This document shows positions 1 through 64,000 of a DNA stretch of 64,000 bases, piece by piece. A program made the position numbers and the translations under genes. The notes beneath the pieces were generated by a model. That model did not search any database and was not told the origin of the DNA. It saw nothing but the letters and a program-made list of their open reading frames with translations. The first letter of the stretch is position 1. Each line of letters starts with the position of its first letter. Origin of the DNA: Candidatus Symbiothrix sp. Lineage in GTDB: Bacteria > Bacteroidota > Bacteroidia > Bacteroidales > Azobacteroidaceae. The stretch is taken from the NCBI GenBank assembly GCA_031261285.1, contig JAISKM010000087.1, positions 4,516 through 68,515 on the forward strand. The letters run 5' to 3'.

Positions 1-401
1 ACATTAAAATGGCATAATTAAAAATACGAAATATTTAAAACTTTGATTTACAACGCTTTACATTCATAAAATAAATAGTGGATAGTCAAATATCCGTTTT
101 GTCAAAAATTTATATCATTAACTATACCGACTACTTTGCTCTACTCTGCAGGCAGTTATTCCTATTTTTCTATTTTTTTGCCCAAAAATTTGGCAGTCTC
201 AAAAAAAATGCCGTACTTTGCAACCTCTCTAAATCACAAAACTGTTGACAAAGCGTTGTCAATAGGTTTAGAGGGGCTTTTATCATATCTCGATTCAGAA
301 TGTGGAAATTCAATTAGTCGCGGGGTGTGAGCAAAAAGCAATCACGTTTTTTTCTGTATATAATTTTGAATTCTATGAATTCTATTTTATATGGGATTGA
401 C

Positions 402-480
402 GCGTGAGGTGACTATTGCTCTCTGCGACTTGGGCTTTCCACAGCCTTGAATCAAGAGAGCGTATAATAGTTCCTCACGC
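402..480 (+). ncRNA. Candidate structured RNA with C4-antisense-like architecture
   Basis: Nested stems gcgtgagg/cctcacgc, actatt/aatagt, gctctct/agagagc; inner segments gcgact and tttccaca are complementary to upstream agtcgc (316-321) and tgtggaaa (301-308); T-rich tract follows. Confidence 0.4.
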
Positions 481-543
481 TCTTTTCATTTTAAAAATTG
501 CCGAACTTGAGGGACAGGGAGGCGAAAAAAACATTATGTACAA

Positions 544-1446
544 ATGAAAACATTTAATTTCAGGAGATTGCGGAGCAAGTCCGCAATGACATTTGCGTTA
601 GCGATTGCCTGTGTTCTGGTAACCGGTAACTGTTCACCGGTAACTGCCCAAGTAGCCATTGGTGGGGATGGCACCGTAACACCCGGTGCGTTGTTAGATT
701 TATCACAAGCCACTAATGCCGGCGGCTTGTTGTTACCCCAAATTGTAAGTGCAGACACAGCTACTGCCGTATTGAAAAAGCCGGGGATGCTGGTTTACAA
801 CAAAACGGACGGAAAAATTTATGCCTACAACGGTTCTGCCTGGAGTGCCGGCGGTGGAGGTAGTGAGCCTTATCCCAACCCCTGGCCCAAAACTTGCGGC
901 GGTTATGTAAAGGGTGCGTCAGGTACTCGTTATCCGATTGGTAGTTATCCTTATGCCCAAAATGACTTGAAAAACTTGTGCTGGACGCTAACGAACCTTG
1001 TTGAGGCTGGCGCGTCTTATACTTCTTATTCAGGACAGGACAATTCTCGTGGATATTATTACAGTGCAGATGTGGCTTCCGATCCGGAAACCGATATTTG
1101 CACGCAAAAACTTGGTGGCACTTGGCGAATGCCTAACATTGACGACTGGGAATTGTTACAGATCGGTGCTGTTGACGTGAATTATAACGACCTACTAAAC
1201 AACTGGGTATATGATAGACCTGCGCTAGGAGGAAATGTGCAAGACTGGGCGGGTTCATATTCTAGCGGGACGCGATATAATGATTGGGGCGTTGCATCCT
1301 ATTATAGGGTACGCGATCGGACTGACTTGTGGCGTATTCCAATGGATAACCTTGCCGGTGCCAATCTTGCCGCTGCTGACGGGTTGCAAGCAGGTATTCA
1401 AATGAATCATTTTCACGGGAATATACGTTGTGTACGTGATTTGTGA
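544..1446 (+). CDS. Secreted FISUMP (Fibrobacter succinogenes major paralogous)-like domain protein
   Basis: Signal peptide, GALLDL...GGLLLP N-terminal motif, GYYY, WRMPNIDDW and terminal IRCVRD motifs. Confidence 0.7.
   Translation: MKTFNFRRLRSKSAMTFALAIACVLVTGNCSPVTAQVAIGGDGTVTPGALLDLSQATNAGGLLLPQIVSADTATAVLKKPGMLVYNKTDGKIYAYNGSAWSAGGGGSEPYPNPWPKTCGGYVKGASGTRYPIGSYPYAQNDLKNLCWTLTNLVEAGASYTSYSGQDNSRGYYYSADVASDPETDICTQKLGGTWRMPNIDDWELLQIGAVDVNYNDLLNNWVYDRPALGGNVQDWAGSYSSGTRYNDWGVASYYRVRDRTDLWRIPMDNLAGANLAAADGLQAGIQMNHFHGNIRCVRDL
563..590 (+). repeat. CGTC-type REP palindrome, in frame in signal peptide
   Basis: ggagattgcggagcaagtccgcaatgac (stem ttgcgga/tccgcaa) encodes RRLRSKSAMT. Confidence 0.8.
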
Positions 1447-1570
1447 GTTTAACCCAGAAAAATAAATCTTTATAATTACGATTTTTGCATTTTTTCAGAA
1501 AATAGTTGGTAGTTTCTAAAAAAATGCTTCACCGCGTGTTTGGCGATGACAATGGGGGGGTGATTAGTTT

Positions 1571-1696
1571 CATCCCGTTGGGGATGATACCAGCCCCCCC
1601 AACCCCCCTCAAGGGGGAAATGGTTGCATACCTCCGGCATGCGGGAATGGTCGACGAACATTGTTTTCTACCGAGCTACTATTCCTATCGGAATGC
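1571..1696. repeat. Intergenic nested REP cluster
   Basis: catcccgttggggatg, cccccccaacccccctcaaggggga and attcctatcggaatgc palindromes. Confidence 0.7.
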
Positions 1697-1734
1697 AGAG
1701 AACAAACAAATTAAATTTATAAAATTACAAACAA

Positions 1735-2125
1735 ATGAAAAAAATAAAATTAGTTATGGGATTGCGGGTCAAGCCCGCAATGACATCATCATCGCTGCGG
1801 ATCTGCTCCGCAATGACATCATCATTGGTGCGGATTACATCCGGGATGACACTGTTCGCGATAATCTGCTTGTTGGTAACTGGTAACTGTTCACTGGTAA
1901 GGCTATGCGTCGTTGACGGATGAAGAAAAAGCCGGCTGGCAAGGAACATCTTCTCTGGCAGGTTTTCGTCATAGCAGCGGCACGTGGGTAAGTTGGGGTT
2001 ACAGCGGTTGGTGGTGGAGTAGTTCGGCAGCAAATAAAGGCTTCACTAATGACGATGGCTCCTGGACTACCCCAGCGAACGCGACCGGCTCGTGGTTCAC
2101 GGTGCGCTGTGTGCGTGACATCTAA
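1735..2125 (+). pseudogene. FISUMP paralog remnant: leader fused out of frame to the C-terminal tip
   Basis: 1735-1900 resembles the 544 leader (LLVTGNCSLV vs VLVTGNCSPV); from 1901 another frame reads GYASLTDEEKAGWQG...GWWWSSS...FTVRCVRDI. Confidence 0.7.
1758..1850 (+). repeat. Three tandem CGTC-type REP units
   Basis: gggattgcgggtcaagcccgcaatgac / tgcggatctgctccgcaatgac / tgcggattacatccgggatgac. Confidence 0.8.
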
Positions 2126-2332
2126 AACATACTAAGAAGAAAGAAGACCCGCACGGGTTGTTTTTAAGTCGTTTCATTTTTTGCCTGGACGGGCGCTTCT
2201 TTCTTTTTTAAAAATTCCCGGAAACCTCGTTACTCGATTTTTTTCGTTTCGTTTCATTTTCAATTGGGTAATGAGGTGGATGGGAATTATTTTTATACGC
2301 TTATCCGCATATTCTAATAGCAACGCCTTGGG

Positions 2333-3115
2333 CTATTGGAGTGCCGACGCAATGGTCTCGCGCGACTGATCACTAAGCATTTGCAACCGGGCAATCACTT
2401 CCCGGCGATCGTTCCTCTCCCCGTCTGCTTCGAAGCCACCCATTTCCATGTTGGAGATGGGATGGGAGTGAGGTGGAATCGGCGGATGAATTGTCAGCTG
2501 CATCCGGTGCGGATGAATGCGGTAAGTGGTGCGCGGCATCACGTTATATGCGCCATTGATTGTGAGTGGCACAATCGGGAGTTGCAAATCGAGCGCCAGT
2601 TGGAAAGCCCCTTTCTTGAATTTAGTCATTTGACCGTCGTAAGTGCGCGAACCTTCCGGGAAAATGACCACCGAATTGCCGTTTTGCAATTTTTCCTCGG
2701 CGTCACGAAGCGTTTTGGCAATCGCTTTGGGTGAGGAGTTGTCCACAAAAATGAATCCTGCCGATTCACACGCTTTGCCTACAACCGGAATTTTGCGCAA
2801 ACTTTGCTTCATCATCCATTTGATTGGCATGTTTAAGTAGCCGAATATCAGCCAAATATCGAACGCACTTTGGTGATTCGACACAAAAATATAGGATTGT
2901 TTGGGGTCTAAATATTCGCGTCCCACCACTTTTACCGGACAAAAAGTAATCATACAAACTGCCATTGACCACCATTTGGCAGGAAAATAGCTGAAAAAGC
3001 GTTCGCCTCCAAAGGCGCATCCGACAATGGTTACTACCGCTGTCAACATCGTGATTGCCAACAGGATAGGAAACCAAATAAAAATTTCGTACAAAAGGAT
3101 AAGCGTCTGTTTCAT
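2333..3115 (-). CDS. plsC: 1-acyl-sn-glycerol-3-phosphate acyltransferase
   Basis: NHQSAFD (HX4D) and FPEGSRT motifs. Confidence 0.9.
   Translation of the reverse strand: MKQTLILLYEIFIWFPILLAITMLTAVVTIVGCAFGGERFFSYFPAKWWSMAVCMITFCPVKVVGREYLDPKQSYIFVSNHQSAFDIWLIFGYLNMPIKWMMKQSLRKIPVVGKACESAGFIFVDNSSPKAIAKTLRDAEEKLQNGNSVVIFPEGSRTYDGQMTKFKKGAFQLALDLQLPIVPLTINGAYNVMPRTTYRIHPHRMQLTIHPPIPPHSHPISNMEMGGFEADGERNDRREVIARLQMLSDQSRETIASALQ
2439..2473 (-). repeat. Degenerate C-rich/G-rich palindrome, in frame in plsC
   Basis: Minus strand cctcactcccatcccatctccaacatggaaatggg, encoding PHSHPISNMEMG; resembles the cccct...agggg elements in purL. Confidence 0.45.
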
Positions 3116-3126
3116 GTCTAATGGGA

Positions 3127-3134
3127 CAAAAGTA
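3127..3134 (-). promoter_or_regulatory. Bacteroidetes -7 promoter box for plsC
   Basis: TACTTTTG on minus strand (TAnnTTTG). Confidence 0.6.
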
Positions 3135-3177
3135 CATAATTTATTGCAAATGTAGTTATTTTTTCAAATATTTTTCG

Positions 3178-3185
3178 TATTTTTG
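3178..3185 (+). promoter_or_regulatory. Bacteroidetes -7 promoter box for purL
   Basis: TATTTTTG about 30 nt upstream of ATG. Confidence 0.6.
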
Positions 3186-3217
3186 CAGCGAATATTAGAT
3201 TAAAAAGCACATTTTAG

Positions 3218-6200
3218 ATGATTTTATTCTTTAAAACGCTGAATGATACTATTTTAGCAGTTGATGCGACGCAAAGATTAGAGTCGGCGGACTTGAAAAA
3301 ATTACTGTGGCTTTTTGGCGATGCCGAATTGCTGAAAGATGAAAGTGTAAAAGGCTTTTTGGTAGGTCCTCGTGCCGAAATGGTGACGCCGTGGAGTACG
3401 AATGCGGTAGAAATCACGCAAATCATGGGTATTGAAGGCATTGTGCGCATCGAGGAATTTCAGATAGTAGCCCCCTCTAACTCCCCCACAGGGGGAGAAC
3501 CGGAGAGAGAGATTGAGTATGATCCAATGTTGCAGCGTGTGTATAATGGTATTGGTCAGGATATTTTTACTATCAATAAAACTCCCGAAGCTATCATTGA
3601 GCTGACTGATATTCAGGCATATAACGAAAAAGAAGGCTTGGCTTTAAGTCCCGAAGAGGTAGATTATCTGAATGATGTGAGCCAAAAAATCGGTCGTTTG
3701 CTGACCGACAGCGAAGTGTTTGGATTTTCACAAGTCAATTCGGAACATTGCCGTCACAAGATTTTTGGTGGCACATTCAAAATCGACGGCGTGGAAAAAG
3801 AACTATCGCTGTTTGAGTTAATTAAAAAGACATCCAAAGAGCATCCTAATTTCCTGATTTCCGCCTACAAAGACAATGTCGCCTTCAATCAAGGTCCCAA
3901 AATAGAACAATTTGCACCGGCAAGTCCCGAAAAACCTGATTTTTTCCAAACGGAAACCATCGAATCGGTGATTTCGCTGAAAGCAGAAACGCACAATTTT
4001 CCAACCACGGTTGAGCCGTTTAACGGTGCTGCAACAGGCACGGGCGGCGAAATCCGCGACCGCTTAGGTGGAGGAAAAGCATCGCTTCCGATTGCGGGAA
4101 CGGCAGTTTACATGACAAGCCCCCCAACTCCCCTCAAGGGAGGCATGAAACCTCGCAAATGGTTGTATCAAACGCCCGAACAAATCCTGATCAAAGCTTC
4201 AAACGGAGCATCTGATTTTGGGAATAAGTTTGGACAACCTTTGATTTGTGGCTCTGTGTTGACGTTTGAACACGAAGAAAATGGGAAGCAATACGGCTAT
4301 GATAAGGTGATTATGCTCGCCGGAGGGGTTGGATACGCAAAGAAAAGCGATGCCTTGAAAGGCGAAGTAAAGCCGAACGAAGAAGTCGTCCTGCTGGGTG
4401 GCGATAATTACCGTATTGGCATGGGTGGAGGTGCCGTAAGTAGTGTGGACACAGGCAAATACACCAGCGGCATTGAACTGAATGCCGTCCAGCGTGCCAA
4501 TCCGGAGATGCAGAAACGCGTGGCTAACGTGATTCGCGCGCTCTCGGAATCAAAAAATAATCCGATTGTGTCAATTCACGACCATGGTGCCGGCGGACAC
4601 TTGAACTGCCTGTCGGAATTGGTCGAAACAACCGGAGGAAAAATCCAAATGGATGCGCTCCCGGTGGGCGACCCAACGCTGTCGGACAAAGAAATCATCG
4701 GCAACGAAAGTCAGGAACGCATGGGGATGGTGATGAAAAAAGATGCCGTCGACTTTGTGCAAAAAATTGCTGACCGTGAACGCTCGCCGATGTATGTCGT
4801 GGGCGAAACGACCAACGATGAACGCTTTGTGTTTGAACGCAAAAACGGACAAAATCCGCTGGATATGCAGTTGAGCGATTTCTTTGGAAAGCCGCCGCGC
4901 ACGATTATGGCGGATGTGACGGTGGAAGAAACATATAAATCCCCACAATACAATGGGATAGACGTAGGGGCGACCCTTGTGGTCGCCCACAACGGCGGCA
5001 ATCCCCTACAGACATACATTGAAAATGTATTGCAGTTGGAAGCCGTGGCGTGTAAGGATTGGTTGACAAACAAAGTTGACCGTTCGGTGACGGGCAAAGT
5101 GGCTCGTCAGCAATGTCAAGGCGAGATTCAGTTGCCGTTGAGCGATTTGGGTGCGGTGGCACTCGATTATCAAGGCAAAGCAGGTATCGCAACGAGTATT
5201 GGTCACGCGCCGCAGGTGGCGTTAGTGGATGCGGCTGCGGGTTCGGTGATGGCGATTGCGGAGGCGTTGACAAATTTGGTTTTTGCACCGTTGACGCACC
5301 AACTGAAAGGTGTGTCGTTGAGCGCGAATTGGATGTGGCCATGTCGCAACAAAGGGGAAGATGCTCGTCTGTATCAGGCCGTTGAGGCGTGTTCGGACTT
5401 TGCGATTGCGCTCGGCATCAACATTCCGACCGGCAAAGATTCGCTGTCGATGACGCAAAAATATAGCCTCTCCCCGACCCCCTCCACAAGAGGGGGAGTA
5501 GAGAAAGTAATGGCTCCCGGCACAGTAATTATTTCGGCTGCTGCGGAAGTGTCTGATATTAAAAAGATTGTATCTCCTGTGTGGGTCAATAATCCTGCAT
5601 CGGCTCTTTATTATATAGATTTCTCCTCTGATAATTTGCAGTTGGGCGGTTCGGCGTTTGCACAATCGCTGAATGCGGTGGGCGAAGTTGCCCCAACAGT
5701 GAAAGATGCTAATTATTTCAAAACGGCTTTCAACACGATTCAAAACCTGATTGAAAACGGTTTAGTGCTGGCAGGTCACGATATTTCGGCAGGCGGTTTG
5801 GTAACAGCCTTGCTGGAAATGACTTTTGCAAACGTGAAAGGCGGTTTGGATGTTAATTTGGAGGGCATCAACGAATCCGATTTAATAAAAATTTTGTTTG
5901 CAGAAAATCCGGGTGTATTGTTGCAAACAGCAGATATTCAGGCATTTGAGAAATTGCTAACAGACAACGGCATTGGTTTTGCAAGAATTGGTAAACAAAT
6001 TGACAAACGACAAATTACCCTCACAAAAGGCGCTGTGACGCAAGATTTGGACATTGATGCTTTGCGTGATGTTTGGTATAAATCCTCCTATTTGTTAGAT
6101 CGCAAACAATCGGGCGAAGCAAAAGCCGAAGAACGGTTTGACAATTACAAAAAACAACCGTTAGCGTTTGATTTCACAAATTTGCAGGGGATTGCGGATC

Positions 6201-7075
6201 AAGTCCGCAATGACGATACCGTCGTAGGGGCGAACCCTTGCGGTCGCCCAATTCTTCCATCCATCCGCCCCATTCTTTCATCCACCCGCCCTATTCATCC
6301 ATCCGCCCACCCAATTAAAGCGGCAATCATCCGCGAAAAAGGCACGAATGGCGAACGCGAAATGGCATATTCGCTGTACCTTGCAGGATTTGACGTAAAA
6401 GATGTGCACACAACGGATTTGGTTACAGGACGTGAAACATTGGAGGATGTGAATTTCATTGTCTTCTGCGGCGGATTTTCTAACTCTGACGTACTTGGTT
6501 CGGCGAAAGGCTGGGCGGGTGCGTTGCTTTACAATGAAAAGGCAAAATCGGCATTGGATAAATTTTATGCGCGTCCCGACACATTGAGTTTGGGCGTTTG
6601 CAACGGCTGTCAGTTGATGGTCGAACTGAATTTGTTGCAGTTGAAAGGCAATCATGAGTCCAAAACGCTGCCAAAAATGTTACACAACGATTCACATAAA
6701 TTCGAGTCGGAATTTGTGTCGGTAGCGATCCCGGAAAATAAATCAGTCATGTTTGGCAGTTTGTCAGGCTCAAAATTAGGTATCTGGGTGGCTCACGGCG
6801 AAGGAAAATTCAGTTTGCCGTTGGCGGAAAATCAATACAATGTGGTGGCGAAGTACGCTTATCATAGTTATCCTGCCAATCCGAATGGCTCGGATTATGA
6901 TGTCGCAGCGTTGGCATCGCCGGACGGTCGCCATTTAGCAATTATGCCGCACTTGGAACGGTCGATTTTCCCGTGGCAATGGGCGCATTATCCGGCAGAG
7001 CGCAAAGACGATAAAGTTACTCCATGGATTGAAGCATTCACGAATGCACGCCAATGGATTGAAAAACAACCGTAG
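3218..7075 (+). CDS. purL: Phosphoribosylformylglycinamidine synthase (large, single-chain)
   Basis: NSEHCRHKIF, KAETHNFPT, IHDHGAGG, GVCNGCQ and MPHLER motifs; 1285 aa. Confidence 0.97.
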   Translation: MILFFKTLNDTILAVDATQRLESADLKKLLWLFGDAELLKDESVKGFLVGPRAEMVTPWSTNAVEITQIMGIEGIVRIEEFQIVAPSNSPTGGEPEREIEYDPMLQRVYNGIGQDIFTINKTPEAIIELTDIQAYNEKEGLALSPEEVDYLNDVSQKIGRLLTDSEVFGFSQVNSEHCRHKIFGGTFKIDGVEKELSLFELIKKTSKEHPNFLISAYKDNVAFNQGPKIEQFAPASPEKPDFFQTETIESVISLKAETHNFPTTVEPFNGAATGTGGEIRDRLGGGKASLPIAGTAVYMTSPPTPLKGGMKPRKWLYQTPEQILIKASNGASDFGNKFGQPLICGSVLTFEHEENGKQYGYDKVIMLAGGVGYAKKSDALKGEVKPNEEVVLLGGDNYRIGMGGGAVSSVDTGKYTSGIELNAVQRANPEMQKRVANVIRALSESKNNPIVSIHDHGAGGHLNCLSELVETTGGKIQMDALPVGDPTLSDKEIIGNESQERMGMVMKKDAVDFVQKIADRERSPMYVVGETTNDERFVFERKNGQNPLDMQLSDFFGKPPRTIMADVTVEETYKSPQYNGIDVGATLVVAHNGGNPLQTYIENVLQLEAVACKDWLTNKVDRSVTGKVARQQCQGEIQLPLSDLGAVALDYQGKAGIATSIGHAPQVALVDAAAGSVMAIAEALTNLVFAPLTHQLKGVSLSANWMWPCRNKGEDARLYQAVEACSDFAIALGINIPTGKDSLSMTQKYSLSPTPSTRGGVEKVMAPGTVIISAAAEVSDIKKIVSPVWVNNPASALYYIDFSSDNLQLGGSAFAQSLNAVGEVAPTVKDANYFKTAFNTIQNLIENGLVLAGHDISAGGLVTALLEMTFANVKGGLDVNLEGINESDLIKILFAENPGVLLQTADIQAFEKLLTDNGIGFARIGKQIDKRQITLTKGAVTQDLDIDALRDVWYKSSYLLDRKQSGEAKAEERFDNYKKQPLAFDFTNLQGIADQVRNDDTVVGANPCGRPILPSIRPILSSTRPIHPSAHPIKAAIIREKGTNGEREMAYSLYLAGFDVKDVHTTDLVTGRETLEDVNFIVFCGGFSNSDVLGSAKGWAGALLYNEKAKSALDKFYARPDTLSLGVCNGCQLMVELNLLQLKGNHESKTLPKMLHNDSHKFESEFVSVAIPENKSVMFGSLSGSKLGIWVAHGEGKFSLPLAENQYNVVAKYAYHSYPANPNGSDYDVAALASPDGRHLAIMPHLERSIFPWQWAHYPAERKDDKVTPWIEAFTNARQWIEKQP
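3471..3502 (+). repeat. In-frame palindrome in purL (1)
   Basis: ccccctctaactcccccacagggggagaacc, stem ctccccc/gggggag; encodes PSNSPTGGEP. Confidence 0.8.
4120..4144 (+). repeat. In-frame palindrome in purL (2)
   Basis: ccccccaactcccctcaagggaggc; encodes PPTPLKGG; similar to intergenic copy at 1594-1618. Confidence 0.75.
4964..4988 (+). repeat. In-frame GTAG-type REP in purL (3)
   Basis: gtaggggcgacccttgtggtcgccc, stem gggcgacc/ggtcgccc; encodes VGATLVVAH. Confidence 0.85.
5467..5498 (+). repeat. In-frame palindrome in purL (4)
   Basis: cctctccccgaccccctccacaagagggggag; encodes LSPTPSTRGG. Confidence 0.75.
6187..6312 (+). repeat. Composite in-frame insert in purL (5,6): CGTC REP + GTAG REP + 3x21-bp tandem repeat
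   Basis: ggggattgcggatcaagtccgcaatgac (6187-6214), gtaggggcgaacccttgcggtcgccc (6224-6249), then ILPSIRP/ILSSTRP/IHPSAHP. Confidence 0.85.
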
Positions 7076-7096
7076 GGGCAACCCTTGTGATTGCCC
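7072..7096 (+). repeat. GTAG-type REP supplying the purL stop codon
   Basis: gtaggggcaacccttgtgattgccc; TAG at 7073-7075. Confidence 0.8.
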
Positions 7097-7103
7097 GTTA
7101 AAT

Positions 7104-7197
7104 AACCAAATCCATATTCCTGTTTAAGGCGTATTGATTTGGTGTTAAAAAATAGATGATACATGGGGACACCCCTCATGTAGCGAAGCTTTTGTGT
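7104..7197 (+). promoter_or_regulatory. Polysaccharide-operon leader with ops/JUMPstart-like element
   Basis: Hairpin catggggacacccctcatg followed by gtagcgaagcttttgtgt; near-duplicate at 18023-18114. Confidence 0.6.
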
Positions 7198-7225
7198 TTA
7201 ACGCACGCGGCGTTATAGAATAACA

Positions 7226-8374
7226 ATGAATATTCAACTGGTTGACCTGAAAGGTCAATATACAAAAATACAGCAAGAAATTGATGCTGCGGTACTGCAA
7301 GTAGTTCGCAGCGGGTACTATATTAATGGTGCCGAAGTGGATACGTTTGCTGAAGCGTTGCGAAATTACACGGGTGCGAAACACGTGATTCCGTGCAGCA
7401 ACGGGACGGATGCGTTGCAGATGGCTCTGATGGCACTCGAATTGAAACCGGGCGATGAGGTGATTGTGCCGGCTTTTACTTATGTGGCGCCGGCGGAAGC
7501 GATTGGATTATTGGGGCTTATGCCCGTGATGGTAGATGTGGATCCCGATTCGTTCAATGTGACGGCGAAAAACATTGAAAAAGGCATTTCTGCCAAGACA
7601 AAAGCGATTATTGCCGTGCATTTGTTCGGTCAAAGTTGCGACATGGCTTCGATTATGGCGTTGGCGAAAAGGAATCATTTATATGTCATTGAAGACAATG
7701 CGCAGTCGATAGGGGCTTGGTACACCATTCCTCCTCCGCCTCTCTATGACGATTGGAAAGATAAAAAACAGACAGGGACGCTTGGTCATATTGGCTGTAC
7801 GTCGTTTTTCCCAACGAAAAATTTGGGTTGCTATGGCGATGGCGGTGCGATGATGACCAACGGCGATGATTTGGCACAGAAACTAACAATGATTGCCAAT
7901 CACGGACAAAAGCAGAAATATCATCATGAAGTATTAGGCTGCAATTCGCGTTTGGACACTTTGCAAGCGGCTATTTTGAATGTGAAATTAAAACATTTGG
8001 ACGATTATACGGCTGCACGGCAGAAAGCGGCACAAATTTATACGCAAGGCTTGAAAGGCGTTGAAGGGATCGTGACACCGAAAGAGATGTCGTTTTCGAC
8101 CCATGTCTATCATCAATACACGATTAAAGTAGAAGGCGGCAAACGCGATGCGTTGAAACACTATTTAGCTGAACAGGGCATTCCAACGATGATTTATTAT
8201 CCATCGCCGTTGCAAGAGCAGCCTGCTTTTAAGTACATTGCACGTGCCGGCGAACCGCTGACGGTTGCCAAAGAATTGTCGCAGTCCGTTCTTTCGTTGC
8301 CAATGCATACGGAATTGACGGCGGAGCAGCAAACATACATCATTGATAAAATAAAAAAATACCAAGTAGGCTGA
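7226..8374 (+). CDS. wbpE: DegT/DnrJ/EryC1/StrS aminotransferase, WbpE-like
   Basis: EDNAQS, SFFPTKNLGCYGDGG and NSRLDTLQAA motifs; adjacent to wbpD/wbpB-like genes. Confidence 0.85.
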   Translation: MNIQLVDLKGQYTKIQQEIDAAVLQVVRSGYYINGAEVDTFAEALRNYTGAKHVIPCSNGTDALQMALMALELKPGDEVIVPAFTYVAPAEAIGLLGLMPVMVDVDPDSFNVTAKNIEKGISAKTKAIIAVHLFGQSCDMASIMALAKRNHLYVIEDNAQSIGAWYTIPPPPLYDDWKDKKQTGTLGHIGCTSFFPTKNLGCYGDGGAMMTNGDDLAQKLTMIANHGQKQKYHHEVLGCNSRLDTLQAAILNVKLKHLDDYTAARQKAAQIYTQGLKGVEGIVTPKEMSFSTHVYHQYTIKVEGGKRDALKHYLAEQGIPTMIYYPSPLQEQPAFKYIARAGEPLTVAKELSQSVLSLPMHTELTAEQQTYIIDKIKKYQVG

Positions 8375-8501
8375 AAGCCTTACATAACCTAGCCCAACGG
8401 CAACGCCTTGGGTTTTTGTTATTGGTAGAATTATTAATTGGGGGATTGCGGATTCCTGAATCAAGTTCAGGACAGGCACGGCTTCGCCGTCCCGCAATGA
8501 C
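8366..8501. repeat. Intergenic REP cluster including a nested element
   Basis: gtaggctgaaagcct (contains the wbpE stop), agcccaacggcaacgccttgggt, and gggattgcgg[..tcctgaatcaagttcagga..]cccgcaatgac. Confidence 0.75.
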
Positions 8502-8509
8502 AAAAAAAT

Positions 8510-9067
8510 ATGAATTATTTCTCACATGAAACAGCAGTTGTAGACCCCGATTGCACGATAGGTGACGGCACCAAGATATGGCATTTCTCACATTTGATGG
8601 GTGGATGTACGTTGGGCAAAAATTGTGTGATTGCGCAAAATGTGTATATTGCGCCGCAGGTGGTGCTTGGAAATAATGTCAAGGTGCAAAATAATGTGTC
8701 GCTTTACACGGGTGTGACATGCGACGATGATGTGTTTTTGGGTCCGTCGTGTGTGTTTACGAATGTGATTAATCCGCGTGCAGCGATTTGTCGCAAAGAT
8801 GAATTTCAACAAACGCATGTGGGACGCGGGGCGACTATTGGTGCCAATGCCACGATTTTGTGTGGTATCACGATTGGCAACTATGCGTTCATCGGTGCAG
8901 GCGCGGTAGTGACAAAAAATGTACCTGACTATGCCTTAGTAATGGGTAATCCGGCACGTCAAACAGGTTGGATGAACGAAGAAGGCTACAAAACGGAGGG
9001 GATTCCCGCCTGCGCGGGAATGACAGCCATACAATCCTGCGCGGGAATGACAGGTCACAATGAATAG
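8510..9067 (+). CDS. wbpD: Hexapeptide N-acetyltransferase, WbpD/WlbB-like
   Basis: [18 protein letters not shown] and [13 protein letters not shown] motifs; C-terminus is REP-derived. Confidence 0.88.
8998..9051 (+). repeat. CGTC-type REP (ATTCCC-N8-GGGAAT) plus partial copy forming the wbpD C-terminus
   Basis: ggggattcccgcctgcgcgggaatgac ... cctgcgcgggaatgac encodes GIPACAGMT...CAGMT. Confidence 0.85.
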
Positions 9068-10109
9068 GATAAAATTCGCCGTAGTCGGCTACGGACACAT
9101 TGGCAAACGTCATGCAGAGATGATTTCGCGCAATTCCGATGCCGAATTGGTTGGTTTGTGTGACATTGACCCGTTGGCAATAACCCGTAGGGGCGAACCC
9201 TTGCGGTCGCCCAATCCCTCGCAGTTGCCCAATTACCAATTATCGGCAATCCCGTTTCATTCATCAATTGATGAGTTGTTGCAAAAAACGGATGCAGATG
9301 TTGTAAATATTTGTACGCCAAACGGGTTTCATGCTGCGTATGCCGTCAAAGCCTTAGAAGCAGGCAAGCACGTGGTGATTGAAAAACCGATGGCACTCAC
9401 GACGCTCGATGCCGAACAGGTGATTGAGGCATCAAAAAAAGTCAATAAACACATTTTTTGCGTGATGCAAAACCGCTATTCTCCGCCTTCGGTGTGGATC
9501 AAAGATTTAGTAGCATCAGGCAAATTGGGACAGATATATATGGTGCAGCTGAATTGCTATTGGAATCGCGATGCGCGCTATTACAAACAAGGCAATTGGC
9601 ACGGCACAGCCGATTTGGATGGCGGCACGTTGTTTACGCAGTTTTCGCACTTTATTGACATATTATATTGGTTGTTTGGTGATATTACGAATATTCAAAC
9701 TCGGTTTAACGATTTCAATCATAGCGATTTAACGGCATTTGAGGATTCCGGCATTGTTAATTTTGACTTCGTCAACGGCGGAATGGGTTGTTTGAATTAT
9801 TCGACGGCTGTGTGGGATAAAAATTTGGAAAGCAGTCTGACGCTAATTGCCGAAAATGGCAGCGTCAAAATTGGCGGACAATACATGAATGAAGTGAAAC
9901 AGTGTCATGTCAAAGATTACGAAATGCCAAATTTGGCGCCAACCAATCCGGGCAATGATTATGGTGCCTACAAAGGTTCGGCGCAAAATCATCACTTTGT
10001 GATTGAGAACGTGATCAATGTTTTGAATGGGAAAGCAGAAATTACAGCGACAGCCCAAGAGGGTTTGAAAGTGGTGGAGATAATAGAAAATATATACAAA
10101 TTAAAATAA
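9060..10109 (+). CDS. wbpB: Gfo/Idh/MocA oxidoreductase, WbpB/WlbA-like
   Basis: [24 protein letters not shown] and [14 protein letters not shown] motifs. Confidence 0.85.
9187..9212 (+). repeat. In-frame GTAG-type REP in wbpB
   Basis: Identical to 6224-6249 but read as RRGEPLRSP. Confidence 0.88.
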
Positions 10110-10124
10110 AATAATACACAATAT

Positions 10125-12512
10125 ATGAAGAAAATCATTTTATTTTCATTATGCTTTATGTTTTTTGTGACGGCGGGATTGGCTCAGATGTCGGATTCGC
10201 AGGTCTTGAATTATGTGAAGCAGGAACATACGAAAGGGACTTCGCAAGATCAGATTGCGACGGATTTAGTGAAGCGAGGTGTGACGAAAGCACAACTGGA
10301 GCGCATCAATAAGACTGTGAATGGCGCCGGAGAGGCTACCACAACTGCAAACACCGGTACATTCAACCTTGATCAGTCGCGGGAGCGTACTCAAATGCCC
10401 AATGAAACGGGTCTGCTTCTTTCGGGCACGATGGATGTTCCGACAAGTGGTGGCAAGCAAGTGTTTGGACGTACTATTTTTAATGCACAAAATTTGACGT
10501 TTAGTCCGAATGCGAATATTCCAACGCCTGCCAATTACCGTTTGGGTCCTGGTGACGAGGTGATTATTGATATTTGGGGTGTTTCTCAAGCATCCTTTCG
10601 GCAGACGATTTCTCCGGAAGGCCGGATTACGGTGGATCGTCTCGGACCGCTTTATTTGAATGGCATGACCATTCAGGAGGCCAATAACTATGTGCAACGG
10701 AAATTTGCTGAGGTCTATGGCGGTCTTGGTGAGGGCGGCGATTCGCAGATTCAGTTGACGTTGGGACAGATTCGCACGATACAAATTCAAGTGATGGGCG
10801 AAGTGGTGCGTCCGGGTACGTATGCTATCTCGTCGTTGGCATCTATTTTTCATGCTTTGTATATTGCCGGTGGCGTCAATGATATTGGGTCGTTGCGTGC
10901 GATTACCCTGGTGCGAAATGGCAAACCGCTACGCACGTTGGATGTGTATAAATACCTGTTGGAAGGCAAGTTAAATGAGGATATTCGCTTGACGGATAAC
11001 GATGTGGTGATGGTGCCGCCGTATATTTCATTGGTGGACATCGAGGGCAATGTGAAGCGCCCGATGTATTACGAAATGAAAGACAATGAAACGGTGGCGG
11101 ATTTGTTGATGTTTGCAGGCGGTTTTGCCGGCAATGCTTATGCCGACAAAGTGCGGTTAGCACGGAGTGGAGGGGCTGAAAATCAGTTATTTACACTCCT
11201 AAGTGATCAGTATAAAACATTCAAATTGGCAGATAAAGATGTCGTGACGGTAAGTCAGGGTTTGGATGAATATAAAAACAGGGTCGAAATTATAGGAGCC
11301 GTTTATAGAGAGGGCTATTATGAAATAGGCAACGACATCCAGACCGTTAAACAGTTGATTGCAGCAGCCGATGGCGTGCGTGGGGATGCGTTTTTGAATC
11401 GTGCTATTTTGACACGCGAAAAGGCGGATTTGACAACGGAAATTCTTCCGATAGATGTCCAAGGCTTGTTGAATGGTACTGTTTCGGATATTGTCTTGCA
11501 CAAAAATGATGCGTTGTTTATTCCTTCTGCCAACGCATTGAAGCGGCAAGGCGACTTTGTTGTGTTTGGAGCTGTGACGCGTCCGGGTGGATATAAATAT
11601 GCCGATAATACCACTTTGGAAGATTTGTTGGTGCAAGCCGGCGGTTTGTTGGAGTCGGCGTCTATGGTGCGTGTGGATATTGCACGTCGCGTTATTGATC
11701 CGCGTAGTATGACGACTACGAACACGTTGGCTCAAACGTTTTCGTTTGGCATCAAAGATGGTTTAGTGGTCGATGGCACATCCGGTTTTATTTTGCAACC
11801 TTACGACCAAGTGTATGTGCGTCAAAGTCCGGGTTATCATGTGCAGCAAAATGTGCATATAGATGGAGAAGTCTTATTTCCTGGCACTTATGTTTTGAAT
11901 AAAAAGACCGAACGTCTGTCGGATATTGTGAAGCGAGCAGGCAATTTGACGCCGGATGCGTATGCCAAAAGTGCCCGTTTGATTCGTCAACGAAGTTCGG
12001 ATGAGAATTTTCGAGCACAGCAAGCATTTAAGTTGGCTCAAAAAAGTGTAAATGATTCGATTGATGTAGCAGAATTGGATCTTGCTCCAACTTTTACGAT
12101 TGGTATAGAATTGGATAAGGCGGTGCAAAATCCGGGATCGGATTATGATGTCGTCTTAAAAGAAGGCGACCGTTTGGTGATTCCCGAATATGACAACATA
12201 GTGAAGATTGATGGCGCGGTCATGTATCCGAACACGGTAGTGTATAAGGCGGGACAGAAAGCAAGCTATTACATCAATCAGGCAGGCGGTTATAGTGATA
12301 ATGCCAAGAAAAACAAAGGATATGTCATTTATATGAATGGTACGGTGGCGAAAATCAAAGGTTCGGACAAAAATTTGATTCAGCCGGGTAGTGTCATTAT
12401 TGTGCCGACGAAAGAGGAAAAATCCAAAATGTCGACGGGTGAAATAATCAGCATAAGCTCTTCTGTGGCATCTATGGCGACGGTGATTGCTTTACTCATT
12501 AACTCTTTTTAA
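10125..12512 (+). CDS. wza: SLBB-domain polysaccharide export protein (Wza/KpsD-like)
   Basis: Signal peptide, YRLGPGDEVIIDIWG, repeated SLBB G-x-V-x-x-PG motifs. Confidence 0.9.
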   Translation: MKKIILFSLCFMFFVTAGLAQMSDSQVLNYVKQEHTKGTSQDQIATDLVKRGVTKAQLERINKTVNGAGEATTTANTGTFNLDQSRERTQMPNETGLLLSGTMDVPTSGGKQVFGRTIFNAQNLTFSPNANIPTPANYRLGPGDEVIIDIWGVSQASFRQTISPEGRITVDRLGPLYLNGMTIQEANNYVQRKFAEVYGGLGEGGDSQIQLTLGQIRTIQIQVMGEVVRPGTYAISSLASIFHALYIAGGVNDIGSLRAITLVRNGKPLRTLDVYKYLLEGKLNEDIRLTDNDVVMVPPYISLVDIEGNVKRPMYYEMKDNETVADLLMFAGGFAGNAYADKVRLARSGGAENQLFTLLSDQYKTFKLADKDVVTVSQGLDEYKNRVEIIGAVYREGYYEIGNDIQTVKQLIAAADGVRGDAFLNRAILTREKADLTTEILPIDVQGLLNGTVSDIVLHKNDALFIPSANALKRQGDFVVFGAVTRPGGYKYADNTTLEDLLVQAGGLLESASMVRVDIARRVIDPRSMTTTNTLAQTFSFGIKDGLVVDGTSGFILQPYDQVYVRQSPGYHVQQNVHIDGEVLFPGTYVLNKKTERLSDIVKRAGNLTPDAYAKSARLIRQRSSDENFRAQQAFKLAQKSVNDSIDVAELDLAPTFTIGIELDKAVQNPGSDYDVVLKEGDRLVIPEYDNIVKIDGAVMYPNTVVYKAGQKASYYINQAGGYSDNAKKNKGYVIYMNGTVAKIKGSDKNLIQPGSVIIVPTKEEKSKMSTGEIISISSSVASMATVIALLINSF

Positions 12513-12514
12513 TT

Positions 12515-13573
12515 ATGGAAGAACAAGAAATTGATTTGATGGAGATTGTCAAGAAGATTTGGGCACAGCGCAAATTTATTTTGACTGTTTGTGGTATTGG
12601 CTTGTTAATCGGCATTGTTGTGGCGATAAGTATTCCGAAAGAATACACGACTACGGCGATTTTAGCACCCGAAGCAGGCAGTGGTGGTCAAGGCAATATG
12701 GGTGCTCTGGCAGCGATGGCCGGCATTAATTTGTCATCGGGTGGTGAAAATCAGGAAATTTCGCCTGAGTTGTATCCGGATATTGCACGTTCTACACCTT
12801 TTCTTGCGGGTTTGTTCAATATTCCGGTGATTGATTCCCGGCAAAAAATCAATACTACGCTTTATGATTATCTCAAAGAAGATCAAAAAAGTCCTTGGTG
12901 GTCAGCAATTTTTGGCTTGCCGGGCAAGTTGATTGGTTTATTTTCGTCCGGAAAAGCAGTATCTGTGCCGCAAGAATCTACTTTTGCTGCACGACCCATT
13001 AAATTGACAGGCGAGGAATCGGGTATTTTGGATAATTTAAGTGGACGTATTGGGGTGTCTGTTGATAAAAAAACGGGAGTTATCAAATTGTCGTCGACCA
13101 TGCAAAGTTCAGAAATTTCGGCTTTGATTGCCGACACGGTCGTTTCTTATTTGCAGTCCTATATTATCAGTTATCGTACACAAAAAGCGCGTCAAGATTT
13201 GGCTTACACACAAAAACTGCACGATGAGGCGCAGGAGCAGTATTATCAGGCGCAAAAAAATTATGCCGGTTATCAGGATGAGAATTTTGGAGTTGTCTCC
13301 ATGCGCTACGGCATGACGCGCGAACGTTTGCAAAACGAGATGACGTTGGCGTATGGGCTCTACAATCAGATGGCGCAGCAATTGCAAATGGCAAAAGTGA
13401 AGGTACAAAATAATACGCCCGTCTACACCGTCATTCAACCGCCGGTTGTGCCGTTGAGAGCTGCCAGTCCAAAAAAATCCATGATTTTAATTGGCTTTTT
13501 GTTCCTGTCTTTTATTGGGGCTTGTGGCTGGATTTTTGTGAAAGATTATTTGTTGAAGCAAAAAGAAGCGTAA
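12515..13573 (+). CDS. wzz: Chain-length determinant
   Basis: EIDLMEI start, two terminal TM helices, VIQPPVVP...SPKK. Confidence 0.88.
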   Translation: MEEQEIDLMEIVKKIWAQRKFILTVCGIGLLIGIVVAISIPKEYTTTAILAPEAGSGGQGNMGALAAMAGINLSSGGENQEISPELYPDIARSTPFLAGLFNIPVIDSRQKINTTLYDYLKEDQKSPWWSAIFGLPGKLIGLFSSGKAVSVPQESTFAARPIKLTGEESGILDNLSGRIGVSVDKKTGVIKLSSTMQSSEISALIADTVVSYLQSYIISYRTQKARQDLAYTQKLHDEAQEQYYQAQKNYAGYQDENFGVVSMRYGMTRERLQNEMTLAYGLYNQMAQQLQMAKVKVQNNTPVYTVIQPPVVPLRAASPKKSMILIGFLFLSFIGACGWIFVKDYLLKQKEA

Positions 13574-13577
13574 CCGG

Positions 13578-14798
13578 ATGCCTCACTCGCAAGAAATAAA
13601 AATTGCAGTCATCGGATTAGGCTATGTCGGACTGCCTTTAGCACGCTTATTTGCAATCCAATACTCCGTTGTGGGTTTTGATATTAATGAAAAACGCGTG
13701 GACGCGTTGGCAACGAATCGTCATTGCGTTGCGGGCTGCGACCCGCAATCTTACCCGCAATCCCCTGATGGCTTGTCTTATTCCGGCAACATAGACCACA
13801 TTAAGGACTGTAATTATTACATCATCACCGTCCCAACACCTGTAGACAAAGATAATCGTCCCGATTTAACAATTTTGTTGAACGCCACTCAAACCGTTGG
13901 TCAGGTGCTCAAAAAAGGCGATACTGTGATTTATGAATCGACCGTATATCCGGGCTGCACGGAAGAAGAATGCGTGCCTGTGTTAGAAAAAACGTCGGGG
14001 TTAAAATTCAATGTGGATTTTTTTGTGGGCTACAGTCCGGAGCGCATCAATCCGGGCGACAGAGAGCACACGGTGGAGCGGATAAAAAAAGTAACGTCAG
14101 GATCCACGCCGGAAACAGCCGAGCAGGTGGATGCACTTTATTCTTCTGTGATTTTGGCAGGTACGCATTTAGCGCCGAGTATTCGCGTGGCTGAAGCAAG
14201 TAAAGTGATTGAAAATGCTCAACGCGACATCAATATTGCGTTTGTCAATGAGGCGAAAAAGATTTTTGACACACTGGGGATTGATACCAACGCTGTGTTG
14301 GAAGCAGCCGGCACGAAATGGAATTTTATGCCTTTCAAGCCGGGATTAGTTGGCGGTTATTGCATTGGTGCAGCGACTTATTATCTGGCTCATAAGGCTC
14401 AAAACAGCGATTATTATCCCGAAATTATTTTGGCGGGTCGACAAATGAACGAAAGTATGGGTGCCTATTTTGCTTCGGAAGTGGTAAAAAAAATGATTCG
14501 GCAAGGTATTCCGGTCAAAGGGGCAAACATCCTTGTTTTGGGCATCACTTTCAAAGAAAACAATCCCGATGTGCGTAATAGTAAGGTCGTAGATGTGATT
14601 AAGGCGTTGCAAGAGTATGGTATGAACATTACGATTTACGATCCAATCGCAAATCCTGCAAACGTGCAGCGCGAATATGGCTTGGTGAGTCTGTCCGAAA
14701 TGCCCACAGAAAAATTTGATGCGGTAGTGAAAACTGTGGCACACCAAGCGCTTGAGAATATACCGTTGAATAGTGAGGTAGTTTATTTTATCAAATAA
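13578..14798 (+). CDS. wbpA: Nucleotide-sugar (UDP-GlcNAc) 6-dehydrogenase, WbpA/VipA-like, with divergent motifs
   Basis: GLGYVGLP, YSPERINPGD and KVIENAQRDINIA; catalytic region reads GGYCIGAATY. Confidence 0.8.
   Translation: MPHSQEIKIAVIGLGYVGLPLARLFAIQYSVVGFDINEKRVDALATNRHCVAGCDPQSYPQSPDGLSYSGNIDHIKDCNYYIITVPTPVDKDNRPDLTILLNATQTVGQVLKKGDTVIYESTVYPGCTEEECVPVLEKTSGLKFNVDFFVGYSPERINPGDREHTVERIKKVTSGSTPETAEQVDALYSSVILAGTHLAPSIRVAEASKVIENAQRDINIAFVNEAKKIFDTLGIDTNAVLEAAGTKWNFMPFKPGLVGGYCIGAATYYLAHKAQNSDYYPEIILAGRQMNESMGAYFASEVVKKMIRQGIPVKGANILVLGITFKENNPDVRNSKVVDVIKALQEYGMNITIYDPIANPANVQREYGLVSLSEMPTEKFDAVVKTVAHQALENIPLNSEVVYFIK
13720..13765 (-). repeat. In-frame CGTC-type REP in wbpA (opposite orientation)
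   Basis: gtcattgcgttgcgggctgcgacccgcaatcttacccgcaatcccc; encodes RHCVAGCDPQSYPQSP. Confidence 0.8.
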
Positions 14799-14813
14799 AT
14801 AAAATTTTATACT

Positions 14814-16253
14814 ATGAGCGAACTGTTGAATCCTTGGGATGCGCCGATTACTTCTATTTGTTGTATTGGGGCGGGCTATGTCGGTGGACCGACGATGGCT
14901 GTGATTGCTCAAAAATGTCCACATATCAAGGTTACGATTGTAGATGTTAATGCACAGCGCATTGCGGCTTGGAATGGAGACGATTTGGATGCGCTTCCCG
15001 TTTATGAACCTGGATTGAAGGACGTTATCCGGGCTACTCGAGGAAAAAATTTGTTTTTTTCGACCGGTATAGAACAGGCGATTCGCGAGGCTCAAATGAT
15101 TTTTATCGCGGTCAATACGCCAACTAAGACTTACGGCGTGGGTAAAGGGATGGCTGCTGATTTAAAATACATCGAATTATGTGCCCGTCAGATTGCCAAG
15201 GTCGCCAATGGGAATAAGATTGTAGTAGAAAAATCCACTTTGCCTGTGCGCACAGCGGAAAGTTTAAAAATAATTCTCGAATCGGAAAGCACAACACATC
15301 GCTTTAAAATATTGTCTAATCCCGAATTTTTGGCAGAAGGCACGGCGGTAAACGACTTGCATCATCCCGATAGAGTGTTGATTGGTGGAGATTCTGATGC
15401 AGAGGGTCAAAAAGCCATTCAGGCTTTGGTGGCTATTTATGCCAACTGGGTGCCACGAGAAAAGATATTAACAACCAATGTGTGGTCGTCCGAATTGTCT
15501 AAATTGGTGGGCAATGCCTTTTTAGCTCAACGTATTTCGTCGATCAACGCCATTTCGGCGTTGTGTGAAAAAACGGAAGCCGATGTGGACGAAGTGGCAG
15601 GAGCCATTGGGATGGATAGTCGTATTGGCCCGAAATTCTTAAAAAGTTCAGTGGGATTTGGCGGAAGTTGTTTCCAAAAAGATATTCTGAACTTGGTTTA
15701 TTTGTGCCGGCATTTCAATTTGCCGGAAGTAGCCAATTATTGGGAACAGGTGATTTTGATTAATGATTATCAGAAAAAACGTTTTGCACAACAGATTGTC
15801 GAATCTTTATTTAATACCGTCAGCGGCAAAAAAATTGCATTCCTTGGTTGGGCATTCAAAAAAGATACGAATGATACCCGCGAATCGGCTGCTATTTATG
15901 TGGCTTATGAATTGCTGAAAGAAACGGCAGAAATTCACATTTATGATCCAAAAGTGTCAAAAGAGCAGATTGAAAAGGATATCACCTATCTGTTGCACCA
16001 AAAAGGGCACGATGAGACAGTTGCTTCGTTTTTGAAGCAAATTCATGTCTATGATGAGCCTTATTCCGCATTGAATCAATCGCATGCCATAGCGGTGTTG
16101 ACCGAATGGGATGTGTTTACAACATTGGATTGGACGACTGTCTATCAAAATATGCACAAGCCGGCATTTGTTTTCGATGGACGCAATATTTTAGATGCTC
16201 CCGCATTGCAAAAAATTGGATTTGAAGTGAAAAGTATTGGCCGGAAAAATTGA
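14814..16253 (+). CDS. ugd: UDP-glucose 6-dehydrogenase
   Basis: [27 protein letters not shown] and [10 protein letters not shown] motifs. Confidence 0.93.
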
Positions 16254-16260
16254 AATATAG

Positions 16261-17199
16261 ATGAAGCGAATTTTAGTGACCGGAGGTGCCGGATTTATTG
16301 GTTCTCATTTGTGCACGCGATTAGTTGCGGAGGGACATGATGTTATTTGCTTGGATAACTTTTTTACCGGCTCGAAAGCCAATGTCGCACATCTCATAGG
16401 TAATTATCGCTTTGAATTGGTTCGTCACGACGTGATTAATCCGTATCATGTGGAGGTCGATGAAATATACAACTTGGCTTGTCCGGCTTCGCCTGTTCAT
16501 TATCAATACAATCCTATCAAGACCATCAAAACGTCGGTGATGGGTGCCATCAATATGTTGGGTTTAGCCAAACGGGTGAATGCAAAAATATTGCAGGCCT
16601 CGACCAGCGAAGTGTATGGCGATCCGGCGATTCATCCTCAGCCGGAGTCGTATTGGGGCCATGTCAATCCGATCGGGATTCGTTCCTGTTACGACGAAGG
16701 GAAGCGCTGTGCGGAAACTCTTTTCATGGATTATCACCGTCAAAACAATGTACGCATCAAAATTATTCGCATCTTCAACACGTATGGTCCGAACATGAAC
16801 GTAAACGACGGGCGGGTGGTTTCTAACTTTATCGTGCAGGCGTTGAAGGGTGAAGACATCACGATTTACGGCGACGGCACACACACCCGGAGTTTTCAAT
16901 ATGTCGATGATTTGGTAGAAGGCATGATGCGCGTCATGGCAACCGGTGATTCGTTTACCGGCCCCGTGAATCTGGGCAATCCGGAAGAATTTACCATGCA
17001 GGAATTGGCAGAAGTCGTTTTGCGATTAACTAATTCCAAATCAAAAATTATCCATTTACCTTTGCCGGCCGATGATCCCAAACAACGCAAGCCGGACATT
17101 GCTTTGGCGAAAGAAAAGTTGAATTGGGAACCGAAAATCAAGTTAGAACAAGGCATTAAAAATTCGATTGCCTATTTTTCAGAGAAAATAGAGGGATAA
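16261..17199 (+). CDS. uxs: UDP-glucuronate decarboxylase (UDP-xylose synthase)
   Basis: [27 protein letters not shown] and YDEGKR motifs. Confidence 0.93.
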
Positions 17200-17474
17200 G
17201 AACCAGGTGCGTTGGAAACATCGCTATTCGGAACTTGTTTCGCATATTTTCGGCTTTTTGTGCCGACAAACACAAACCTTTCAAACACACTGTGTCGATA
17301 TTCCCTTCCAATCGGCAATCTTTCCCCGTTACTCATAAAAAGAATGTTTCCTTCTATCTCATCCACATGTTGTAAATTGATCATATACGCACGATGGATA
17401 CGTATAAAGTCGCTTTTTAAATTGAACGTCAATCCGTTGGCAAAAGCGTTGGGGATCATAAAATAGCGCAACAA
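17172..17474 (-). pseudogene. LytTR-domain 3' fragment
   Basis: FIRIHRAYMIN...LPIGREY; lacks receiver domain; converges on and overlaps the uxs end. Confidence 0.7.
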
Positions 17475-17482
17475 ATCGTTTT

Positions 17483-17844
17483 CGGCATACTCTCCTGACC
17501 TGCTTTGACGGCAATGTCGAGTGTGTATTCGACACTGTACTTGGAATCCTGCATCGCTTTGGAGTCTTTCTTGCTCGAGTAGGAAGCCGATGCCTCCAAC
17601 GATGCGCTGAACGGACCAAATCCAACTTTTGCATTGAATTTGCCGGCAGCGGTGGTGTCACTGCTTTCTTTTCGCCGGTTGTCGGATCGGTGTTTAACAC
17701 TTCCTGAATAAATTTCCAGGTTGTTTCGGCTGCCATAGCCTGTGCTTCAATCGCCGCTTTCAGAGGAGACCCGATGATCTGACTGAAAGGGAGTCCCGCC
17801 AAAGCGTTGCTTGCGACTTGTGACGGAGTGGTGTCAATTGCCAT
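17483..17844 (-). pseudogene. DUF2589-like gene with internal deletion and frameshift, joined to the LytTR fragment
   Basis: MAIDTTPSQVAS...IEAQAMAAETTWKFIQEV, then a second frame GPFSASLEASASYSSKKDSK...YSVEYTLDIAVKAGQESMP. Confidence 0.65.
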
Positions 17845-18001
17845 ACTGTTTAAATTTTTAATTAATGAATAAAATGAACTAATTCGTGGAATATTTCGAC
17901 ACAAAAATAGTCCCAACCAATCCCCTCCGACAACTTTATTCTCCCAACAACCGATTTCGCCCGATGAACAGCATCTTTTTGGATTTTCACAAATTTTTGT
18001 A

Positions 18002-18114
18002 TACCTTTGCACCGGTCTATACAACCAAATGAGCGTTCCTGTTTAAGGCGCGCTGATTTGGCGCAATTTTTTTTGAATACGTGGGGCACACCTCATGTAG
18101 CGAAGCTTTTGTGT
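18002..18114 (+). promoter_or_regulatory. Promoter (-7 TACCTTTG) plus second ops/JUMPstart-like leader
   Basis: TAnnTTTG at 18002-18009; 18023-18114 matches 7104-7197 in several blocks. Confidence 0.65.
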
Positions 18115-18255
18115 AAAAATAGATGCAGAAAATTCAAAAAACATAGGTGCAGAAATCTGTAAGTGCTCAAAATCAGCATATTTAGAGGTGAAAATGGGGT
18201 TAAAAAACAATATATTAGCACTTACAAATTCAAAGTCGGATGCGATTAGATTCTA

Positions 18256-18435
18256 AGCTGGCAGGGCGGTTATTACACAACAACCATTAACGGCAAAGGC
18301 GAGCCCACGTTGAAAGATATTTTGCAAGTAGCATCGGACGCAGAAATTTCCGTTAAAAAAGCCAATGAAATCATCGAATCGGTCGTTGAAACATGCCGTT
18401 CGGCAAAAAACATACAGATATATCTAAAATTTTAG
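18256..18435 (+). pseudogene. HipA-family C-terminal remnant
   Basis: YTTTINGKGEPTLKDILQVASDAEISVKKANEIIESV; no start codon. Confidence 0.55.
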
Positions 18436-18476
18436 AATTATTTGGAGAATAATACAAATATATCTATATTTGTAGC

Positions 18477-18779
18477 ATGAACATGAATCGGCAAAATAAA
18501 TTATACGAGCAATCGGACAGTGAGATTATCCAACAAATTGGAAAAAATTATCGTCTATATCGCAAGCGGATGGGTTTTACTCAAAAAGAAGTCGCCAATC
18601 AGTCGGGATTAAGCGTTTTTACGATTAGCTCGTTTGAAAGCGGTGCTGCGACCGGTATTACATTTGCATCGTTCGTGAAACTCTTACGTGCAATTAACTG
18701 CTTAGACGAGATTGAAAAACTGTTGCCTGAACTGCCGGCAAGCCCGCGAGCCTTGTTTTTGAAACAACATGGAAACTAA
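18477..18779 (+). CDS. XRE HTH antitoxin (HipB-like)
   Basis: FTQKEVANQSGLSVFTISSFESG; overlaps hipA start; -7 box at 18465-18472. Confidence 0.85.
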   Translation: MNMNRQNKLYEQSDSEIIQQIGKNYRLYRKRMGFTQKEVANQSGLSVFTISSFESGAATGITFASFVKLLRAINCLDEIEKLLPELPASPRALFLKQHGN

Positions 18780-20022
18780 TACAGTAAAAGTAGAACTCTG
18801 GGGAATGACGGTGGGCTATCTCTCGTGGGATAGCAAACAAACTGTTGCTGTTTTCGAGTATGAACCGGCATTTTTGAAACAAAGCTTAGATATAGCTCCA
18901 TTGACCATGTCTATTTGTGCACCTCGCAGCGAAAAACAAATACCTTGGACGGGTAATAAAGATAAACTCTATCAAGGATTACCTCCGGCAATTGCCGATT
19001 CGTTGCCCGACAAGTGGGGTAATTCAATTTTTAAAGCGTGGTTGCGAGATAATCATATTTCCACAAGTAAAGCAACTCCGGTCGACCAATTGTCGTTTAT
19101 TGGAAGTCGGGCTATGGGAGCATTAGAATATAAGCCTGCACAGAAAATAGGAGGTAGTACGGTGTTTTCTGTGGATGTTCAGCATCTTTACGATTTTGCC
19201 AAACAAGTGTTAAATGAACAGCAAACTACCGTACTGAATGCTGAAAATTCAATTTTGTGGCAAGACTTAATTAAAATCAGTTCGTCTCCCGGAGGGAAAC
19301 GACCCAAAGCTATTGTTGCTATTAGTTCAACGACTAAAGAGGTTATTTCCGGTCAGGGAGACATCCCGGATGGTTTTGAGCATTATATATTAAAATACGA
19401 TGACAATTCGGTCTATCCGTTTACCAAATTAGAATATATCTACTACCGTATGGCTTTGGATGCCGGAATCACGATGATGCCTTCGGAATTGCTTGATTAT
19501 GGGGATGCTACACACTTTTTGACACGCCGGTTTGATCGCATTGGAAATCAGCGAATACACGTTCAGACATTGGCTGCTATGGCACCGGAGGCGACTGCTT
19601 ACGAAGATATTTTTGCGGTTATTCGTCAGTTGAATTTGCCTTATGAAGACAGTCGGCAACAGTATTTGCGCATGGTTTTCAATGTGATTGCTCGCAATGT
19701 GGATGATCATTCAAAAAATTTTGCTTTTTGCATGACCCCTGACGGCGTTTGGAGATTGTCTCCCGCTTACGATTTGACCTATAGTGTGGACAATTCAGCA
19801 CCTGCTTATTCAAATAGACATTCTTTGACTGTGCATGGGAAAAATGAAACAATTACTCGGGCTGATTTGGAGATAGTGGCGCAAGAAAATGCCATTAAGG
19901 ATTATAAAAATTTGATTGATAATGTTTTACGAGCAGTTGATAAGTTTAGTGAATATGCCAATGAACTGGCTATTGATCAGCGATTAATAGAGACTATTCA
20001 GAACGATTTTGTAAAAATATAA
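18769..20022 (+). CDS. hipA: HipA-family kinase toxin
   Basis: SPGGKRPKA, RRFDR, NVDDHSKNF and LSPAYDL motifs. Confidence 0.92.
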   Translation: METNTVKVELWGMTVGYLSWDSKQTVAVFEYEPAFLKQSLDIAPLTMSICAPRSEKQIPWTGNKDKLYQGLPPAIADSLPDKWGNSIFKAWLRDNHISTSKATPVDQLSFIGSRAMGALEYKPAQKIGGSTVFSVDVQHLYDFAKQVLNEQQTTVLNAENSILWQDLIKISSSPGGKRPKAIVAISSTTKEVISGQGDIPDGFEHYILKYDDNSVYPFTKLEYIYYRMALDAGITMMPSELLDYGDATHFLTRRFDRIGNQRIHVQTLAAMAPEATAYEDIFAVIRQLNLPYEDSRQQYLRMVFNVIARNVDDHSKNFAFCMTPDGVWRLSPAYDLTYSVDNSAPAYSNRHSLTVHGKNETITRADLEIVAQENAIKDYKNLIDNVLRAVDKFSEYANELAIDQRLIETIQNDFVKI

Positions 20023-20138
20023 TCCGTACGGTCAGATATTGACAGAAGTTCAGAAACAAATTATACAAAATATAATAGACAATCCTAAAATATCAAGAAA
20101 CGAATTGTCCAATTTTGAAATAGTTAAAACACATCAAA

Positions 20139-20231
20139 ATGATGCAAGGAGCCAGAATAATTCAGTTACCAAAAATATTAGATAAACGAGGTAATTTATC
20201 TTTTATTGAAAGCGAATTATTATGTTTGTGA
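20139..20231 (+). pseudogene. 5' stub of FdtA/WxcM-like sugar isomerase
   Basis: MMQGARIIQLPKILDKRGNLSFIES then stop inside a duplicated attatgtttgtgaaa. Confidence 0.6.
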
Positions 20232-20408
20232 AAAATTATGTTTGTGAAACATAATAAATTAAAATAATAAAATTTCATCCATTAGCCGATGTGCAATCGG
20301 AAAAGATGAAAAAGCAATGATCGAATCAGACGTTGAAATGTGCCGGGTAGCAAATAAATTGAATTATAAGATAGGGTGAAATTTCTTGAGTTTACAAAAA
20401 AAAAATAA

Positions 20409-21139
20409 ATGCAAACTGAAACACAATACATAGAATTTAAATCGGGTTTTAATGAAGATGTCATTGAAACGTTGGTCGCTTTTGCTAACAGCCGTATGAT
20501 ATTCAAATCAAAATTTTTGACAAGGAAATTGCAATTTATAATCCTGGAAAACTATCGGGCAACCTAACCTTTGAAGATCTGAAAACAGATAATTATCAGG
20601 CGTATGCAAGGAATAAACTGCTCGCCGAAGCATTTTATCTTACAGGTGATATAGAAAAATACGGAAGCGGTTTTCGCCGCATCAGAGAACATCTTGAAGT
20701 ATATCCAACAATGAAAACCGAATTTAAGAAAGTCCCTAATGGATTGCTTTTTACTTATTTGTACGTTGTACAAAAAAATTCGACATTTTTTCCCTACTAT
20801 ACCCCTGAAATGCTTGATGATGACACAAGAAAAGGAGTGTTGAAAGAGAACGATACTCCAGATACAGAACAAGTCAGGGCGGAAGTTACAGGACAAGTTA
20901 CAGGACAAGTTACAGGACAAGTAGAAAAATTACTTTTAATACTCAAAAATCAAGAACTTTCCGTAAAAGAAATGATGGAGTATTTGTTATTAAGTGGTAG
21001 AGATAATTTTTTGACTTTATACTTACAGCCTGCAATAGAACAGGGTTTTGTAGCAATGAAATATCCACAAAGTCCCAACCACCCCAAGCAACGCTATTGC
21101 TTGACGGAAAAAGGGAAAAGTATAATTACTGGAAAATGA
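20409..21139 (+). pseudogene. AlbA_2/HATPase_c_4/wHTH protein with internal deletion
   Basis: MQTETQYIEFKSGFNEDVIETLVAFANS joined near 20490 to frame-shifted DIQIKIFD...RNKLLAEAFY...IEKYGSGF; GQVT x3 repeat; PQSPNHPKQRY end. Confidence 0.7.
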
Positions 21140-21150
21140 AAAAAGAATAA

Positions 21151-22695
21151 ATGTTAGAACCACAAAATAATCATAGCAATAACAAACGCATAGCGAAAAA
21201 CACGTTATTTCTTTATTTTCGTATGCTATTTATGATGGCGGTAACTCTTTACACTTCCCGTATTGTATTGGCTACGTTAGGAATTGAAGATTATGGCATT
21301 TACAATGTGGTTGGTGGCGTTGTTATCATGTTTTCATTTATAAATAGTGCGATGTCTACAGCCACACAGCGGTATTTGAGCTATGAATTAGGTACCAACA
21401 ATTTGGACAGGTTAAAAACTGTTTTTAGCATTAGTATTATTATTCATTTCGCTATTGCGTTCATCGTATTGATTTTGGCAGAAACTGTAGGGTTATGGTT
21501 TTTAGAAAACAAATTGGTAATACCGGAGAATCGGATGGATGCCGCCTTTTGGGTCTATCAAATATCTATTGTTTCGTGTATGATAAGCATTGTTAGTTTG
21601 CCTTACAATGCTGCGATTATTGCACGTGAACGGATGAGTGCCTTTGCTTATATTTCAATTTTTGAGGTAGTTGGCAAGTTGCTTTTAGTTTATCTGTTAG
21701 TGTTAATTGCTTCTGATAAACTGATTTTTTATGCTATATTCGTCTGCATAGTTCAAATTATCATTCGGATTATTTATGGTTGGTATTGTAAGAAAAACTT
21801 TCAGGAAACGAGTTTCTCTTTTGTATGGGATAAGAAACTTTTTAGCACTATGATGTCTTTTAGTGGATGGAACATGTTTGGATGCATTGCCGGTGTTTGT
21901 CTTACGCAGGGAACAGATATTTTGTTAAATTTGTTTTTTGGTCCTGTCGTCAATGCCGCAAAGGGAATAAGCACCCAAGTTCAAGCAGCTATCAATAGTT
22001 TTTGTGCTAATTTTCAAACTGCCATCAATCCTCAAATTGTTAAAAGTTATGCCTCAAATAATATGACATACGTTCACAATTTGCTTTTTACCAGTTCCCG
22101 CCTATCCTTTTATTTGGTACTACTGTTTTCTATACCCATTATGTTGGAAACCAATCAAATACTTCATTTGTGGCTCAAAGACGTCCCCAATTATTCGGCA
22201 TTATTTGTACAGTTATCCATGGTAATATCACTTTCAGGTGCATTGTCAAATACACTTATTATGGCAAATGGGGCAACAGGGGATGTTAGAAAGTTGATGA
22301 CGACAGTGGGGTTACTGTTTTGGTCGGTGATTCCATTGTCTTATGTTTGGCTAAAACTTGGTGGAGAGCCTCCTGTCGTATTTTTTGTACAGATAGGTTT
22401 GCTGATGATTGCACATATCATAAGGCTCAAAATAGTTGGTAAACAGTTAGCATTTTCTTTTCTTGATTATTGTAGAAAAGTGTTGTTCCAAATAGTTTTG
22501 GTTTTAATAATTTGCTTTATTCCTCCTTATGTCTTGAAAACTAATATGGATGAATCTTGGTTACGTCTTGTTTTGGTAACGATTATATCTACTATTTCGG
22601 TCTTAGTTACAGTCTTTTTTGTTGGTATAACCACTGAAGAACGAAATCTGGCTAAGAACTTCATTGTAAATAAATTCAAAAAAATCAGAAAATGA
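21151..22695 (+). CDS. wzx: Polysaccharide flippase
   Basis: NKRIAKNTLFLYFRM start, about 12-14 TM segments. Confidence 0.9.
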   Translation: MLEPQNNHSNNKRIAKNTLFLYFRMLFMMAVTLYTSRIVLATLGIEDYGIYNVVGGVVIMFSFINSAMSTATQRYLSYELGTNNLDRLKTVFSISIIIHFAIAFIVLILAETVGLWFLENKLVIPENRMDAAFWVYQISIVSCMISIVSLPYNAAIIARERMSAFAYISIFEVVGKLLLVYLLVLIASDKLIFYAIFVCIVQIIIRIIYGWYCKKNFQETSFSFVWDKKLFSTMMSFSGWNMFGCIAGVCLTQGTDILLNLFFGPVVNAAKGISTQVQAAINSFCANFQTAINPQIVKSYASNNMTYVHNLLFTSSRLSFYLVLLFSIPIMLETNQILHLWLKDVPNYSALFVQLSMVISLSGALSNTLIMANGATGDVRKLMTTVGLLFWSVIPLSYVWLKLGGEPPVVFFVQIGLLMIAHIIRLKIVGKQLAFSFLDYCRKVLFQIVLVLIICFIPPYVLKTNMDESWLRLVLVTIISTISVLVTVFFVGITTEERNLAKNFIVNKFKKIRK

Positions 22696-23507
22696 AAAAA
22701 ACATTAAGACGTATTAAGGGAATTATTGCTTTTTGTATAATTAGTGCTGACGGCTTTCCGAGACTTGATATTATAAAAACCATTTATTATAATTTTCGGC
22801 TTTTCCCATTTTCTATTGCAAAAAAACTACCTATATTTATTCATAGTGGAGTGAAAATTTATGATATAGGAAAGGTTGTGATTGATGGGAAAGTCACAAG
22901 AGGTATGATTTCCATTGGAAATTATAATATGAGAGCACAAGGAGCTACAAAAATTCGGAATAGAGGTGAAATCATTTTTAAAGGGAAAGTTTTTATATTT
23001 GGAGGCGTTAATTTAATGAATTCAGGAAAAATTGTATTTGAAGGTGATGACCTCTTGGGTGAAAATACAGTTGTCATAATTAGCAGACAATTAACTATTG
23101 GAAAATGTACACGCATTGCTTCTTTATGCTATATTATGGATTCGGATGCTCATTATATGGTAAATGTTCAAACTGGAGAAATAAAGGATAATACAAAAGA
23201 GATAATCATAGGAAAATGTAATTGGCTTGCTAATGGAACTGTAGTGAAAAAAGGAACTCATACGCCCGATTATACAATTGTAGCATCTGCCAATGCTCTT
23301 TTATCAAAAGATTATACCAACCTTCCTCCCTATAGTATTATTGGAGGGATGCCTGCAAAATTGATTGCTTCGGGCTATCGTCGCATTTATAACAAGATAG
23401 AAGAAAGTCGATTAGAAAAAATCTTTAATGAAACTAAGATACAAGCAGTAACGATTGATTTAGACAATATAGATATTGATTCTTATTGTACAGAAAATGC
23501 AATATGA
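22692..23507 (+). CDS. Hexapeptide-repeat (LbH) acyltransferase-like protein
   Basis: IMDSDAH, IIIGKCNW and IIGGMPAK motifs. Confidence 0.7.
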   Translation: MKKTLRRIKGIIAFCIISADGFPRLDIIKTIYYNFRLFPFSIAKKLPIFIHSGVKIYDIGKVVIDGKVTRGMISIGNYNMRAQGATKIRNRGEIIFKGKVFIFGGVNLMNSGKIVFEGDDLLGENTVVIISRQLTIGKCTRIASLCYIMDSDAHYMVNVQTGEIKDNTKEIIIGKCNWLANGTVVKKGTHTPDYTIVASANALLSKDYTNLPPYSIIGGMPAKLIASGYRRIYNKIEESRLEKIFNETKIQAVTIDLDNIDIDSYCTENAI

Positions 23508-23543
23508 AGCATAATTTATTTGTGAAAACATAGAAGAACAGAA

Positions 23544-24422
23544 ATGAATGTTGTAATTATTTTTAATGGCTTGGGAAATCAAATGTCTCAATACGCATTT
23601 TTCTTAAGGAAGAAAAGTATAGATCCATCTACTATATGCATATATGATAAAAGGACATCTGAGCAACATTTTGGATTTGAATTAAAACGTGCGTTCAACA
23701 TTAATTGTAATAATTACGGGTTTAAATATAAAATGTTGTATTTTTTGTATAGTACGTCCTTTCTCCAGAGGCGACCAATAAGTAAGTTGTTATCTCTTAT
23801 TGGTATTAGATTCATAGTAGAGCGAAAGGACGGTTATTATGTTGAAGCGAATCTTTTAAATCGGAGAGGGATAAATTTTTATTATGCTGGCTGGCATTCG
23901 GAAAAGTATTTTTTGCCAATTGAAGAAGAAATTATAAGAACATTTAAATTTAATATAGATAACAAAAACAATACTCCTCAATTCAAATTTTATGAAAATG
24001 AAATCAAACAGAATAATAATAGTGTTTCAATTCATATTAGAAGAGGAGATTATTTAACCACTGGTGGATATTATCAATTTACAGGTGTTGCAACATTAGA
24101 GTATTATCAAAAGGCGATTGCCTATATTGAAAGTAAAATTGATAATCCCCAATATTTCGTATTTTCTGATGATTTGAATTGGTGTAAAGAAAACTTGACT
24201 CTATGTTCCGCGACGTTTGTTGATTGCAATACTGGTGAAAATTCATGGAAAGATATGTATTTGATGAGTGTGTGCAAACACAATATTAATGCTAATAGTA
24301 CATTCAGTTGGTGGGCAGCATGGTTAAATCCCAATAAAAATAAAATCACCATTGTTCCGAAAGAATTTATACGTAATGTTATTCCAAAAGATTTTTATCC
24401 TGAAAATTGGGTGAAAATATAA
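23544..24422 (+). CDS. GT11 alpha-1,2-fucosyltransferase
   Basis: GLGNQM, SIHIRRGDY, FSDD and NSTFSWWAAWL motifs. Confidence 0.9.
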   Translation: MNVVIIFNGLGNQMSQYAFFLRKKSIDPSTICIYDKRTSEQHFGFELKRAFNINCNNYGFKYKMLYFLYSTSFLQRRPISKLLSLIGIRFIVERKDGYYVEANLLNRRGINFYYAGWHSEKYFLPIEEEIIRTFKFNIDNKNNTPQFKFYENEIKQNNNSVSIHIRRGDYLTTGGYYQFTGVATLEYYQKAIAYIESKIDNPQYFVFSDDLNWCKENLTLCSATFVDCNTGENSWKDMYLMSVCKHNINANSTFSWWAAWLNPNKNKITIVPKEFIRNVIPKDFYPENWVKI

Positions 24423-24605
24423 ATTGACACTTCTTGGAAAAATCTATGCATATATTGATCTTTACTCCCCTCTTTTTTGATACCTATCGGTCATTTTTGA
24501 CTTTTTAAGGGGTGACTATTTAAATAATAGCATTCTAATATGCTGATAATCATCATATTAAGAGCTTAATCTATTGCACACAAAATATTTTTGATTTTGA
24601 AAATT

Positions 24606-25553
24606 ATGAAACAGGTAAAATTTATTTTTGCAGCATTTTTGTTACTGTCAACATCTTTTATTTATAGCTGTGAGCAAGCGAAAAACTCATTTTTAAAAGT
24701 TGGCGTTTTTGGTGGTTCTGTAAGTGTTTATACCGAGTCAGAAACGGCAAAAAATGTATGGAGAGATAGTTTGAATATCACAGTAGAATCTTGTGGCGTG
24801 TCGGGTGGCGGATTTAGTTCGTTGACAACAAACAATGTTCCGATGCAGATAAGGCAGGCAAAAACTTTTGATATCTATATTCTTTGGTGCTCAACAAACG
24901 ATGTCGCGACTTCTACTGTGGGTGAGGTAAATTCTGATGATTTATCCACACAGAATGGAGGTTTGCGCAAAAGTATTGAATTGATCAAGCAAAAAAATGA
25001 TAAAGCACTTATTCTTTTGTTTACTTCATTACCACGCTTTGACCAAGATATTTATTATAATAGGATGCAATCTTTTGTGGATGGACAAATAGCAGTTTGC
25101 CAAGCAAATCAAATTCCATACTTAGACCAATGGTCACTTTGTGGGTTTGATAAAAATAATTTTACCCCGTATTATCTTGACGATAAAACGCATTTAACTA
25201 ATGCCGGTTATGCACATATTGCTCAGATGCAAATGGAATTTATTCGTGAAAACATAGAAAAATATTGGGATACATCAGCAATAATAGATACTCCTGTAGT
25301 GGCTTCTTGTTTAAAAATTCAATACAATCCCGTGACTGACAATTTAGTTTTTGAACCCAATGGAGCCAATACACAAACTATTGGAGTTCAAATTATTGAC
25401 ATTGCCGGGCAATTAATATTTTCTATGAATGATTTTGTTCTTCAGAGAACAGTCGCAAGAACCATTTCTGTCAATGGAATCGCTAAAGGCATTTATCTAC
25501 TTGTTGCTCAAACAGAAGAAGAGCGATTGGTTAAGAAGTTTATGAAAAAATAA
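24606..25553 (+). CDS. SGNH/GDSL hydrolase with T9SS-like C-terminal domain
   Basis: FGGSVS, STND and DKTHL motifs; tail GIYLLVAQTEEERLVKKFMKK. Confidence 0.7.
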   Translation: MKQVKFIFAAFLLLSTSFIYSCEQAKNSFLKVGVFGGSVSVYTESETAKNVWRDSLNITVESCGVSGGGFSSLTTNNVPMQIRQAKTFDIYILWCSTNDVATSTVGEVNSDDLSTQNGGLRKSIELIKQKNDKALILLFTSLPRFDQDIYYNRMQSFVDGQIAVCQANQIPYLDQWSLCGFDKNNFTPYYLDDKTHLTNAGYAHIAQMQMEFIRENIEKYWDTSAIIDTPVVASCLKIQYNPVTDNLVFEPNGANTQTIGVQIIDIAGQLIFSMNDFVLQRTVARTISVNGIAKGIYLLVAQTEEERLVKKFMKK

Positions 25554-25564
25554 AATTTAAACAG

Positions 25565-26653
25565 ATGAAACAATATGATTATCTAATAGTTGGATCGGGT
25601 CTTTTTGGAGCAACATTTGCTTACAAAGCAAAACAGCGAGGCAAAAAATGTTTGGTCATAGATAAGCGTATTCACTTAGGGGGGAATATCTATTGTGAGA
25701 ATATCGCAAATATTAATGTGCATAAATATGGAGCTCATATTTTTCATACTTCTAATAAAGAAGTTTGGAATTTTGTTAATTCAATTGTTGAGTTTAATCG
25801 ATACACCAATTCTCCTATAGCCAATTATAAAGGTAAATTGTATAATCTCCCTTTTAATATGAACACCTTTTATGCACTTTGGGGTGTGAAAACACCCGAA
25901 GAGGCAAAAGCAAAAATAGAAGAGCAGAGAAAGGCGTCAGGAATCACATATCCTAAGAATTTGGAGGAACAGGCCATATCGTTAGTCGGAAAAGATATTT
26001 ACGAAATTCTTGTTAAAGAATATACCGAAAAACAATGGGGAAGAAAATGTACAGAACTGCCGGCCTTTATCATCAAACGGCTTCCGGTTCGCTTTACTTT
26101 CGATAATAATTATTTCAATGACATTTATCAAGGTATTCCCGTTGGTGGTTACAATAAATTGATTGATGGTTTATTGGCTGGAATAGATACAAAATGCAAT
26201 ACAGACTTTTTTGAATGTCGAGAATATTTTGAGAGCATAGCCGATAAAACAGTATTTACAGGGAAAATAGATGAATTTTATAACTATCGGTTTGGGAAAT
26301 TAGAATATCGTACCGTACAGTTTGAAACAGAAACGTTGGATTGTGAAAATTATCAGGGGAATGCAGTGGTAAATTATACGGAACGGGCAGTGCCCTATAC
26401 TCGGATTATTGAACATAAGCATTTTGAATTTGGGACTCAATCGAAGACGGTTATTTCCAAAGAATATTCTTCTGAATGGCGAGAAGGCAGCGAACCGTTT
26501 TATCCGGTTAATGATGAAAAGAATAATGCTCTGTACCAGCAGTATAAGGAATTAGCTGATCAAGAAAAAAGAGTTGTCTTTGGAGGTCGATTGGCTGAGT
26601 ATAAATATTATGATATGGATAAAGTTGTGGAACAGGTTTTAAGAATAAAATAA
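25565..26653 (+). CDS. glf: UDP-galactopyranose mutase
   Basis: GSGLFG, HKYGAHIFHT and GRLAEYKYYDMD motifs. Confidence 0.95.
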   Translation: MKQYDYLIVGSGLFGATFAYKAKQRGKKCLVIDKRIHLGGNIYCENIANINVHKYGAHIFHTSNKEVWNFVNSIVEFNRYTNSPIANYKGKLYNLPFNMNTFYALWGVKTPEEAKAKIEEQRKASGITYPKNLEEQAISLVGKDIYEILVKEYTEKQWGRKCTELPAFIIKRLPVRFTFDNNYFNDIYQGIPVGGYNKLIDGLLAGIDTKCNTDFFECREYFESIADKTVFTGKIDEFYNYRFGKLEYRTVQFETETLDCENYQGNAVVNYTERAVPYTRIIEHKHFEFGTQSKTVISKEYSSEWREGSEPFYPVNDEKNNALYQQYKELADQEKRVVFGGRLAEYKYYDMDKVVEQVLRIK

Positions 26654-26663
26654 ATAATAAAAA

Positions 26664-27698
26664 ATGATAAAAATATATCCCAACACAAAGGTATATGTGT
26701 ATGCTCCCCTAAATTATACAACAGGAGGAGCCGAATTATTGCACCAGTTAGTACATTGTTTAAATAGCAATAATATTGATTCTTATATTGTCTATTTTGA
26801 TAGAGCAGGCATAACAAAGGGAGATGTCCCGCAAGCATATTCAAAATATATGATTAAAGTCTCCGATCATGTAGAAGATACACAAAATAATATAATTGTG
26901 ATCTATGAAGGAGAATTTAACAAAATGTATTTAACCCAAAATGCACAAAAACTATTATGGTGGTTAAGTGTAGATAATTTCTTTCTTTATTCGATATCTT
27001 TTTTGGCGATTAGCGATTTAATGCATTGGAATATTACGATGGGAATAAAGCAGTTGATAAAGCGATCGATAAATAAGATTTTAAGAAAACCTCCTATTGC
27101 AACTATTTCCATCAAACAATTAGTATCATTAGATGCACTTCATTGTTATCAATCGGAATATGCTCAGAATTTTTTAGAAAATAGAAATGTTCCAGAGTTA
27201 TTACCTTTATCTGATTTTATCAATTCAGATTTTTCAACAAATAATATACAGCTTGCGAGGGAGAAAAAAGTATTGTATAATCCGGCAAAAGGATTTAAAT
27301 ACACTTCAAAATTAATACGAAAAACGCCTGAAATTACTTGGGTTCCTTTAGTGAATTTAACAAGAGAACAGTTAATAAACGAGTTCAAAACAAGTATGTT
27401 ATATGTTGATTTTGGATATCATCCGGGAAAAGATAGAATTCCTCGTGAAGCAGCTATAAATGGGTGTTGTATATTAACCAACAAGGCGGGCTCGGCAAAG
27501 TTTTTTGAAGATGTAGCAATCTTAAAAAAATACAAAATTGATGAGAAAAATACTTCTGTTAAAGAGGTCATAAATAGGATTAAATTTATGTTGGATCATT
27601 ACGATAAAATAAATGAAGATTTTGACTTTTATCGGAATCGAATATTAAAAGAAAAAGAAATTTTTGAACAACAAGTGAAAGATATTTTTCAAATATAA
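26664..27698 (+). CDS. Hypothetical protein, probable GT-B glycosyltransferase
   Basis: TGGAELLHQL N-terminus; HPGKDRIPREAAINGC C-terminal motif; operon context. Confidence 0.55.
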   Translation: MIKIYPNTKVYVYAPLNYTTGGAELLHQLVHCLNSNNIDSYIVYFDRAGITKGDVPQAYSKYMIKVSDHVEDTQNNIIVIYEGEFNKMYLTQNAQKLLWWLSVDNFFLYSISFLAISDLMHWNITMGIKQLIKRSINKILRKPPIATISIKQLVSLDALHCYQSEYAQNFLENRNVPELLPLSDFINSDFSTNNIQLAREKKVLYNPAKGFKYTSKLIRKTPEITWVPLVNLTREQLINEFKTSMLYVDFGYHPGKDRIPREAAINGCCILTNKAGSAKFFEDVAILKKYKIDEKNTSVKEVINRIKFMLDHYDKINEDFDFYRNRILKEKEIFEQQVKDIFQI

Positions 27699-27720
27699 TT
27701 TAAAATAAGAAAATATCAAG

Positions 27721-28365
27721 TTGAAAATATTATTACATAAAATTATCCATCTTATAGTTCTATTGATAAGCCATATTGGGCTTGTCCTGTTTCCTTATTC
27801 TGTTGCAGAAAGAATCAAATTATTTAAAAGGCAGATATATACATATTGGTTAGCCCCTAATTTTAGGAAATTTGGGAAACTGTCTATGATACATTATCCA
27901 GTTTGCTTGCTTGGTTGTAAATATATATCAATTGGCGAAAAAGTTGGGATAGGGACACGAAGTGTTATTACAGCTTGGGATAATTATGAAGGAGATACTT
28001 TTTCTCCTGAAATTACGATTGGTAATAATGTTTGGATCGGTGATGAAAGTCATATTACTGTAATTAATTCAGTTAAAATAGGCAATAATGTTCTGATGGG
28101 AAAAAAAATTACTATAACAGATAATTCTCATGGTAATAATACTTTAGAGGAAGTCAATACAGCCCCTAATAAACGACAACTCTATTCAAAAGGCCCAGTC
28201 ATCATTGAAGATAATGTTTGGATTGGTGATAAAGCAACGATTTTACCAGGAGTTCATATTGGATATGGTGCGGTCATTGCTGCGAATACTGTTGTTACTA
28301 AAGATGTACCCACTATGGCCATAGTGGGAGGGAATCCAGCAAGATTAATAAAAATTATTGAATAA
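27721..28365 (+). CDS. LbH O-acetyltransferase
   Basis: [17 protein letters not shown] and VGGNPAR motifs. Confidence 0.88.
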
Positions 28366-28368
28366 AAT

Positions 28369-29499
28369 ATGGAATCAAATAAAAGGGCGAGAGTCATAGC
28401 GATTTATCTTCCTCAGTTTCACCCAATTCCTGAGAATGATAAATGGTGGGGAAAAGGCTTTACCGAATGGACGAATGTTGGAAAAGCAAAGCCTTTGTTT
28501 AAAGGTCATTACCAACCTAAAGTGCCGGCTGATTTAGGTTATTATGATTTGCGTATACCTGAGGTAAGAAAAGCTCAAGCCGATATGGCTAAAGAAGCTG
28601 GCATAGAGGGTTTTATGTATTATCATTATTGGTTTGGAAATGGTAAAACGTTGTTAGAGCGTCCCTTTCAAGAGGTACTTAAAAGTGGAGAGCCGGATTT
28701 TCCCTTTTGCTTGGCATGGGCCAATCATAGTTGGGAAGATAAATCATGGGTGATAAAAAATCAGTATCAAAAAAATAGAATGCTTATTGAACAGTTGTAT
28801 CCTGGTGAAAAGGATTATCGGGATCATTTTTTCTATCTCTTAAATGCATTCAAAGATAAACGTTATATCCGCATTGATGATAAGCCCCTGTTTTATATAT
28901 ATAATCCATTGCATTTTAAAGACGTTAGTCTTTTTATTGCTATTTGGCAACAATTGGCAAAAGAAAATGGTTTGAATGGAATTTATTTTATTGGACAAGC
29001 CAATCACAAGGAAGATTGCTCAAAAATACTTAATTTAGGTTTGGATGGAGCCGCTCGTATCGGGGTGAGTGACGTTGAAGAAACAATGGGAGGAGCTAAA
29101 GGCAAATTTATCAATATATGGCTAAGTCGATTAAAACGCTACTTGCCAATTAAGATTCTGCAAACTAAGATTTTATCAAAATATAATTATAGTGATATTG
29201 TTAATAATTGGACCATACCTGATTTGGATAGTAATGAACAGATATATCCTACTATTCTTCCTAATTTTGATCATTCTCCACGTTCGGGAAATATTGGATT
29301 AATTTATGACAATAGTACCCCGGCCTTATTTAAAAAACTGATAAGAAAAACAATAAATACGATTGAGGCTAAAAAGGATGAACATAAGGTAATTATCCTA
29401 AAATCATGGAATGAGTGGGGTGAGGGTAATTATGTAGAGCCGGATTTAAAATATGGGCATGGTTATTTAGATGCCTTGAGAGATGAAATTTTTGAGTAA
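28369..29499 (+). CDS. WbsX-like / GH99-like domain protein
   Basis: AIYLPQFHPIPENDKWWGKGFTEW and SWNEWGEGNY motifs. Confidence 0.88.
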   Translation: MESNKRARVIAIYLPQFHPIPENDKWWGKGFTEWTNVGKAKPLFKGHYQPKVPADLGYYDLRIPEVRKAQADMAKEAGIEGFMYYHYWFGNGKTLLERPFQEVLKSGEPDFPFCLAWANHSWEDKSWVIKNQYQKNRMLIEQLYPGEKDYRDHFFYLLNAFKDKRYIRIDDKPLFYIYNPLHFKDVSLFIAIWQQLAKENGLNGIYFIGQANHKEDCSKILNLGLDGAARIGVSDVEETMGGAKGKFINIWLSRLKRYLPIKILQTKILSKYNYSDIVNNWTIPDLDSNEQIYPTILPNFDHSPRSGNIGLIYDNSTPALFKKLIRKTINTIEAKKDEHKVIILKSWNEWGEGNYVEPDLKYGHGYLDALRDEIFE

Positions 29500-29508
29500 G
29501 GGTAAATC

Positions 29509-30528
29509 ATGTCTGCACAATATCCATTAGCTTCAATAATAATTCCTGTTTATAATGCGGAAAAAGATCTGCCTCGTTGTCTTGATAGCATTTTAAATCA
29601 AACGATGAATGATTTTGAGCTGTTTTTAATAAATGATGGTTCAAAGGATTCCAGTGCTGCTATTTGCCGTCAATATGAGCAGATAGATGACCGTATTCGT
29701 TTTTTTGACCAAATCAATCAAGGTGTATCTGTTGCGAGAAATGTTGGTTTAGATAATGCTTTAGGGGAATACATTGTATTTGTAGATAGTGATGACTGGT
29801 TAGAGCCGGAATTTATATCCGCTTATATTGATTCTCAACAGGTTCAACCCGTAGATCTTGTATATCAGGGATTTATCAATGAATTTCAAGAAAACTCTAT
29901 AAAACAATTATTGCCGTTAAAAATTGATTCTCCAGTTACAGAAACATTGCTTGTTGTTGAAACGCAAAACTGTTTGGGTGGTGCTTGTAATAAATTGTTT
30001 AAAAGGTCGATCATAGAAAATTATCACATAAGATTTAACCCTGCGATAAGTTACGGCGAAGATAAAATATTTGCTTTAGAATATTGTCAATACATATCTT
30101 CCATTAGTTTATTGGATACGGCATATTATCATTATAATAGATCAACAGAGGATTCTTTATCAAAAAAACACCATACGAGTGAAGAATTCCTGATTTTAGC
30201 TGAGTCAGAATACAAGTTATTCTTAGAGATCAATCAAAAATATCCTAATGATAAGTTTCTAAAGGCTATAAAGGGAAGTTATATTACGAATAATAAATAT
30301 GCTTTATTGTCATTGTACCGTCCTGAGATGCTGAAATCTAAAAGGGAAAGATTGAAACAACTGAAAAAGATAGCCGGCTTACAAAGAACTTTGGACTATG
30401 ATAGAGCATTTGATCGACATACGCCTAAATTTCTTAATTCAATCATTCGGTTTCAACTGGATTCAGTTCTATTAGCTTTACTTTATTTGCGTACCAATTT
30501 TTCTGTGTTATATACTAAATTGAAATAA
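29509..30528 (+). CDS. GT2 glycosyltransferase
   Basis: SIIIPVYN, NDGSKD and FVDSDD motifs. Confidence 0.9.
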   Translation: MSAQYPLASIIIPVYNAEKDLPRCLDSILNQTMNDFELFLINDGSKDSSAAICRQYEQIDDRIRFFDQINQGVSVARNVGLDNALGEYIVFVDSDDWLEPEFISAYIDSQQVQPVDLVYQGFINEFQENSIKQLLPLKIDSPVTETLLVVETQNCLGGACNKLFKRSIIENYHIRFNPAISYGEDKIFALEYCQYISSISLLDTAYYHYNRSTEDSLSKKHHTSEEFLILAESEYKLFLEINQKYPNDKFLKAIKGSYITNNKYALLSLYRPEMLKSKRERLKQLKKIAGLQRTLDYDRAFDRHTPKFLNSIIRFQLDSVLLALLYLRTNFSVLYTKLK

Positions 30529-30549
30529 TCAGAAAAAGATTCTTTTAAA

Positions 30550-31923
30550 ATGAGATTAGATAAAAACCAATTATTATTTCTTCTCCTATTAATAGAGGCT
30601 ATTGTTGTCTATTTATTAGCACCTAAAGTTTCTAATTATGGATTTAATGTTTTTTGTGCTATTCAGTATATTTTGAGTTGTGTGTTGTTTTTTATTTTAA
30701 AAAAGAAGAAGAATTACTTAGATTTTGATGTCATTTTTATGATAACTTATTTCTTTGCCTTGTTTTTCTACCCAGTCTTCTTATTCGAGAATGATCCTAC
30801 GCGTTTTTTTATGTTTAATTTAGAATTTAATCACGATGTCATATCCAGAGCGACTGCTTTATCATTACTTGGCATGAATGCCTACATTTTTGGAAGTTTT
30901 TTGTGTAAGCAAAAAGGGGGGAGGGAGAATGTTATGCAAAATGTTGGTAAAATTCCAGTGACAAATTTGTTGATGATTGTTATACTGTCATTCTTGGGCT
31001 ATGTCGTATTTGGTGGTTATGGGCAACTGGCAGGAGAGTATTCTGAAGAGGTTCAACAAGGATCATCCATTGCTAAATATGTTTTTATGTTTGTCCCGTC
31101 TTTCCTTTATGCAGCTATAATTATAGGATTTTACAATCTTGTAATAAAGAATCCGAATAAATTTCATTTTATTAATTTAAATAAATTTCTTTTATTTGTT
31201 GTATTAAGTCTTTTTCTTTTAATGTTAGCGACCGGTAGTCGAACAATACCTTTACAAATACTACTAATAATCGCGGGTTTGTACACATTATTTTATAAGC
31301 AATTATCTTTTTTTAAATTAATTCCACTAATTTTTCTTGGAATGATAGGAATGTTTTTCATAGGTATAATGAGAGACCCCAATTCAAGTACAGGAAATTT
31401 TCAATTGATTGATATTTTTATGGATTTAGTGATATGTAACAGAAATTCATTTGTCGCGGCTGATTATGTAGATCAAAATGGGTTAACGTGGGGGCGTTCA
31501 ATGTTAGGGTCTTTTCTCGCTCCTATTCCATTCCTACAGAATATTGTCTGTAGTTTGTTTGGAATTGAAACTTGGACGATTGCATCATCAATGATTATTA
31601 CAATGTTCACTTTTGATGGTGGAGAAGGGTTTGGATTGGGTACTAATATAATTGCGGATATTTATATGTCATTTGGAATGATTGGCGTTATTGTATTAAT
31701 GGCTGCGCTCGGTTATTTTATAAACTATCTACTATATAAATCAAAGTCGAGTATTTATGCCTTGGCAGGCTATGCAATAATGATGTCGTATTCTATATTT
31801 TTAGTTAGAGCTGAATTTACTTTCTTTTTAAGAGTTCTAATATGGACACTTTGCATTATAAATATAGCTAAATTACATAGAATTTCTTATAGTTTTAATT
31901 TAAAGAAACATCTGCAAAATTGA
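30550..31923 (+). CDS. wzy: O-antigen/polysaccharide polymerase
   Basis: Multi-TM protein with GSR and GLGTNIIADIY motifs. Confidence 0.75.
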   Translation: MRLDKNQLLFLLLLIEAIVVYLLAPKVSNYGFNVFCAIQYILSCVLFFILKKKKNYLDFDVIFMITYFFALFFYPVFLFENDPTRFFMFNLEFNHDVISRATALSLLGMNAYIFGSFLCKQKGGRENVMQNVGKIPVTNLLMIVILSFLGYVVFGGYGQLAGEYSEEVQQGSSIAKYVFMFVPSFLYAAIIIGFYNLVIKNPNKFHFINLNKFLLFVVLSLFLLMLATGSRTIPLQILLIIAGLYTLFYKQLSFFKLIPLIFLGMIGMFFIGIMRDPNSSTGNFQLIDIFMDLVICNRNSFVAADYVDQNGLTWGRSMLGSFLAPIPFLQNIVCSLFGIETWTIASSMIITMFTFDGGEGFGLGTNIIADIYMSFGMIGVIVLMAALGYFINYLLYKSKSSIYALAGYAIMMSYSIFLVRAEFTFFLRVLIWTLCIINIAKLHRISYSFNLKKHLQN

Positions 31924-32999
31924 AAGTTTTAATTATAACATCTAATATTGTTCCTACTGGAGGAACGGAGAGAGCTATCTCCAATCTTGCTAATATGTTG
32001 GCTGATAAGGATGTTGATGTGTCAATTATAAGCGTTTCGAGTTTGACTACACAGTCAGCCTATTATCCAATATCTTCAAAAGTAGAGATAACTCATCTTG
32101 AACAACCAGCTATACCTATTGGCGTTAAAAATAAATTAGCTTGGTACTTAAAAACTATTAAGCTATTGAGGAAAGAAATTAAAAGGAGGAATGCAAAGGT
32201 CATTATTGGTGCAGGGCATAATATTAATTCATTACTGCCTTTCTGTAAAGGGAACTCTCAGAGTAAAATTATCGGATGTGAGCATATAGTCTTAAAAACC
32301 ATACCTCTCTTTTCAAGACTGCTCATGAAAACGACGTATCGCTTTCTTGATCAAGTTGTAGTTCTTTCCGAACAAGCCCGAACACAGATGTTATGCTATA
32401 CGTCACATGTTTCTGTTATACCGAATACATTGCCCTTTTTCCCTGAGCAAGCAGCCTTTCTATCTTCAAAGAGAATAATTATGGTAGGGCGTTTAAGTGC
32501 TGAAAAGGGATATGATAGAGTAGCGTCTATAGCAGAGAAATTAAAACTTGATTATCCAGATTGGCATATTGATATATTTGGCAATGGAGGAATGCACGAT
32601 GAATTAGTTGCTTTGTATAAAAATAACGCATTAGATAATTTTATTACAATTCATCCAATTTCAACAAATATTGAACAGGAATATTTGCAAAGTTCAATTT
32701 GTATGATGACCTCATATTCCGAAGCTATGCCAATGGTATTACTTGAGGCAAAAGCCTGTGGCTTGCCTATTATTGCTTATAACTGTGAGGGAACTCAAAG
32801 GTTAATTAATGATGGTAGTGATGGTTATGTCATTGATAATGACTCTCTGGAGGACTTTATAATGAAGGTCGAAAGTCTAATATCAAATCGCACGTTAAGA
32901 TTTAAGATGGGTTCCAAAGGGCGCGAAAATTGTAAACAATTTTTGCCAGACAATATTGCCAAATTATGGATAAATCTTTTTGAAACAATAAAGGACTGA
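31920..32999 (+). CDS. GT4 glycosyltransferase
   Basis: GGTERA, GRLSAEKG and EAMPMVLLEAKACGLP motifs. Confidence 0.88.
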   Translation: MKVLIITSNIVPTGGTERAISNLANMLADKDVDVSIISVSSLTTQSAYYPISSKVEITHLEQPAIPIGVKNKLAWYLKTIKLLRKEIKRRNAKVIIGAGHNINSLLPFCKGNSQSKIIGCEHIVLKTIPLFSRLLMKTTYRFLDQVVVLSEQARTQMLCYTSHVSVIPNTLPFFPEQAAFLSSKRIIMVGRLSAEKGYDRVASIAEKLKLDYPDWHIDIFGNGGMHDELVALYKNNALDNFITIHPISTNIEQEYLQSSICMMTSYSEAMPMVLLEAKACGLPIIAYNCEGTQRLINDGSDGYVIDNDSLEDFIMKVESLISNRTLRFKMGSKGRENCKQFLPDNIAKLWINLFETIKD

Positions 33000-33026
33000 T
33001 TTTATATAAAAACAATAGTAAACAAT

Positions 33027-34091
33027 ATGAATCAAAGTAAATTGCCAATAATTTTTGACAATATTATTTTTTCCTTGCAACGAGCCGGAGGGGCGTCGGC
33101 TTACTGGTTTGAACTTTGTAAACGGGTAATCGTTGACGAAAGTTTTCAATGTCTGTTTTATGAATACAAAAACGCAGAACACAATATTTGTAAACAACAG
33201 TTGCAAATTCCGAAAGATATACTCATCAAAAAAGAAAATAAGCCAATAATTCTCGAACGATATTCTGATTTGCACAGCAAAACCGGCGGTGTTTTCCATT
33301 CCAGTCATTACCGTGATATATGTTCTACGGCGAAGACAAAAGAAGTGACTACAGTACATGATTTTACATACGAAAAATTATTTTCCGGCTTAAGAAAACA
33401 GGTGCATATTTGGCAAAAAACAAAGGCAATTGCCCATTCCGACATTGTGATATGTGTGTCGGAAAGCACGAAAAAAGATTTGTGCACCATGTATCCACAG
33501 TACCAGAACAAAGACATTCGAGTTGTTTACAATGGCGTTTCTGAAGATTATTATCCGCTGTTTCCGAAGACAGATTCTGCAATCCCTTATATTTTGTGGG
33601 TGGGTGCGCGAAACGATTATAAAAATTTTGATTTTGCCGCAAAATGGGTGAGCTCTTTGAAAGATTACGAATTTTGGATTGTTGGGCAACCTCTGTCACA
33701 TGAAGAACAGTTGTTGCTTGATAAGATGTTACCGAATAGAGTTAAATTCATCGGTTCAGTCACCAATGAAATGTTAAATCAACTATACAATAATGCGGTT
33801 TGCTTCTTGTATCCTTCGTCATACGAAGGGTTTGGTATCCCTGTAATCGAAGCTATGCGTGCCGGTTGTCCTGTTATTACTCTCAACACATCTTCGCTGC
33901 CGGAAGTATGCGGGGATGCGGGATTGATGGCCGAAAAATTGGATACAGATAATTTTACCGAATTATTGAATGATGTTGTAGCCCATCGGGAGCAAATTGT
34001 AGCAAAGGGACTGATACAATCAGCTAAATTTTCGTGGGACAAGTGTTATAGTGAAACCTCAGCCATTTATAAGGAATTAAGCAATGATTAA
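33027..34091 (+). CDS. GT4 glycosyltransferase
   Basis: YPSSYEGFGIPVIEAMRAGCP motif. Confidence 0.9.
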   Translation: MNQSKLPIIFDNIIFSLQRAGGASAYWFELCKRVIVDESFQCLFYEYKNAEHNICKQQLQIPKDILIKKENKPIILERYSDLHSKTGGVFHSSHYRDICSTAKTKEVTTVHDFTYEKLFSGLRKQVHIWQKTKAIAHSDIVICVSESTKKDLCTMYPQYQNKDIRVVYNGVSEDYYPLFPKTDSAIPYILWVGARNDYKNFDFAAKWVSSLKDYEFWIVGQPLSHEEQLLLDKMLPNRVKFIGSVTNEMLNQLYNNAVCFLYPSSYEGFGIPVIEAMRAGCPVITLNTSSLPEVCGDAGLMAEKLDTDNFTELLNDVVAHREQIVAKGLIQSAKFSWDKCYSETSAIYKELSND

Positions 34092-34182
34092 AAACAAATA
34101 CACAATCATCCAGAAAATACGTTTAGCGTATTGCTTAGTACGAACAAAATTACTGTGTCGGCAAGCACGCCTTATCCGTTAA
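34084..34182 (+). pseudogene. 5' stub of the acetyltransferase whose full copy starts at 35207
   Basis: MIKNKYTIIQKIRLAYCLVRTKLLCRQARLIR*; 12 mismatches in 93 nt versus 35213-35305. Confidence 0.8.
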
Positions 34183-34192
34183 AAAATGAGAA

Positions 34193-34390
34193 ATGAAAAA
34201 TAACAAATTGAAAAAACTCAATCCGGAGTTGGCGGTTGAATATCGGGATTTTTTGCGGGAAATCCTTACAAAAATTCAATCGGCACGCTACGAAATGCTC
34301 ATGTCCGTAGGCAAACAAAGGAGAGTTGTCATTTCTTGCATCGTGTCCAAAAACAGAAATGAACCCTCCCTATGCTTCTTCATGGCATGA
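34193..34390 (+). pseudogene. YhcG/DUF1016 N-terminal fragment
   Basis: YRDFLREILTKIQSARYEML...; similarity is lost after about 42 aa. Confidence 0.5.
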
Positions 34391-34436
34391 AATTTTCGCT
34401 CTTCTTTTACAATAAACAAATAATATAACGAAAAAA

Positions 34437-35206
34437 ATGAGAAAGACTAATACCATTGTTGTTCAGGAAACCAACATTTCTATAACCAAGGTTAATGATG
34501 AAGATTATATTTGCCTGACTGATATGGTCAAGGCAAACAAAGAAAGTAGTCGAACAGAAATACTAATTCAGAGTTGGATGCGACGCAAAGACACGATTCT
34601 TTTTTTAGCGGCATGGGAAAGTTTATATAATCCGGTTTTTAATTACATCGAATTCGATGTAATTAAAAATAAAGCCGGCGTTAATAGTTTTATATTGACG
34701 CCAAAAGAATGGAATATCAAAACCAATGCCATTGGTGTTATCGCAAAAACGGGAAGATATGGTGGTACGTATGCGAATGGGGTATAAAACGAGTGTTGAG
34801 CAAAGTGAACTATACATTACATACAGATGCTATAAAAGACTTTGTAATTCCAAAAATAGATGTAGAGCAACAAAAATTATATGTGTATGCCGATGAAGCC
34901 GATTTATTAAATCTTGCTTTGTGGAAATGCACCGCAAAACAATGGCGTGAAGCTAATATTAATCATGCACAAAAGGGATTGAATATTCGGGATGTGGCAA
35001 GCATAAATGAATTAGTTGTGCTTTCAAATATGGAATCATTTAATGTGGAATTGTTAAAAAGAGGTATAGATAAGTCTAAACGTTATGCCTATTTGAGTGA
35101 AATGGCACAAAACCAATTGACGCGTTTAAATGCGATAGATGCAGAAAAAGGTTTTAGAGCGATAGAAACAACACCAAGAGTGAAGGTTCTTAATAATTTT
35201 AAAAGA
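34437..35206 (+). pseudogene. KilA-N domain gene with internal deletion and frameshift
   Basis: DYICLTDM...GRYGGTYA joined near 34775 to frame-shifted EWGIKRVLSKVNYTLHTDAIK...YADEADLLN. Confidence 0.75.
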
Positions 35207-35800
35207 ATGGCAATTAAAAACAAATACTCAATTTTCCAGAAAATACGTTTAGCGTATTTTTTAATGCGAACAAAATTACTGTGCCGGCGAGCACGAATTA
35301 TCCGCTTCCCATTTGAAATAAGAGGGAAAGAATACATTGATTTAGGAACTGATTTGACAACAGGCGTTGGATGCCGGTTAGAAGCGTTTTCTGAAACAGG
35401 CGAAAAAACAATGCACTTCGGGAACAATGTGCAAATAAACGACTATGTGCATATTTGTTCCATGCAAAATGTTACTATAGGCAACAATGTTCTAATCGCC
35501 GGCAAAGTTTATATTTCAGATAATAGTCATGGGAGTTATAAAGGAGACGAGTTTGATACCTCTCCGGAAATAGAACCGATTAAACGTGCATATTATAAAA
35601 ATCCGGTCGTTATTGAAGATAATGTATGGATTGGCGAAGGCGTAGTAATTTTACCGGGCGTTACGCTTGGGAAAGGTTGTATCGTTGGTGCAAATTCTGT
35701 AGTATCTAAAAGTATTCCGCCTAATGTCATTGCCGTTGGAACTCCTGCAAAGCCAATAAAGCGTTTTAATTTTGAAATACAAAAATGGGCAAAAATATGA
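35207..35800 (+). CDS. LbH O-acetyltransferase
   Basis: [17 protein letters not shown] and VGTPAK motifs; in frame with the upstream KilA C-terminal region. Confidence 0.85.
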   Translation: MAIKNKYSIFQKIRLAYFLMRTKLLCRRARIIRFPFEIRGKEYIDLGTDLTTGVGCRLEAFSETGEKTMHFGNNVQINDYVHICSMQNVTIGNNVLIAGKVYISDNSHGSYKGDEFDTSPEIEPIKRAYYKNPVVIEDNVWIGEGVVILPGVTLGKGCIVGANSVVSKSIPPNVIAVGTPAKPIKRFNFEIQKWAKI

Positions 35801-36891
35801 TATTTGAGCAGTTAACACAACAAATAAAACAAACGCATGATGCGTTACAATGCTACGCGGCGAAAGCCATCAATGCCAGTTTGACTGTCAGAAATTGGTT
35901 AATTGGTTATTATATCGTTGAATATGAACAGAATGGTGAAGACAAGGCAATTTATGGTGGACATCTAATGGAAAAAATGGCGAAAAATTTGCTTAGACAA
36001 GGATTGAAAAATGTATCGGCTGCAGAATTGTCGCGATTTAGACAATTTTACTTTGCCTATCCTCAAATTTCTGGGACACTGTCCCAAAAATCATTGCATC
36101 TGCCGGAATCAATTCTTGGGACATTGTCCCAAGAATTAGTAATTGTTGAAAAGGAGAACTTATTAATAGACCCATTAAAGTTGTTATCTAATTTGTCTTT
36201 TTCTCATTTTGCTGAATTGATAAAAATTAATGATCCCCTGAAACGCACATTTTATGAAATAGAATGTATCAGAGGTACATGGGGAGTCAGGGAATTAAGA
36301 AGACAAATCAATTCATTGTTTTTTGAGCGAACCGGACTAAGTAAAAATCCCGGAAAATTAATTGCTCTTGCGCAAACGGATAATGAACATATCAGTATCA
36401 ACGAAATTATAAAATCTCCGTTTTCATTGGATTTTTTAGGATTAAATGCGAGAGATATTGTCCTTGAATCCGATATTGAGGTGGCGATTATGGAAAACAT
36501 ACAACATTTCTTGTTAGAATTAGGAAATGGGTTTTGTTTCGAAGCTCGTCAAAAAAGGATTCTGATAGAAGATGAATATTTTTTCATAGATTTGGTGTTT
36601 TATCACCGGATTTTGCATTGTCATGTGCTTATTGAAATCAAAGCCGATGAATTTAAGCATGAATACATTGGACAGTTGAATGCCTATTTGGAGCATTACA
36701 AACGAAAAGAGATGCAGGTAGGCGATAATCCACCTGTAGGTATTTTACTGGTTACAAACAAAAACAATACATTGGTGGAATATGCCAAAGGCTCAATGGA
36801 TAATCATCTTTTTGTGTCAAAGTATTTATTGGAGCTACCGGCAAAAGAAGTCTTGGAAGCTATTATTGAAAGTGAAATACTACAACATTAA
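35797..36891 (+). CDS. YhcG/DUF1016 PD-(D/E)XK nuclease-domain protein
   Basis: RNWLIGYYIVEYEQ, FCFEARQKR, DLVFYHRILHCHVLIEIK and GQLNAYL motifs. Confidence 0.9.
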   Translation: MIFEQLTQQIKQTHDALQCYAAKAINASLTVRNWLIGYYIVEYEQNGEDKAIYGGHLMEKMAKNLLRQGLKNVSAAELSRFRQFYFAYPQISGTLSQKSLHLPESILGTLSQELVIVEKENLLIDPLKLLSNLSFSHFAELIKINDPLKRTFYEIECIRGTWGVRELRRQINSLFFERTGLSKNPGKLIALAQTDNEHISINEIIKSPFSLDFLGLNARDIVLESDIEVAIMENIQHFLLELGNGFCFEARQKRILIEDEYFFIDLVFYHRILHCHVLIEIKADEFKHEYIGQLNAYLEHYKRKEMQVGDNPPVGILLVTNKNNTLVEYAKGSMDNHLFVSKYLLELPAKEVLEAIIESEILQH

Positions 36892-36914
36892 AAGTTTAAT
36901 TCCGACACTCAAAA

Positions 36915-38060
36915 ATGGACAAAAATATGAATATTTTAATTACCGGAGGTGCCGGATTTATCGGCTCAAACCTCGCATTGGCATTAATAAGTAAAGGCTA
37001 TACGGTGACCGTATTGGACAATTTATCGCCACAAATACACGGCGAAAATCCGAAAGAGACCTCTCCGTTGTACAAATCCATACAAGGGAAAGTTAATTTT
37101 ATAGCGGGTGACGTGACTTCCAAAACAGATTGGGAACGCGCGTTGGTCAATCAAGATGTGGTCGTGCACTTAGCGGCAGAAACCGGTACAGGGCAAAGTA
37201 TGTATGAAATAGAAAAATACACTCGTGTCAATATTGGAGGCACTGCGCTACTATTGGATATTCTCACTAATCAAAAACACACGGTAAAAAAGGTAGTTGT
37301 GGCGTCATCAAGGGCTATTTATGGCGAGGGGAAATACCTGTGTCAAAAATGTGGCGTGGTATATCCAACTGCCCGCAAAGATGAGGATATGAAGCGTGGT
37401 GATTTTGAATGTAAATGTCCTCAATGTAATGGTGAACTGACCTTGCAGGCGACAAGTGAAGACAGCAAAATACATCCTACTTCTGTTTATGGAATTACCA
37501 AACAAAATCAGGAACAGATGGTCATGACTGTTTGCCCCACTATCGGCGTAGCAGGAGTGGCTTTCCGTTATCAAAATGTGTATGGACCGGGGCAGTCATT
37601 GTCAAACCCTTATACCGGAATATTGTCGATATTTTCAACGCAAATAAAAAACAATAACCCAATCAATATCTTTGAAGATGGAAGGGAAACGCGTGATTTT
37701 GTTTATATAGATGACGTTGTTGCAGCTACAGTATTGGGAATAGAACGTGGAGAAGCAAACAATCACGTGTTTAATGTGGGAACGGCCGAAGCAATAGATG
37801 TGATAACTGTAACCGAAGAATTGCAAAAAAACTACGGCGTGCGTGTCCCGACCAACATCTCAGGCAACTATCGCTTAGGAGATATTCGACATAACTATGC
37901 AGACCTGACATTGATAAAGCAGCGATTAGGCTTTGTACCCAAAATAAATTTTGTTGAAGGAATAAAAAAATTCGCAGCATGGGTAAGCGAACAAGCGGTA
38001 CAGGTCGACAAATACACCGAGTCTATTGAAGAATTAAAGTCAAGAGGATTATACAAATGA
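36915..38060 (+). CDS. NAD-dependent epimerase/dehydratase
   Basis: GGAGFIGS and YGITK motifs; CxxC...CxCxxC insert. Confidence 0.88.
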   Translation: MDKNMNILITGGAGFIGSNLALALISKGYTVTVLDNLSPQIHGENPKETSPLYKSIQGKVNFIAGDVTSKTDWERALVNQDVVVHLAAETGTGQSMYEIEKYTRVNIGGTALLLDILTNQKHTVKKVVVASSRAIYGEGKYLCQKCGVVYPTARKDEDMKRGDFECKCPQCNGELTLQATSEDSKIHPTSVYGITKQNQEQMVMTVCPTIGVAGVAFRYQNVYGPGQSLSNPYTGILSIFSTQIKNNNPINIFEDGRETRDFVYIDDVVAATVLGIERGEANNHVFNVGTAEAIDVITVTEELQKNYGVRVPTNISGNYRLGDIRHNYADLTLIKQRLGFVPKINFVEGIKKFAAWVSEQAVQVDKYTESIEELKSRGLYK

Positions 38061-39046
38061 GCATTTTTGCAAATAAAAAAATCCTGTTTTTTTCATCGCA
38101 ATTATTTGGATATGAAATAGATATAAAATCCAAAATGGAAGCATTAGGAGCGAGTGTTGATTATTTTGACGATCGTCCTTCTAATACTTTTTTTACCAAA
38201 GCATGTATTAGGATAAATCCTAAAATCTTGGATAAAAAAATAACTGACTACTATAATAACATTGTTGAAAAAGTCAAGGAGAAAGACTATGATTATATAT
38301 TTTTTATTAAAGGAGAAGCGATTTCTAAGACGATATTGAAGCGGTTAAAACAGGAACATCCTCGTGCCAAAATGATATTGTATTTATGGGATTCTATCCG
38401 CAACAATAGAAATGCACTTAATAATTTGGACTGTTTTGATAAGATATTGTCTTTCGACAAAGACGATGTGCAAAAATATGGATTTGTTTTTAGACCATTG
38501 TTTTACACCGATGCCTACAAAGGTCTTGCAACAGGAACTTCGTTTGTTTACGATGCCCTTTTCGTAGGGACGGTACATAGTGACAGATACCTCTTTATAG
38601 AAAATATTAAGCAACAAATGTCAGCTTTTGCGAAAACTCTGTATACCTATTATTTCTTTCCGAGCATTATTTTATATTACAGAAAAAAAATAGTCGATCG
38701 AACATTCAAAAAAACAAAAAGTTCCAATTTCCAATTTTCTGCTCTTTCAAAAGAAAAATTGCTCACATTGGTAAATCAATCTTTTTGTTTGGTTGACGTC
38801 CAACATCCGAAACAAACCGGATTAACTATGCGTACGATTGAAGCCCTTGGTGCGCACAAAAAATTAATCACAACTAATGAAACTATCAAGGATTATGATT
38901 TCTATAATCCTCATAATATTTTGGTTGTTAACAGAGAAAATCCAATCATAAAAGTAGAGTTTTGGAATACGCCTTATCAGAATATAGAATCCGATATTTA
39001 TAAGAAATATTCCATTGAATCTTGGTTAAATGATATTGTACACTAA
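38057..39046 (+). CDS. Polysaccharide biosynthesis protein (glycosyltransferase-like)
   Basis: LYLWDS, FVGTVHSDR and GLTMRTIEALG motifs; operon context. Confidence 0.6.
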   Translation: MSIFANKKILFFSSQLFGYEIDIKSKMEALGASVDYFDDRPSNTFFTKACIRINPKILDKKITDYYNNIVEKVKEKDYDYIFFIKGEAISKTILKRLKQEHPRAKMILYLWDSIRNNRNALNNLDCFDKILSFDKDDVQKYGFVFRPLFYTDAYKGLATGTSFVYDALFVGTVHSDRYLFIENIKQQMSAFAKTLYTYYFFPSIILYYRKKIVDRTFKKTKSSNFQFSALSKEKLLTLVNQSFCLVDVQHPKQTGLTMRTIEALGAHKKLITTNETIKDYDFYNPHNILVVNRENPIIKVEFWNTPYQNIESDIYKKYSIESWLNDIVH

Positions 39047-39055
39047 TTTAAAATC

Positions 39056-39205
39056 ATGAAACAATTCCTTTTTACCGGTGCCAACGGCTTCCTTGGCAGA
39101 AATATCCAGCTGTTTTTAGAAGCAGACGGCTATGCTATTTCTAAATTGGATATTGCAAATGCCGACATCGAATGTAATATCAGTAACAATGTTGATAACT
39201 TTTAA
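39056..39205 (+). pseudogene. 5' stub of the epimerase whose full copy starts at 41326
   Basis: MKQFLFTGANGFLGRNIQ...DIECNISNNVDNF*; 13 mismatches in 118 nt versus 41363-41480. Confidence 0.82.
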
Positions 39206-39267
39206 ACTATAAAAACGTCCAATGGGTGGTTATAAATTCGCATCAAAAAAACGTAATACTCTCTCTC

Positions 39268-39329
39268 TGCCAAAACAGGGAATGAAACGTTGCCAAAACA
39301 GGGAATGAAATGCTGCCAAAACAGGGAAT
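39268..39329 (+). repeat. 23-bp tandem repeat (2.7 copies) upstream of AAA gene promoter
   Basis: tgccaaaacagggaatgaaaYGY units. Confidence 0.8.
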
Positions 39330-39386
39330 TTGTTTTGTAAATTGCTTATAATATGTTATCTTTGCTCTTTAAAAAAAAGAATATAA

Positions 39387-39968
39387 ATGGAAGAAAAAAA
39401 ATACCTGAATAGAATTTGTGATGACTTGCTACAGCAGTCCTTACAATCTTCCGGCGCAGTGCTTATAGAAGGAGCAAAGTGGTGTGGGAAAACAAGTATG
39501 GCAATGAAAGCTGCAGCAAGTTCGCTGTTTATGCAGGACCCCGACAAATCAAAATCATATCAAAATCTTGCCGACAATGTAACTGCTCATACAGGCACAG
39601 GCAGGATTTCGCGCTTATTGATGCGCCCAATGAGTCTGTACGAATCGTTGGAATCGAACGGCTCTGTTTCACTACAAGATTTATTTGAAGGAAAAACAAA
39701 TATAGAGGCAATGAGTACTTTGAGTATTGAACAAATGGCCTTTGTTATATGTCGTGGTGGCTGGCCCCAATCGGTAAAACAAAAACCCGGTTCAGCATTG
39801 CGCATGGCTGCCAATTATGTTGATGCGGTAATAAACCTTGATGTGCAAAGGGTTGACGGCATAGAGAAAAATCCGGAAAAAGTGCGCGTGTTGCTGCGTT
39901 CCTTAGCACGAAATATAGCCGTTATTGTAATAGCTGTTACAGTAACTGTGGTTACAATTCAAAAATAA
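39387..39968 (+). pseudogene. AAA ATPase (DUF4143 family), internally deleted and 3'-truncated
   Basis: GAKWCGKTS Walker A; Walker B segment missing between YQNLA and DNVTAHTGTGR; ends after LARNI. Confidence 0.75.
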
Positions 39969-40000
39969 TTTGTATCTTTGCAGCGAATAAAAATAGTTGA

Positions 40001-41320
40001 ATGATGTTGAAGTTTTATGACCGCGAAAAAGAAATAGCTCTTTTGGAGAAGATTGAGCAAAAATCGTTGGAATCTGCTCAAATGACTTTCATTGTGGGAC
40101 GGCGACGTATTGGAAAAACGGCTTTGCTTACGAAAACATTTCAGGGAAAGTCGGCATTGTATTTTTTTGTGGAAAAAAAGAACGAGGCTTTACTTTGTGA
40201 AGAATTTGCGAACGAAATTCGCAACAAATTGGCAGTAACTATTTTTGGCGAGATGCGTTCTTTCAAAGAGGTATTTGGTTATTTGATGGAACTTTCGCAA
40301 GCGCGACATTTTACACTGATTATTGATGAATTTCAGGAGTTCCGAAACATTAACGCGTCAATTTACAGCGAAATGCAGAACGTTTGGGATGCCAATAAAG
40401 ATAAAAGTAAAATCAACCTGATTCTTTCTGGCTCGATTTATTCACTGATGAAACAGATTTTTGAAAATTCCAAAGAGCCGCTGTTTGGCAGAGCAACGGC
40501 CAGAATTCATATTAAAGCATTTGATATTGACACAATTAAAGGCATTATGCGTGATTATCGTCCCAATTTTTCAAATGAAGATTTACTGGCATTTTATCTT
40601 TTTACCGGCGGTGTAGCAAAATATGTTGAATTGTTGGCTGATGCGAAAGCATTTACGCTACGCAGCATTGTAAATGAGATTTTTTCGGATAACTCTCTTT
40701 TTCTTGACGAAGGCAAAAATGCCTTGATAGATGAGTTTGGCAAGGATTATGGAAACTATTTTTCAATACTTTCGCTTATTGCTTCGTCCAAAACCTCGCG
40801 CTCGGAAATAGAATCAATTTTGAATATGAATATCGGCGGTTTTTTGGAAAAATTGGAGAATGAATACGGCTTGATTACTAAGGTACGCCCTATTTTGTCG
40901 AAACCTGCTGGTAAAAATGTGAAATATCGAATCAACGACAATTTTCTGAATTTTTGGTTCCGATTTATTTATAAATATCGTGGTGCCGTGGAAACGGAAA
41001 GTTTTGATTATCTGAAAGATATAGTTAATAGAGATTATAAAACTTATAGTGGACAAATTTTGGAGCGGTATTTCCGTGAAAAAATCAGAAAGGAAGAAAA
41101 TCTTTCGGCAATTGGTGCGTATTGGGAAAGCGGCAATCGGAATGAAATTGATATTGTGGCAATTAACGAATATGAGAAGCGCGCCATAATCGCCGAAGTA
41201 AAACGCAATGCTGAAAAAATAAACCTGAATATATTGCAGGAAAAAGCAGAAACACTTGTGAGTAAACAACTCGTGGGCTACACAATAGAATATCGCGGAT
41301 TGTCAATGGAGGAAATGTAA
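40001..41320 (+). CDS. ATPase_2 (archaeal-type) ATPase with DUF234 nuclease-like C-terminus
   Basis: GRRRIGKT, IIDEFQ, DNFLNFWFRF and EIDIVA...EVK motifs. Confidence 0.88.
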   Translation: MMLKFYDREKEIALLEKIEQKSLESAQMTFIVGRRRIGKTALLTKTFQGKSALYFFVEKKNEALLCEEFANEIRNKLAVTIFGEMRSFKEVFGYLMELSQARHFTLIIDEFQEFRNINASIYSEMQNVWDANKDKSKINLILSGSIYSLMKQIFENSKEPLFGRATARIHIKAFDIDTIKGIMRDYRPNFSNEDLLAFYLFTGGVAKYVELLADAKAFTLRSIVNEIFSDNSLFLDEGKNALIDEFGKDYGNYFSILSLIASSKTSRSEIESILNMNIGGFLEKLENEYGLITKVRPILSKPAGKNVKYRINDNFLNFWFRFIYKYRGAVETESFDYLKDIVNRDYKTYSGQILERYFREKIRKEENLSAIGAYWESGNRNEIDIVAINEYEKRAIIAEVKRNAEKINLNILQEKAETLVSKQLVGYTIEYRGLSMEEM

Positions 41321-41325
41321 AAATT

Positions 41326-42255
41326 ATGGGTGATTATAAATTCGCATCAAAAAAATTTAATCTCCTTTTTACCGGTGCAAACGGCTTCCTCGGCAAAAAT
41401 ATCCAGCCGCTTTTAGAAGCAGACGGTTACGTCATTTCTAAGTTAGACATTGCAAATGCCGACATTGAATGTAATATCAGCAAAGAAATCCCCAATTTCA
41501 ATACGCGCCATTATGATCTTGTGCTTCATGCTGCCGGTAAAGCCCACGTTGTGCCGAAAACGGAAGCCAAGAAGCAAGCCTTTTTCGACATCAATTATCA
41601 AGGAACAGTTAATCTGTGTAAGGCATTAGAAAAAATCGGTTTGCCTCAATCTTTTATATTTATTAGCACCGTAGCGGTTTATGGTTGCGATTTTGGCGAA
41701 AACATTACGGAAGAGCATCCATTAAATGGTGATACACCTTACGCGTTAAGCAAAATTCAAGCAGAAAAATACCTGACAGAATGGTGTCGTGAGCACCATG
41801 TGATTCTGTCGATCATTCGTCCATCGTTGATTGCGGGACCAAACCCTCCGGGTAATTTGGGCGACATGATTAAAGGAATAAAAACAGGACGCTATGTAAA
41901 TATTGCCGGCGGTAAAGCAAAGAAAAGTGTGCTGATGGTGCAAGATATTGCTCGTTTAGTGCCTTTGTTGGCTGAAAAGGGAGGTGTCTATAATGTGTGT
42001 GACGATGAACAGCCGACCTTTGCCCAATTAGCCGAATTAATTGCACAACAACTGAATAAAAACTCTCCTTTGAATATTCCCTATTGGTTGGCAAAATCAA
42101 TGGCGTTGGTTGGCGACTGTCTTGGCAAAAAAGCTCCCATCAATTCGTTGAAACTGAAAAAGATAATGGCGTCTTTGACTTTCAACAATGCAAAAGCAAA
42201 AAGAGAGTTGAATTGGCAGCCACTTTCGGTGTTGGATAATTTCAAAATAAAATAA
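41326..42255 (+). CDS. NAD-dependent epimerase/reductase
   Basis: TGANGFLG, HAAGKAH and YALSK motifs. Confidence 0.85.
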   Translation: MGDYKFASKKFNLLFTGANGFLGKNIQPLLEADGYVISKLDIANADIECNISKEIPNFNTRHYDLVLHAAGKAHVVPKTEAKKQAFFDINYQGTVNLCKALEKIGLPQSFIFISTVAVYGCDFGENITEEHPLNGDTPYALSKIQAEKYLTEWCREHHVILSIIRPSLIAGPNPPGNLGDMIKGIKTGRYVNIAGGKAKKSVLMVQDIARLVPLLAEKGGVYNVCDDEQPTFAQLAELIAQQLNKNSPLNIPYWLAKSMALVGDCLGKKAPINSLKLKKIMASLTFNNAKAKRELNWQPLSVLDNFKIK

Positions 42256-42299
42256 ATTTGATGAATCTGTTATTCTTTAAAGATTTTTTATTACCTTTG

Positions 42300-42358
42300 C
42301 ACTGCAAAATTACATGATAATTTGCAGCAACACTGCAAAATTACATGATAATTTGCAG
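42300..42358. repeat. Two copies of a 28-bp palindromic operator-like sequence
   Basis: cactgcaaaattacatgataatttgcag x2, immediately after -7 box 42292-42299. Confidence 0.8.
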
Positions 42359-42381
42359 TATAAAAATTAAAAATAATCGAC

Positions 42382-43521
42382 ATGTATAACAGAAGGCAGG
42401 TTTTGGAAGGGTCTGAAAATGAGAGCGTATTTTTATGGGGTGCGCGGCAAACGGGTAAAAGTACATTGATTAAATCATTGTTTCCTGATGCGTTGATGTT
42501 CGATTTATTGCTCAATAGCGACTATGAAAAGTTGCTAAACAATCCTTCGCTGATTCACGAAATGATTGAAGCAGATACGTCAATTCAAACAGTTGTCATT
42601 GATGAAATACAACTTTTGCCTCAATTGTTGAACGAGATTCATTGGCTGATTGTCAATAAAAACATTCGATTCATAATGAGTGGTTCAAGCACTCGTAAAA
42701 TTTTACGTGCCGGTGTCAATTTATTGGGAGGTAGAGCGTTGCGCTACGAACTATACCCTTTGGTTAGCACTGAAATACCTGATTTTGATTTGTTGAAAGC
42801 GTTAAACAACGGTTTATTGCCACGACTTTACGATGCAACGAATGCAAAAAAAATGTTGTCGGCATATATAGGTAGCTATTTGCGTGATGAAATTGCAGCC
42901 GAGGCACAAGTCAGAAATATGCCTGCTTTCGGACGTTTTCTCGAAACGACGGCTCTCACAAATGGCGAAATGGTCAACTATACAAATATTGCATCTGATA
43001 CAAGTGTAAGTGTGAATACAGTCAAAACGTATTTTCAAATCTTGGAAGAAACACTGTTAGGACGTTATTTGCCGTCATTTCAGAAAAGACCTAAACGGCG
43101 GGTGATTTCTGCACCCAAATTTTATCTGTTTGATGTGGGGGTGGCTAATTCGTTGCTTAACAGAGGGAAAATAGAATTTGGGACGGAGCTTTTTGGCAAA
43201 GCTTTTGAACATTTCATTTATCAGGAAATTTATGCCCACAGTCGCTATTCCGACAGCAATTACCCGATTTATTATTGGCGGACAGCCTCGCAATTAGAAA
43301 TTGATTTTGTGCTCGGCGACCATGAAGTAGCGATAGAAGTGAAATCCACCACGCAAGCCAACCCGCACCATTTGAAGGGACTAAAAGCATTTGCCGAAGA
43401 ATACAATGTAAAGCATAAAATACTGATTTCCAACGACCCTCATCCACGTTTGGTCGACGGTATAATGATTTATCCGTGGAATGTTTTTTTACAAAAACTG
43501 TGGGCAGGTGAAATAATTTAA
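42382..43521 (+). CDS. AAA_14 ATPase with DUF4143 domain
   Basis: GARQTGKS, IDEIQ, PKFYLFDVG and EIDF...IEVKS motifs. Confidence 0.9.
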   Translation: MYNRRQVLEGSENESVFLWGARQTGKSTLIKSLFPDALMFDLLLNSDYEKLLNNPSLIHEMIEADTSIQTVVIDEIQLLPQLLNEIHWLIVNKNIRFIMSGSSTRKILRAGVNLLGGRALRYELYPLVSTEIPDFDLLKALNNGLLPRLYDATNAKKMLSAYIGSYLRDEIAAEAQVRNMPAFGRFLETTALTNGEMVNYTNIASDTSVSVNTVKTYFQILEETLLGRYLPSFQKRPKRRVISAPKFYLFDVGVANSLLNRGKIEFGTELFGKAFEHFIYQEIYAHSRYSDSNYPIYYWRTASQLEIDFVLGDHEVAIEVKSTTQANPHHLKGLKAFAEEYNVKHKILISNDPHPRLVDGIMIYPWNVFLQKLWAGEII

Positions 43522-43590
43522 TATACGCACACTTTAAAGTGCTATTTTTGATATAAATTGCACAATATTTAATACAATTTTTTTATACCT

Positions 43591-44934
43591 GTGATGCAAA
43601 CACCCGGAGTTTATAGCGTTGAAAAGAACGCATTCCCTAATTCTGTTGTAGAAGTGGCAACCGCCGTTCCTGCCTTCATCGGTTATACCGAAAAAGCCCT
43701 CAATGGGGACAAATCCTTGCTCAATAAGCCTTTCCGAATTACTTCCATAGCGGAATTTCGTGCCTGTTTTGGCGAAGCGCCTCGACCTAAATTTAGCTTC
43801 GAAGCGTTGGCAGATGGAATTTATGTCCTCAAACGGGTCGATTCTTTTACACTGTATTACAACATGTTGCTGTTTTATGCGAACGGTGGTGGTCCCTGCT
43901 ACATTGTTTCTGTAGGCGACTATACGAGCGATGACATTGACAAGGCAAAATTGCAAGCCGGTATTGACACACTTGTAAAAGAGCAGGAGCCGACTTTATT
44001 AGTGATACCCGAAGCGGTGAACCTCAAGGCAAGTAAGGATTGTTACGCTTTACAACGAGCGATGTTAGCGCATTGCGGAAGTGTCATGAAAAATCGTTTC
44101 GCCATATTGGATATTTACGATGGAGCAAAAGATAGCAAAGGTCATCAGGGAGATGTGATAAACGCATTTCGCGAACAGGTAGGAAATGAGTTTCTTGATT
44201 ATGGTGCAGCTTATTATCCCTGGATCAATACTTCTATCGTGCAGGAAAAGGAACTCAGTTTTCAGAATTTGGATATTGTCACGCAGAATGGTTTGTTGAC
44301 GGATGAATTAAGTCCGCTTTATGCTCGAATTATCGGAGAGATGCGTTTTATGCTCAATTTGCTTCCCATATCAGCCGCCATGGCAGGTGTTTACGCCTTG
44401 ACTGACAGTACAAAAGGCGTATGGAAAGCTCCAACTAATGTCGGTATTGCGAAGGCTGTTAGTCCGGCGGTCAGTATTTTGCACGAAGCGCAAGAAGAGT
44501 TGAATGTGTCTGTCAGCGGCAAATCTGTCAATGTCATCCGTTCTTTTATCAGTGAAGGAATAATAATTGGGGGAGCGCGCACTTTGGACGGCAACTCCTT
44601 GAATTGGAGGTATATAAATGTACGCCGCACGATGATTATGTTGGAAGAATCGATTAAGAACGCTTTGAAAGCATACGTTTTTGAGCCGAATGTTGCCACT
44701 ACATGGGTAAACGTGAAAGGTATGATTTCCAACTTTCTTAATGGAATATGGAAGCGTGGAGGGTTAGCAGGTGATAAGCCTGACAATGCGTATCGCGTAC
44801 ACGTGGGGTTGGGTGAAACAATGACATCCACAGACTATCTCGAAGGCATCATGCGTATTACTGTCTTGGTGGCACTTGTTCGTCCAGCAGAATTTATCGA
44901 GATTACCTTCCAACAACAAATGCAGAAAAGTTAA
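43591..44934 (+). CDS. Contractile tail sheath protein (eCIS Afp2/3-like), orphan
   Basis: TPGVYSVEKNAFPNSVVEVATAVPAFIGYTE, GAAYYPW, WRYINVRR and RPAEFIEITFQQ motifs. Confidence 0.88.
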   Translation: MMQTPGVYSVEKNAFPNSVVEVATAVPAFIGYTEKALNGDKSLLNKPFRITSIAEFRACFGEAPRPKFSFEALADGIYVLKRVDSFTLYYNMLLFYANGGGPCYIVSVGDYTSDDIDKAKLQAGIDTLVKEQEPTLLVIPEAVNLKASKDCYALQRAMLAHCGSVMKNRFAILDIYDGAKDSKGHQGDVINAFREQVGNEFLDYGAAYYPWINTSIVQEKELSFQNLDIVTQNGLLTDELSPLYARIIGEMRFMLNLLPISAAMAGVYALTDSTKGVWKAPTNVGIAKAVSPAVSILHEAQEELNVSVSGKSVNVIRSFISEGIIIGGARTLDGNSLNWRYINVRRTMIMLEESIKNALKAYVFEPNVATTWVNVKGMISNFLNGIWKRGGLAGDKPDNAYRVHVGLGETMTSTDYLEGIMRITVLVALVRPAEFIEITFQQQMQKS

Positions 44935-44988
44935 CGTAATTACAAATTAAAAATTTGTATAATTCAAATAAAAACACTATCTTTGTAC

Positions 44989-45273
44989 ATGCCACGCTCA
45001 CAAGACATAAAAGATTTTATCCGCGAACACCAAGCTCTGTTTTGGTATTCGCCCGAAGACAAGTGCGAAACGGTAAGCGACGAACTGCTGGTGGAAACGA
45101 TATTGAATTACGGCGATATGTCTGCCGTAGTAAAATTATTTCGACTTATGGGAATAAAAAAAGTGGCAAAAATATATTTTTCCTCTATCAATCGTAGTGA
45201 AAGAAGTAAAAATAATTACCATGAATTGACATCAAATTATTTCACTTTATTATTTAATCGCTATGCACATTGA
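44989..45273 (+). CDS. Small protein, putative antitoxin partner of the AbiEii-like gene
   Basis: LFWYS...LVETILNYGD motif; overlaps the downstream gene; -7 box at 44978-44985. Confidence 0.6.
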   Translation: MPRSQDIKDFIREHQALFWYSPEDKCETVSDELLVETILNYGDMSAVVKLFRLMGIKKVAKIYFSSINRSERSKNNYHELTSNYFTLLFNRYAH

Positions 45274-45703
45274 GATATTATCAGATAAACAGCAAGAATT
45301 GTTGTCGTTTGTTTCACAATTCAAACGTAGTTTTTATTTGGTTGGAGGCACGTATCCGGTAACTCATCCTGTTAAATTGGATACCATCATTTCGATGCCA
45401 TCCTTGTTGTCGCTGGCGGCAATGAAGGCGTTTGCTTTGGGCAGGCGAACCAAATGGAAAGATTATGTTGATCTTTATTTTTTGTTGAGAGATTCTTTTA
45501 CGGTACAGGAAATTTCTGATGAAGCCGAAAAGATATTTGGAGATCTATTTTCTGAAAAATTGTTTAGGCAACAATTAGCTTTTCACGCAGACATTGATTA
45601 TCGTGAGCAAGTGGATTTCTTGCCGGGCTTTGAAGTCGGTGCAGAAGAAGTAAAAGATTTTTTGATTGATAAGTCGTTAGAACTAAATCTTGGTGTTGCA
45701 TAA
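45263..45703 (+). pseudogene. AbiEii-type nucleotidyltransferase with in-frame internal deletion
   Basis: FYLVGGT directly followed by YPVTHPVK; HRxSxDxD region absent; MKAFALGRR..KDYVDLY retained. Confidence 0.7.
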
Positions 45704-45722
45704 TTTTAAAATAGAAAAAATA

Positions 45723-45788
45723 TAACAACAGTATTTTCAATGGTTATCGACCAAAAAACCACTTAACAACAGTATTTTCAATGGTTAT
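45723..45788. repeat. 25-bp direct repeat x2, operator-like
   Basis: taacaacagtattttcaatggttat at 45723 and 45764, upstream of -7 box 45816-45823. Confidence 0.8.
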
Positions 45789-45844
45789 TTTATTGTTTTA
45801 TCCAAGAAAAATGACTACCTTTGCAGCATGAAAAACAAAGAAAC

Positions 45845-46156
45845 ATGGATTGGCAAAATTTAAGTAATGCAGCTGCAATAGCAGAAATCGGAAAGCGATT
45901 AAAAGCTTACCGCCTGAAGAAAAAACTGACGCAAAAAGATTTGGCTGAACGAGCTGGAATCAGTTTGTTTACAGTGGCGCAAATGGAAAAAGGAAGACCC
46001 GTTTCCATCACTATGTTGCTCCCTGTGCTACGAGTACTGCGTTTGTTGGATAATTTGGAGCAACTTGTGCCCGAAATTGGCATAAGCCCAATAGAACTGA
46101 TGAAACTGAAAGGCAAAACGCCCCAACGAATAAAACCACCTAAAGAGAAATTGTGA
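45845..46156 (+). CDS. XRE HTH antitoxin (HipB-like)
   Basis: LTQKDLAERAGISLFTVAQMEKG; similar to 18477 protein. Confidence 0.85.
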   Translation: MDWQNLSNAAAIAEIGKRLKAYRLKKKLTQKDLAERAGISLFTVAQMEKGRPVSITMLLPVLRVLRLLDNLEQLVPEIGISPIELMKLKGKTPQRIKPPKEKL

Positions 46157-46161
46157 GTTAA

Positions 46162-46236
46162 GTTCGACCCCTTTGGGGTCGCATATTTATAGGGGAGCAT
46201 ATCATCTATAAACATCCTGACCCCGTAGGGGTCGAC
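46162..46236. repeat. Paired REP palindromes between hipB and hipA
   Basis: cgacccctttggggtcg and gaccccgtaggggtc. Confidence 0.75.
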
Positions 46237-46249
46237 TAATTAATAATTG

Positions 46250-47542
46250 ATGGAAACGGTATTAAAAGTGGTTTTGTGGGGCAAGGACGTGGCTGCGGTG
46301 GTTTGGGACAAAGCGCGCACTTGCGCCACGCTGGAGTTTTACGATTCGTTTGTCAACGAGCGATTGAACGTTGCGCCGCTCGCTATGCCGTTACACGATA
46401 TTGTGAGGGGGGATAAGGTGTTTACTTTCCCTTCATTGAGCGAAAAAACATTCAAGGGATTACCGGGATTGTTAGCGGATTCACTTCCTGACGATTATGG
46501 TAATAAAATTCTGGACGAGTGGTTTGCCAGCCAAGGGTTGAGTTTTGCCGAATTTACTCCCATTGACCGTTTGTGTTATGTGGGTAAACGTGGGATGGGT
46601 GCTTTAGAATACGAGCCTGCCAATAAAGATACCGCTTTGAATGAGTCTGCAAAAATTGAAATCGAACAACTAACGACATTGGCAAGAGAAGTGCTGAATC
46701 AACGCGAAGCCTTTTGCGCCGATTTGCTCAAAGACGATAAACCCGTTTTAGATATATTAAAAGTAGGCACTTCCGCCGGCGGTGCTAAGCCCAAAGCCAT
46801 TATTGCCATCAATGAACAGACCGGAGAAATCCGTTCGGGACAAGTGAAAGCCCCCGATGGTTTTACCTATTGGCTACTCAAATTTGACGGAGTAGAAGAT
46901 CACAAATTAAGAGATAACCCTTTGGGAATCGGACGAATAGAATATGCCTACTACCAAATGGCAACTGATTGCGGCATTGAAATGACAGATTCTAAATTGC
47001 TGGTCGAAGGCGATTATGCCCATTTTATGACCAAACGTTTTGATCGGACGGATTTAGGCGAAAAACGGCATACGCAAACGCTCTGTGCCATTGCCCATTT
47101 CGATCGCGACGATCGCCATTCCTACGAACAAGCGTTTCAAGTGATGCGTCAACTGCATCTGCCGTATCCCGAAATGGAACAAATGTATCGTCGAATGGTC
47201 TTCAATGTCATCGCTCGCAACCACGATGATCACACCAAAAACCACTCATTCATCATGAGCAAAACAGGCGAATGGTCATTAGCTCCCGCCTACGATTTGT
47301 GCTACTCCTATTCGCCGTCAGGCAAGTGGACAAATCAGCACCAGTTGTCGCTCAACAACAAACGCGACAATTTCACGCAAGAAGACCTCCTTTCGGTGGC
47401 AAAAAACATGGACATAAAAAATGCCTCCGCAATTGTTCAACAAGTCACGGAAGTGGTCGCTCATTGGGAAACTTACGCACAAAAAGCAGATGTGAAAAAA
47501 GAGGCTATTCAACAAATAAAAGCAACGTTAAGACTATTTTAA
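46250..47542 (+). CDS. hipA: HipA-family kinase toxin
   Basis: SAGGAKPKA, KRFDR, NHDDHTKN and LAPAYDL motifs. Confidence 0.92.
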   Translation: METVLKVVLWGKDVAAVVWDKARTCATLEFYDSFVNERLNVAPLAMPLHDIVRGDKVFTFPSLSEKTFKGLPGLLADSLPDDYGNKILDEWFASQGLSFAEFTPIDRLCYVGKRGMGALEYEPANKDTALNESAKIEIEQLTTLAREVLNQREAFCADLLKDDKPVLDILKVGTSAGGAKPKAIIAINEQTGEIRSGQVKAPDGFTYWLLKFDGVEDHKLRDNPLGIGRIEYAYYQMATDCGIEMTDSKLLVEGDYAHFMTKRFDRTDLGEKRHTQTLCAIAHFDRDDRHSYEQAFQVMRQLHLPYPEMEQMYRRMVFNVIARNHDDHTKNHSFIMSKTGEWSLAPAYDLCYSYSPSGKWTNQHQLSLNNKRDNFTQEDLLSVAKNMDIKNASAIVQQVTEVVAHWETYAQKADVKKEAIQQIKATLRLF

Positions 47543-47621
47543 AATGAAATATAGTGCACTTTTTGCTTGTTTTATAAAATAAAAGCAGTATCTTTGTGCC
47601 GAAAGAGTAATTTATTGCACT

Positions 47622-47828
47622 ATGAAATTTGCTAAACAGATTAAAGAAAGACGTTCTGTGCTCGGAATCAACCAACAAGATTTGGCTGATATTTCCGGTG
47701 TGGGCTTGCGCACGATTAAGCAAATAGAGGTAGGAAAAGGGAATCCGTCTATTAAAACACTTTCGGCAATTTTAGATGTGTTGGGAATGGAATTAGTCAC
47801 AAAAATTAAAACAACATCTGAATTATGA
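47622..47828 (+). CDS. HTH antitoxin (HipB-like)
   Basis: INQQDLADISGVGLRTIKQIEVG; -7 box at 47589-47596. Confidence 0.85.
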   Translation: MKFAKQIKERRSVLGINQQDLADISGVGLRTIKQIEVGKGNPSIKTLSAILDVLGMELVTKIKTTSEL

Positions 47829-48154
47829 AGCAAGCTCAAGTGTATATGAATAAGCTATTGGCTGGAACGTTGAGAAAACAGGATGATGGAACTTATTTAT
47901 TTCGTTATAACGATGTTTATTTTGTAAACCCGGATTTGTCTGCCATAAGTTTAACATTACCTAAGACCAAACAGGAGTATCATTCCAGTGTGCTATTTCC
48001 TTTTTTCTTTAATATGCTTTCGGAAGGGGTGAATAAACAGGTGCAGTTACGGCAATTCAAATTAGACGAAGATGATTATTTTGGCTTGCTTTTGGCTACA
48101 GCAGGCAATGATACGATTGGAGCCATTACCGTCAAAGAATTGAAAGAAGCATGA
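47825..48154 (+). CDS. Stand-alone HipA N-terminal domain protein (HipS-like)
   Basis: ISLTLP, LFPFFFNMLSEG and DTIGAITV motifs. Confidence 0.82.
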   Translation: MKQAQVYMNKLLAGTLRKQDDGTYLFRYNDVYFVNPDLSAISLTLPKTKQEYHSSVLFPFFFNMLSEGVNKQVQLRQFKLDEDDYFGLLLATAGNDTIGAITVKELKEA

Positions 48155-49116
48155 TTGCCGCACCTGATACATATACTCCCATAACGCTCAAAAGAGTGTT
48201 TGACACTAAAAAAGTCAGCCCTCTGCTTGCTTTTTCCAATGTGGCAAGTCAGCGCAAAGTCATTGATGAAAATATTGGCAAAATCTCCATCTCCGGCGTG
48301 CAGGAAAAATTGTCTGTGATTATTGACCATGAGAAAATCATTTTAACGCCCGAAGGTGTGCAGGGGACGCATATTATTAAAGCTGCACCTGATTATAAAC
48401 GATTGAAAAATCGCAATCAATTACCTGCCAATGAACACCTTACGATGCAAATTGCGCAACAGGTTTATGGACTTTCGGTAGCTGAAAATGCCATGGTTTT
48501 TTTCCGAAATGGCGAAGCCGCGTATATCACGAAACGATTTGATATTGACAAAAATAAGTGTAAAATCAAGCAAGAGGATTTTGCTTCTTTGTCACAAAAA
48601 ACCAAAGAAACGGATGGCGACAATTTCAAATATACAGGCGATTATGTCACTGCCGGACAACTTATTAAACAGTTTGTAGCGGCTTGGCAAATTGAAACTG
48701 TCAAGTATTTTCGCCTGATAGTGTTCAACTATCTTTTTGCCAATGGCGATGCCCACTTAAAGAATTTTTCTTTACAGCAAACGACGACCGGCGATTATCT
48801 TTTAACGCCTGCTTATGATTTGTTGAATACTTCATTACACGTTAATGATGAAGATTTTGCGTTAAGCGGAGGGTTGTTTGATAAACAACATTGTTCTGAA
48901 ATATATCTGCAAACGTCGCATCCATGTCAGGAAGATTTTATGACGTTTGGGACGTTGTTGGAGATTCCGAAAGTAGTCATAAACAAGACGCTCAATAAAT
49001 TTACAACCCCACAAGGTTTAGTAACAGAATTAACGGAAAGATCATTCCTTAATGAGCAATTAAAACGCATGTACTTGAGAAGCTATCAAGAGCGATTGAG
49101 CCGGTTACAACGCTAA
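48151..49116 (+). CDS. HipA C-terminal kinase (HipT-like)
   Basis: SISGVQEK, ANEHLTMQ, KRFD, NGDAHLKNFS and LTPAYDL motifs. Confidence 0.85.
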   Translation: MIAAPDTYTPITLKRVFDTKKVSPLLAFSNVASQRKVIDENIGKISISGVQEKLSVIIDHEKIILTPEGVQGTHIIKAAPDYKRLKNRNQLPANEHLTMQIAQQVYGLSVAENAMVFFRNGEAAYITKRFDIDKNKCKIKQEDFASLSQKTKETDGDNFKYTGDYVTAGQLIKQFVAAWQIETVKYFRLIVFNYLFANGDAHLKNFSLQQTTTGDYLLTPAYDLLNTSLHVNDEDFALSGGLFDKQHCSEIYLQTSHPCQEDFMTFGTLLEIPKVVINKTLNKFTTPQGLVTELTERSFLNEQLKRMYLRSYQERLSRLQR

Positions 49117-49143
49117 ATTTATCAGATAAAAAACATAGTGTAA

Positions 49144-50160
49144 ATGGAAAATAATTTATTGCAATATTTATTAGTAACAATCATCCTCTTCGCAGGGATG
49201 CTCCTGTACTTCAAACTTGCTGATAAATACAACATCATCGACAAGCCCAACGAACGGAGTTCGCACAACTATATCACGTTGCGCGGCGGCGGCATCGTGT
49301 TTTGGCTGGCAGGCGTGCTTTATGCCGCATTTAACTTGCCCGAAAGCCTCTATTTTCTCATTGGGCTGACGCTCATTTGCGGTGTCAGTTTTTGGGACGA
49401 TGTGTCGTCGTTGCCTAATAAAGTCCGCATAGTGATTCATTTTCTGTCTATCTCGCTGGTATTCTATGGGTTAGGACTGTTTGTATTGTTGCCTTGGTGG
49501 CTGATAGTGATCGCCTACATCTTTTTCGTCGGCATCATGAATGCCTACAATTTTATGGATGGTATCAATGGCATGATCGGATTGTACAGTTTGGTGGTGT
49601 TAATCGCGCTCCAGTATGTTAATTATCAGGAGGCATTTCATTGCGGGCACCCACAAGGGATGCCCCTACGCCTGCAATCCCCTGCCATTAATCCTGATTT
49701 CATTAATTACGCCATCCTCGCTTGCATCGTCTTTCTCTTTTTCAATTTCCGAAAGCGTGCCAAATGTTTTGCCGGCGATATAGGTGCTTTGGGTCTCGCT
49801 TTTTGGATGGTTACTTTGTTGATACAGTTGATGTTAGCAACCAATTCTGTCATTTGGATTTTGTTTTTGGCAGTTTACGGCGTCGACACTGTTTGCACGA
49901 TTTTACATCGTTTATACTTGAAACAGAATATTTTTCAAGCGCACCGTTTGCATTTTTATCAGATATTAGTCAACGAACGGAAACAGTCGCACCTGACAGT
50001 GGCTGCGGGTTATGCAGGCGTTCAGTTACTCATTTGTGGTATCGTCATTTATGCGTATGAATGCGGTAACGAAATCGAACAATGGTGCATTGGAGCAGCG
50101 ATTATTATGGTATTATTGCTTGTTTATTTATTGAAATTCAAAAAAACAGATGAAAAATAG
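49144..50160 (+). CDS. MraY/WecA-family undecaprenyl-phosphate sugar-1-phosphate transferase
   Basis: DKPNERSSH, FWDD, NAYNFMDGING and FAGDIG motifs. Confidence 0.9.
   Translation: MENNLLQYLLVTIILFAGMLLYFKLADKYNIIDKPNERSSHNYITLRGGGIVFWLAGVLYAAFNLPESLYFLIGLTLICGVSFWDDVSSLPNKVRIVIHFLSISLVFYGLGLFVLLPWWLIVIAYIFFVGIMNAYNFMDGINGMIGLYSLVVLIALQYVNYQEAFHCGHPQGMPLRLQSPAINPDFINYAILACIVFLFFNFRKRAKCFAGDIGALGLAFWMVTLLIQLMLATNSVIWILFLAVYGVDTVCTILHRLYLKQNIFQAHRLHFYQILVNERKQSHLTVAAGYAGVQLLICGIVIYAYECGNEIEQWCIGAAIIMVLLLVYLLKFKKTDEK
49643..49669 (-). repeat. In-frame GTAG-type REP in the WecA-like gene (opposite orientation)
   Basis: Reverse complement gtaggggcatcccttgtgggtgcccgc; encodes CGHPQGMPL. Confidence 0.82.
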
Positions 50161-51337
50161 CCGTATCTATCTCTCTTTGGCACATATAGGTGGTCGCGAA
50201 CAAGAATTTATTCAACAAGCGTTCGACACCAATTGGGTCGTACCTATGGGACCCAATGTGAGCGGTTTTGAACAGGATTTAGTGCAGTTTTTGGGCAACG
50301 ACGCACAAGTCTCGGCGTTGTCTTCGGGTACTGCTGCCTTGCATCTTGGACTGATTTTGTTGGATGTAAAACCCGACGATGAGGTTCTTTGTCAAAGTTT
50401 CACTTTCGCAGCCTCCGCCAATCCAATCGTTTATTTGGGTGCTAAACCCGTATTCGTGGACAGTGAACGCGATACCTGGAATCTATCGCCCGAACACTTG
50501 GAACGCGCCATTCAAGACCGAATCGCCAAAGGCAAAACCCCTAAAGCAATCATCGTTGTGCATGCCTATGGCATGCCGGCGAAAATGGATGAAATCCGAA
50601 CGATTGCCAATCGCCACAAAATACCTCTGTTAGAAGATGCAGCGTCGGCTTTAGGCTCGACTTACAAGGGTATTCATTGCGGCACCTTGGGCGAATTGGC
50701 AGCCTTGTCGTTCAATGGCAATAAAATTATTACCACATCGGGTGGTGGTGCGTTGGTGGCTACCCATCAGAGGATTGCGTGTAAAATTGTAGGGCAATGC
50801 CCGCAACGCAATGACGGCAATCTAATTAAAAAAGCACGCTTTCTGGCAACTCAAGCGCGGGATGCCGCACCGCATTACCAACATTCTCAAATTGGCTACA
50901 ACTACCGCATGAGCAATATAGTGGCAGGAATCGGACGTGGACAAATGTTAGTGCTGCCCGAACGAATTGCCCAACGCCGGGCAAATAACCAATTCTATCG
51001 AAAGCATTTAGCCGGCATTGAGGGCATCACATTCCAAACAGAACCCAATTCAGACTTTTATTCCAACTATTGGCTGACATCCATTCTGATTGACCCCGAA
51101 AAAACAAACGGCATCACTCGCGAAACCCTGCGCCTCGCCTTAGAAGCCGCCAACATCGAATCACGCCCCCTCTGGAAACCGATGCACCTGCAACCCATCT
51201 TTGCCGATTGCCCCTTTTACGGCGACGGTACCGGCGAAGACCTCTTCAACAAAGGTCTCTGCCTCCCCTCCGGCTCTATCCTCACCGAACAAGATTTGCA
51301 ACGTGTAGTAAAAGTAATCAAACAAATACTTGTATAA
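50150..51337 (+). CDS. DegT-family aminotransferase (PglE/EpsN-like)
   Basis: LSSGTAALHL, EDAASALG, SFNGNKIITTSGGG and GYNYRMSN motifs. Confidence 0.9.
   Translation: MKNSRIYLSLAHIGGREQEFIQQAFDTNWVVPMGPNVSGFEQDLVQFLGNDAQVSALSSGTAALHLGLILLDVKPDDEVLCQSFTFAASANPIVYLGAKPVFVDSERDTWNLSPEHLERAIQDRIAKGKTPKAIIVVHAYGMPAKMDEIRTIANRHKIPLLEDAASALGSTYKGIHCGTLGELAALSFNGNKIITTSGGGALVATHQRIACKIVGQCPQRNDGNLIKKARFLATQARDAAPHYQHSQIGYNYRMSNIVAGIGRGQMLVLPERIAQRRANNQFYRKHLAGIEGITFQTEPNSDFYSNYWLTSILIDPEKTNGITRETLRLALEAANIESRPLWKPMHLQPIFADCPFYGDGTGEDLFNKGLCLPSGSILTEQDLQRVVKVIKQILV
50772..50815 (+). repeat. In-frame CGTC-type REP in the PglE-like gene
   Basis: ggattgcg...cgcaatgac with an inner insert; encodes RIACKIVGQCPQRND. 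Confidence 0.7.
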
Positions 51338-51377
51338 TTCAAAAAAAACATATACCTTTGCGAAAAAGAAATAGGTT

Positions 51378-51674
51378 ATGAAACAAGCAACAGTTAATAA
51401 ATTGCAGAATTTTTTTACCATGCAGCCTGTTGAAAAAGCATGGGTGTTTGGTTCTTATTCGCGAGGAGAAGAAACGCGCAAAAGTGATATTGATATTCTT
51501 GTGCGATTTAACCGCGAAGCTCATATTTCTTTATTTGATTATGTAAGAATTATGCACTCGCTTGAGGATGTATTGCACAAAAAAGTAGATTTGGTACAGG
51601 AAGGGAGTCTGAAAAATTTTGCTCAAGAATCGGTAGACCGTGATAAAATTTTAGTTTATGAGAGAGAAAATTAG
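51378..51674 (+). CDS. MNT (minimal nucleotidyltransferase) antitoxin
   Basis: FGSYSRGE...SDIDILV and KKVDLV motifs; -7 box at 51353-51360. Confidence 0.88.
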   Translation: MKQATVNKLQNFFTMQPVEKAWVFGSYSRGEETRKSDIDILVRFNREAHISLFDYVRIMHSLEDVLHKKVDLVQEGSLKNFAQESVDRDKILVYEREN

Positions 51675-52005
51675 AGACAAAGGGCGATTAGAGCATATTC
51701 TTGAGGCGATTGAAAACGTTTTTGAATTTATGGCAGGAGTGAGTTTTGAAGAATATCAGTCAAATAAAATGCTGCGTTTTGCCGTTGTCAAAAATTTGGA
51801 AATTATAGGAGAAGCAAGTTATCATTTGACCCCTAATTTGAAAGATAACTCTCCTGAAATTGAATGGAGGGTTATCATAGGTATGCGTCATGTTTTGGTA
51901 CATGATTATTTTCTTATCGGAGATGAGGTGGTTTGGAATGTTGTTCAAAAAGACCTCCTACCGCTAAAAGAAAATATAAGCCTTTTGTTGGATACAATAG
52001 ATTAA
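51658..52005 (+). CDS. HEPN/DUF86 (HepT-like) ribonuclease toxin
   Basis: LEIIGEA and MRHVLVHDY (R-X4-H-X-Y) motifs. Confidence 0.88.
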   Translation: MREKIRDKGRLEHILEAIENVFEFMAGVSFEEYQSNKMLRFAVVKNLEIIGEASYHLTPNLKDNSPEIEWRVIIGMRHVLVHDYFLIGDEVVWNVVQKDLLPLKENISLLLDTID

Positions 52006-52010
52006 ATTCA

Positions 52011-52613
52011 ATGTACCCCCACTATCTCAAATGTCCCCTCGATTTCATTCTGTCCCTCGCGGGTCTAATCCTCCTGTCACCTCTCGTTCTACTCATCACG
52101 ATCTTCCTATTTTTTGCCAATCAAGGCAAGCCTTTCTTCACACAAATGCGTCCGGGCAAAGACGAAAAAAGATTCAAAGTCATCAAATTTAAGACGATGA
52201 ACGACAAAACAGATGCTGACGGAAATCTATTGCCCGATTTTGAACGCCTGACGCCCATCGGTCGCTTTATCCGAAAAACGTCTTTGGACGAAATTCCCCA
52301 ACTCATCAACGTCCTGAAAGGCGATATGTCGCTCGTGGGACCGCGTCCACTATTGGTCGAATACCTCCCATTGTACAACGAAACGCAAAAACGACGTCAC
52401 ACCGTGCGCCCCGGCATCACAGGCTGGGCACAAATAAACGGGCGCAACGCCATCTCTTGGCAACAAAAATTTGATTATGACGTCTGGTACGTCGATCATC
52501 TGTCGCTGGCATTAGATGCAAAAATCCTCTACCTAACCATCCTGAAAGTCTTTCAATCGGAAGGCATCAATGCCTCCGACCAAACTACAATGGACAAATT
52601 CGCCGGGAAATAA
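52011..52613 (+). CDS. PglC-like bacterial sugar transferase
   Basis: KFKTM, RKTSLDEIPQ, GDMSLVGPRP and RPGITGWAQ motifs. Confidence 0.9.
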   Translation: MYPHYLKCPLDFILSLAGLILLSPLVLLITIFLFFANQGKPFFTQMRPGKDEKRFKVIKFKTMNDKTDADGNLLPDFERLTPIGRFIRKTSLDEIPQLINVLKGDMSLVGPRPLLVEYLPLYNETQKRRHTVRPGITGWAQINGRNAISWQQKFDYDVWYVDHLSLALDAKILYLTILKVFQSEGINASDQTTMDKFAGK

Positions 52614-52679
52614 AATCTTTTCAATTGTAGCAAAAAATCTCGTTTTTATTTGTTTATTCAAAAAAATGTTGTACCTTCG

Positions 52680-52760
52680 TGCTGTCGGGACTGCGTGTTC
52701 GGGCAATGCCACAGCGGTGATACTTCGGTATTGTCGCTGTGATGATTTTAAACCTTTCCT
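52680..52760 (+). ncRNA. Candidate small RNA
   Basis: TTTG (52649)-19 nt-TACCTTCG (52672) promoter; 14-bp hairpin 52710-52741 with cUUCGg loop and G-U pairs that work only on the + strand. Confidence 0.35.
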
Positions 52761-52890
52761 TCTTTGATAAATGCACTCATGGCTCTCAAATTGCCTTCCG
52801 TTTCACCGGATCCGTGCATCACATTAATGTTGATTTTCGGATTTTTAGCAAATATGATGTACCATGAGCGCATAGTGTTCAGTTCAGACT

Positions 52891-53865
52891 TTACTTCACA
52901 ACCACCGGCTTCTTAAACTGCTGCACATTGCCCAGCGAATCAAATGCTTCCATGTAGAGGATGTAAACGCCGGAGCGAAGATTGCTGCCGAAACTGCGAT
53001 AAATCACGCCGCTGCTGCTCAAAACTTCATTGTTAAGCACCGTTTCCACTCTCCTTCCCATCAAATCATAGATCAACAGTCGACAATTGTAGCCCGCTCG
53101 ATCTAATTGGTAGTGAATCCCGTACTGATCGCTTCCAAGCGCCGGATATTCAATTCGCAACGCATTGGGGTTGTCTAACGGATCAATGCCCGTAGGCGCA
53201 TCCGGATCCAATGTTTGCACCACAAAATCATCGAATGAAAAAGCTGTGGCATTTGACTTCGTGGCATAACAAACAATACCAAACCAATTGTCTGTCGCAG
53301 GAATATCCTGAATAACACAAGTGCCTTCCGTCGTAAAGGATTCTTCTCCTTCCAAGCGCGAATAGAGTGTAAAGTTGCCCAAATAATCCCATGTCGCTCG
53401 AATATCTACGGACACAGAACTCATTTTTACACGATCTTTTGCACCTGTAATCAAAGATTTGTTACTTTTACCCTTCAAGGCTTGCCATAAACTAATCTGA
53501 TCATCGGAAGATCCGCCGATACGAACGAACAATCCGTTGGGATCAAGCAAATCTTCTTCTTCACTCAGTAAAAAGATACGCAAATAATTACTCGTGGATG
53601 GATCAAAATTCATTTTTACGGAAAATGACCATTCACCGTTTCGGGCTACACTTGTTGGCGTTCGTAATTGGGCAATTACGTCTGCTTTCTTGGAGCCGTT
53701 TAGCTGCAATCGACCGTCATTGACTGCAAACGAATCGACATCACCTGTCCAGTTAACACTTCGATCCGTGCCCGTGAAGGCACCATCGTTGAAATTCTCA
53801 GTAAACTGAGCACTCGCAATCATTGATTGCATGAACACACACAAAAACAAACTAATTTTCTTCAT
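52891..53865 (-). CDS. Secreted hypothetical protein with T9SS-like C-terminal domain
   Basis: Signal peptide (ASA-Q); C-terminal IYDLMGR...GVYILYMEA...KKPVVVK. Confidence 0.7.
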   Translation of the reverse strand: MKKISLFLCVFMQSMIASAQFTENFNDGAFTGTDRSVNWTGDVDSFAVNDGRLQLNGSKKADVIAQLRTPTSVARNGEWSFSVKMNFDPSTSNYLRIFLLSEEEDLLDPNGLFVRIGGSSDDQISLWQALKGKSNKSLITGAKDRVKMSSVSVDIRATWDYLGNFTLYSRLEGEESFTTEGTCVIQDIPATDNWFGIVCYATKSNATAFSFDDFVVQTLDPDAPTGIDPLDNPNALRIEYPALGSDQYGIHYQLDRAGYNCRLLIYDLMGRRVETVLNNEVLSSSGVIYRSFGSNLRSGVYILYMEAFDSLGNVQQFKKPVVVK

Positions 53866-54068
53866 GATGAAAAAATTGTTTTAGTTATTTATTATTCGTA
53901 CTTTTGCAGGCTCAAACCCTGCGTTGTTTGTGGAATTATATAAGAAAAGGCATTTGTAGGTTTGGTCACTACATTTGCATTTGGTTTGCAATTCCTTTGC
54001 AAAGGTAAGTGGTTTTTTTGAGATACACAAGAAAAAAGCAAACTATTTTTAATAAAATTTGAAAAAAA

Positions 54069-55085
54069 ATGAAAGTGGCTATTGTTGGCGCAAGTGGTGC
54101 AGTCGGTCAAGAATTTTTACGCGTGCTGGACGAACGGAATTTTCCAATAGACGAATTACTCCTTTTTGGGTCATCTCGCAGTGCAGGAACAACGTATAAA
54201 TTTCGTGAAAAAGATATTGTGGTTAAAGAACTCAAACACGGCGATGATTTCAAGGGGGTAGATATTGCCTTTACGTCGGCCGGAGCAGGCACTTCCAAAG
54301 AATTTGCCGAAGATATTACCAAATACGGTGCGGTGATGATCGACAATTCCAGTGCATTTCGCATGGATGCCGGTGTGCCTTTGGTGGTGCCGGAAGTGAA
54401 TGCCGCTGATGCAAAAAACCGTCCGCGGGGCATCATTGCTAACCCCAATTGCACCACAATTCAGATGGTGGTGGCATTGAAACCGTTAGAAGAACTGTCG
54501 CACATCAAGCGTGTCCATGTTTCAACGTATCAAGCAGCGTCCGGTGCCGGTGCGGCTGCTATGGCAGAATTAGAAAATCAATACAGGCAAATCGTGAATG
54601 GCGAAACACCGACCGTAGAAAAATTTGCGTATCAATTGGCCTACAATTTAATTCCTCAGGTAGACGTATTCACCGACAATGGCTATACCAAAGAAGAAAT
54701 GAAAATGTATCACGAAACGCGTAAAATCATGCACTCCGATGTGGAAGTGAGCGCGATGTGCGTGCGTGTGCCCTCGTTGCGTGCCCATTCCGAAGCCGTT
54801 TGGGTGGAAACGGAACGTCCGATTTCTGTGGACGAAGCACGTGCGGCTTTTGAAGCTGCCGAAGGCGTGATTGTATACGATAATCCCGAAAAGAAAGAAT
54901 ACCCGATGCCGTTGTTCCTGGCGGGAAAAGATCCGGTGTATGTGGGACGTATCCGCAAAGACATTTCCAATCCTCACGGCTTCTCATTCTGGTGTGTGAG
55001 CGATCAAATCAAAAAAGGCGCCGCGCTCAATGCCGTTCAAATCGCTGAATACCTCATTAAAGAAGAATTAAAAATTAAAAATTAA
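54069..55085 (+). CDS. asd: Aspartate-semialdehyde dehydrogenase
   Basis: [23 protein letters not shown] and [10 protein letters not shown] motifs. Confidence 0.96.
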
Positions 55086-55148
55086 AAATTACGAAAAATA
55101 ATAAACGTTGTTTCGTAATTCGTAATTTTTAATTTTTAATTTTTAATT
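55066..55148. terminator. Heptamer-built inverted repeat between convergent genes (probable bidirectional terminator)
   Basis: (aaaatta)n-cgaa ... ttcg-(taatttt)n. Confidence 0.6.
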
Positions 55149-56421
55149 ATTGGGGGTAACACCCCATATAGCCTCCGTCAGGCAACAAAGCGGGGGAATC
55201 GTCTTGCAAGCGGAAATCGTAAATGAATTCCGCTTTGTTTTTGTCCTCCGACTGAATGATGCGAAATTTCGGGTCTTCTTCGGTCATGCAATGGATGATC
55301 GTAGCGTTGTCCATTTGGGACGTTGAATTACCATTTGCGCCCCAAATAATAGAATAATTAAATTCTGCTTGCGTATCCTCGCTCAAAAAAACGGTCGCGT
55401 CTTTGGTGTTGCCCCAACCGTATTCCGCTTTTCCGTTGAAATAGTAATTTGCTAACGTACAATGAATGAACGAGTAGTATCCGCCGTTCAACGATACTAA
55501 TCCGTCCTTGGCATTACTCAATTCGCACTGTTCAAAGAATATCCGGCAATCGTTGGCAGAAGTTAGCATTCCCTTAAAATTGGTCACCACCGTGTTGTGC
55601 ATCGACAATTTCAGAAAAGCAGGATCGGACGGTGCGAAAAATAGTCCGGTAGAGCCGTTCCGTATCCGGGCGTGCTCAATCACATTGTCGTAACTGTCTG
55701 CATCAAACTGAATGCCACCCCACTGTCCCGGAATACGGTCGTAGGGAATACCCACCATTTGGTCGAAGCGATCGCCCCGAATAATGACCGGATTTTCGGC
55801 CGTCCCCGATACGATGAGCGTGCCGTGAACAATGATGTTGGCGTTAGCATGCATATATAAACGTGCGCCTGCCGGAATTGTCAATGTTGCGCCTGCCTGC
55901 ACCACCAAACTATCATATATCAGGTAAGGCTTTATACGATTGAGCGTGCTGTCTACTGTGACAAAAATCGCGTCCCGAATCTCAGCATCTTGCGCAACAG
56001 CCTGCAGCACAACAGATTGCTTCACGCCATTGGTCACAAACACGATGTGGTCAATGATTTCAGCCGGAATATCCGATTGATTTTCAGACGGTTGCGCCTC
56101 CACCAAAATATAAAGGCTATCTTTTGATAGAATTTCAATATCCGAAAACGAATTGCCCGCTCGTCCGTCCACATTAATCTTAAAATTATCACCATTTTCA
56201 AGCGTAATCGACGAAATCAGCAAATCTTTTTTTGAAGGATTGTAAATCGTAAATGCCGCAAAAGGCGTCCGAACCGTCGACACAACAGTATCAAACGCCA
56301 CCGTGTCTGTTGAAAAAGTCAACACATCACCGGGACTATAAGAATAGTCTTCAAAGCCATCGCTGCAAGCCGCAAAAATCGCAGCCAGCGCAATAAAGAG
56401 TACAAAACGTAATCTACCCAT
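55147..56421 (-). CDS. Hypothetical lipoprotein with Ig-like and beta-helix regions
   Basis: Lipobox FAAC; LTFSTDTVAFDT, PGQWGGI and DFRLQDDSPA motifs. Confidence 0.75.
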   Translation of the reverse strand: MGRLRFVLFIALAAIFAACSDGFEDYSYSPGDVLTFSTDTVAFDTVVSTVRTPFAAFTIYNPSKKDLLISSITLENGDNFKINVDGRAGNSFSDIEILSKDSLYILVEAQPSENQSDIPAEIIDHIVFVTNGVKQSVVLQAVAQDAEIRDAIFVTVDSTLNRIKPYLIYDSLVVQAGATLTIPAGARLYMHANANIIVHGTLIVSGTAENPVIIRGDRFDQMVGIPYDRIPGQWGGIQFDADSYDNVIEHARIRNGSTGLFFAPSDPAFLKLSMHNTVVTNFKGMLTSANDCRIFFEQCELSNAKDGLVSLNGGYYSFIHCTLANYYFNGKAEYGWGNTKDATVFLSEDTQAEFNYSIIWGANGNSTSQMDNATIIHCMTEEDPKFRIIQSEDKNKAEFIYDFRLQDDSPALLPDGGYMGCYPQ

Positions 56422-56746
56422 ACATATATGAACGTAGAAAAGTCAATTTTATTTTGCAAGCACTTCTCTTTTACCTGGAAATTAAACCAAATGCTGCCAC
56501 AAAAGAGCCTTGTCCTGCGGCGTTGGTAGTATGATTGATACTCATTAGATAAAAAATTATCACCCACATCAACGTTATAGAGCCATATTGCGATATATTT
56601 GCCCCGAAAAGGATTTTTTATGTTGTTAAACATATTTATTTTTTTGTTTTTTTTATAATTATTTCACTATCTTTGTCCCCAAGTTCAGCACAGTGCAGGA
56701 CAGGATAGTAAAATTCGATAAATATAAATTTAAAATATTATATATC

Positions 56747-58582
56747 ATGAAAAAGAATCACTTTTTAGTTTTAGCAGCGATGTTTGCAGTCTTTACTGTA
56801 AAAGCGCAGATGAATTTCAAAGATAGTGAATCGAACTATCTTCAGGCTGGAGTTGTGAAGACTATTCTCCAAGAAAATCCGGATGATGCTGCGAAGCCGC
56901 TCATTTCATTCCTTTGGAATTTTAACACAAACAAAGCGATTACCGCGATGGAAAATCCGGACAAACCCGGTTATTTGGGAACCCCTCAAAAAGCATCCAC
57001 CCGTAGAGGATGGCGTGGTGTAGCATTAAACGAATATGGCAAAGAAGTTGGTTATAATAACGATAATGTGGGTAGATGTAACAACTATCAAGCAGGTGGC
57101 GATCCGGTTCATTTTGCCGACGTAAATGCTCTAAAGGCCTATGTAAGTTCTTCTTTGAAATATTCGGATGAAGTAGGAAAAGAATCAATGAACAACGCTA
57201 TTGATACGGCTGCTGTGTGTGTCTTTGACATGCCGGAAGGTGGTGCCGCTTGGGCGGTATATCCCGGTAAATACAAAAAAGTGGATACGCGCTGGGGTTA
57301 TAATTTTGCTAATTCTACGGTAACTTCCGATATCGAATTTGATTTATGTACTTACGATCCGGGTAATACGGGAAAAACGGCTGCTTATAAATTGGTTGTA
57401 ACTATCGTTGACGGAACAAAAGCCGGTCAGGATTTCAGAAATATCAGCGGTAACGCAGCCAATACAGGTGTGGATAAAACAGACAGTGCTTCGGTATATG
57501 GAAGTGCAGGAACATTGATCGATGGCGTTAGACGTTATGAATTTGCAAATCTCTTCACATCAAGTGCTACTCCTTTCACCGATAAAGTGCAGGTCAAAGT
57601 GGCTCAATTGTGTGGATTACAACCTTCCGATTTTACTGCTAAAAAGATTTTGATTGCATTGATTACCGAAGGCACCGGCGATCCTATCACTCCGGGCAAA
57701 TACGATCCGGTAGTTGCTTTGGATAATGTAAAAGTAGAATTTTGGTTAGAAACATTGACTCCTCCTGCTACAGTGTCTGACACGTGGTTAGCTCCTCTGG
57801 GTTCAGTGGATGGCGATTTGATTGATGTTGCCAAAGGAGGTACGATTGCTGAGATAGAAGGTGTTACAATAGTAAGCGGCTTTGATACAAATGTGAAAAA
57901 TAAAAGTGATGATTCTGCTCCGGCAGTAACTTTTAATCACATTACATATCAACCCAAATCGATAGTACAATCCGATGGCGCAAATGGACAACCTATTATT
58001 ATGGCAGTAACTAAAACCGGATTCTTGGATGTAGCCGGTAAAATGAGTGATGGCAAGAAAACCTATGTGTTTGAAACGGAAACCCCATTAGCAACTCTGG
58101 TTACTTATACAACTAAAAACGGTGGCGATATTATTGACAAAACTACTCCTACCGTTATGGCTGTTGGTGTGAAAGCAGACGGTAGCCCAATGGGAACAAT
58201 CCCCACACAAGAATGGAATGCCACTGTTGCTATCAATACTACAGGTGCTAATGCTTATGTAGTGATGTCATTCCCTGTTACGGCAGGTAAAAACTATGTA
58301 GTAGGCGTTGACGGCTCAAAAATGCAGTTGGTAGGTGCTCATTTCGGCACAAGTGCTCCCACCGCTATAAGTACTATAAAAGCAGCCGCTTCTTCCACCA
58401 AAGTAATCGGAGAAAAAGGACAAATCGAAATTATCGGAGCACAAGCACCCGTAAGCATCTATAACATCACCGGTCAAAAAGTCGCGACTGTTGATCAAGG
58501 AGTTCAAGTGGTTTCAGTTCCTGCCGGCGTTTATTTGGTTGTAGAACAAAATCAACGAACAGTGAAAGTAATTGTAAAATAA
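56747..58582 (+). CDS. T9SS-secreted protein of unknown function
   Basis: Signal peptide (VKA-Q); CTD VSIYNITGQ...AGVYLV...VKVIVK; -7 box at 56668-56675. Confidence 0.8.
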   Translation: MKKNHFLVLAAMFAVFTVKAQMNFKDSESNYLQAGVVKTILQENPDDAAKPLISFLWNFNTNKAITAMENPDKPGYLGTPQKASTRRGWRGVALNEYGKEVGYNNDNVGRCNNYQAGGDPVHFADVNALKAYVSSSLKYSDEVGKESMNNAIDTAAVCVFDMPEGGAAWAVYPGKYKKVDTRWGYNFANSTVTSDIEFDLCTYDPGNTGKTAAYKLVVTIVDGTKAGQDFRNISGNAANTGVDKTDSASVYGSAGTLIDGVRRYEFANLFTSSATPFTDKVQVKVAQLCGLQPSDFTAKKILIALITEGTGDPITPGKYDPVVALDNVKVEFWLETLTPPATVSDTWLAPLGSVDGDLIDVAKGGTIAEIEGVTIVSGFDTNVKNKSDDSAPAVTFNHITYQPKSIVQSDGANGQPIIMAVTKTGFLDVAGKMSDGKKTYVFETETPLATLVTYTTKNGGDIIDKTTPTVMAVGVKADGSPMGTIPTQEWNATVAINTTGANAYVVMSFPVTAGKNYVVGVDGSKMQLVGAHFGTSAPTAISTIKAAASSTKVIGEKGQIEIIGAQAPVSIYNITGQKVATVDQGVQVVSVPAGVYLVVEQNQRTVKVIVK

Positions 58583-58657
58583 TAAGTTTTGGCTGGGCTG
58601 ATTCACAGCATGGTGGCTCGGGTACATTCGATCCTTTGGCTGAATAACCGGTTTAAA

Positions 58658-60373
58658 ATGATGAAGCAAAAGTTTTTTTATTTCATGATAGCAGTTTGTA
58701 TATCCGTACTTAGTACGGGTATGCAAGCTCAAATTAAGGCTTTCCCAACGGCTGAAGGCTTCGGGCAGAATGCGTCCGGTGGGCGCGGAGGTAAAGTGGT
58801 GGAAGTGACTAACTTGGACGACAATCCTGCCAATCCGTCGGCAGGCAGTTTGCGCTGGGCTTTGGCGCAATATCCGGGAGAACCTATAACGGTTGTGTTT
58901 CGCGTGTCCGGGATTATCAATCTGGCAGGTGCCAAAGCGGGCGAACTGCGTTGTAAACGCGATAATTGGACGATAGCCGGACAAACAGCACCCGGCGACG
59001 GCATTTGCATTATGGGCAATAAAGTCAACTTTGGCGGATCAAACAATCTGATTATCCGTCATCTGCGTTTTCGCATCGGCACCATGGTTGACCCCACTAC
59101 CGGTGAACCGGATGCCAGTGGAAAAGGTTCTATCGGCATCGAAAATGCCAGCAACTGGATTATGGATCATTGCACGTTTGGCTGGTCGGGCGAAGAAAAT
59201 ACCACTATCTACGACAACGTCAATACCACCGTTCAATGGTGTATCGTTCACGAAGGTTTGTATCGTTCGGGACACGGCAAAGGTGACCGCGGATACGGCT
59301 GTCAGTGGGGCGGACAAAATGCTACATTCCATCATAACCTGTTGGCACACAATTACAACCGCAGTTCCCGTTTAAACGGTGCGCGGAGTAATGACATCAA
59401 TGTGCTGATAGATTATGTCAACAATGTGAATTATAACTGGGGCAAATCCAATTCATGTTATGGCTCTGATATTGAAAAGACAAGTAATCGTACCAATTTT
59501 GTCAATAATTATTACAAACCGGGTCCTGCCCGTCCGGGTACACAATCATCTGTCTTTACGTATGCCACGAAATCATCTAATCAAACTCCGGGTGCGTATG
59601 CCAAAGGGTATATGAGTGGCAATTATATGGAAGGCTCAGCCAATACGGCTAAAAATACGAATAATTATTTAGGATTGGATATGAATGCTTTTTCGGCAGA
59701 CGTAAGAGCGGATTCTGCACTTTATATATCTAAAACTCCGTTTCCCATTGCTTATCCAGTGACCACCCAAACCGCACAAGAGGCTTATGAGAGTGTTTTA
59801 GCCGGTGCAGGCGCCTTTCCTCGCGATGCCGTAGATACGCGCATTGTGAACGAAACACGTACGGGAACGGCTTCCGGCTCGGGAGTGTTGGGTGCGAACA
59901 AAGGGATTATCGACAGTCCCGATGCAGTAGGAGGTTATCCCACGTATGTGACGGGCACGGTTCCAGCCGATTCCGATCACGACGGCATGCCCGATGCTTG
60001 GGAAACAACCAACGGTCTGAATCCCAACGATCCGACAGACGGCAATCTGGTGACAAAATCCGGCTACACGGCGTTGGAAGTCTATCTGAACGCATTGGTG
60101 GGCGAAACTATTGCATTGGATTTCGCAACAGCTATCCATCCGGTAAAAAACAATCCTTTGACTATCTCCAAACGGGATAATCAACTGTATGTTTCTGCCG
60201 GAAATACGGCTGTTTCGAGTGTCAAAATTTATAATGCAACGGGAAAAATCGTGAAAGTTAAAACAACAGGAAATCTTTCCACGATTGACTTATCCGGTCT
60301 GTCAACAGGCATTTACATTGCCGAAGCAAAGACGGTCAATAAAGAAAAACAAGTGCTAAAGTTCACGCTGTAG
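58658..60373 (+). CDS. PL1-type pectate lyase with T9SS CTD
   Basis: AFPTAEGFG..ASGGRGG, AGQTAPGDG, MDHCTFGW and DSDHDGMPD motifs; C-terminal CTD. Confidence 0.9.
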   Translation: MMKQKFFYFMIAVCISVLSTGMQAQIKAFPTAEGFGQNASGGRGGKVVEVTNLDDNPANPSAGSLRWALAQYPGEPITVVFRVSGIINLAGAKAGELRCKRDNWTIAGQTAPGDGICIMGNKVNFGGSNNLIIRHLRFRIGTMVDPTTGEPDASGKGSIGIENASNWIMDHCTFGWSGEENTTIYDNVNTTVQWCIVHEGLYRSGHGKGDRGYGCQWGGQNATFHHNLLAHNYNRSSRLNGARSNDINVLIDYVNNVNYNWGKSNSCYGSDIEKTSNRTNFVNNYYKPGPARPGTQSSVFTYATKSSNQTPGAYAKGYMSGNYMEGSANTAKNTNNYLGLDMNAFSADVRADSALYISKTPFPIAYPVTTQTAQEAYESVLAGAGAFPRDAVDTRIVNETRTGTASGSGVLGANKGIIDSPDAVGGYPTYVTGTVPADSDHDGMPDAWETTNGLNPNDPTDGNLVTKSGYTALEVYLNALVGETIALDFATAIHPVKNNPLTISKRDNQLYVSAGNTAVSSVKIYNATGKIVKVKTTGNLSTIDLSGLSTGIYIAEAKTVNKEKQVLKFTL

Positions 60374-60640
60374 CCCGTAGGGCTCACATTTTACACCCGT
60401 GAGTTTTAAACACGGGATTGATTATGGCACAAAAAGCCTGTAGGGCTGACATTTTTGTAGTCGTGGGTGTAAACCCACGGTAATGATTATAGCGAAAAGG
60501 TGTTTTGTTTGGAAAATTAGGTAGAAATGAGGTTTCAAATAAGCAACAAGGTTTAAAGCTCTTGTCAAAACATGAACGAATAAAAAAATAACCCCTAAAT
60601 CCCCTGAAGGGGACTTAAGCCCCCTAGGGGGAATGGGGGA
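60372..60640. repeat. Intergenic REP cluster
   Basis: agcccgtagggct, cccgtgagttttaaacacggg, agcctgtagggct, cgtgggtgtaaacccacg, cccctaaatcccctgaaggggac, cccctaggggg. Confidence 0.75.
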
Positions 60641-60660
60641 TAAACAAATAAAAAAATAGA

Positions 60661-62352
60661 ATGACAATGAAAAGGAATTTTTTTATTTCGGCGATTGCCT
60701 TTTTGGCATTCAGTGTGAGTGCTTTTGCGCAATACCCGAAAATCACGGACGAAGTCGCCAAACAATCCGGCGAATTGCTGCGCAAAGCGCAAGAATCGTC
60801 TGATGCTGCTTGGGCAAAAGCGTTGCCCATTATCGAACAACAAGCAAAAGAAGGAAAACCCTATATTCCTTGGGCATCTCGTCCGACGGATTTGCCACAG
60901 GCAAAAATTCCCGCATTCCCCGGAGCGCAAGGTGGTGGTGCCTATAGTTTTGGCGGTCGCGGCGGCAAAGTGATCGTGGTAACCAATTTGAACGACAGCG
61001 GTCCCGGTTCGTTCCGTGAGGCTTGCGAACAAGGTGGTGCTCGCATCATCGTATTCAATGTGGCAGGCATCATTAAATTGTCAAGTCCGGTCATTATTCG
61101 TGCACCGTATTTGACGATTGCCGGACAAACAGCTCCCGGTGATGGTATTTGTATTGCAGGCGAAACGGTTTGGTGCAACACACACGATGTCGTGATTCGT
61201 CACGTCCGTTTTCGTCGAGGCGAAACTTGGGTGGGACGTCGCGATGATTCCTTTGGCGGAAATCCTGTGGGAAATATCATGATCGACCATGTGTCAGCCA
61301 GTTGGGGCTTGGACGAAAATATCTCGTTCTATCGCCACATGTTCAATCCGGGCGACGGATCGAAAGAATTGAAATTGGGTACCGTGAACGTGACCATCCA
61401 AAATTCAATATCTGCTCAAGCATTGGATACCTACAACCATTCATTCGGAAGCACCTTGGGCGGAGAAAACGCGACGTTCATGCGTAATCTTTGGGCGAAT
61501 AACGCCGGACGAAATCCTTCTATCGGATGGAACGGTCAATTCAATTTCGTCAACAATGTGATTTATAACTGGGTGCATCGTTCTGCCGACGGCGGCGATT
61601 ACACGGCTCTCTACAACTTCATTAACAATTACTACAAACCGGGTCCTTTGACACCGAAAACGTCTCCTGTCGGATATCGTATTGTGAAACCGGAGTCGGG
61701 ACGGAGCAAGTTGGGTTACTATGTTTTTGGCCGGGTGTATGCCAACGGAAACTATGTGGACGGATTCCCCGAAGTGACTGCCGATAACTGGAATGGCGGC
61801 GTTCAAGTGCAGGAACAACCCAACACGGATGGTTACACGGCCAACATGAAATGGAACGAACCGTTACCAATCCAAAATCAGTTCCCGATTATGCCGGCAC
61901 AAGACGCTTATGCTTTCGTGCTGGATAATGTAGGGGCTAATTTCCCCAAACGGGACATCGTTGACCAACGTATTGTGGAACAAGTGCGCACCGGCAAAGT
62001 CTATTATGACAAAAGCATCGACAACGAAGACTTTTATCAATTTGAACACCGTCGCCTTAAACCCGATTCTTACAAATACGGAATCATCACCGATGTGCGT
62101 CAAGTAGGCGGTTATCCCGAATACAAGGGCACGCCTGTGCAGGATAGCGACAACGATGGGATTCCCGATGCTTGGGAAAAGAAATACGGATTGAATCCGA
62201 ATGATGCTTCCGACGCCGTAAAAGACTTGAACGGCGATGGTTATAGCAACATCGAAAAATACATCAACGGCATTGACCCCACTAAAAAAGTGGATTGGAC
62301 GAAGCCGGAAAATAATCACGATACTTTAATTGGTAAAAAAAGTTTATTTTGA
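60661..62352 (+). CDS. PL1-type pectate lyase
   Basis: AFPGAQGGG...GGRGG, AGQTAPGDG, IDHVSASWG and DSDNDGIPD motifs. Confidence 0.9.
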   Translation: MTMKRNFFISAIAFLAFSVSAFAQYPKITDEVAKQSGELLRKAQESSDAAWAKALPIIEQQAKEGKPYIPWASRPTDLPQAKIPAFPGAQGGGAYSFGGRGGKVIVVTNLNDSGPGSFREACEQGGARIIVFNVAGIIKLSSPVIIRAPYLTIAGQTAPGDGICIAGETVWCNTHDVVIRHVRFRRGETWVGRRDDSFGGNPVGNIMIDHVSASWGLDENISFYRHMFNPGDGSKELKLGTVNVTIQNSISAQALDTYNHSFGSTLGGENATFMRNLWANNAGRNPSIGWNGQFNFVNNVIYNWVHRSADGGDYTALYNFINNYYKPGPLTPKTSPVGYRIVKPESGRSKLGYYVFGRVYANGNYVDGFPEVTADNWNGGVQVQEQPNTDGYTANMKWNEPLPIQNQFPIMPAQDAYAFVLDNVGANFPKRDIVDQRIVEQVRTGKVYYDKSIDNEDFYQFEHRRLKPDSYKYGIITDVRQVGGYPEYKGTPVQDSDNDGIPDAWEKKYGLNPNDASDAVKDLNGDGYSNIEKYINGIDPTKKVDWTKPENNHDTLIGKKSLF

Positions 62353-62371
62353 TCTAATATAATTTATTTTT

Positions 62372-64000
62372 ATGAAAAAAAATCTCAAATTTTTATTTTC
62401 GTTGTTGTTGATTGTTGTTTCGATGACAACTATGGCTATTGGTGCTTCGGCGCAGCAAAGCCGAACGGTATCGGGCGTTGTGTTCGATGATGAAACTAAA
62501 GAGTCGATCATTGGAGCAAGCGTTGCTGTCCCAGGGACTTCTATCGGTATGCCTACAGATGTAGATGGAAAATTCCAGTTGTCTGTTCCATCCGATAAAT
62601 CTACTATTGTGGTTACTTACCTGGGGTATCAATCTCAAACAGTAACACTTACTGCAGGACAATCCTCTGTAACTATCAACTTAGTACCGGATGTGAAAAC
62701 GTTGGACGAATTTGTTGTGGTTGGATACGGTTCACAAAGAGTAAAGGATTTAACCGGTGCAGCATCGACGGTTCAGATGAATGAAATCGCCAATCTGCCC
62801 GGAGCTTCTATCCTTGATGCGTTAGCCGGTCAGGTTATTGGACTAAATGTGACCCAAAGCAACGGTCGTCCCGGTGCTACAGGTTCGTTTACAGTCAGAC
62901 ATCCGGCTCCTATTATGGGTTCTTCCGTAGATGGTGTGGTCAAATTCGGACCATTAATTGTCATCGACGAAGTAGTGCAGGTAAACTCTGATGGAGAACC
63001 CGATATGACTGCTTTTAACATGTTGGATCATTCTGAAATTGAAAGCATTACCGTGCTGAAAGATGCTTCTGCGGCTATTTACGGTTCGCGTGCTTCACAA
63101 GGGGTTATTTTGGTGAAAACCAAAAGAGGGAAAATTGGTAAACCAAAAATCTCTTATTCAGGTAAGTTTGATTTCTCGAATGCAGTTAGTCATGCTAAAA
63201 CAATGAGTGCGTATGAAACGGGCGTTTTTACCAATAGAATGTTTAACCAAATATACGCTAATAATGGTACGAATAACACAGCTTATAATTATTCGGATAG
63301 TGAACTGAACGCGATGAAAGGTTTGGATTACAACTGGTTGGATCGTGCTTGGCATTCGGCTTCCTCGCAGCGTCATTCGTTGTCAGTGGATGGAGGTACG
63401 GAACGGATGACCTATTTCGCCGGAATCACTTACCAAGATCAAGGAACGAATTTGGGGAGTGTACAAGATTTTGATAAATGGACGTTCCGTACAGGAGGAG
63501 AAATAAATGTGGCTGCCGGATTGAAATTATCCGCTTCTATTTCTGGTTACGGCAACACAAAAACGAATCAAAACTATCAGGCAAAAATACCCGCCGGTCC
63601 GTGGGGTAGCCAGAGTGGCGATGATGAGTATGTGCAGTTACGACACATGCCCAAGTTTATTCCGATGGAAGTGACCACCAATGAAGGTACGTTCTTTACT
63701 GCTCCGTGGGCAGGACCACATACAGTATTTAATTACACGGATGATGATCATTTCTCAGGTTATTCCCAGTGGAACTTTTTCGCTAACGAAGCTTCCAAGG
63801 CAAGAAAATACACAGATGAGAACGGGTTTAACTCAAACTTCTCACTAAGCTATGACGTTCCATTTATTAAAGGTTTGTCTCTGAAAGGAACGTATGCGAT
63901 TAGTTATACCAATACATTCAATAATGAAGTGGGCGATTACTATAAATTGGCACTTGCAACTAATACCAATGTTGCCGGTCAGCATTTGATTGGGGATTAC
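62372..64000 (+). CDS. susC: SusC/RagA TonB-dependent transporter (truncated by window end)
   Basis: Open frame from ATG 62372 to the end: carboxypeptidase-like domain, LDEFVVVGYG, LKDASAAIYGSRASQGVILVKTKRG. Confidence 0.92.
   Translation, partial: MKKNLKFLFSLLLIVVSMTTMAIGASAQQSRTVSGVVFDDETKESIIGASVAVPGTSIGMPTDVDGKFQLSVPSDKSTIVVTYLGYQSQTVTLTAGQSSVTINLVPDVKTLDEFVVVGYGSQRVKDLTGAASTVQMNEIANLPGASILDALAGQVIGLNVTQSNGRPGATGSFTVRHPAPIMGSSVDGVVKFGPLIVIDEVVQVNSDGEPDMTAFNMLDHSEIESITVLKDASAAIYGSRASQGVILVKTKRGKIGKPKISYSGKFDFSNAVSHAKTMSAYETGVFTNRMFNQIYANNGTNNTAYNYSDSELNAMKGLDYNWLDRAWHSASSQRHSLSVDGGTERMTYFAGITYQDQGTNLGSVQDFDKWTFRTGGEINVAAGLKLSASISGYGNTKTNQNYQAKIPAGPWGSQSGDDEYVQLRHMPKFIPMEVTTNEGTFFTAPWAGPHTVFNYTDDDHFSGYSQWNFFANEASKARKYTDENGFNSNFSLSYDVPFIKGLSLKGTYAISYTNTFNNEVGDYYKLALATNTNVAGQHLIGDY

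Follow-up and report, generated by a model that had tools for sequence, protein, structure and literature searches.

The stretch analysed here (the window) comprises 64,000 nt from a termite-gut Bacteroidales close to Candidatus Symbiothrix dinenymphae, and it includes purL (ORF 3218-7075) and a number of sugar-biosynthesis genes. Short hairpin repeats (REPs) of three families, designated A, B and C, are scattered through it: we count ~22 REP-derived segments over 15 loci, of which 16 lie inside seven intact ORFs, in several frames and in both orientations, with nine in purL alone. The features are as follows, L001, L002 and L003 being related loci used for comparison.

564..590, + strand: family B REP GAGATTGCGGAGCAAGTCCGCAATGAC in the leader of ORF 544-1446, reading RRLRSKSAMT, TGTC tag on the - strand
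1595..1622, + strand: family C REP, intergenic
1758..1850, + strand: three family B units repeated in tandem every 33 nt, within a frameshifted paralogue's leader
3471..3500, + strand: family C REP in purL, a 30-nt indel against L002 (L003, 18 nt; L001, 51 nt)
4119..4147, + strand: family C REP in purL, reading SPPTPLKGGM, common to all five Symbiothrix-clade orthologues
4964..5008, + strand: family A REP GTAGGGGCGACCCTTGTGGTCGCCC then a remnant B arm, in purL, reading VGATLVVAH
5465..5499, + strand: family C REP in purL, a 30-nt insert in the window and L001, absent from L002 and L003
6188..6214, + strand: family B REP in the purL interdomain linker, reading GIADQVRND, exact CGTC on the - strand
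6224..6249, + strand: family A REP (the 26-mer GTAGGGGCGAACCCTTGCGGTCGCCC) in purL, reading VGANPCGRP
6250..6316, + strand: ~3.4 tandem copies of the A REP 3' arm, 21-nt period, in purL, encoding ILPSIRPILSSTRPIHPSAHPI
7072..7096, + strand: family A REP at the end of purL, its GTAG tag giving the TAG stop at 7073-7075
8441..8502, + strand: family B REP interrupted by other hairpins within its loop, intergenic, directly upstream of ORF 8510
8999..9050, + strand: B2 variant GGGATTCCCGCCTGCGCGGGAATGAC plus a copy of its 3' arm, in a hexapeptide acetyltransferase gene, overlapping the start of the next gene
9187..9233, + strand: family A REP (26-mer) plus an 18-nt arm repeat, in Gfo/Idh/MocA ORF 9060-10109, reading RRGEPLRSP
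13719..13767, - strand: composite family B REP RHCVAGCDPQSYPQSP in a TviB/WbpA-like dehydrogenase gene, with ~14 conserved residues lost alongside
49639..49683, - strand: family B REP with a family A REP nested in its loop, in a GT4/WecA-like ORF, exactly 45 nt, HCGHPQGMPLRLQSP
50764..50816, + strand: composite family B REP with a short GTAG hairpin, in a LegC/PglE-like aminotransferase gene

Three families of hairpin repeats

Family A consists of GTAG, an 8-bp stem and a CTTGY loop (GTAG GGGCGACC CTTGT GGTCGCCC; DNA fold -10.6 kcal/mol, z = -4.6), and the single-stranded DNA folds of the hairpins are stable in general (z-scores -4.5 to -5.2). All five copies in the window start with CGTAG and are singletons, not dimers. 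The short stem-loop behind an unpaired 5' GTAG is that of GTAG REPs, which are mainly extragenic, whereas here intact ORFs contain four of the five copies, the remaining one overlapping a stop codon. The original prediction reported an identical 26-mer, GTAGGGGCGAACCCTTGCGGTCGCCC, in two genes, and it is exact at 6224-6249 and 9187-9212 (0 matches in 100 shuffles); these two copies share a 35-nt stretch with 94% identity and a rare extra A seen in only 5 of 145 sampled family A copies, but as the consensus is constant across phyla, identity between copies is weak evidence of recent spread. The inverted relative expected in the WecA-like gene is present at 49645-49669 (- strand, reading HCGHPQGMPL), nested in the loop of the inverted B element. 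The same element is translated in more than one frame and from either strand, which bears out the proposal that DNA rather than peptide is the repeated unit.

Family B carries a CGTC or TGTC tag (TGTC at 564 and 1758), an 8-bp stem beginning with AT and a CTTGA loop, as in the unit on the - strand at 6187-6215, CGTC ATTGCGGA CTTGA TCCGCAAT CCCC. It agrees with the definition of CGTC REPs (terminal CGTC, TGTC or CCTC; stem of 8-9 bp that opens with AT; loop of 4-5 nt; short 3' tail), the tail being CCC(C) rather than CCA. Copies of GATTGCGG..CCGCAATGAC occur at 564-590, 1758-1850 (where the frameshifted paralogue consists of ORF 1735-1923, then 1913-2125), 6188-6214, 8441-8502, 13719-13767 (- strand) and 50764-50816. 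This gattgcgg..ccgcaatgac family had been assigned to a 'FISUMP' leader, purL, the WbpA-like gene and the PglE-like gene; it is present in all four, but the copies at 13719 and 50764 are composites rather than simple units (50764..50816 is 83% complementary to 13719-13771), and the 'FISUMP' label of ORF 544-1446 is not confirmed by Pfam and NCBIfam. The ATG at 584-586, within the first copy, is an alternative start codon of that ORF. In Ca. S. dinenymphae, family B units are paired as inverted dimers of 98 nt whose spacer is conserved, both in intergenic DNA and in frame within a gltD-like gene, and two such dimers in L002 (1383-1480 and 1959-2056) share 94 of 125 positions; this REPIN feature is absent from the window, where a search for the spacer gave 0 hits.

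A third family, overlooked in the original prediction, is family C, a C/G-run hairpin (CCCCC..CCCCCTCAAGGGGG) with copies at 1595, 3472, 4119 and 5472. Across all families the copies range from perfect to decayed, none of the hairpins has a match in Rfam, and orientation is biased, 14 of 18 independent loci sharing the strand of the leading, coding strand. A generic scan for a tag plus any hairpin found 10 cases against 6.1 expected from shuffles and hence no enrichment: the significant signal is the specific REP families, not tagged hairpins as such. The window's long repeats are all fragments of paralogous genes. No REP lies in the 35-kb low-GC portion of the locus (~14-49 kb), which may mean that REP activity is old or hinges on the target sequence.

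Filled and empty sites in orthologous genes

Orthologue alignments gave clean indels between lineages: REP sites are filled in some and empty in others, and one site may carry different REPs in different lineages. Against orthologues from Candidatus Symbiothrix relatives the inserts measure 30, 30, 39, 45, 45 and ~48 nt, all multiples of three. The purL product is 57 aa longer than the usual ~1228 aa, with indels of 30, 30 and 39 nt and, in the linker, a segment of >87 nt. For example, the site at 4964..5008 holds an A REP in the window and a B-type REP in L001, yet is empty in L002 and L003, as would follow from insertions that recurred independently; the family C copy at 4119..4147 stands where more distant orthologues have a loop of their own, and in the linker (residues ~985-1033) each lineage has its own REP mosaic. 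In the sugar-biosynthesis genes, the B2 variant and its arm copy lengthen the acetyltransferase C-terminus by 20 aa, the Gfo/Idh/MocA insert is 45 nt (15 aa) against L002 and L003 and 14 aa against PDB 3q2i, the LegC/PglE-like insert is ~16 aa against C. jejuni PglE, and the 45-nt GT4/WecA-like loop insert is absent from all 14 homologues aligned.

In the source metagenome, unitigs end at REPs, where k-mer depth is 500-1000 against ~20 elsewhere (25-50x); this would suit a high copy number, although the repeat may also be carried by other members of the community. Such breaks, like the mirror-image chimera seen in one related contig (L126), might also be expected if the inserts were chimeric joins at repeats or another assembly or amplification artefact of a metagenome-assembled genome. 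We find this barely conceivable, as the invaded ORFs are all open and align with orthologues from end to end, assemblies made independently (L002 and L003; L124 and L126) agree in their inserts and in the sites these occupy, and the same family A 25-mer occurs in the cultured isolates Pseudoflavonifractor and Geitlerinema.

Could the hairpins be retained for a role at the DNA or RNA level (for instance in pausing transcription, stabilising mRNA or binding gyrase), with the peptides as a side effect? Compensatory changes preserve pairing, both at stem position 8 of family B, where some copies have A-T and others G-C, a difference also found between the window and L002, and in the family A superfamily, with 32 alternative stems; at one dehydrogenase site a B REP is kept in genes only ~70% identical to the window protein, and many copies lie at gene ends. 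However, presence or absence differs among the closest relatives at the same sites, the intragenic positions follow no common logic, and the decayed copies and the lack of an Rfam match also speak against a conserved element, making this improbable.

The original prediction left open an active system that diversifies protein loops, and the lineage-specific purL linker mosaic, together with the several invaded genes that make surface polysaccharide, would suit programmed diversification. We regard this as very improbable. Neither a reverse transcriptase, nor a template/variable repeat pair, nor a site-specific recombinase was found in the 30 ORFs scanned, including all those without an obvious role, or beside the sites; the most invaded gene, purL, encodes a cytoplasmic housekeeping enzyme, whereas the variable glycosyltransferase region (~14-49 kb) is the part free of copies; the inserts are a small fixed set of sequences rather than variable ones; the flanking paralogue is frameshifted; and the insertion in the TviB/WbpA-like dehydrogenase goes along with a loss of conserved residues, at a site where one relative has a 46-aa deletion. 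The REPs probably survive only where selection tolerates them, and a loop-diversifying system has no support.

The second option of that prediction, tolerance under weak purifying selection, fits best. In intact genes, the net length of each intragenic copy is divisible by three; such copies avoid REP frames containing stops, and sit in linkers, surface loops, termini or the n-regions of signal peptides. Insertion itself may well be blind to frame, the in-frame pattern being what selection has left, and relaxed purifying selection in a host-associated lineage would allow many copies to persist. Some copies provide a stop codon and possibly start codons. For annotation, this means that REP peptides (VGATLVVA, RRGDPCGRP, GRPQGSPL, GIAGQARND, HCGLDPQSP, PPTPLKGG) inflate protein lengths, and that REPs can create apparent start or stop codons, break assemblies and simulate 'conserved motifs' in unrelated proteins.

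Mobilisation and spread

We consider it probable that three families of 25-30-nt non-autonomous hairpin REPs have colonised long-resident genes as tolerated selfish DNA, with family A mobilised in trans by a Y1 transposase. Copies arrive as DNA insertions, often beside or inside the loop of an earlier REP, and their 3' arms can afterwards be duplicated in tandem. REPs associated with RAYT carry a GTAG tag (PMC3733652, PMC6006769), and a Y1 (RAYT-type) transposase encoded elsewhere might act on the single-stranded hairpin DNA of family A. The link to RAYT enzymes that had been predicted for both tags stands for GTAG but not for CGTC: CGTC REPs reportedly have no transposase gene linked to them (PMC3733652), so the link is limited to family A at most, and no transposase lies beside family B copies in the window or related loci. 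As predicted, the window encodes no Y1/RAYT gene by motif scan and Pfam, and none was found in L001-L003 or L124-L127 either.

The only Y1 gene near an A REP outside the window, in L123, is not cognate, as 63 relatives of it have no A REP within 600 bp. Descent from a DDE insertion sequence, as a MITE, would be at odds with the absence of any duplication between filled and empty sites; the flanks of 145 copies likewise show neither target-site duplication nor a conserved target, apart from C or T at position -1.

Spread by replication and recombination machinery (template switching at hairpins, gene conversion or slippage) in place of a transposase deserves more weight than the other alternatives, and it would account for several features: the tandem 3' arms with 18- and 21-nt periods, which resemble arm arrays in other phyla, the nested and composite copies, the deletion beside the REP in the TviB-like gene, the resemblance at the Gfo/Idh/MocA site between the L002 target GCAGTTGCC and the REP arm GCGGTCGCC, and CGTC REPs that have no known transposase. 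Slippage, however, explains local arrays but not how copies came to lie in unlinked genes between unrelated flanks, the 98-nt family B dimer moves whole, spacer included, and the conserved unpaired GTAG with its hairpin is exactly the module that RAYT enzymes recognise (PMC6006769). We therefore hold such spread to be unlikely, and mobilisation of family A in trans the better account.

Five family A copies in the 64-kb window compare with 0 in ~103 kb from seven related loci, and among the sampled Symbiothrix relatives family A is confined to the window lineage. At least 14 phyla carry the exact 25-mer (GTAG GGGCGACC CTTGY GGTCGCCC), its flanks being unrelated, and 32 stretches of IMG/VR viral contigs contain it as well. 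In other phyla it also forms arm arrays and inverted dimers with a conserved spacer, and of 103 copies there, 36 lie within open frames that reach at least 200 codons; nine such frames were checked with Pfam and six proved to be real genes, among them those for PriA, a Ser/Thr kinase, a GT2 glycosyltransferase and TilS, which the repeat enters in frame. This raises the possibility, which we offer tentatively, that family A is a pan-bacterial, horizontally transferred miniature element tolerated inside genes, not a lineage-bound REPIN. If so, a conserved mobiliser in trans or phage-assisted spread would be implied, along with recent acquisition by the symbiont. An identical GTAG REP over many phyla and viral contigs bears on whether REP systems are strictly vertical.

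Comparison with known systems

Di Nocera, De Gregorio and Rocco (2013, PMC3733652) described GTAG and CGTC REPs within genes, for example in Opitutus terrae and Rickettsia conorii. Family A is like the GTAG REPs of that survey in its unpaired GTAG, 6-9-bp stem and short loop, and family B like its CGTC REPs in its CGTC/TGTC tag, 8-bp AT stem, 5-nt loop and short tail; units are likewise single, dimeric or grouped, some in frame in known genes, at termini and linkers. The present case differs in its very high density, mostly intragenic, in the family B tail, and in its phylum: CGTC repeats were reported in Bacteroidetes, but GTAG repeats were not listed there (PMC3733652).

REPIN/RAYT systems (Bertels and Rainey 2011, PMC3116915; PMC6006769 on the structure and subclasses of TnpA-REP) share the GTAG tag and hairpin module, and their inverted dimers with a conserved spacer have counterparts in family B of Ca. 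S. dinenymphae and in family A of other phyla. REPINs are, however, described as lineage-specific, vertically inherited and overwhelmingly extragenic, whereas the family A 25-mer crosses phyla, its copies in the window are singletons, and no RAYT was found here.

The present repeats resemble the small dispersed repeats of filamentous cyanobacteria in being tiny hairpins that enter one another and occasionally genes, though sequences and hosts differ. Those repeats are reportedly hairpins of ~20-30 nt, and are said to have been described by Elhai et al. in Genome Research in 2008.

A parallel in behaviour is found in the Rickettsia palindromic elements (RPEs), reportedly described by Ogata et al. 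in Science in 2000. In both cases selfish palindromic DNA sits in frame in housekeeping genes of a host-associated bacterium, ORFs are kept, extra peptides fall in permissive places, and presence or absence differs between related species; here the invaded ORFs are intact, their domains are complete, and their function may be retained. Classic RPE-1 is longer, at 100-150 bp against 25-30 nt for the units in the window; phylum and sequences also differ, and here three families coexist and nest in one another. RPEs are mentioned in PMC1779305, PMC10969869 and PMC3733652, and RPE-4 and RPE-6 are CGTC-type units (PMC3733652). As the host is a member of the Bacteroidales, the likeness to RPEs is one of analogy and not of membership, and since intragenic GTAG/CGTC REPs and RPEs have both been described, the window presents selfish hairpins of an already known type. 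It offers a second case, independent of Rickettsia, of how much selfish DNA essential enzymes tolerate and where, in a lineage whose orthologous filled and empty sites can be compared directly.

REP families in a capsule locus of Candidatus Symbiothrix

The closest PurL proteins (83-86% identity) come from Candidatus Symbiothrix dinenymphae and termite-gut 'Bacteroidia', and the window is contained, at 96% of sampled words, in one sequencing run only, a termite gut metagenome. Downstream of purL lies a capsule/O-antigen locus with embedded toxin-antitoxin genes: an HTH gene with an intact HipA (18477-20022), a truncated AbiEii (45263-46156), a second HipA (47825-49116), its N-terminal domain in an ORF of its own (47825-48154) that overlaps ORF 48151-49116 by 4 nt, and an MNT/HEPN pair (51378-52005). 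A ~100-nt non-coding element occurs twice (7099-7197 and 18018-18114; 78% identity across 161 aligned columns), one copy preceding the polysaccharide operon and the other a HipB-like gene; it combines a CCAAAT...ATTTGG hairpin with an invariant CCTCATGTAGCGAAGCTTTTGTGT box, has no Rfam match, as is true of the whole window, and could act as a leader or as a regulatory RNA. Gene fragments are duplicated within ~14000-49000 (34087-34178 matches 35213-35304; 39066-39257 matches 41326-41483), and short tandem arrays that bear no relation to the REPs lie at 39267-39329 (23 nt x 2.7), 20883-20922 (12 nt x 3.3, perfect) and 42300-42358 (31-nt unit x 1.9, perfect). An AT-rich inverted repeat, (AATTAAA)n with 45-nt arms, between the convergent asd-like and beta-helix genes (55052-55155) is probably a bidirectional terminator.

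Three families of REPs were inventoried in the window by half-site mismatch scans and nhmmer profiles; a blastn-short self-comparison missed all but one family, its cut-off (E <= 0.5) being too stringent for repeats of 25 nt.

REP families of the window
Family A: GTAG, 8-bp stem GGGCGACC and CTTGY loop
4964, family A
6224, family A
7072, family A
9187, family A
49645, minus strand, family A
Family B: GGGG ATTGCGGR TCAAG YCCGCAAT GAC on one strand, CGTC/TGTC ATTGCGG.. CTTGA ..CCGCAAT CCCC on the other
564, family B
1758-1850, family B, three tandem units with a period of 33 nt
6188, family B
8441-8502, family B, interrupted by nested hairpins
8999-9050, B2, a variant of family B
13719-13767, minus strand, family B, composite
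49639-49683, minus strand, family B, its loop enclosing an A element
50764-50816, family B, composite
Family C: CCCCC..CCCCCTCAAGGGGG, missing from the original prediction
1595, family C
3472, family C
4119, family C
5472, family C

Of the ~22 REP segments of the window, at 15 loci, 16 fall within seven intact ORFs, three within a frameshifted paralogue's leader and three in non-coding DNA. All three families have a loop of the CTTG/CAAG type. The original prediction had pointed to a 26-mer shared by two genes and read as different peptides, and this is borne out: the copies at 6224 and 9187 are the only two exact matches to GTAGGGGCGAACCCTTGCGGTCGCCC, and none of 100 dinucleotide-preserving shuffles contained one. 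The first copy lies inside a 1285-aa ORF (3218-7075) with the complete large-PurL domain set and a strong match to solved PurL structures, the second inside a Gfo/Idh/MocA oxidoreductase ORF (9060-10109), and the two are translated in different phases, as VGANPCGRP and RRGEPLRSP respectively. The inverted relative (49645-49669) and the GATTGCGG..CCGCAATGAC family were likewise found where they had been placed.

As single-stranded DNA, canonical A and B hairpins fold at -8 to -11 kcal/mol (z -4.5 to -5.2), with weaker folds for the 26-mer variant of A, which has a one-base bulge (z = -2.3), and for family C (z = -0.75). A generic test of GTAG or CGTC followed by any hairpin found no enrichment over shuffles in the window, so the tags by themselves are no evidence. 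The REPs also supply parts of genes: the TAG stop codon of purL is part of the GTAG of the copy at 7072, the ATG in the family-B tail (CAATGAC) could serve as the start codon of both lipoprotein-like paralogues, and arm-derived tandem repeats, originating from the REP 3' arm, follow the A copies at 6224 (period 21 nt) and 9187 (period 18 nt).

Inserts in genes and their reading frames

Indels were judged by aligning the window, as protein and as DNA, with three syntenic loci of relatives (L001-L003, L002 being Ca. S. dinenymphae). PurL of the window has 1285 aa vs the usual ~1228 aa, and clean indels coincide exactly with REPs. These comparisons show that the intragenic REP copies are insertions.

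Inserts in genes of the window, and the same sites in relatives
purL 3471-3500, family C, 30 nt; none in L002, 18 nt in L003, 51 nt in L001
purL 4946-4993, family A, 39 nt; B-type REP at the identical site in L001, neither REP in L002 or L003
purL 5465-5494, family C, 30 nt; insert in L001, none in L002 or L003
purL linker 6159-6316, B, A and arm repeats, >87 nt; B and a different GTAG element in L002, none in L003
Gfo/Idh/MocA gene, 45 nt; none in L002 or L003, +14 aa relative to PDB 3q2i
Acetyltransferase C-terminus, 20 aa; none in L002 or L003
WecA-like gene, 45 nt; none in 14 aligned homologues
LegC/PglE-like gene, ~16 aa; extra relative to C. jejuni PglE

Among the best 120 PurL homologues, only members of the Symbiothrix clade and of two further termite-gut lineages have REP-type inserts. 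The TviB-like dehydrogenase has a canonical inverted B unit (HCGLDPQSP) in termite-gut relatives and a composite B in the window, where ~14 conserved residues are missing at the REP site; the closest relative has a 46-aa deletion there, indicating that REPs also mark places of sequence loss. AlphaFold2 modelled this protein too poorly overall for the model to be used (mean pLDDT 60), with the REP-encoded residues 49-63 below 50.

The units themselves measure 25-29 nt, not multiples of 3, but every net insert within an intact gene is a multiple of 3 when set against orthologues, a check that the original prediction had proposed; bases must therefore have been gained or lost in each surviving event. 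Family A in plus orientation has a single closed frame (xxG TAG), seen solely as the stop of purL, and family B has one closed frame per strand (TGA), neither of which is used within genes. The inserts occupy alignment-variable loops, an interdomain linker, termini and the n-regions of signal peptides. Some genes do not stay intact, as shown by the frameshifted flanking paralogue (1735-2125), which holds a triplicated REP. The pattern of frames and sites is as expected if insertion were blind to reading frame and selection filtered the copies, leaving those in frame.

Coding sequence makes up 87% of the window and holds 16 of the 22 REP segments, so genes hardly seem to be avoided by REPs. Of the two readings first offered, an active system that diversifies protein loops is not supported, and tolerance of selfish REP DNA under weak purifying selection is the best-supported.

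Placement, copy number and the search for a transposase

Eight of the 15 REP loci are in or at purL, and the half-site and profile scans found no REP of any family in ~14-49 kb, a gap with a chance of ~0.45^15 (<1e-5) under uniform placement. This stretch is mostly low-GC and glycosyltransferase-rich (36% GC at 20-48 kb vs 44-45% in the flanks). The gap suggests either that the stretch was acquired later than most REP activity or that AT-rich DNA is a poor target; both fit. Orientation is uneven too: 14 of 18 independent REP loci share one strand (one-sided binomial p = 0.015), which is the coding strand and which GC skew marks as the leading one. Strand-specific insertion into single-stranded DNA could account for this bias, and so could selection acting on mRNA or protein.

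In the source metagenome, unitigs terminate exactly at REPs, where many unrelated flanks meet, and k-mer depth reaches 500-1000 in REP-containing bins vs ~20 elsewhere. Family B also exists as a 98-nt inverted dimer in Ca. S. dinenymphae (L002 1383-1480 and 1959-2056; L003 2415-2512), and its 44-nt spacer is conserved between copies. One copy is intergenic; another, found in L003 too, adds 33 aa in frame to a gltD-like oxidoreductase, immediately ahead of the GxGxxG motif. This dimer behaves like a REPIN, a mobile inverted REP dimer. Family A has five copies in the window vs none in ~103 kb from seven related loci. The copies at 6224 and 9187 share 94% identity across 35 nt and an extra-A variant that is rare across bacteria (5 of 145 copies sampled); they are sister copies made within the lineage of the window. 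A further related locus, L126 (BNTV01000068.1), is mirror-symmetric around ~9960, the genes of one side recurring in reverse order on the other, and looks like a chimera of amplification or assembly.

A scan for the HUH...Y..NP motif and Pfam searches of 30 ORFs found no Y1/RAYT gene in the window or related loci, in agreement with the original prediction for the window. The accompanying claim, that both tags denote RAYT-linked REPs, holds at most for GTAG, usually linked to RAYT genes (PMC3733652), and not for CGTC, which is reported to be linked to no transposase (PMC3733652). In a Sphingobacteriales locus (L123), a Y1 gene (NHVH ... YIHQNP) resembling Bacteroidetes subclass 2.6 (PMC6006769) sits between inverted A-type REPs. 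We compared it with 79 metagenome relatives, 63 of which match the gene substantially; within 600 bp these have other hairpins (GTAGTCCGAAGTC...) or no hairpin, and an A-type REP in 0 of 63. The adjacency in L123 is thus coincidental, and we rejected this gene as the cognate enzyme of family A.

Family A across phyla and comparison with known REPs

One genome per species was scanned for the exact family-A core, GTAGGGGCGA(N)CCCTTGNGGTCGCCC (24 specified bases), yielding at least 120 stretches. With phyla read from record titles, the core occurs in at least 14 phyla, in unrelated flanks and in cultured isolates among others; the phyla include Chloroflexota, Bacteroidota, Bacillota, Pseudomonadota, Acidobacteriota, Cyanobacteriota, Planctomycetota, Patescibacteria, Deinococcota, Desulfobacterota, Bdellovibrionota, Actinomycetota, Latescibacterota and Zixibacteria. 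Flank bias is limited to -1 (C or T, 80%) and +1 (G or T, 83%) in 145 sampled copies. Among the matches listed, loci with the core hold 75 additional GTAG-GGG hairpins, nearly all of the form GGGC..GCCC, whose 8-bp stems pair perfectly and comprise 32 other sequence variants, and open frames of 200 codons or more run across 36 of 103 copies. Pfam placed the REP inside a real gene in six of nine copies checked (PriA, a Ser/Thr kinase, an SBP_bac_5 protein, a GT2 glycosyltransferase, a TilS-deaminase fusion and a HYR-domain protein), and it is in frame in several of these, including PriA, the kinase, the glycosyltransferase and TilS. IMG/VR viral contigs carry the family-A core in 32 stretches and family B in four. 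C-type hairpins (GCTCCCCTCAAGGGGAGC) adjoin A-type REPs in Clostridia (MAGs L010 and L053; L042), and family C may likewise be common to several phyla. A full-text literature search found no paper describing the family-A sequence, and its identity across phyla is the part that deserves follow-up.

Family A has the structure that defines GTAG REPs, and family B that of CGTC REPs, which it matches in its tag, in an 8-bp stem that begins with AT and in a loop of 5 nt. Intragenic GTAG and CGTC units have been described at N- and C-termini and in linkers, and Rickettsia RPE-4 and RPE-6 are CGTC units (PMC3733652). As both kinds are already known inside genes, the REPs of the window belong to a known phenomenon; what sets them apart is their density, three co-resident families that nest in one another, a stop codon and possibly start codons supplied by REPs, and linkers built from arm repeats.

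Follow-up and report, generated by a model that had tools for sequence, protein, structure and literature searches.

The closest described counterparts of the repeats analysed here are the GTAG-tagged REPs and REPINs, which are mobilised by RAYTs (Nunvar 2010; Bertels & Rainey 2011, PMC3116915; Di Nocera 2013, PMC3733652), the CGTC-tagged REPs (including Neisseria dRS3), and the palindromic elements of Rickettsia, of which RPE-4 and RPE-6 are themselves REPs of the CGTC type (PMC3733652). REP membership admits intragenic members; such copies have been reported, GTAG termini often provide TAG stop codons, and for Bacteroidetes the families listed are CGTC repeats only, GTAG repeats not being among them (Di Nocera 2013, PMC3733652). 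GTAG-tagged REPs are palindromes of 20-40 bp with a stem of 5-13 bp and an unpaired GTAG at one end; they are dispersed in many copies, mostly outside genes and often as inverted dimers, and can flank a cognate RAYT gene (a REPtron). CGTC-tagged REPs end in CGTC, TGTC or CCTC, have an 8-9-bp stem that begins with AT, a 4-5-nt loop and an unpaired 3-nt tail of consensus CCA, and mostly form head-to-head dimers. RPE-1 consists of palindromes that lie in frame in genes which stay functional; the inserts, thought to sit on the protein surface, have been suggested to feed protein evolution with raw material (Ogata et al. 2000, 2002; Claverie & Ogata 2003).

The purL gene (FGAM synthase; 3218..7075, + strand) of a termite-gut Bacteroidales, a relative of Candidatus Symbiothrix dinenymphae, carries six in-frame palindromic elements at five sites and a seventh at its stop codon; it was studied within a 64-kb stretch of DNA, here called the window. 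The gene is intact: it forms one unbroken frame of 1285 aa (about 1229 aa in relatives), matches the NCBIfam profile NF003672 (phosphoribosylformylglycinamidine synthase) with 1412 bits, and keeps the glutaminase residues C1128, H1245 and E1247 in invariant columns. Against its orthologs, third-codon-position identity is 0.62-0.64 and amino-acid identity 0.86-0.90; it is thus under purifying selection. The comparison with Rickettsia RPEs made in the initial annotation is apt, two of these being REPs, and the repeats of purL likewise lie in frame in a gene that still functions, intact and constrained as it is. We put at about 85% the probability that they belong to three families of non-autonomous palindromic repeats of the REP class, which colonise the genome including its coding DNA and are tolerated and translated in purL. 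RPE-1 is about 100-150 bp long and usually occurs once per gene; the purL elements, in contrast, are units of 25-45 bp from three families at five sites of one gene, and their host is a member of the Bacteroidales, Candidatus Symbiothrix being a protist ectosymbiont, not an obligate intracellular alphaproteobacterium.

All seven elements were located where the initial annotation had placed them, and they do fall into three families; what it overlooked is that two of these are ordinary GTAG- and CGTC-tagged REPs, both fitting the REP definitions of PMC3733652. F2 (4964, 6224, 7072) consists of GTAG, an 8-bp stem and a 5-nt loop; all five copies in the window have the GTAG directly 5' of the stem, compensatory stem variants occur among 172 F2-type copies from 120 genome loci, and near-identical sequence is found in more than 10 phyla. 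It resembles GTAG-tagged REPs in its unpaired tag, GC-rich stem, loop length and multiple copies, in its ORF-internal copies and tag-donated TAG stop, and in the F2-type array around the RAYT of locus L024; it differs in being mostly intragenic and single (in the window, four of the five copies lie in ORFs or over a stop, and all are singletons, not inverted dimers), in its Bacteroidales host, and in that no RAYT was found in the window. Head-to-head dimers of the motif do occur downstream of genes in L048. F1 (6188), read on the reverse strand, consists of CGTC or TGTC, an 8-bp stem beginning with AT, a 5-nt loop and a CCC tail. The tag is CGTC at 6215 and 13719, and TGTC at 591, 1785, 1818, 8502 and 9025. 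The tail of F1, which is CTCC in the 564 copy and otherwise mostly CCC or CCCC, takes the position of the consensus CCA but departs from it by at least one base. F1 shares with CGTC-tagged REPs the tag, the AT-initial 8-bp stem, the 5-nt loop and in-frame intragenic copies, and neither has a known dedicated transposase. Head-to-head dimers of F1 occur in L002 (2416/2488), L003 (1384/1456 and 1960/2032) and L126, the window holding singletons and one tandem array. F1 differs in its CCC tail, in its termite-gut Bacteroidales host, and in the long inserted loops or nested F2 of some copies (8441, 49636), enlarged loops being confined to the exceptions at 8441, 13719 and 49636. F3 (3469, 4118, 5465) is an untagged palindrome of a C-run and a G-run, for which we know of no mobilisation mechanism.

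At site 1 of purL, an F3 element (3469..3512, +) with the stem CTCCCCC/GGGGGAG (AGCCCCCTCTAACTCCCCC-ACA-GGGGGAG...) codes for PSNSPTGGEPEREIEY, replacing the ancestral GKDAPF at a net gain of 10 aa; L003 and L004 are element-free here, the copy of L002 is shorter, and L001 carries two units with the limits AGCCCCC...GGGGGCT. At site 2, an F3 element with a weak 5-bp stem (4118..4144, +), by eye a close match to the copy at 1592-1621, codes for SPPTPLKGG in place of the longer native loop SYPRTExxRxWExA; all five close relatives have it and no element-free allele occurs among them, so that it is the oldest and least certain of the insertions. Site 3 (4955..5009, +) is a composite, in which an F2 element (GTAG at 4964-4967, hairpin at 4968-4988, perfect 8-bp stem GGGCGACC/GGTCGCCC, 5-nt loop CTTGT) is nested within an outer inverted repeat, GGGAT/ATCCC and GTAGGGG/CCCCTAC; it codes for GIDVGATLVVAHNGGNPL and folds with z = -3.0 relative to shuffles. 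L002-L004 have no element at this place, and L001 has one of F1 type (EIAGRSPQRND). At site 4, the F3 element (5465..5505, +; stem CCCCCTC/GAGGGGG) has an exact insert of 30 nt (5465-5494; SLSPTPSTRG) flanked by TAT and GGx, where L002-L004 read AAA TAT GGC and 116 of 120 homologs are element-free; a near-identical insert (27 of 30 nt, by eye) is present in L125 (P0008), whose PurL is 75% identical.

Two elements and a tandem array lie in the linker that joins the synthetase domain to the glutaminase domain. The F1 element (6188..6214, +; stem ATTGCGGA/TCCGCAAT; reverse strand CGTC-ATTGCGGA-CTTGA-TCCGCAAT-CCC) codes for GIADQVRND and folds with z = -3.4; L003 has GIAGQARND at the equivalent place, differing from the window by one compensatory pair. 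The F2 element (GTAG hairpin, 6222..6249, +) codes for VGANPCGRP, and the 30-nt stretch CGTAGGGGCGAACCCTTGCGGTCGCCCAAT (6222-6251) recurs identically at 9185-9214. Within its 3' arm begins the in-frame array (6245..6316, +; 21 nt x 3.4; ILPSIRP/ILSSTRP/IHPSAHP), which supplies most of the extra linker length. At the 3' end of the gene, the GTAG of the last F2 element (7070..7096, +) donates the stop, as had been proposed: L004, which lacks an element, reads CAA TAG and so stops one codon sooner at a TAG of its own, where the window reads CAA CCG TAG-GGGCAACCC..., the TAG being 7073-7075. In L001-L003 the stop is TGA, followed by an F1 copy. The initial annotation described all these elements as short hairpins, but 4118 (z = -0.7) and 7072 (z = -0.6) do not surpass shuffled sequence in folding, so that these two are assigned by sequence and not by hairpin strength. 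No target-site duplication is visible at the element junctions and several sites are replacements, not clean insertions; the insertion chemistry is thus unreadable from the junctions.

The extra residues are insertions, as alignment of PurL with its four close orthologs (L001-L004; 82-95% nucleotide identity) and 120 homologs confirmed, since the codon alignment of the former contains element-free alleles at four of the five positions (sites 1, 3, 4 and the linker), and also at the stop. Modal segment lengths among the homologs at sites 1 to 4 and the linker are 12 (111 of the 120), 22 (106 of the 120), 18, 8 and 32-33 aa, against 22, 17, 32, 18 and 57 aa in the window; at site 2, the 17 aa between fixed anchors are common to five Symbiothrix-clade proteins, bearing out the suggestion that the element there replaced native residues. 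All five sites are length-variable among the homologs and independently occupied in other lineages, and PDB PurL sequences, also compared, mark them as prone to indels. The proposal that the elements mark insertion-tolerant loops is thus supported by alignment, and such loops are the probable setting, but its structural backing is weak: inserts at sites 1, 3, 4 and the linker are modelled by AF2 as coil with pLDDT below 50, within a model that is poor as a whole (pLDDT 54).

Outside purL, all three families are found in intergenic DNA of the window and inside four more of its genes. The intergenic copies noticed earlier are present, namely an F3 copy (1592..1621, +), an F1 frame with two inner hairpins (8441..8502, +; plain F1 copies at the equivalent position in L002 and L003) and an F3-like double hairpin (60592..60640, +), and more are found at 564, 1758 and 1794-1851: an F1 copy (564..590, +) at the 5' end of ORF 544-1446, with an ATG at 586 from which a lipoprotein-like signal peptide probably starts, and an intergenic F1 array (1758..1851, +) of one intact and two degenerate units with a 33-nt period. 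Within genes, two F1-variant units (GGGATTCCCGC..GCGGGAATGAC; 8999..9052, +) add an extension of about 17 aa to a hexapeptide-transferase ORF. Three further copies preserve the reading frame of their host genes: an F2 copy with an 18-nt duplication (9185..9233, +) makes a GFO/IDH/MocA oxidoreductase 15 aa longer than in L002 and L003, a UDP-sugar dehydrogenase contains an F1 element (13719..13765, -; RHCVAGCDPQSYPQSP), and a family-4 glycosyltransferase contains an F1 frame with an F2 inside its loop (49636..49682, -; FHCGHPQGMPLRLQSP). The 18-nt x 2 array (9198-9233) adjoins the 9185 copy in a manner analogous to the array at 6245-6316. Shuffles give a chance expectation of zero for the exact or near-exact F1 and F2 copies elsewhere in the window (F2, five in 64 kb against 0) and of 8.8 for GC-rich hairpins, of which there are 44. 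Element-free ortholog alleles, together with recurrence between and in other genes, uphold the view that these are mobile repeats and not codon coincidences.

Beyond the window, 133 exact F1 copies were found across 120 metagenome loci, and in the source metagenome F1 words reach a depth of 1300 against about 20, a spike of about 60-fold. F1 is depleted in coding DNA, with 11 of the 133 copies (8%) well inside long ORFs; these ORFs are enzyme-like by eye, and all six scanned with Pfam belong to known enzyme families. No RAYT, Y1 or other transposase was found among the about 51 ORFs of the window. In L024, an unrelated genome from another phylum, a tyrosine transposase of the REP-associated kind (NF047646; 80.5 bits, cutoff 80) is encoded within an array of F2-type hairpins; this arrangement and published REP/RAYT biochemistry suggest that F2 is mobilised by a RAYT-type HUH tyrosine transposase. 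The same array also contains CGTC-type hairpins, a faint sign that CGTC repeats, which lack a transposase of their own, might rely on a borrowed RAYT.

That purL is dense in elements is borne out: of the ten copies that lie inside genes of the window it has six (P about 2e-5), but other window genes carry in-frame copies too. This enrichment would also be expected if selection kept the hairpins for a cis role on purL DNA or mRNA, such as ribosome pausing at a domain boundary, mRNA stabilisation or gyrase binding; several copies have perfect 7-8-bp stems, it is precisely at the inter-domain linker that the elements crowd most, and the F1 of window and L003 there differ by a compensatory pair. 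However, the enrichment weakens to P = 0.01 within the first 17 kb, the higher-GC part of the window, close orthologs work with element-free alleles, stems are lost in old copies (4118 in the window, site 4 in L001), different families interchange at one site, and both compensatory variants exist as separate copies (564, 1758), so that re-insertion or conversion explains the pair; a cis role is thus improbable. GC-rich bypassing elements that the ribosome skips are known in some yeast mitochondria, and the purL elements might similarly be bypassed, or cut from the transcript, and so be absent from the mature protein; yet every intragenic copy examined (six in purL, four elsewhere in the window, 11 in metagenome loci) is in frame and stop-free, a constraint that would be needless if the elements were removed, and there is neither a match to an Rfam family nor a common splice-like signal at the junctions, which makes removal very unlikely. 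We give equally little credence to the segments being native hypervariable loops, or palindromes made in place by template switching, whose likeness to intergenic sequence is convergent: PurL in general varies in length at the five sites, but the elements are missing from orthologs 93-95% identical in nucleotides to their carriers, F1 is identical between genomes whose PurL is only 72% identical, and identical copies at unrelated loci, such as the 30 nt shared with the oxidoreductase gene, contradict this reading. Chimeric metagenome joins at short repeats are extremely improbable: the unitigs of the source run do break at the elements, but the joins give a PurL that is complete, colinear and in frame, a typical read is longer than the elements, and the independent assemblies L001, L002, L003 and L125 have like inserts at the same sites.

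Under the preferred reading, REP elements would occupy five surface-loop or linker positions of PurL and be transcribed and translated, each site gaining 9-24 residues; frame and constraint argue for their translation, and the inserts are probably neutral. To survive in a gene, a copy would have to change the length of that gene by a net multiple of three, to be stop-free in the frame entered (four or five of the six frames of such a GC-rich element being open), and to add residues that the host loop tolerates. Once resident, it could become a nucleus for change, in which another family nests, partial deletion takes native residues (4118, site 1), slippage builds tandem arrays (6245-6316) and the hairpin decays; at the 3' end of a gene, its GTAG tag could give a TAG stop. 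Two observations sit poorly with REP colonisation in this plain form. The near-identical 30-nt F3 insert is present in the non-sister window, L001 and L125 and absent from L002-L004, so that recurrent insertion, loss, or transfer of alleles by recombination is needed, and plain neutral decay does not predict the compensatory pair between the linker F1 of the window and that of L003. A tentative and rather doubtful extension would be that insertion, instead of being random and then filtered, targets pre-existing hairpins or particular single-stranded sites and that REP-bearing alleles spread via short recombination tracts. This would fit the alternation of three families at the same purL sites across lineages, the insert shared by non-sister genomes, the nesting of F2 in F1 frames, the REP arms that seed in-frame tandem arrays, and the CGTC-type hairpins in the L024 RAYT/GTAG array; if true, intragenic REP nests would be self-reinforcing engines of loop and linker evolution.

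In-frame REPs and stops given by REPs are already known, and purL is an unusually dense further example. It brings termite-gut Bacteroidales into the range of GTAG- and CGTC-type REPs with probably translated intragenic copies, and is a case in which the arms of REPs seed tandem repeats, in frame, within a domain linker. Annotators should read peptides such as GIAGQARND, HCGLDPQSP, VGATLVVA and SPPxPLKGG in Bacteroidales proteins as REP insertions, not as conserved motifs. The gene is a natural experiment that tests where a large enzyme of several domains can take up foreign sequence, and in what amount: PurL has five permissive sites, each repeatedly invaded and each, except site 2, with occupied and element-free alleles in close relatives.

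The purL gene of the window is a single unbroken open reading frame of 1285 codons (3218-7075, plus strand), whose product scores 1412 bits against NCBIfam NF003672 (phosphoribosylformylglycinamidine synthase) and matches the human and Salmonella PurL structures with E <= 1e-186. In the public collection its nearest relatives are proteins of termite-gut Bacteroidales, with 83% BLASTP identity to the protein of Candidatus Symbiothrix dinenymphae (P0004; 86% over ungapped aligned columns) and 83-86% to three others (P0002, P0003, P0005); 94% of the locus's words are present in a run labelled termite gut metagenome. Relative to its four closest orthologs, the gene shows an amino-acid identity of 0.86-0.90 and a third-codon-position identity of 0.62-0.64, and by this comparison is under purifying selection; the columns of the glutaminase residues C1128, H1245, and E1247 are invariant across 120 homologs. 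As typical relatives have 1226-1231 residues, the protein is thus about 55 residues too long. The placement of the inserts in the structure is alignment-based; a model of residues 1-1040, made with AlphaFold2 from an alignment of 45 close homologs, was poor (mean pLDDT 54). Separately, P0002 carries a private insert of 11 residues near its N-terminus (NADNNAEATRD, residues 40-52; L001:4530-4570), which matches none of the three repeat families described here.

At every position where the initial annotation had placed a palindrome, reading of the DNA and an inverted-repeat scan show a hairpin. The elements sort into three families; tagged copies were called by tagged-hairpin detectors (a k=10 repeat census was too noisy, and a loose regular expression for F1 gave mostly false matches). 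F1 (GGGATTGCGGNTCAAGNCCGCAATGAC) occurs in purL at 6188 and elsewhere in the window at 564, 1758, 1794-1851, 8441, 8999, 13719, and 49636, the last two on the minus strand; F2 (CGTAGGGGCGA(A)CCCTTG(T/C)GGTCGCCC) in purL at 4964, 6224, and 7072, and further at 9187 and 49645-49669 (minus strand); and F3 (AGCCCCC..CCCCC-loop-GGGGG..) in purL at 3469, 4118, and 5465, and further at 1592 and 60592. The number of F1 or F2 matches expected in shuffled sequence is zero, and the window has five times as many GC-rich hairpins as shuffles do. Folding is well above that of shuffles at 4955-5011 (z = -3.0), 5465-5505 (z = -2.2), and 6186-6216 (z = -3.4); the elements at 4118 (z = -0.7) and 7072 (z = -0.6) do not fold well beyond shuffles and are assigned to their families by sequence only. 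In the source metagenome, de Bruijn unitigs terminate at the elements, and the F1 copy of purL reaches a summed word depth of about 1300, against about 20 on its flanks. The contigs of two DNA runs show repeat breakpoints at the locus and no clean presence/absence joints, and the locus was found in no RNA run; an Rfam scan of window positions 1-10500 returned nothing.

Most prokaryotic REPs belong to the GTAG- and CGTC-tagged superfamilies (Di Nocera et al. 2013, PMC3733652). F2 fits the definition of the former: its GTAG is unpaired, its stem has 8 bp, and its loop 5 nt. On its opposite strand F1 runs C/TGTC-ATTGCGGN-loop5-NCCGCAAT-CCC, which fits the definition of the latter (TGTC tag allowed, 8-9-bp stem from AT, 4-5-nt loop, 3-nt tail). 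F3 has no tag, and no description of it was found. The same survey reports REPs wholly within ORFs in several species, notes that the TAG stop of ORFs alongside is one that GTAG termini 'often provide', and identifies RPE-4 and RPE-6 of Rickettsia as CGTC REPs; its genome set is without Bacteroidales, and purL is not among its listed targets (PMC3733652).

A codon alignment of the window gene with four close orthologs (loci L001-L004) shows that the purL elements are insertions. At the first site (3469), L003 and L004 have GTT GCA GGC AAA GAC GCA CCG TTT GAC, the state common to distant homologs, where the window has an F3 element, for a net gain of 30 nt. At the third (4955-5009), a 39-nt block carrying F2 is missing from L002-L004, and in L001 this position is taken by an F1-type unit (EIAGRSPQRND); in the window's composite the F2 hairpin is nested within an outer GGGAT/ATCCC and GTAGGGG/CCCCTAC inverted repeat, and the architecture of F2 inside an F1 frame recurs at 49636-49682. 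At the fourth (5465), L002-L004 have AAA TAT GGC and the window is exactly 30 nt longer. The linker (window elements at 6188 and 6224) is without a REP in L002 and L004, contains an F1 (GIAGQARND) followed by another GTAG element in L003, and F3-like units in L001. At the stop (7070-7096), L004 has CAA TAG and no element, L001-L003 have TGA followed by an F1 copy, and the window has CAA CCG TAG-GGGCAACCC..., with the TAG lying within the GTAG tag, so that the stop codon is indeed REP-supplied, as had been proposed. The exception is the second site (4118), whose element is common to all five relatives; 17 residues lie there between fixed anchors, compared to 22 in 106 of 120 homologs, so the element stands in for a longer native loop, which bears out the initial annotation's suspicion that native residues were replaced. 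Across the five sites the modal lengths in the 120 homologs are 12, 22, 18, 8, and 32-33 residues, and those in the window 22, 17, 32, 18, and 57. The junctions are replacements and not clean insertions, and target duplications are not seen. Many events probably took place, of which the copies surviving in genes are what filtering and remodelling have left. We infer that the inserts are translated and that they are neutral.

More than half of the linker's excess length is an in-frame tandem array (21 nt x 3.4, 6245-6316), which starts within the 3' arm (TCGCCCAAT) of the F2 element at 6224. An in-frame duplication of 18 nt x 2 (9198-9233) lies beside the F2 copy at 9187 and starts within the same arm. 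These two F2 copies are identical, and the arrangement suggests that the REP arm seeds slippage. The purL linker of L002 has an in-frame heptanucleotide run, (CAATTAC) x 4.7, at 12880-12960, and in the oxidoreductase gene of the window a similar sequence, CCAATTACCAATTA, stands after the F2 copy (about 9225-9245).

The distribution of the elements among relatives holds several puzzles. Although L002 shares 93-95% identity with L003 and L004, it has the element at the first site, seated on a short patch resembling L001; the insert at the fourth site is present in the window, in L001, and in the distant locus L125, and absent from L002-L004; and a compensatory pair distinguishes the linker F1 of the window from that of L003. 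Possible explanations are repeated insertion at preferred sites, short-tract recombination, and conversion from copies elsewhere.

For the GTAG REPs, the literature as summarised in PMC3733652 has the hairpin bound in single-stranded form, and cut at GTAG, by a REP-associated tyrosine transposase (RAYT); for CGTC REPs the survey itself found no dedicated transposase (PMC3733652). No Y1 transposase is encoded among the approximately 51 ORFs of the window. Scanning genomes for the F2 pattern gave at least 120 loci from more than ten phyla. Among the matches listed (L005-L124), the motif GTAGGGGC-NN-CCCTTG-N-G-NNN-GCCC is nearly unchanged in MAGs of Chloroflexota, Acidobacteriota, Cyanobacteria, Bacteroidota, Clostridia, Gamma- and Deltaproteobacteria, Latescibacterota, and others (for example L048:2354-2429 and 3719-3788); the stems covary (GA/TC, GG/CC, AA/TT) and the loop is conserved. 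Such a spread of a single REP sequence type across phyla is striking. At locus L024 (3700-5400), a RAYT (NF047646, 80.5 bits at a cutoff of 80; Pfam Y1_Tnp, 34 bits) lies inside an array of 13 F2-type GTAG hairpins, in which CGTC-type hairpins (GGATTCCTGC..GCAGGAATGAC) also occur, two to three in number; in the 2013 survey no RAYT flanked by CGTC units was reported (PMC3733652). Among the matches listed, the search for RAYT genes flanked by their REP yielded a RAYT only here; the F2-flanked ORFs in L048, L082, L077, L032, and L120 are ordinary genes (NrdR-like and radical-SAM-like, both by eye, a flavin reductase, a hexapeptide transferase) or have no Pfam match. We infer that a RAYT may mobilise F2 in this organism; no mobiliser is known for F1 or F3. 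A GTAG and a CGTC hairpin occur less than 100 nt apart at 4-5 times the frequency expected if the two were placed independently; no coupling is claimed, as shared confinement to intergenic DNA could account for their proximity.

Elements also enter other genes of the window. An F2 copy lies in frame in a GFO/IDH/MocA oxidoreductase (+15 residues), an F1 copy in frame in a UDP-sugar dehydrogenase, and an F1/F2 composite in frame in a family-4 glycosyltransferase; two F1-variant units (8999-9067) take the place of the ortholog's stop in a hexapeptide transferase, making it about 17 residues longer, and the extended ORF overlaps the start of the next gene. Another in-frame insert in a housekeeping gene is seen in the sister genomes, where an F1 head-to-head dimer of about 96 nt (L002:2416-2511, L003:1960-2055) lies inside a glutamate-synthase-small-subunit-like gene (Fer4_20/Pyr_redox_2). 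An F1 copy at 564-590 overlaps the 5' end of ORF 544-1446; since the ATG at 586, within the F1 arm GCAATGAC, begins a lipoprotein-like signal peptide (MTFALAIACVLVTGNCS), this start codon may come from the element, as the purL stop comes from F2.

Six of the ten intragenic sites in the window fall in purL, which makes up 7% of its coding DNA (binomial P = 1.9e-5). A low-GC capsule locus (GC 0.32 at 20-32 kb), which may be younger, takes up much of the window; with the test limited to the initial 17 kb, P is 0.01. This capsule/EPS locus (17300-52700) encodes Wza/Wzz, two UDP-sugar dehydrogenases, epimerases, glycosyltransferases, and Wzy, interspersed with toxin-antitoxin-like genes, among them three ORFs with a HipA_C domain at 18769, 46247, and 48151, a separate HipA N-terminal-domain ORF at 47825, an HTH gene, AbiEii, HepT, a protein with a Fic-like C-terminal domain, and a YhcG nuclease. 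A 447-residue ORF with a phage tail-sheath C-terminal domain (43591-44934; Pfam PF17482, E = 4e-9) stands alone within it.

A metagenome scan gave 133 exact F1 copies, of which only 11 (8%) are located deep within long ORFs and 19 more near ORF ends; coding DNA is thus strongly depleted of them. Six of the 11 ORFs were scanned, and every one matches an enzyme family already known (FtsX/MacB permease, MutY-type glycosylase, ketoacyl synthases, YgiQ-type radical SAM protein, epimerase). The same PurL loops are struck in other lineages: P0064 has an F1-like unit at the first site, P0100 an F1 head-to-head dimer in the linker, and P0008 a near-identical 30-nt F3 insert at the fourth (27/30 nt by eye). 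The published survey gives two insertion sites per ORF at most (PMC3733652); purL, with five sites and elements of three families, is at the high end. The initial annotation was right in substance about purL; the kind of element, its residence in frame, and its donation of a stop codon are already described, and purL is an unusually dense case, in a lineage without an earlier report.

Follow-up and report, generated by a model that had tools for sequence, protein, structure and literature searches.

Toxin–antitoxin and candidate defence modules inside a Bacteroidales surface-glycan locus: a probable landing zone without an integrase

Why should toxin–antitoxin (TA) genes and candidate defence genes lie between the genes of a surface-glycan operon? 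The question is raised by a 64-kb stretch of DNA (the window) from a Bacteroidales bacterium, genome G000, in which every gene of a glycan locus (7226–52613) points the same way (+ strand) and ~16 kb of other genes, the cargo, make up about a third of the cluster, spread over six gene junctions. The bacterium belongs to a termite-gut genus. We consider it probable that a single surface-glycan locus of the Wzx/Wzy type has become, without an integrase, a place where small modules, selfish or immune, land and are exchanged.

Glycan backbone and cargo

The backbone opens with a conserved 5' module (7226–17199, +), in which Pfam identified a DegT aminotransferase, an acetyltransferase, an oxidoreductase, a Wza-like exporter, Wzz, two UDP-sugar dehydrogenases and an epimerase; no UpxY-type (NusG-like) antiterminator was found by Pfam at the locus head. 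Serotype-specific genes of low GC (30–35%) follow in a cargo-free stretch (21151–34091, +) that encodes a Wzx-like protein, acetyltransferases, GT11, a GDSL esterase with a T9SS tail, Glf, WbsX, GT2, Wzy and two GT4 proteins, and whose sole upstream TAnnTTTG box lies 5 nt ahead of the point where the GDSL gene is listed to begin (24586). Further downstream, and likewise on the + strand, are a full acetyltransferase gene (35207–35800), genes for a 381-aa epimerase and a 329-aa WaaS/CpsH-family glycosyltransferase (36927–39046), a full gene for a 309-aa epimerase (41326–42255), a conserved 3' module of a WecA-like GT4-family transferase and a DegT aminotransferase (49144–51337), and a gene for a WbaP-like initiating sugar transferase (52012–52613) with a strong hairpin (52710–52741) 3' of it. 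Two listed gene calls were rejected: the 363-aa ORF at 34709–35800 is an artefact that reads in from a KilA-N wreck into the acetyltransferase, and the WbaP-like gene starts at 52012, not 51933. The genome has one large glycan locus, the present one.

As the preliminary description had it, the cargo modules identified by Pfam and PADLOC are co-oriented amid these glycan genes, every Pfam-identified cargo gene being on the + strand. Judged from sequence, two kinds of unit can be told apart: cassettes running from operator through predicted promoter and ORF(s) to a stop (HipBA twice, HipBST, MNT-HepT and two AAA ATPases), and bare ORFs (YhcG, KilA-N and probably the sheath gene), which would depend on operon read-through.

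Both HipBA modules, HipBST and MNT-HepT are intact by Pfam, with catalytic motifs present, and all are on the + strand. The first HipBA cassette (18465–20022; Pfam coding span 18477–20022) has a TAtaTTTG box at 18465, a HipB of 100 aa and a HipA of 417 aa with the catalytic motif DDHSKN. The second (45722–47542) has putative direct-repeat operators, a TAccTTTG box at 45816, a HipB starting at 45845 (listed ORF from 45821), a palindromic REP-like insert of ~80 nt (46160–46240) and a 431-aa HipA (DDHTKN) that ends at 47542. In the HipBST cassette (47589–49116; Pfam coding span 47622–49116) a TAtcTTTG box precedes genes for an HTH protein (68 aa), HipS (109 aa) and HipT (321 aa, DAHLKN), and in the MNT-HepT cassette (51338–52011; Pfam coding span 51378–52005) a promoter-like site (TTG-19 nt-TAccTTTG) precedes an MNT with GSx10DxD and a HepT with Rx4H, the HepT stop lying 6 nt ahead of the next ATG.

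Candidate defence genes by Pfam are YhcG, ATPase_2-DUF234 and AAA_14-DUF4143, which match the PADLOC models PDC-S02, PDC-S27 and PDC-S01, respectively, models that denote candidates and not validated defences. YhcG, a promoterless PD-(D/E)XK nuclease gene (35797–36930 including a 3' stub copy, +; Pfam span 35785–36891), is inserted exactly at an ATGA stop/start overlap, and behind it the 3' end of the acetyltransferase gene is repeated over 36 nt (36895–36930). The ATPase_2-DUF234 cassette (39924–41322, +) comprises two TGTAAC-N4-GTTACA palindromes, a TAtcTTTG box at 39973 and a 439-aa ORF (40001–41320 by Pfam), with sharp ends; the AAA_14-DUF4143 cassette (42292–43521, +) has a TAccTTTG box, a perfect tandem 28-nt palindromic repeat (42300–42358) and a 379-aa ORF (42382–43521). 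An orphan contractile-sheath gene (43543–44934, sheath 43591–44934, +) has an intact ORF that lacks 9 + 39 aa present in eCIS sheaths; no other eCIS genes were found in G000.

One third of the cargo has decayed. Of the items listed in the preliminary description, KilA-N, AlbA_2, the AbiE-like pair and one ATPase are wrecks, and a HipA tail adds to the wreckage. Junction J1 is a junkyard (17200–18432) of minus-strand LytTR and DUF2589 remnants followed by the C-terminal 45 aa of a fourth HipA (18259–18432, +), 57–64% identical in amino acids to HipA C-termini in L022, L027 and L023 (E 1e-13 to 1e-16). A Schlafen-type gene (AlbA_2/HATPase_c_4/Fic-like_C; 20100–21139, +) is broken here, and G046 and G005 have intact versions of 463–526 aa within their glycan loci; the promoterless KilA-N gene (34416–35205, KilA-N from 34437, +) is frameshifted. 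An internally deleted DUF4143-type ATPase of 193 aa (39262–39968, ORF 39387–39968, +), preceded by three tandem 22–23 nt iterons and a TAtcTTTG box at 39357, is a deleted copy of a 422-aa protein, with 87–88% nucleotide identity (iterons included) to the gene in G002:C223. A 94-aa ORF and a 146-aa AbiEii-like ORF (44978–45703, the latter 45263–45703, +) make up what is probably a degenerate pair, for it lacks the nucleotidyltransferase core: the AbiEii-like ORF aligns only to profile positions 131–186 of 238.

TA density in the locus lies far above the genome average, since 1.2% of the genome contains 4 of its 9 toxin-family genes (binomial P = 2.5e-6): three of the four HipA_C copies and one of the two HepT genes are here, and none of the three ParE genes.

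Predicted promoters and the same junctions in relatives

All nine TAnnTTTG boxes cited in the preliminary description (18465, 39357, 39973, 42292, 43543, 44978, 45816, 47589 and 51353) are present on the + strand. Across the whole window the motif is hardly more frequent than random expectation (96 occurrences against 77 ± 9). Where the boxes stand is not random: one lies 5–90 nt upstream of 9/9 cargo units and of 1/27 glycan genes (Fisher P = 1e-7). TTG occurs 19–20 nt upstream of six of the nine. The view of the cargo as discrete cassettes, most of them with a predicted promoter of their own, is supported. From cargo to glycan gene the spacing is 5–35 nt, and no terminator-like hairpins were found at these junctions.

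Could the locus then be a functional unit, along the lines of the preliminary description, with selection keeping abortive or addiction modules beside receptor-glycan genes and with cassette promoters relaying transcription to the distal genes of a 45-kb operon? Only 5–27 nt, free of terminator-like hairpins, separate each promoter-bearing cassette from the co-oriented glycan gene or cassette behind it, relatives of MNT-HepT in six further genomes have their own box and no gap to the next gene, cargo is found again in relatives' glycan loci, and the lack of a UpxY-type antiterminator at the locus head means that internal promoters could matter. We nevertheless regard this explanation as unlikely. 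TA promoters are normally autorepressed and operator-like repeats lie at these boxes, so strong transcription from the TA cassette promoters is improbable; the cargo-empty DegT–WbaP junction of G004 bears its own TAtcTTTG box, so internal promoters need not derive from cargo; and similar glycan modules of relatives are cargo-free at those junctions, the same cassettes also sit within non-glycan operons, and a third of the cargo has decayed.

Cargo content does vary across relatives at the same junctions, which are empty or differently filled. DegT and WbaP genes are adjacent in G004 and separated by a Uma2 nuclease gene in G014, an orthologue of the 309-aa epimerase gene directly precedes WecA in G002, and a 5-nt spacer stands in the place of KilA-N in G005. 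Between acetyltransferase and epimerase, G005 has a DUF4143 ATPase and two AlbA_2 genes instead of YhcG, with the same 3' stub kept; this genome has two arrangements on two contigs, and the genomes compared are metagenome bins, in which strain mixtures could confuse some contexts. Some cargo does travel with pieces of neighbouring glycan genes, for YhcG is accompanied by the same acetyltransferase 3' stub and epimerase start in both G000 and G005; ATPase_2-DUF234 is found in glycan loci of four other genomes at 92–93% amino-acid identity. The partnership is not specific, however: MNT-HepT relatives lie in PhoU/PhoB, SusC/NamZ and other non-glycan operons, and HipA is mostly away from glycan genes (only 2–3 of 20 contexts in the genus are near glycan-probe genes). 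Typical glycan loci of relatives hold 0–2 cargo genes, and co-oriented ATPase and/or Hip cassettes occur in those of G046, G004, G020, G015, G001 and G002. The link between cargo and glycan loci is statistical, not obligatory.

The AAA ATPases (ATPase_2-DUF234, AAA_14-DUF4143) and AlbA_2 might instead serve the glycan loci, as regulators (DNA-binding switches of serotype expression, for instance) or as accessory factors, and be neither selfish nor immune; we think this improbable. Across Bacteroidota, 18 of 60 non-independent ATPase_2-DUF234 loci (30%) have at least two glycan-probe genes within 9 kb, against a background of ~5% taken from one genome (4.6% in G000), yet the other 70% of homologues lie away from such genes, most glycan loci sampled lack these genes, and position within the locus varies. 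Palindromic operators, winged-helix-type C-terminal domains and a G002 cassette directly behind a NusG-like (UpxY-type) gene heading a glycan operon would suit regulators; the matches to PADLOC defence-candidate models, the tolerance of truncated copies, recent interspecies movement independent of neighbours, and the presence of 11–15 DUF4143 genes in a genome with one large glycan locus would not.

Recombination scars and recent movement

The ATPase_2-DUF234 unit (39924–41322), comprising operator, promoter and ORF, has 90% nucleotide identity and identical ends in G046 and G002, as compared to 71–74% for purL, and lies in a glycan locus in all three genomes. These identities indicate that the ATPase cassettes, at least, moved between species recently.

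Three cargo blocks are bounded by repeats (D1, D2 and D10) that are diverged duplicates of glycan-gene ends, and these flanking stubs mark the blocks as recombination scars. A 33-codon 5' stub of the acetyltransferase (34084–34185, +) shares 88% identity with the beginning of the full gene (35213–35304), and next comes a foreign glycosyltransferase 3' remnant (34328–34415, +; 83% nucleotide identity to G005:C39) whose match in G005 directly precedes the acetyltransferase. A 5' stub of the 309-aa epimerase (39056–39257, +) is 88% identical, at 39066–39186, to 41363–41483, and a second short stub or boundary motif (39217–39257) matches 41321–41361. Nine synonymous and four non-synonymous changes separate the epimerase stub from the full copy, so the stub diverged as a working allele.

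The glycan-operon site is a defence/TA hotspot without an integrase: the 74-kb contig carries neither an integrase nor a tyrosine recombinase, Rfam gave no match, and there are no recurrent boundary repeats between cargo units. An array of the integron type, or another in which promoter-to-stop units are placed at defined sequences by a site-specific recombinase whose gene lies elsewhere, is accordingly very improbable. Co-oriented cassettes including self-promoted TA modules do recall chromosomal integrons, and the ATPase_2-DUF234 ends are sharp and identical in three genomes, with TGTAA at both; but this match is just five bases, attC-like imperfect inverted repeats are absent between cassettes, and the insertion sites are gene junctions with long (36–121 nt) diverged duplications, not short identical cores. 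Two points count against a route by homologous or illegitimate recombination: a donor with the exact cargo-plus-allele arrangement was not found among the compared genomes, and the very sharp ends in three contexts are not obviously what such recombination would yield and hint at a more precise, unrecognised mechanism. Least credible of all is an assembly artefact, with strain variants of a metagenome bin joined into a chimera, for although G000 is a bin of 171 contigs and G005 has its alternative arrangements on separate contigs, assemblers do not create 88%-identity duplicates 1–2 kb apart, and both the stub-plus-cargo and the cassette-in-glycan-locus layouts recur in independent assemblies, one complete genome included.

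We therefore favour the landing and exchange zone. The scars suggest that imported stretches of foreign glycan loci would bring cargo in, with homologous recombination at one end and illegitimate joining at the other leaving behind a stub of the resident allele; duplicated gene ends, once present, would permit cargo swaps by homologous recombination in conserved flanks. Only co-oriented, terminator-free insertions would survive, because others would cut expression of downstream glycan genes. TA modules would be kept by addiction and other cargo possibly by an anti-phage benefit, and decay of modules would yield the wreckage seen. Glycan loci may accumulate such units because they are often exchanged under phage and host selection and tolerate junction insertions. 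The cargo would take no part in glycan synthesis, and no such role is proven for it.

Comparison with known systems

HipBST targets TrpS in E. coli, and MntA-HepT pairs are type VII TA systems. The trio described here shares the HTH-HipS-HipT order and the GVQxK and DxHxKN motifs with HipBST of E. coli O127:H6 and Legionella pneumophila (PDB 7AB3-5, 7VKB, 8EZR), HipS and HipT matching their Legionella counterparts at E 3e-17 and 3e-26, but it has low sequence identity to both and places its putative toxin inside a glycan operon. The MNT-HepT pair likewise has a minimal nucleotidyltransferase gene (GSx10DxD) overlapping that of an Rx4H HepT RNase, activity being predicted; unlike MntA-HepT in general, its subfamily has its own Bacteroidetes-type -7 box and abuts the next host-operon gene in every relative.

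Defence islands, as Makarova et al. reportedly described them in 2011, are variable clusters of immune and TA genes between conserved flanks, and later surveys in E. coli and Pseudomonas found chromosomal defence hotspots. The present locus resembles both in its clustered TA, nuclease and ATPase genes, in content that varies between relatives at a fixed site, in its common decayed copies and in its evidence of horizontal transfer. Unlike theirs, its cargo is neither one block between two housekeeping genes nor on a mobile element; it is threaded, strictly co-oriented, through six junctions of a working biosynthetic operon, terminators are absent, and duplicated glycan-gene ends persist as scars.

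Sedentary chromosomal integrons such as the Vibrio superintegron are arrays with promoter-bearing TA cassettes. Small co-oriented cassettes, self-promoted TA modules, many units of unknown function and units common to several species are shared features; in contrast, no intI, attI or attC was found at this locus or contig, the cassettes alternate with essential pathway genes, and the scars are long diverged duplications.

Bacteroides capsular polysaccharide loci are headed by UpxY/UpxZ, and invertible promoters are frequent (for background, PMC13139388). The present locus shares with them a long one-strand glycan operon in Bacteroidales and a low-GC variable centre flanked by conserved modules, and differs in having a head without NusG-like UpxY, in being the only large glycan locus of its genome, and in its heavy load of cargo.

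The glycan locus and its cargo

The genome that holds the window (2.83 Mb in 171 contigs, estimated 98% complete) contains one large glycan locus, that of the window, in which all real genes from 7226 to 52613 lie on the + strand; the GC skew of that strand is positive throughout. Pfam and NCBIfam matches divide this Wzx/Wzy-type locus, which has purL immediately upstream, into three parts, all on the + strand: firstly, a 5' module from 7226 (DegT, acetyltransferase, oxidoreductase, Wza, Wzz, two UDP-sugar dehydrogenases and an epimerase); secondly, a low-GC (30–35%) centre (Wzx-like, GT11, Glf, WbsX, GT2, Wzy and GT4 genes, acetyltransferases, epimerases and a WaaS/CpsH transferase); thirdly, a 3' module (WecA-like, DegT and WbaP-like). 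The UpxY (NusG-like)/UpxZ pair that marks the 5' end of a Bacteroides-type CPS locus was not found among the genes from 7226 on (DegT, acetyltransferase, oxidoreductase, Wza), whereas in G002, a relative's genome, a NusG-like gene heads a glycan locus. Alignment with relatives places the start of the WbaP-like gene at 52012 instead of the listed 51933. A strong 14-bp hairpin at 52710–52741, ~100 nt past the last glycan gene, is likely an operon terminator or a REP element. Within the locus, the gene at 24591–25553 encodes a GDSL esterase whose C-terminal sorting domain is of the T9SS type, possibly an O-acetyl esterase that is secreted or located at the surface; the TTG listed as its start falls inside a TAnnTTTG box, the Bacteroidetes-type -7 promoter motif, so the true start is probably later.

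Approximately 16 kb of the 45-kb locus consists of cargo, that is, TA/defence-type genes and remnants at six gene junctions, together with scars. All families named in a preliminary description of this DNA were recovered in place: HipB/HipA twice, HTH-HipS-HipT, MNT-HepT, YhcG, ATPase_2+DUF234, AAA_14+DUF4143, one more ATPase piece, a sheath gene, KilA-N, an AbiEii-like ORF and an AlbA_2 remnant. Both HipBA pairs combine HTH_3, Couple_hipA and HipA_C domains, with the HTH antitoxin gene directly upstream of the kinase and a DxHxKN catalytic loop (DDHSKN in one pair, DDHTKN in the other), a domain and motif content by which both are predicted type II TA systems. A ~80-nt palindromic REP-like element (CGACCCC...GGGGTCG, twice) lies between hipB2 and hipA2 at 46160–46240, where the orthologue in relative G046 has a gap of ~10 nt; this insert may uncouple expression of antitoxin and toxin. 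In HipBST systems, HipS corresponds to HipA's N-subdomain, which HipT does not have. Here hipB, hipS and hipT follow one another in that order with overlapping stop and start codons and encode 68, 109 and 321 aa, and the best PDB matches of HipS and HipT are Legionella HipS(Lp) and HipT(Lp) and the E. coli O127 HipBST chains. Type VII TA pairs combine a minimal nucleotidyltransferase bearing GSx(10–13)DxD with a HEPN RNase bearing Rx4–6H, and their genes overlap. The MNT-HepT pair, a predicted member, matches Pfam Polbeta/NTP_transf_2 and HepT-like, its genes overlap by 17 nt, and it carries GSYSRGEETRKSDID (GSx10DxD) and RHVLVH (Rx4H). Catalytic motifs are intact in all three Hip kinases, MNT and HepT.

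The same description had also listed an AbiE-like pair, and this assignment fails. AbiE type IV systems pair an AbiEi antitoxin (wHTH plus C-terminal domain) with an AbiEii nucleotidyltransferase of about 230–300 aa. In the candidate pair, the 94-aa ORF has no AbiEi match and only a sub-threshold one to DUF6922, and the 146-aa ORF covers AbiEii profile positions 131–186 of 238 only, with a GGT that is not followed by a catalytic DxD.

Four cargo genes matched PADLOC models, in each case of a candidate class only: YhcG (PDC-S02), the DUF4143 ATPase (PDC-S01), ATPase_2-DUF234 (PDC-S27) and MNT (PDC-S09). Elsewhere the cargo is in decay: KilA-N is frameshifted and reads into an acetyltransferase ORF, the AlbA_2 gene is broken into pieces, a 193-aa 'ATPase' is a copy of a 422-aa gene with an internal deletion, the AbiEii-like ORF retains just a third of its profile, and the 45-aa tail of a fourth HipA stands immediately before hipB1. 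Supposed YhcG debris at 34193–34390 was rejected, having no support from tblastn or Pfam; the adjoining 34328–34415 is the 3' end of a glycosyltransferase gene. An orphan contractile-sheath ORF (43591–44934) is 68% identical to 497-aa eCIS sheaths, with in-frame deletions of 9 and 39 aa and homology that ends exactly with the ORF; no tube, Pvc16, AAA or tape-measure gene was detectable in the window's genome.

Junction contents in relatives and scars

Among relatives, largely termite-gut Bacteroidia bins, the cargo differs, and four junctions are each empty or otherwise filled in some genome: firstly, the DegT to WbaP-like junction holds MNT-HepT both here and in G005, there with a barstar gene upstream, and a Uma2 nuclease gene in G014, while in G004 the two glycan genes are adjacent, 56 nt apart, with a TAtcTTTG box of their own; secondly, the junction between the 309-aa epimerase and WecA holds 6.9 kb of cargo here, and in G002 the orthologues (72% and 68% aa identity) are adjacent with a 116-nt gap; thirdly, the junction between an acetyltransferase and the 381-aa epimerase holds YhcG here as against a DUF4143 ATPase and two AlbA_2 genes in G005, the closest relative, and in both genomes the epimerase is preceded by the same brief repeat of the acetyltransferase 3' end; fourthly, the KilA-N site is a 5-nt spacer in G005. 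Variable content between conserved flanks, as in G004, G014, G002 and G005, is a hallmark of defence islands or hotspots.

For the ATPase_2-DUF234 unit (39924–41322), G046 and G002 have counterparts with identical ends, at 90% nt and 93% aa identity; purL identity to the same two genomes is 71–74%. Copies at 92–93% aa identity all lie in glycan loci, at differing positions. G046 carries HipBA2 alongside the DUF4143 ATPase and ATPase_2-DUF234, differently ordered and upstream of Wzi/WbaP genes, and the homology of its cassettes runs from operator or promoter through stop codon. The cassettes themselves are mobile. Homologues of the ATPase_2-DUF234 unit with 63–84% aa identity were also retrieved from bins carrying the labels Paceibacterota, Saccharibacteria, Treponema and Endomicrobiellum (loci L068, L071, L081 and L143), and represent either cross-phylum transfer or binning contamination.

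At three cargo blocks, the borders are formed by second, diverged copies of glycan-gene ends. One is an acetyltransferase stub of 33 codons (88% identity to the full copy), another an epimerase stub of 121 nt (88%, with nine synonymous and four non-synonymous differences), and the third, located after YhcG, repeats 36 nt of an acetyltransferase 3' end. Adjoining the first stub is a glycosyltransferase 3' end, from a gene found ahead of the acetyltransferase in G005. Such remains are expected if a foreign stretch of glycan locus was joined with one homologous and one illegitimate end. A retrieved locus of G005 (L064, G005:C319) contains YhcG (96% aa identity), then an acetyltransferase 3' stub, ~85 nt of an epimerase 5' end and an AAA_14 ATPase gene, a further scar of 5' stub plus cargo; the full epimerase of G005 is on a different contig.

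Integron cassette arrays are defined by IntI and attI beside the array and by attC-type imperfect inverted repeats at cassette boundaries, neither of which was found here: contig C33, which carries the window, has no match to Phage_integrase (tyrosine recombinase), the genome's eight matches all being on other contigs; a repeat search, which weak attC sites could escape, revealed no recurrent boundary element between cassettes; and Rfam had no match on 17000–53500.

Promoters, operators and read-through

The nine TAnnTTTG boxes that the preliminary description attributed to the cargo are all present on the + strand. The motif is about as frequent in the window as expected by chance, and its placement is not random: a box lies 5–90 nt upstream of nine of nine cargo units versus one of 27 glycan genes (Fisher P = 1e-7), and six of the nine are preceded by TTG at 19–20 nt. 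Neither YhcG, which starts at an ATGA stop/start overlap of neighbouring genes, nor KilA-N has its own box, and that of the sheath gene is uncertain. Several boxes adjoin operator-like repeats, which at ATPase_2-DUF234 are two TGTAAC-N4-GTTACA palindromes, at hipB2 direct repeats and at the ATPase fragment three iterons, in each case ahead of the gene. Between the -7 box and the start of the DUF4143 ATPase, at 42300–42358, stands a perfect tandem 28-nt palindromic repeat; in G046 (L020 reverse complement, about 3400–3450) the palindrome is retained with both arms changed (CTGCAAAATTACATGATAATTTGCAG vs CTTTAAAATTACATGATATTTTAAAG), and it looks like a conserved, putative operator. An in-frame ATG lies only 3–4 nt past the box of hipB1 (18465–18480) and of the 94-aa ORF (44978–44992), which suggests leaderless or near-leaderless mRNAs; for hipB2, the in-frame ATG at 45845 argues against a leaderless start.

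The preliminary description further proposed that cassette promoters re-drive the downstream glycan genes. From cargo stop to the next glycan start codon there are 5–35 nt, and no terminator-like hairpin was found at the cargo-to-glycan junctions, so read-through is likely, and transcripts from cassette promoters are predicted to run into glycan genes. (Terminator-like sites in the scan were at chance level, and the promoter scan used a sigma-70 model that is uninformative for Bacteroidetes promoters.) Two points speak against a dedicated relay role, namely autorepression and the box native to the empty junction of G004. That junction (L009, G004:C33, 10975–11040) has TTG-19 nt-TAtcTTTG between DegT and WbaP, and thus internal promoter-like sites occur in these glycan operons without cargo.

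Association with glycan loci and a proposed recombinase-free hotspot

The cargo is denser here than in the genome at large; equal density would have counted against the preliminary description. Four of nine HipA-, HepT- and ParE-family toxin genes (HipA_C three of four, HepT one of two, ParE none of three) fall within 1.2% of the genome (P = 2.5e-6). The locus also holds two of the 11–15 DUF4143 genes. HipA is present in 19 of 41 genomes of the genus, mostly in one to three copies. This clustering, with the PDC matches, is a second hallmark of a defence island or hotspot.

The link between cargo and glycan loci, which the preliminary description cast as travelling together, is not exclusive. 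ATPases are co-oriented within the glycan loci of G046, G004, G020, G015, G001 and G002. Across Bacteroidota, two or more glycan-probe genes lie within 9 kb in 18 of 60 ATPase_2-DUF234 loci (at least 9 kb long) against a background of 4.6% in the window's genome, a comparison that uses crude probes, non-independent loci and a one-genome background; we consider the glycan-locus bias of the ATPases real. Relatives of MNT-HepT (55–85% aa identity) come from six genomes; each has a box of its own and runs directly up to the following gene. Their positions include the interval from PhoU to PhoB/PhoR, the one separating a TonB-dependent receptor/DUF4249 pair from NamZ, and a site next to a hexokinase gene. 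For HipA, glycan-probe genes were close by in only 2–3 of 20 contexts within the genus. The relatives' glycan loci that were sampled carry 0–2 cargo genes each, and a Pfam tally of 66 unlabelled ORFs from such loci returned glycan-enzyme families only and revealed no broad TA load.

The locus is best read as an intra-operon hotspot that lacks an integrase. Cassettes and bare ORFs would enter through recombination between diverged glycan loci and through horizontal transfer, only co-oriented, terminator-free insertions would survive, and TA modules would be kept by addiction and later decay. A far wider generalization strikes us as rather doubtful: that surface-glycan operons of Bacteroidota, perhaps beyond, form a general recombinase-free platform for TA/immune cassettes, in which operator-promoter-ORF units and bare ORFs are slotted co-directionally at junctions and swapped between species via duplicated glycan-gene ends as recombination handles, with ATPase_2-DUF234, DUF4143 ATPases and AlbA_2 among the families specialised to the niche; on this view, the ATPase_2-DUF234 unit, whose ends are sharp and identical in three genomes, could even be inserted by a precise mechanism not yet described. 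If glycan operons were the favoured location of immune and addiction genes, variation in receptors would be linked to intracellular defence both in inheritance and in exchange, which would shape the spread of phage resistance in gut communities, and serotype-locus typing schemes should expect non-glycan cargo. The junction scars are a readable history of locus exchanges, and the compact operator-promoter-ORF units (HipBST, MNT-HepT, ATPase cassettes) offer ready parts for assaying candidate defence genes (PDC-S01, S02, S27).

A literature search, limited in coverage, returned no account of TA/defence cassettes threaded through glycan operons. The nearest known concepts are TA-bearing integron arrays, whose defining tests fail here, and defence hotspots, with which this locus shares both its clustering of TA/defence genes and its variable content between conserved flanks.

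Follow-up and report, generated by a model that had tools for sequence, protein, structure and literature searches.

Why would an operon carry the first 32 codons of an acetyltransferase gene, and then, about a kilobase later, a complete copy of that same gene? The case comes from an uncultured termite-gut Bacteroidia bacterium. The window, the whole stretch of 64,000 nucleotides analysed here, contains a polysaccharide operon at about 7.2-51.3 kb, with glycan biosynthesis genes that include GT4 glycosyltransferases, a hexapeptide O-acetyltransferase (AT), epimerases, Wzy, Wza and Wzz. On balance it seems probable that the stub is a layered recombination scar, located at a slot for guest genes in this long operon, where two haplotypes were joined.

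A conserved module and its interruptions

The ancestral module is GT4-AT-Epi1-unk329, in which the junctions are tight or overlapping. It is uninterrupted in L031, L045, L055, L071 and L089, and the order AT-Epi1-unk329 is conserved in about 40 loci. An uninterrupted GT4-AT junction, which the first-pass annotation had proposed to look for in relatives, is present in these five loci and also in L040, a Bacteroidia MAG that is the closest relative (~83% nt). A metagenome scan with AT served only to define the ancestral junction, as its best matches were at most 66% and it missed the JGI relatives at 75-81%.

The window keeps the order of this module, but with three interruptions. It is broken by single guest genes from phage-defence-candidate families: YhcG nuclease, KilA-N and AAA ATPases (Table 1). 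Rfam gave 0 matches across the whole window, a promoter and terminator scan stayed at background level, and the GC profile carried no foreign-DNA signal.

Table 1 Features around the acetyltransferase stub and at the second site of the same operon, in window coordinates.
Feature	Position	Strand	Support
GT4b glycosyltransferase, 354 aa, final gene of the serotype-specific left block	33027..34091	+	Pfam Glycos_transf_1/Glyco_transf_4
AT-a, 32-codon 5' stub of hexapeptide O-acetyltransferase, third allele	34084..34182	+	Repeat D2, 88%
YhcG-a, truncated DUF1016/YhcG nuclease gene, ~42 codons from its 5' end	34193..34317	+	phmmer matches P0362/P0364/P0369 carry DUF1016_N
GT4' 3' fragment, last ~32 codons and stop of a different GT4 gene	34318..34415	+	blastn 83% to L040 4470-4557
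KilA-N guest gene, pseudogene (PADLOC PDC-S22)	34437..35206	+	Pfam KilA-N E 1e-8; PDC-S22 E 1e-45
AT-b, intact 197-aa hexapeptide O-acetyltransferase (WbbJ-like)	35207..35800	+	Pfam Hexapep E 6e-16; 88% aa to P0002
Repeat copy 1, AT-b 3' end with its stop, which overlaps the start of YhcG-b (ATGA)	35765..35800	+	D8, 83% over 36 nt
YhcG-b, intact DUF1016_N + YhcG_C PD-(D/E)XK nuclease (PDC-S02)	35797..36891	+	Pfam; PDC-S02 E 3.5e-120
AT-c, 12-codon AT 3' stub (repeat copy 2)	36895..36930	+	Repeat D8; junction sequences
Epi1 (NAD-dependent epimerase/dehydratase) and 329-aa unknown gene (unk329)	36915..39046	+	Pfam; 82.7% nt to L040
Site 2, Epi2 5' stub, 49 codons	39056..39205	+	D1, 88% over 121 nt, E 3e-38
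Site 2 cargo: 3x23-nt tandem repeat, AAA fragment (39387-39968), AAA ATPase_2/DUF234 gene (40001-41320, PDC-S27)	39222..41361	+	
Site 2, full Epi2 copy	41326..42255	+	

The stub, the intact copy and what lies between

The stub (translation MIKNKYTIIQKIRLAYCLVRTKLLCRQARLIR*) holds only residues 1-32 of the acetyltransferase, ahead of the hexapeptide repeats, and its open reading frame overlaps the stop of GT4b by 8 nt. The first-pass annotation had described a stub of 33 codons at the native, overlapping junction with the upstream GT4. The overlap is real and so is the stub, at 32 codons, but 'native' holds at the family level only, because the closest homologues of GT4b (60-66%) have no AT after them. 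The last 3 codons of GT4b (SND*) differ from those homologues in the alignment and, judging by the junction sequences, are made of AT-upstream/AT-start sequence. A genome-contig scan for closer relatives of GT4b had a best match of 62%, and an exact look-up found this protein in the source sample alone.

The full copy is a hexapeptide O-acetyltransferase by its Hexapep repeats and by its length, which falls within the about 195-200 aa of that family. It matches 197-aa homologues named lipopolysaccharide O-acetyltransferase at 100% coverage. Its 5' end and the stub form direct repeat D2 (34087-34178 and 35213-35304; 92 nt, 88% identity, self-blast E 3e-26). In codon register 81 of 93 nt are the same. 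The 12 differences, a count that agrees with the earlier one, change 4 codons synonymously and 6 non-synonymously, and the longest identical run is 24 nt. The stub protein shares 28 of 32 aa with P0002.

The ~1 kb between the two copies consists of three pieces: YhcG-a, the 3' end of GT4' and KilA-N. The identity of YhcG-a was settled by a phmmer search of representative sequences, where homologues of the 45-aa fragment are 63-74% identical over residues 1-43 and bear DUF1016_N. By itself the fragment is unmatched in Pfam, PHROGs, plasmid tblastn and an HMM of YhcG-b N-termini, so the YhcG remains named by the first-pass annotation are confirmed indirectly. Its KilA-N remains are recovered by Pfam KilA-N and by PHROG 2657 in two frames (positions 4-80 and 117-236 of 243). 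The domain is present, with the gene split by a frameshift near 34775-34787 and an internal deletion of ~36 profile positions (~81-116). The second frame runs without a stop up to the ATG of AT-b, and no duplication was found flanking KilA-N.

That leaves the GT4' fragment. In L040, the GT4' gene lies directly upstream of AT; the ~98-nt fragment in the window ends in ...SFLASCPKTEMNPPYASSWHEIFALLLQ, versus ...SFFAPCPETEKKAPYASSWNEIFTLLLQ in L040. The GT4' fragment, AT-b and Epi1-unk329 all diverge from L040 evenly, at about 83%. Since GT4' is followed directly by AT in L040, AT-b arrived, or stayed, with its own upstream neighbour. The stub is therefore a third allele, and not a copy that decayed in place.

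The physical link of AT-b to the end of GT4' gives direct evidence of a join between two glycan-locus haplotypes that brought one AT allele each; the joint lies between 34180 and 34420 and contains guest genes. On the left stand ...Wzy-GT4a-GT4b, the first 32 codons of AT-a and YhcG-a up to codon 42. The right haplotype is L040-like: the last 98 nt of GT4', KilA-N in the 6-nt GT4'/AT spacer, AT-b, YhcG-b, the 36-nt duplication and Epi1-unk329.

A simpler history would have one cargo insertion duplicate the first ~97 nt of AT, after which the copies diverged to 88% in situ, with no second haplotype. Old repeats are expected to diverge, and direct repeats (21-121 nt) do surround guest genes at three places in the operon and around close YhcG relatives elsewhere. 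A simple insertion leaves unexplained, however, how the cargo came to include the 3' end of a different GT4 gene, the one that precedes AT in L040. In addition, the AT of L040 is nearer to the stub than to AT-b (12 versus 17 differences in 93 nt). Over these 93 nt, lineage-specific changes number 3 in the non-functional stub against 8 in the selected full copy and 8 in L040, where 3 versus 8 is not significant alone for so short a stub (chi-square about 2.3). We regard this simpler history as unlikely. The first-pass annotation's view of diverged alleles fits both the three-way comparison and the link to the GT4' fragment. A fresh transposon target-site duplication, which it had argued against, was rejected: the repeats are 36-121 nt long and 83-92% identical, inverted repeats and conserved ends are absent, and there is no transposase in 33-43 kb.

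Stub and full copy might also lie on separate molecules, if the assembly had stitched together two co-occurring strains or loci via a shared YhcG-like repeat. The window does come from a metagenome, in which YhcG-a is multi-copy (depth 46-133x versus 10x), and the de Bruijn graph has a tangle of 33-51-nt unitigs at 34258-34297, where depth reaches 133x. Yet in the independent Logan contigs of the source run every novel junction is internal, with 0 mismatches and at even depth (10.3, 13.1 and 10.8 for the flanking contigs). This covers stub/YhcG-a, YhcG-a/GT4', GT4'/KilA-N, KilA-N/AT-b, AT-b/YhcG-b and YhcG-b/AT-c. The only two breaks in these contigs are at a 33-nt multi-copy node (34258-34290) and at a 34-nt palindrome, which explains the second one. 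The exact shared node is ~33 nt, which is below read length, and the link over it depends on the original assembly. Even with a wrong join there, GT4b, the stub and YhcG-a would stay real on contig 1. A chimera is very unlikely.

Guest genes and the repeats around them

At the AT/Epi1 junction the insertion is ORF-precise: YhcG-b sits at the stop-start overlap and is bracketed by a 36-nt duplication (D8), which has a 21-nt core of 95% identity (E 6e-6). Cargo-free ATGA junctions are found in L041, L042, L043, L045 and L050; in the window this junction is duplicated, and the stop of AT-c overlaps the probable Epi1 start (ATG 36927). The same slot in L040 holds other cargo, together with an orthologous AT 3' stub at 9972-10003. 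YhcG-b carries PF17761 (E 4e-26) and PF06250 (E 2e-50), belongs to the YhcG family and is a predicted nuclease. It has relatives at 70-78% in several termite-gut lineages, and a viral-contig scan with it gave no match. Both AT-c and the GT4' fragment were absent from the first-pass annotation.

Further along the same operon, site 2 (39056-42255) repeats the pattern of stub, cargo and full copy. Here a 36-nt repeat brackets the cargo (39222-39257 and 41326-41361, 92%), and the first 12 codons of the full Epi2 come from this repeat, not from the native start seen in its stub.

All guest genes match PADLOC phage defence candidate families: PDC-S02 for YhcG, PDC-S22 for KilA-N, and PDC-S27 and PDC-S01 for the AAA ATPases. 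PDC families are defined by nesting within defence operons (10.1101/2024.01.29.577857). The guest genes are likewise nested and in the same orientation as their host operon, but that host is a glycan operon and not a defence system.

Direct repeats also often flank genes of the YhcG-b clade elsewhere: 90 nt at 96% in L122, 35 nt at 100% in L137, and 40 nt at 100% and 27 nt at 96% in L139. In L139, the 5' end of the downstream gene is also present as a 27-nt stub ahead of two YhcG genes. As a control, none of the other ~770 ORFs has a strong repeat, tandem paralogues aside. Flanking repeats are absent at the YhcG genes of L123 and L129/L130 and at L141 and L142, plasmid homologues embedded in RM or BREX systems, and none were found at the other cargo in the window (HipBA, the AAA gene at 42382, AbiEii and HipA). 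The idea that YhcG targets glycan genes was dropped, as glycan loci are not favoured among the places where its close relatives occur.

Together, cargo families that nest in operons and YhcG relatives flanked by repeats suggest that a duplicative insertion may have made the stub first and that the allele was replaced afterwards. The cargo had been described as debris, but it is not a random set, since its families are known to nest in operons. A single entry event, which the same description implied, does not hold either: the stretch from 34180 to 36930 contains no fewer than three or four distinct junctions.

Repeats of this kind could be the work of a self-mobile element, either an integrative element that targets the start of AT and supplies a new 5' end for it, or a YhcG nuclease that drives insertion or homing and co-converts glycan alleles. 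Islands that target tRNA or tmRNA genes integrate at the gene end and carry a replacement end. The arrangement here looks alike and resembles attL/attR: a partial copy, then cargo, then the gene restored to function on the far side. YhcG-b also entered a conserved junction ORF-precisely, its clade spans phyla in termite guts (70% aa in Fibromonadales MAGs) and is enriched for flanking repeats, and YhcG is multi-copy.

Such an element is nevertheless quite unlikely. Neither an integrase nor a transposase lies in or beside the cargo, the region has no recombinase domain, and no terminal inverted repeat or conserved cassette end was found. The repeats of the different sites are unrelated in sequence, so there is no common att core. 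AAA-ATPase cargo without YhcG is flanked by repeats as well (site 2), many YhcG genes have none, and homing does not duplicate its targets. Unlike in the tRNA/tmRNA islands, the repeats here reach only 83-92% identity and enclose decayed cargo of mixed kinds. A site-specific integrative element with a replacement gene end was rejected for want of its defining features, an integrase and an identical att core. IS1634-type insertion sequences flank their insert with variable target duplications, from tens to hundreds of bp; unlike these, no cassette here has a transposase gene or terminal inverted repeats.

A proposed history and known parallels

For the recombination scar that we favour, a history in two steps can be proposed. 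In the first, a duplicative insertion into AT-a would have brought in YhcG-a and copied the 5' end of AT, giving stub, YhcG-a and full AT-a. This step is modelled on the close YhcG relatives with 27-90-nt flanking repeats and on L139. In the second, DNA of another haplotype would have replaced everything from codon 43 of YhcG-a rightward; its left end probably joined illegitimately, and its right end recombined homologously within the conserved AT/Epi1 module. The route may have been homology-facilitated illegitimate recombination, or a deletion within a transient merodiploid. The AT-a stub itself would be functionless, and acetylation would be kept because the replacing DNA brings its own AT. 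We infer the order and direction of these events, since the search for a close relative (>90% nt) in an intermediate state found none.

Replacing DNA that holds both guest genes and an AT allele means that the two are physically linked and move together. The first-pass annotation had proposed that foreign DNA brings a replacement allele, with cargo hitchhiking on the exchange. The joined haplotypes with guest genes at the joint agree with this in part, as an exchange of alleles in which either side may be the foreign one; entry in one event does not survive.

The stub could also be a silent partial cassette, kept for switching AT alleles or excising cargo. Recombination between the direct repeats could indeed remove the 1.1-kb cargo and restore a hybrid AT next to GT4b. 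Against this stand the single stub, the 24-nt limit on identical runs, the decayed cargo, the lack of an invertase or recombinase nearby, and contigs of two runs in which the deletion joint was not seen. Programmed variation is hardly credible here.

Gene nesting in operons is not new. Payne et al. 2024 (10.1101/2024.01.29.577857) described embedded defence candidates, proposed that guest and host system are transferred horizontally together, and left the mechanism of embedding open. The guest genes here fall in exactly those PDC families. The hosts in that work (Hma, BREX, DISARM, type I RM) differ from the polysaccharide biosynthesis locus found here, and the literature searched had nothing specific on defence genes inside glycan operons. 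Beyond that work, this locus shows footprints around its candidate anti-phage genes: junctions duplicated over 36-121 nt, stubs, and pieces of neighbour genes.

Mosaic capsule and O-antigen loci are a second parallel. In the 90 pneumococcal cps loci (PMC1391919) a serotype-specific central block is likewise joined to conserved sugar-pathway genes, and foreign DNA and disrupted genes occur at the block borders. The foreign material in pneumococcus is mainly IS transposases and group II introns on the outer flanks, whereas here single genes without transposases sit at internal gene junctions, which are duplicated.

Homology-facilitated illegitimate recombination (PMC3784515) adds foreign DNA through one homologous anchor and one illegitimate join, and may leave partial duplicates. 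The historic 'binary capsule' strains were capsule-locus merodiploids, and merodiploids made by transformation are documented (PMC3784515). Those events were experimental and in naturally transformable species, while the process here is read from its scar alone.

Nesting of defence-type genes in operons is already known, and this locus keeps sequence-level footprints of how they get there: an ORF-precise insertion that left a stop-start overlap in two copies, stubs of 5' ends before cargo, and a fragment of the donor's neighbour gene. It also extends nesting to a surface-polysaccharide operon, itself under phage selection.

It is tempting to generalise, although we give the wider claim little credence. 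Embedded-candidate guest genes would enter operons by a stereotyped duplicative insertion that doubles a 20-120-nt piece of the target and thereby preserves the start codon, translational-coupling overlap or promoter of the displaced downstream gene. YhcG nuclease may promote this, and stub, cargo and full copy would be the footprint. Glycan operons would then be landing pads beside defence operons, with phage-receptor alleles and defence genes exchanged as linked packages. If general, this would couple serotype switching to defence-gene flow, and stubs in glycan loci could be used as markers of exchange events. If not, this is still a well-documented mosaic glycan locus.

The acetyltransferase stub and the pieces behind it

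A long, co-directional polysaccharide operon spans roughly 7.2-51.3 kb of the window and includes the region from 33.0 to 39.0 kb. It encodes an aminotransferase, acetyltransferases, Wza, Wzz, UDP-sugar dehydrogenases, GT11, Glf, WbsX, GT2, Wzy, two GT4 glycosyltransferases, epimerases and WecA/WbaP-type initiating transferases.

AT-a, the short ORF behind the glycosyltransferase gene GT4b, repeats the 5' end of AT-b, an intact hexapeptide acetyltransferase (AT) gene. This repeat (D2) shows 88% identity over 92 nt, and comparing the whole window with itself gives E 3e-26. In codon register, 12 of 93 nt differ, in 4 synonymous and 6 non-synonymous codons; the first-pass annotation had described the stub, the full copy and this count correctly.

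Features of the acetyltransferase region, and repeats at related loci (window coordinates unless a locus is named)
Feature	Coordinates	Description
GT4b	33027-34091	glycosyltransferase gene
AT-a	34084-34182	stub ORF of 32 codons, opened by ATG at 34084
YhcG-a	34193-34317	encodes MKNNKLKKLNPELAVEYRDFLREILTKIQSARYEMLMSVGKQ
GT4' 3' fragment	34318-34415	last ~32 codons and stop; GT4 gene unrelated to GT4b
KilA-N gene	34437-35206	split across two frames; PDC-S22, E 1e-45
AT-b	35207-35800	intact acetyltransferase
YhcG-b	35797-36891	intact; PDC-S02, E 3.5e-120
AT-c	36895-36930	acetyltransferase 3' stub
Site 2, Epi2 stub	39056-39205	epimerase 5' stub; behind it, a 36-nt repeat brackets AAA cargo
Site 2, full Epi2	41326-42255	epimerase
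AAA/DUF234		PDC-S27, E 2e-46
AAA_14/DUF4143		PDC-S01, E 6e-58
YhcG of locus L122		flanking direct repeat 90 nt, 96%
YhcG of locus L137		flanking direct repeat 35 nt, 100%
Locus L139	971-3464	tandem YhcG pair with nested repeats

The GT4b/AT-a junction is itself a join of modules, since the last three codons of GT4b are made from AT-upstream sequence and its closest homologues (60-66%) are followed by genes other than AT. Adjacency of a GT4b-family gene and AT is frequent among more distant relatives.

The interval between the two AT copies consists of three pieces: YhcG-a, the GT4' fragment and the KilA-N gene. The YhcG-a fragment has no family match of its own in profile searches. Among 1.8 billion representative proteins, homologues 63-74% identical over residues 1-43 were found, in which DUF1016_N starts at residue ~23; YhcG-a is therefore a YhcG-type gene cut off after its first 42 codons. 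Its sequence is multi-copy in the metagenome, at a depth of 46-133x versus 10x. Another such N-terminus is found in P0363 (86 aa), cut after ...SARYEMLLSV, at nearly the same codon, and joined to unrelated sequence.

The GT4' fragment was overlooked in the first reading. It has 83% nucleotide identity with the end of GT4' in L040 (Bacteroidia MAG GCA_025996695.1), the locus closest to the window, and is co-linear in protein. The KilA-N gene lacks ~36 positions of PHROG 2657. Its second frame reaches the AT-b start codon without a stop, so the 335-aa source gene call (P0001) is a fusion. The KilA-N coding sequence also holds a perfect 34-nt palindrome, TTTTTAATTACATCGAATTCGATGTAATTAAAAA (34636-34669). 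Conserved F-N..E-F..I-K with AT-rich codons partly accounts for it; other positions are palindromic too.

The source is a termite-gut metagenome. Independent Logan contigs cover every junction with zero mismatches; their only breaks are a 33-nt multi-copy node and the 34-nt palindrome. A second run, from another study, contains some of this sequence at low depth; none of the RNA runs searched contains the region.

The L040 AT differs from the stub at 12 of 93 positions and from AT-b at 17 of 93. Lineage-specific changes number 3 in the stub, 8 in AT-b and 8 in the L040 AT. In-place decay predicts at least as many changes in the stub as in the selected copy, and the lower count is contrary to this, a contrast which at only 93 sites is suggestive and not significant. 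Taken with the GT4' fragment, these counts indicate that AT-a and AT-b come from different haplotypes.

Duplicated junctions

The last 36 nt of AT-b, including its stop, are repeated directly before the epimerase gene Epi1 at 83% identity (repeat D8; 21-nt core at 95%, E 6e-6). In the cargo-free loci L041, L042, L043, L045 and L050, the AT stop overlaps the epimerase ATG in the ancestral junction ...AAATGGGAAAAAATATGAATATTTT... The window has this junction twice: the first copy leads into the ATG of YhcG-b, the second into Epi1 (probable start 36927). What was inserted is thus the YhcG ORF by itself, together with a second copy of the coupling junction. Within the YhcG-b ORF lies a 27-nt near-perfect palindrome (36111-36137) with a terminator-like 12-bp stem.

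L040 has different cargo in the same slot. There GT4' and AT are 6 nt apart and are followed by the cargo (an AAA_14/DUF4143 ATPase, a 75-aa ORF and two Schlafen-AlbA2/HATPase_c_4/Fic_C proteins); behind this come an AT 3' stub, Epi1 and the 329-aa gene unk329. Identity to the window is even, ~83%, across the GT4' fragment, AT-b and Epi1-unk329. The two 3' stubs have 24 identical nt in common, among them a derived A absent from both full ATs. The slot is therefore an old one whose cargo has been exchanged. Further AT debris in L040 lies beyond its last epimerase, where the contig ends: an internal fragment of 26 aa (13106-13183), 92% to window AT residues ~93-118.

Among the compared loci, the module GT4-AT-Epi1-unk329, or its shorter form AT-Epi1-unk329, is found widely and as a rule without interruption. 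Of the first-pass annotation, the uninterrupted junction in relatives holds, as do the reading of the AT copies as diverged alleles and the link between replacement allele and cargo, AT-b being joined to the GT4' tail and KilA-N. Its overall interpretation stands in these parts; the site records several events.

Termite-gut MAGs of Prevotellaceae, Azobacteroides and Tannerella carry close relatives of YhcG-b (70-78% aa), as do Fibromonadales MAGs; their contexts vary. The Fibromonadales (Fibrobacterota) proteins P0144 and P0149 are 70-71% identical to YhcG-b in amino acids, suggesting cross-phylum transfer within termite guts.

Target-derived direct repeats flank several close relatives. In L139 the first YhcG is bracketed by a 40-nt, 100% repeat with a Bacteroidetes-type promoter motif. 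The pair is bracketed by a 27-nt, 96% repeat: its first copy is a 5' stub of the LRR/Por_Secre_tail gene downstream, and the full gene follows. In L121, a glycan operon, YhcG overlaps the stop of the upstream epimerase and the repeat is only 11 nt, at chance level.

In a control of 784 ORFs from all fetched loci, strong flanking repeats were found at YhcG loci only, tandem paralogues aside. These repeats are unrelated to one another in sequence, and comparison of cassette ends found neither conservation nor inverted repeats. Repeats sought at other YhcG loci and around other window cargo were not found. The cargo of site 2 is AAA, so the architecture of stub, cargo and full copy is not bound to YhcG. 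At the left edge of that cargo, right after the 36-nt repeat, are three tandem copies of the 23-nt unit TGCCAAAACAGGGAATGAAACGT (39268-39336).

Guest genes and a proposed route of embedding

The guest genes with PDC assignments in the table all match PADLOC 'phage defence candidate' families, which were delimited by their nesting in defence operons. Three HipA modules are also part of the operon, as are a Fic_C fragment and AbiEii fragments. Linked transfer of guest and host system has been proposed, with the nesting mechanism left open (Payne et al. 2024, bioRxiv 10.1101/2024.01.29.577857). Nesting was confirmed in plasmids, as hsdM-YhcG-hsdS (Segatella) and pglX-YhcG-pglZ (Methylomonas).

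Here the guest genes are located exactly at gene junctions, the junction sequences are duplicated, and the site joins two haplotypes that differ in their AT allele. An initial duplicative insertion at AT is plausible: YhcG-a would have entered by duplicating the AT 5' end, giving stub, cargo and full gene. A second haplotype may then have displaced the sequence to the right, from codon 43 of YhcG-a on, bringing its own GT4' tail, KilA-N and AT-b. This could have taken an illegitimate join at one end and homologous crossing-over within the conserved module at the other, either as homology-facilitated illegitimate recombination, a described type (PMC3784515), or as merodiploid resolution.

The primary duplications may have arisen by template switching, by widely staggered cleavage, or from circles that carried a short copy of the target and integrated through a single crossover. 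Selection probably favours those insertions in which the displaced gene regains its start, coupling or promoter signals. Both mosaic glycan loci and embedded defence-candidate genes are already known; this locus is a variation on the two and retains traces of the embedding process.

Other observations in the window

The operon has further guests at 18477-20022, 20711-21139 and 42382-49116. Each lies upstream of the WecA-type transferase (49144), and flanking repeats were looked for around them but not found. They comprise HipB/HipA, the Fic_C fragment, an AAA_14/DUF4143 ATPase (PDC-S01), a tail-sheath-like protein (43591-44934), the AbiEii fragments, a second HTH+HipA pair and a HipA as two ORFs (47825-49116). 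A non-coding 95-nt direct repeat (77%; 7104-7197 and 18023-18114) precedes the first operon gene and the HipBA module, possibly as a duplicated promoter or leader.

Unrelated to the AT stub, two adjacent large paralogous ORFs (58589-60373 and 60661-62352; 36% aa identity over 500 aa) adjoin a DUF6383 protein.
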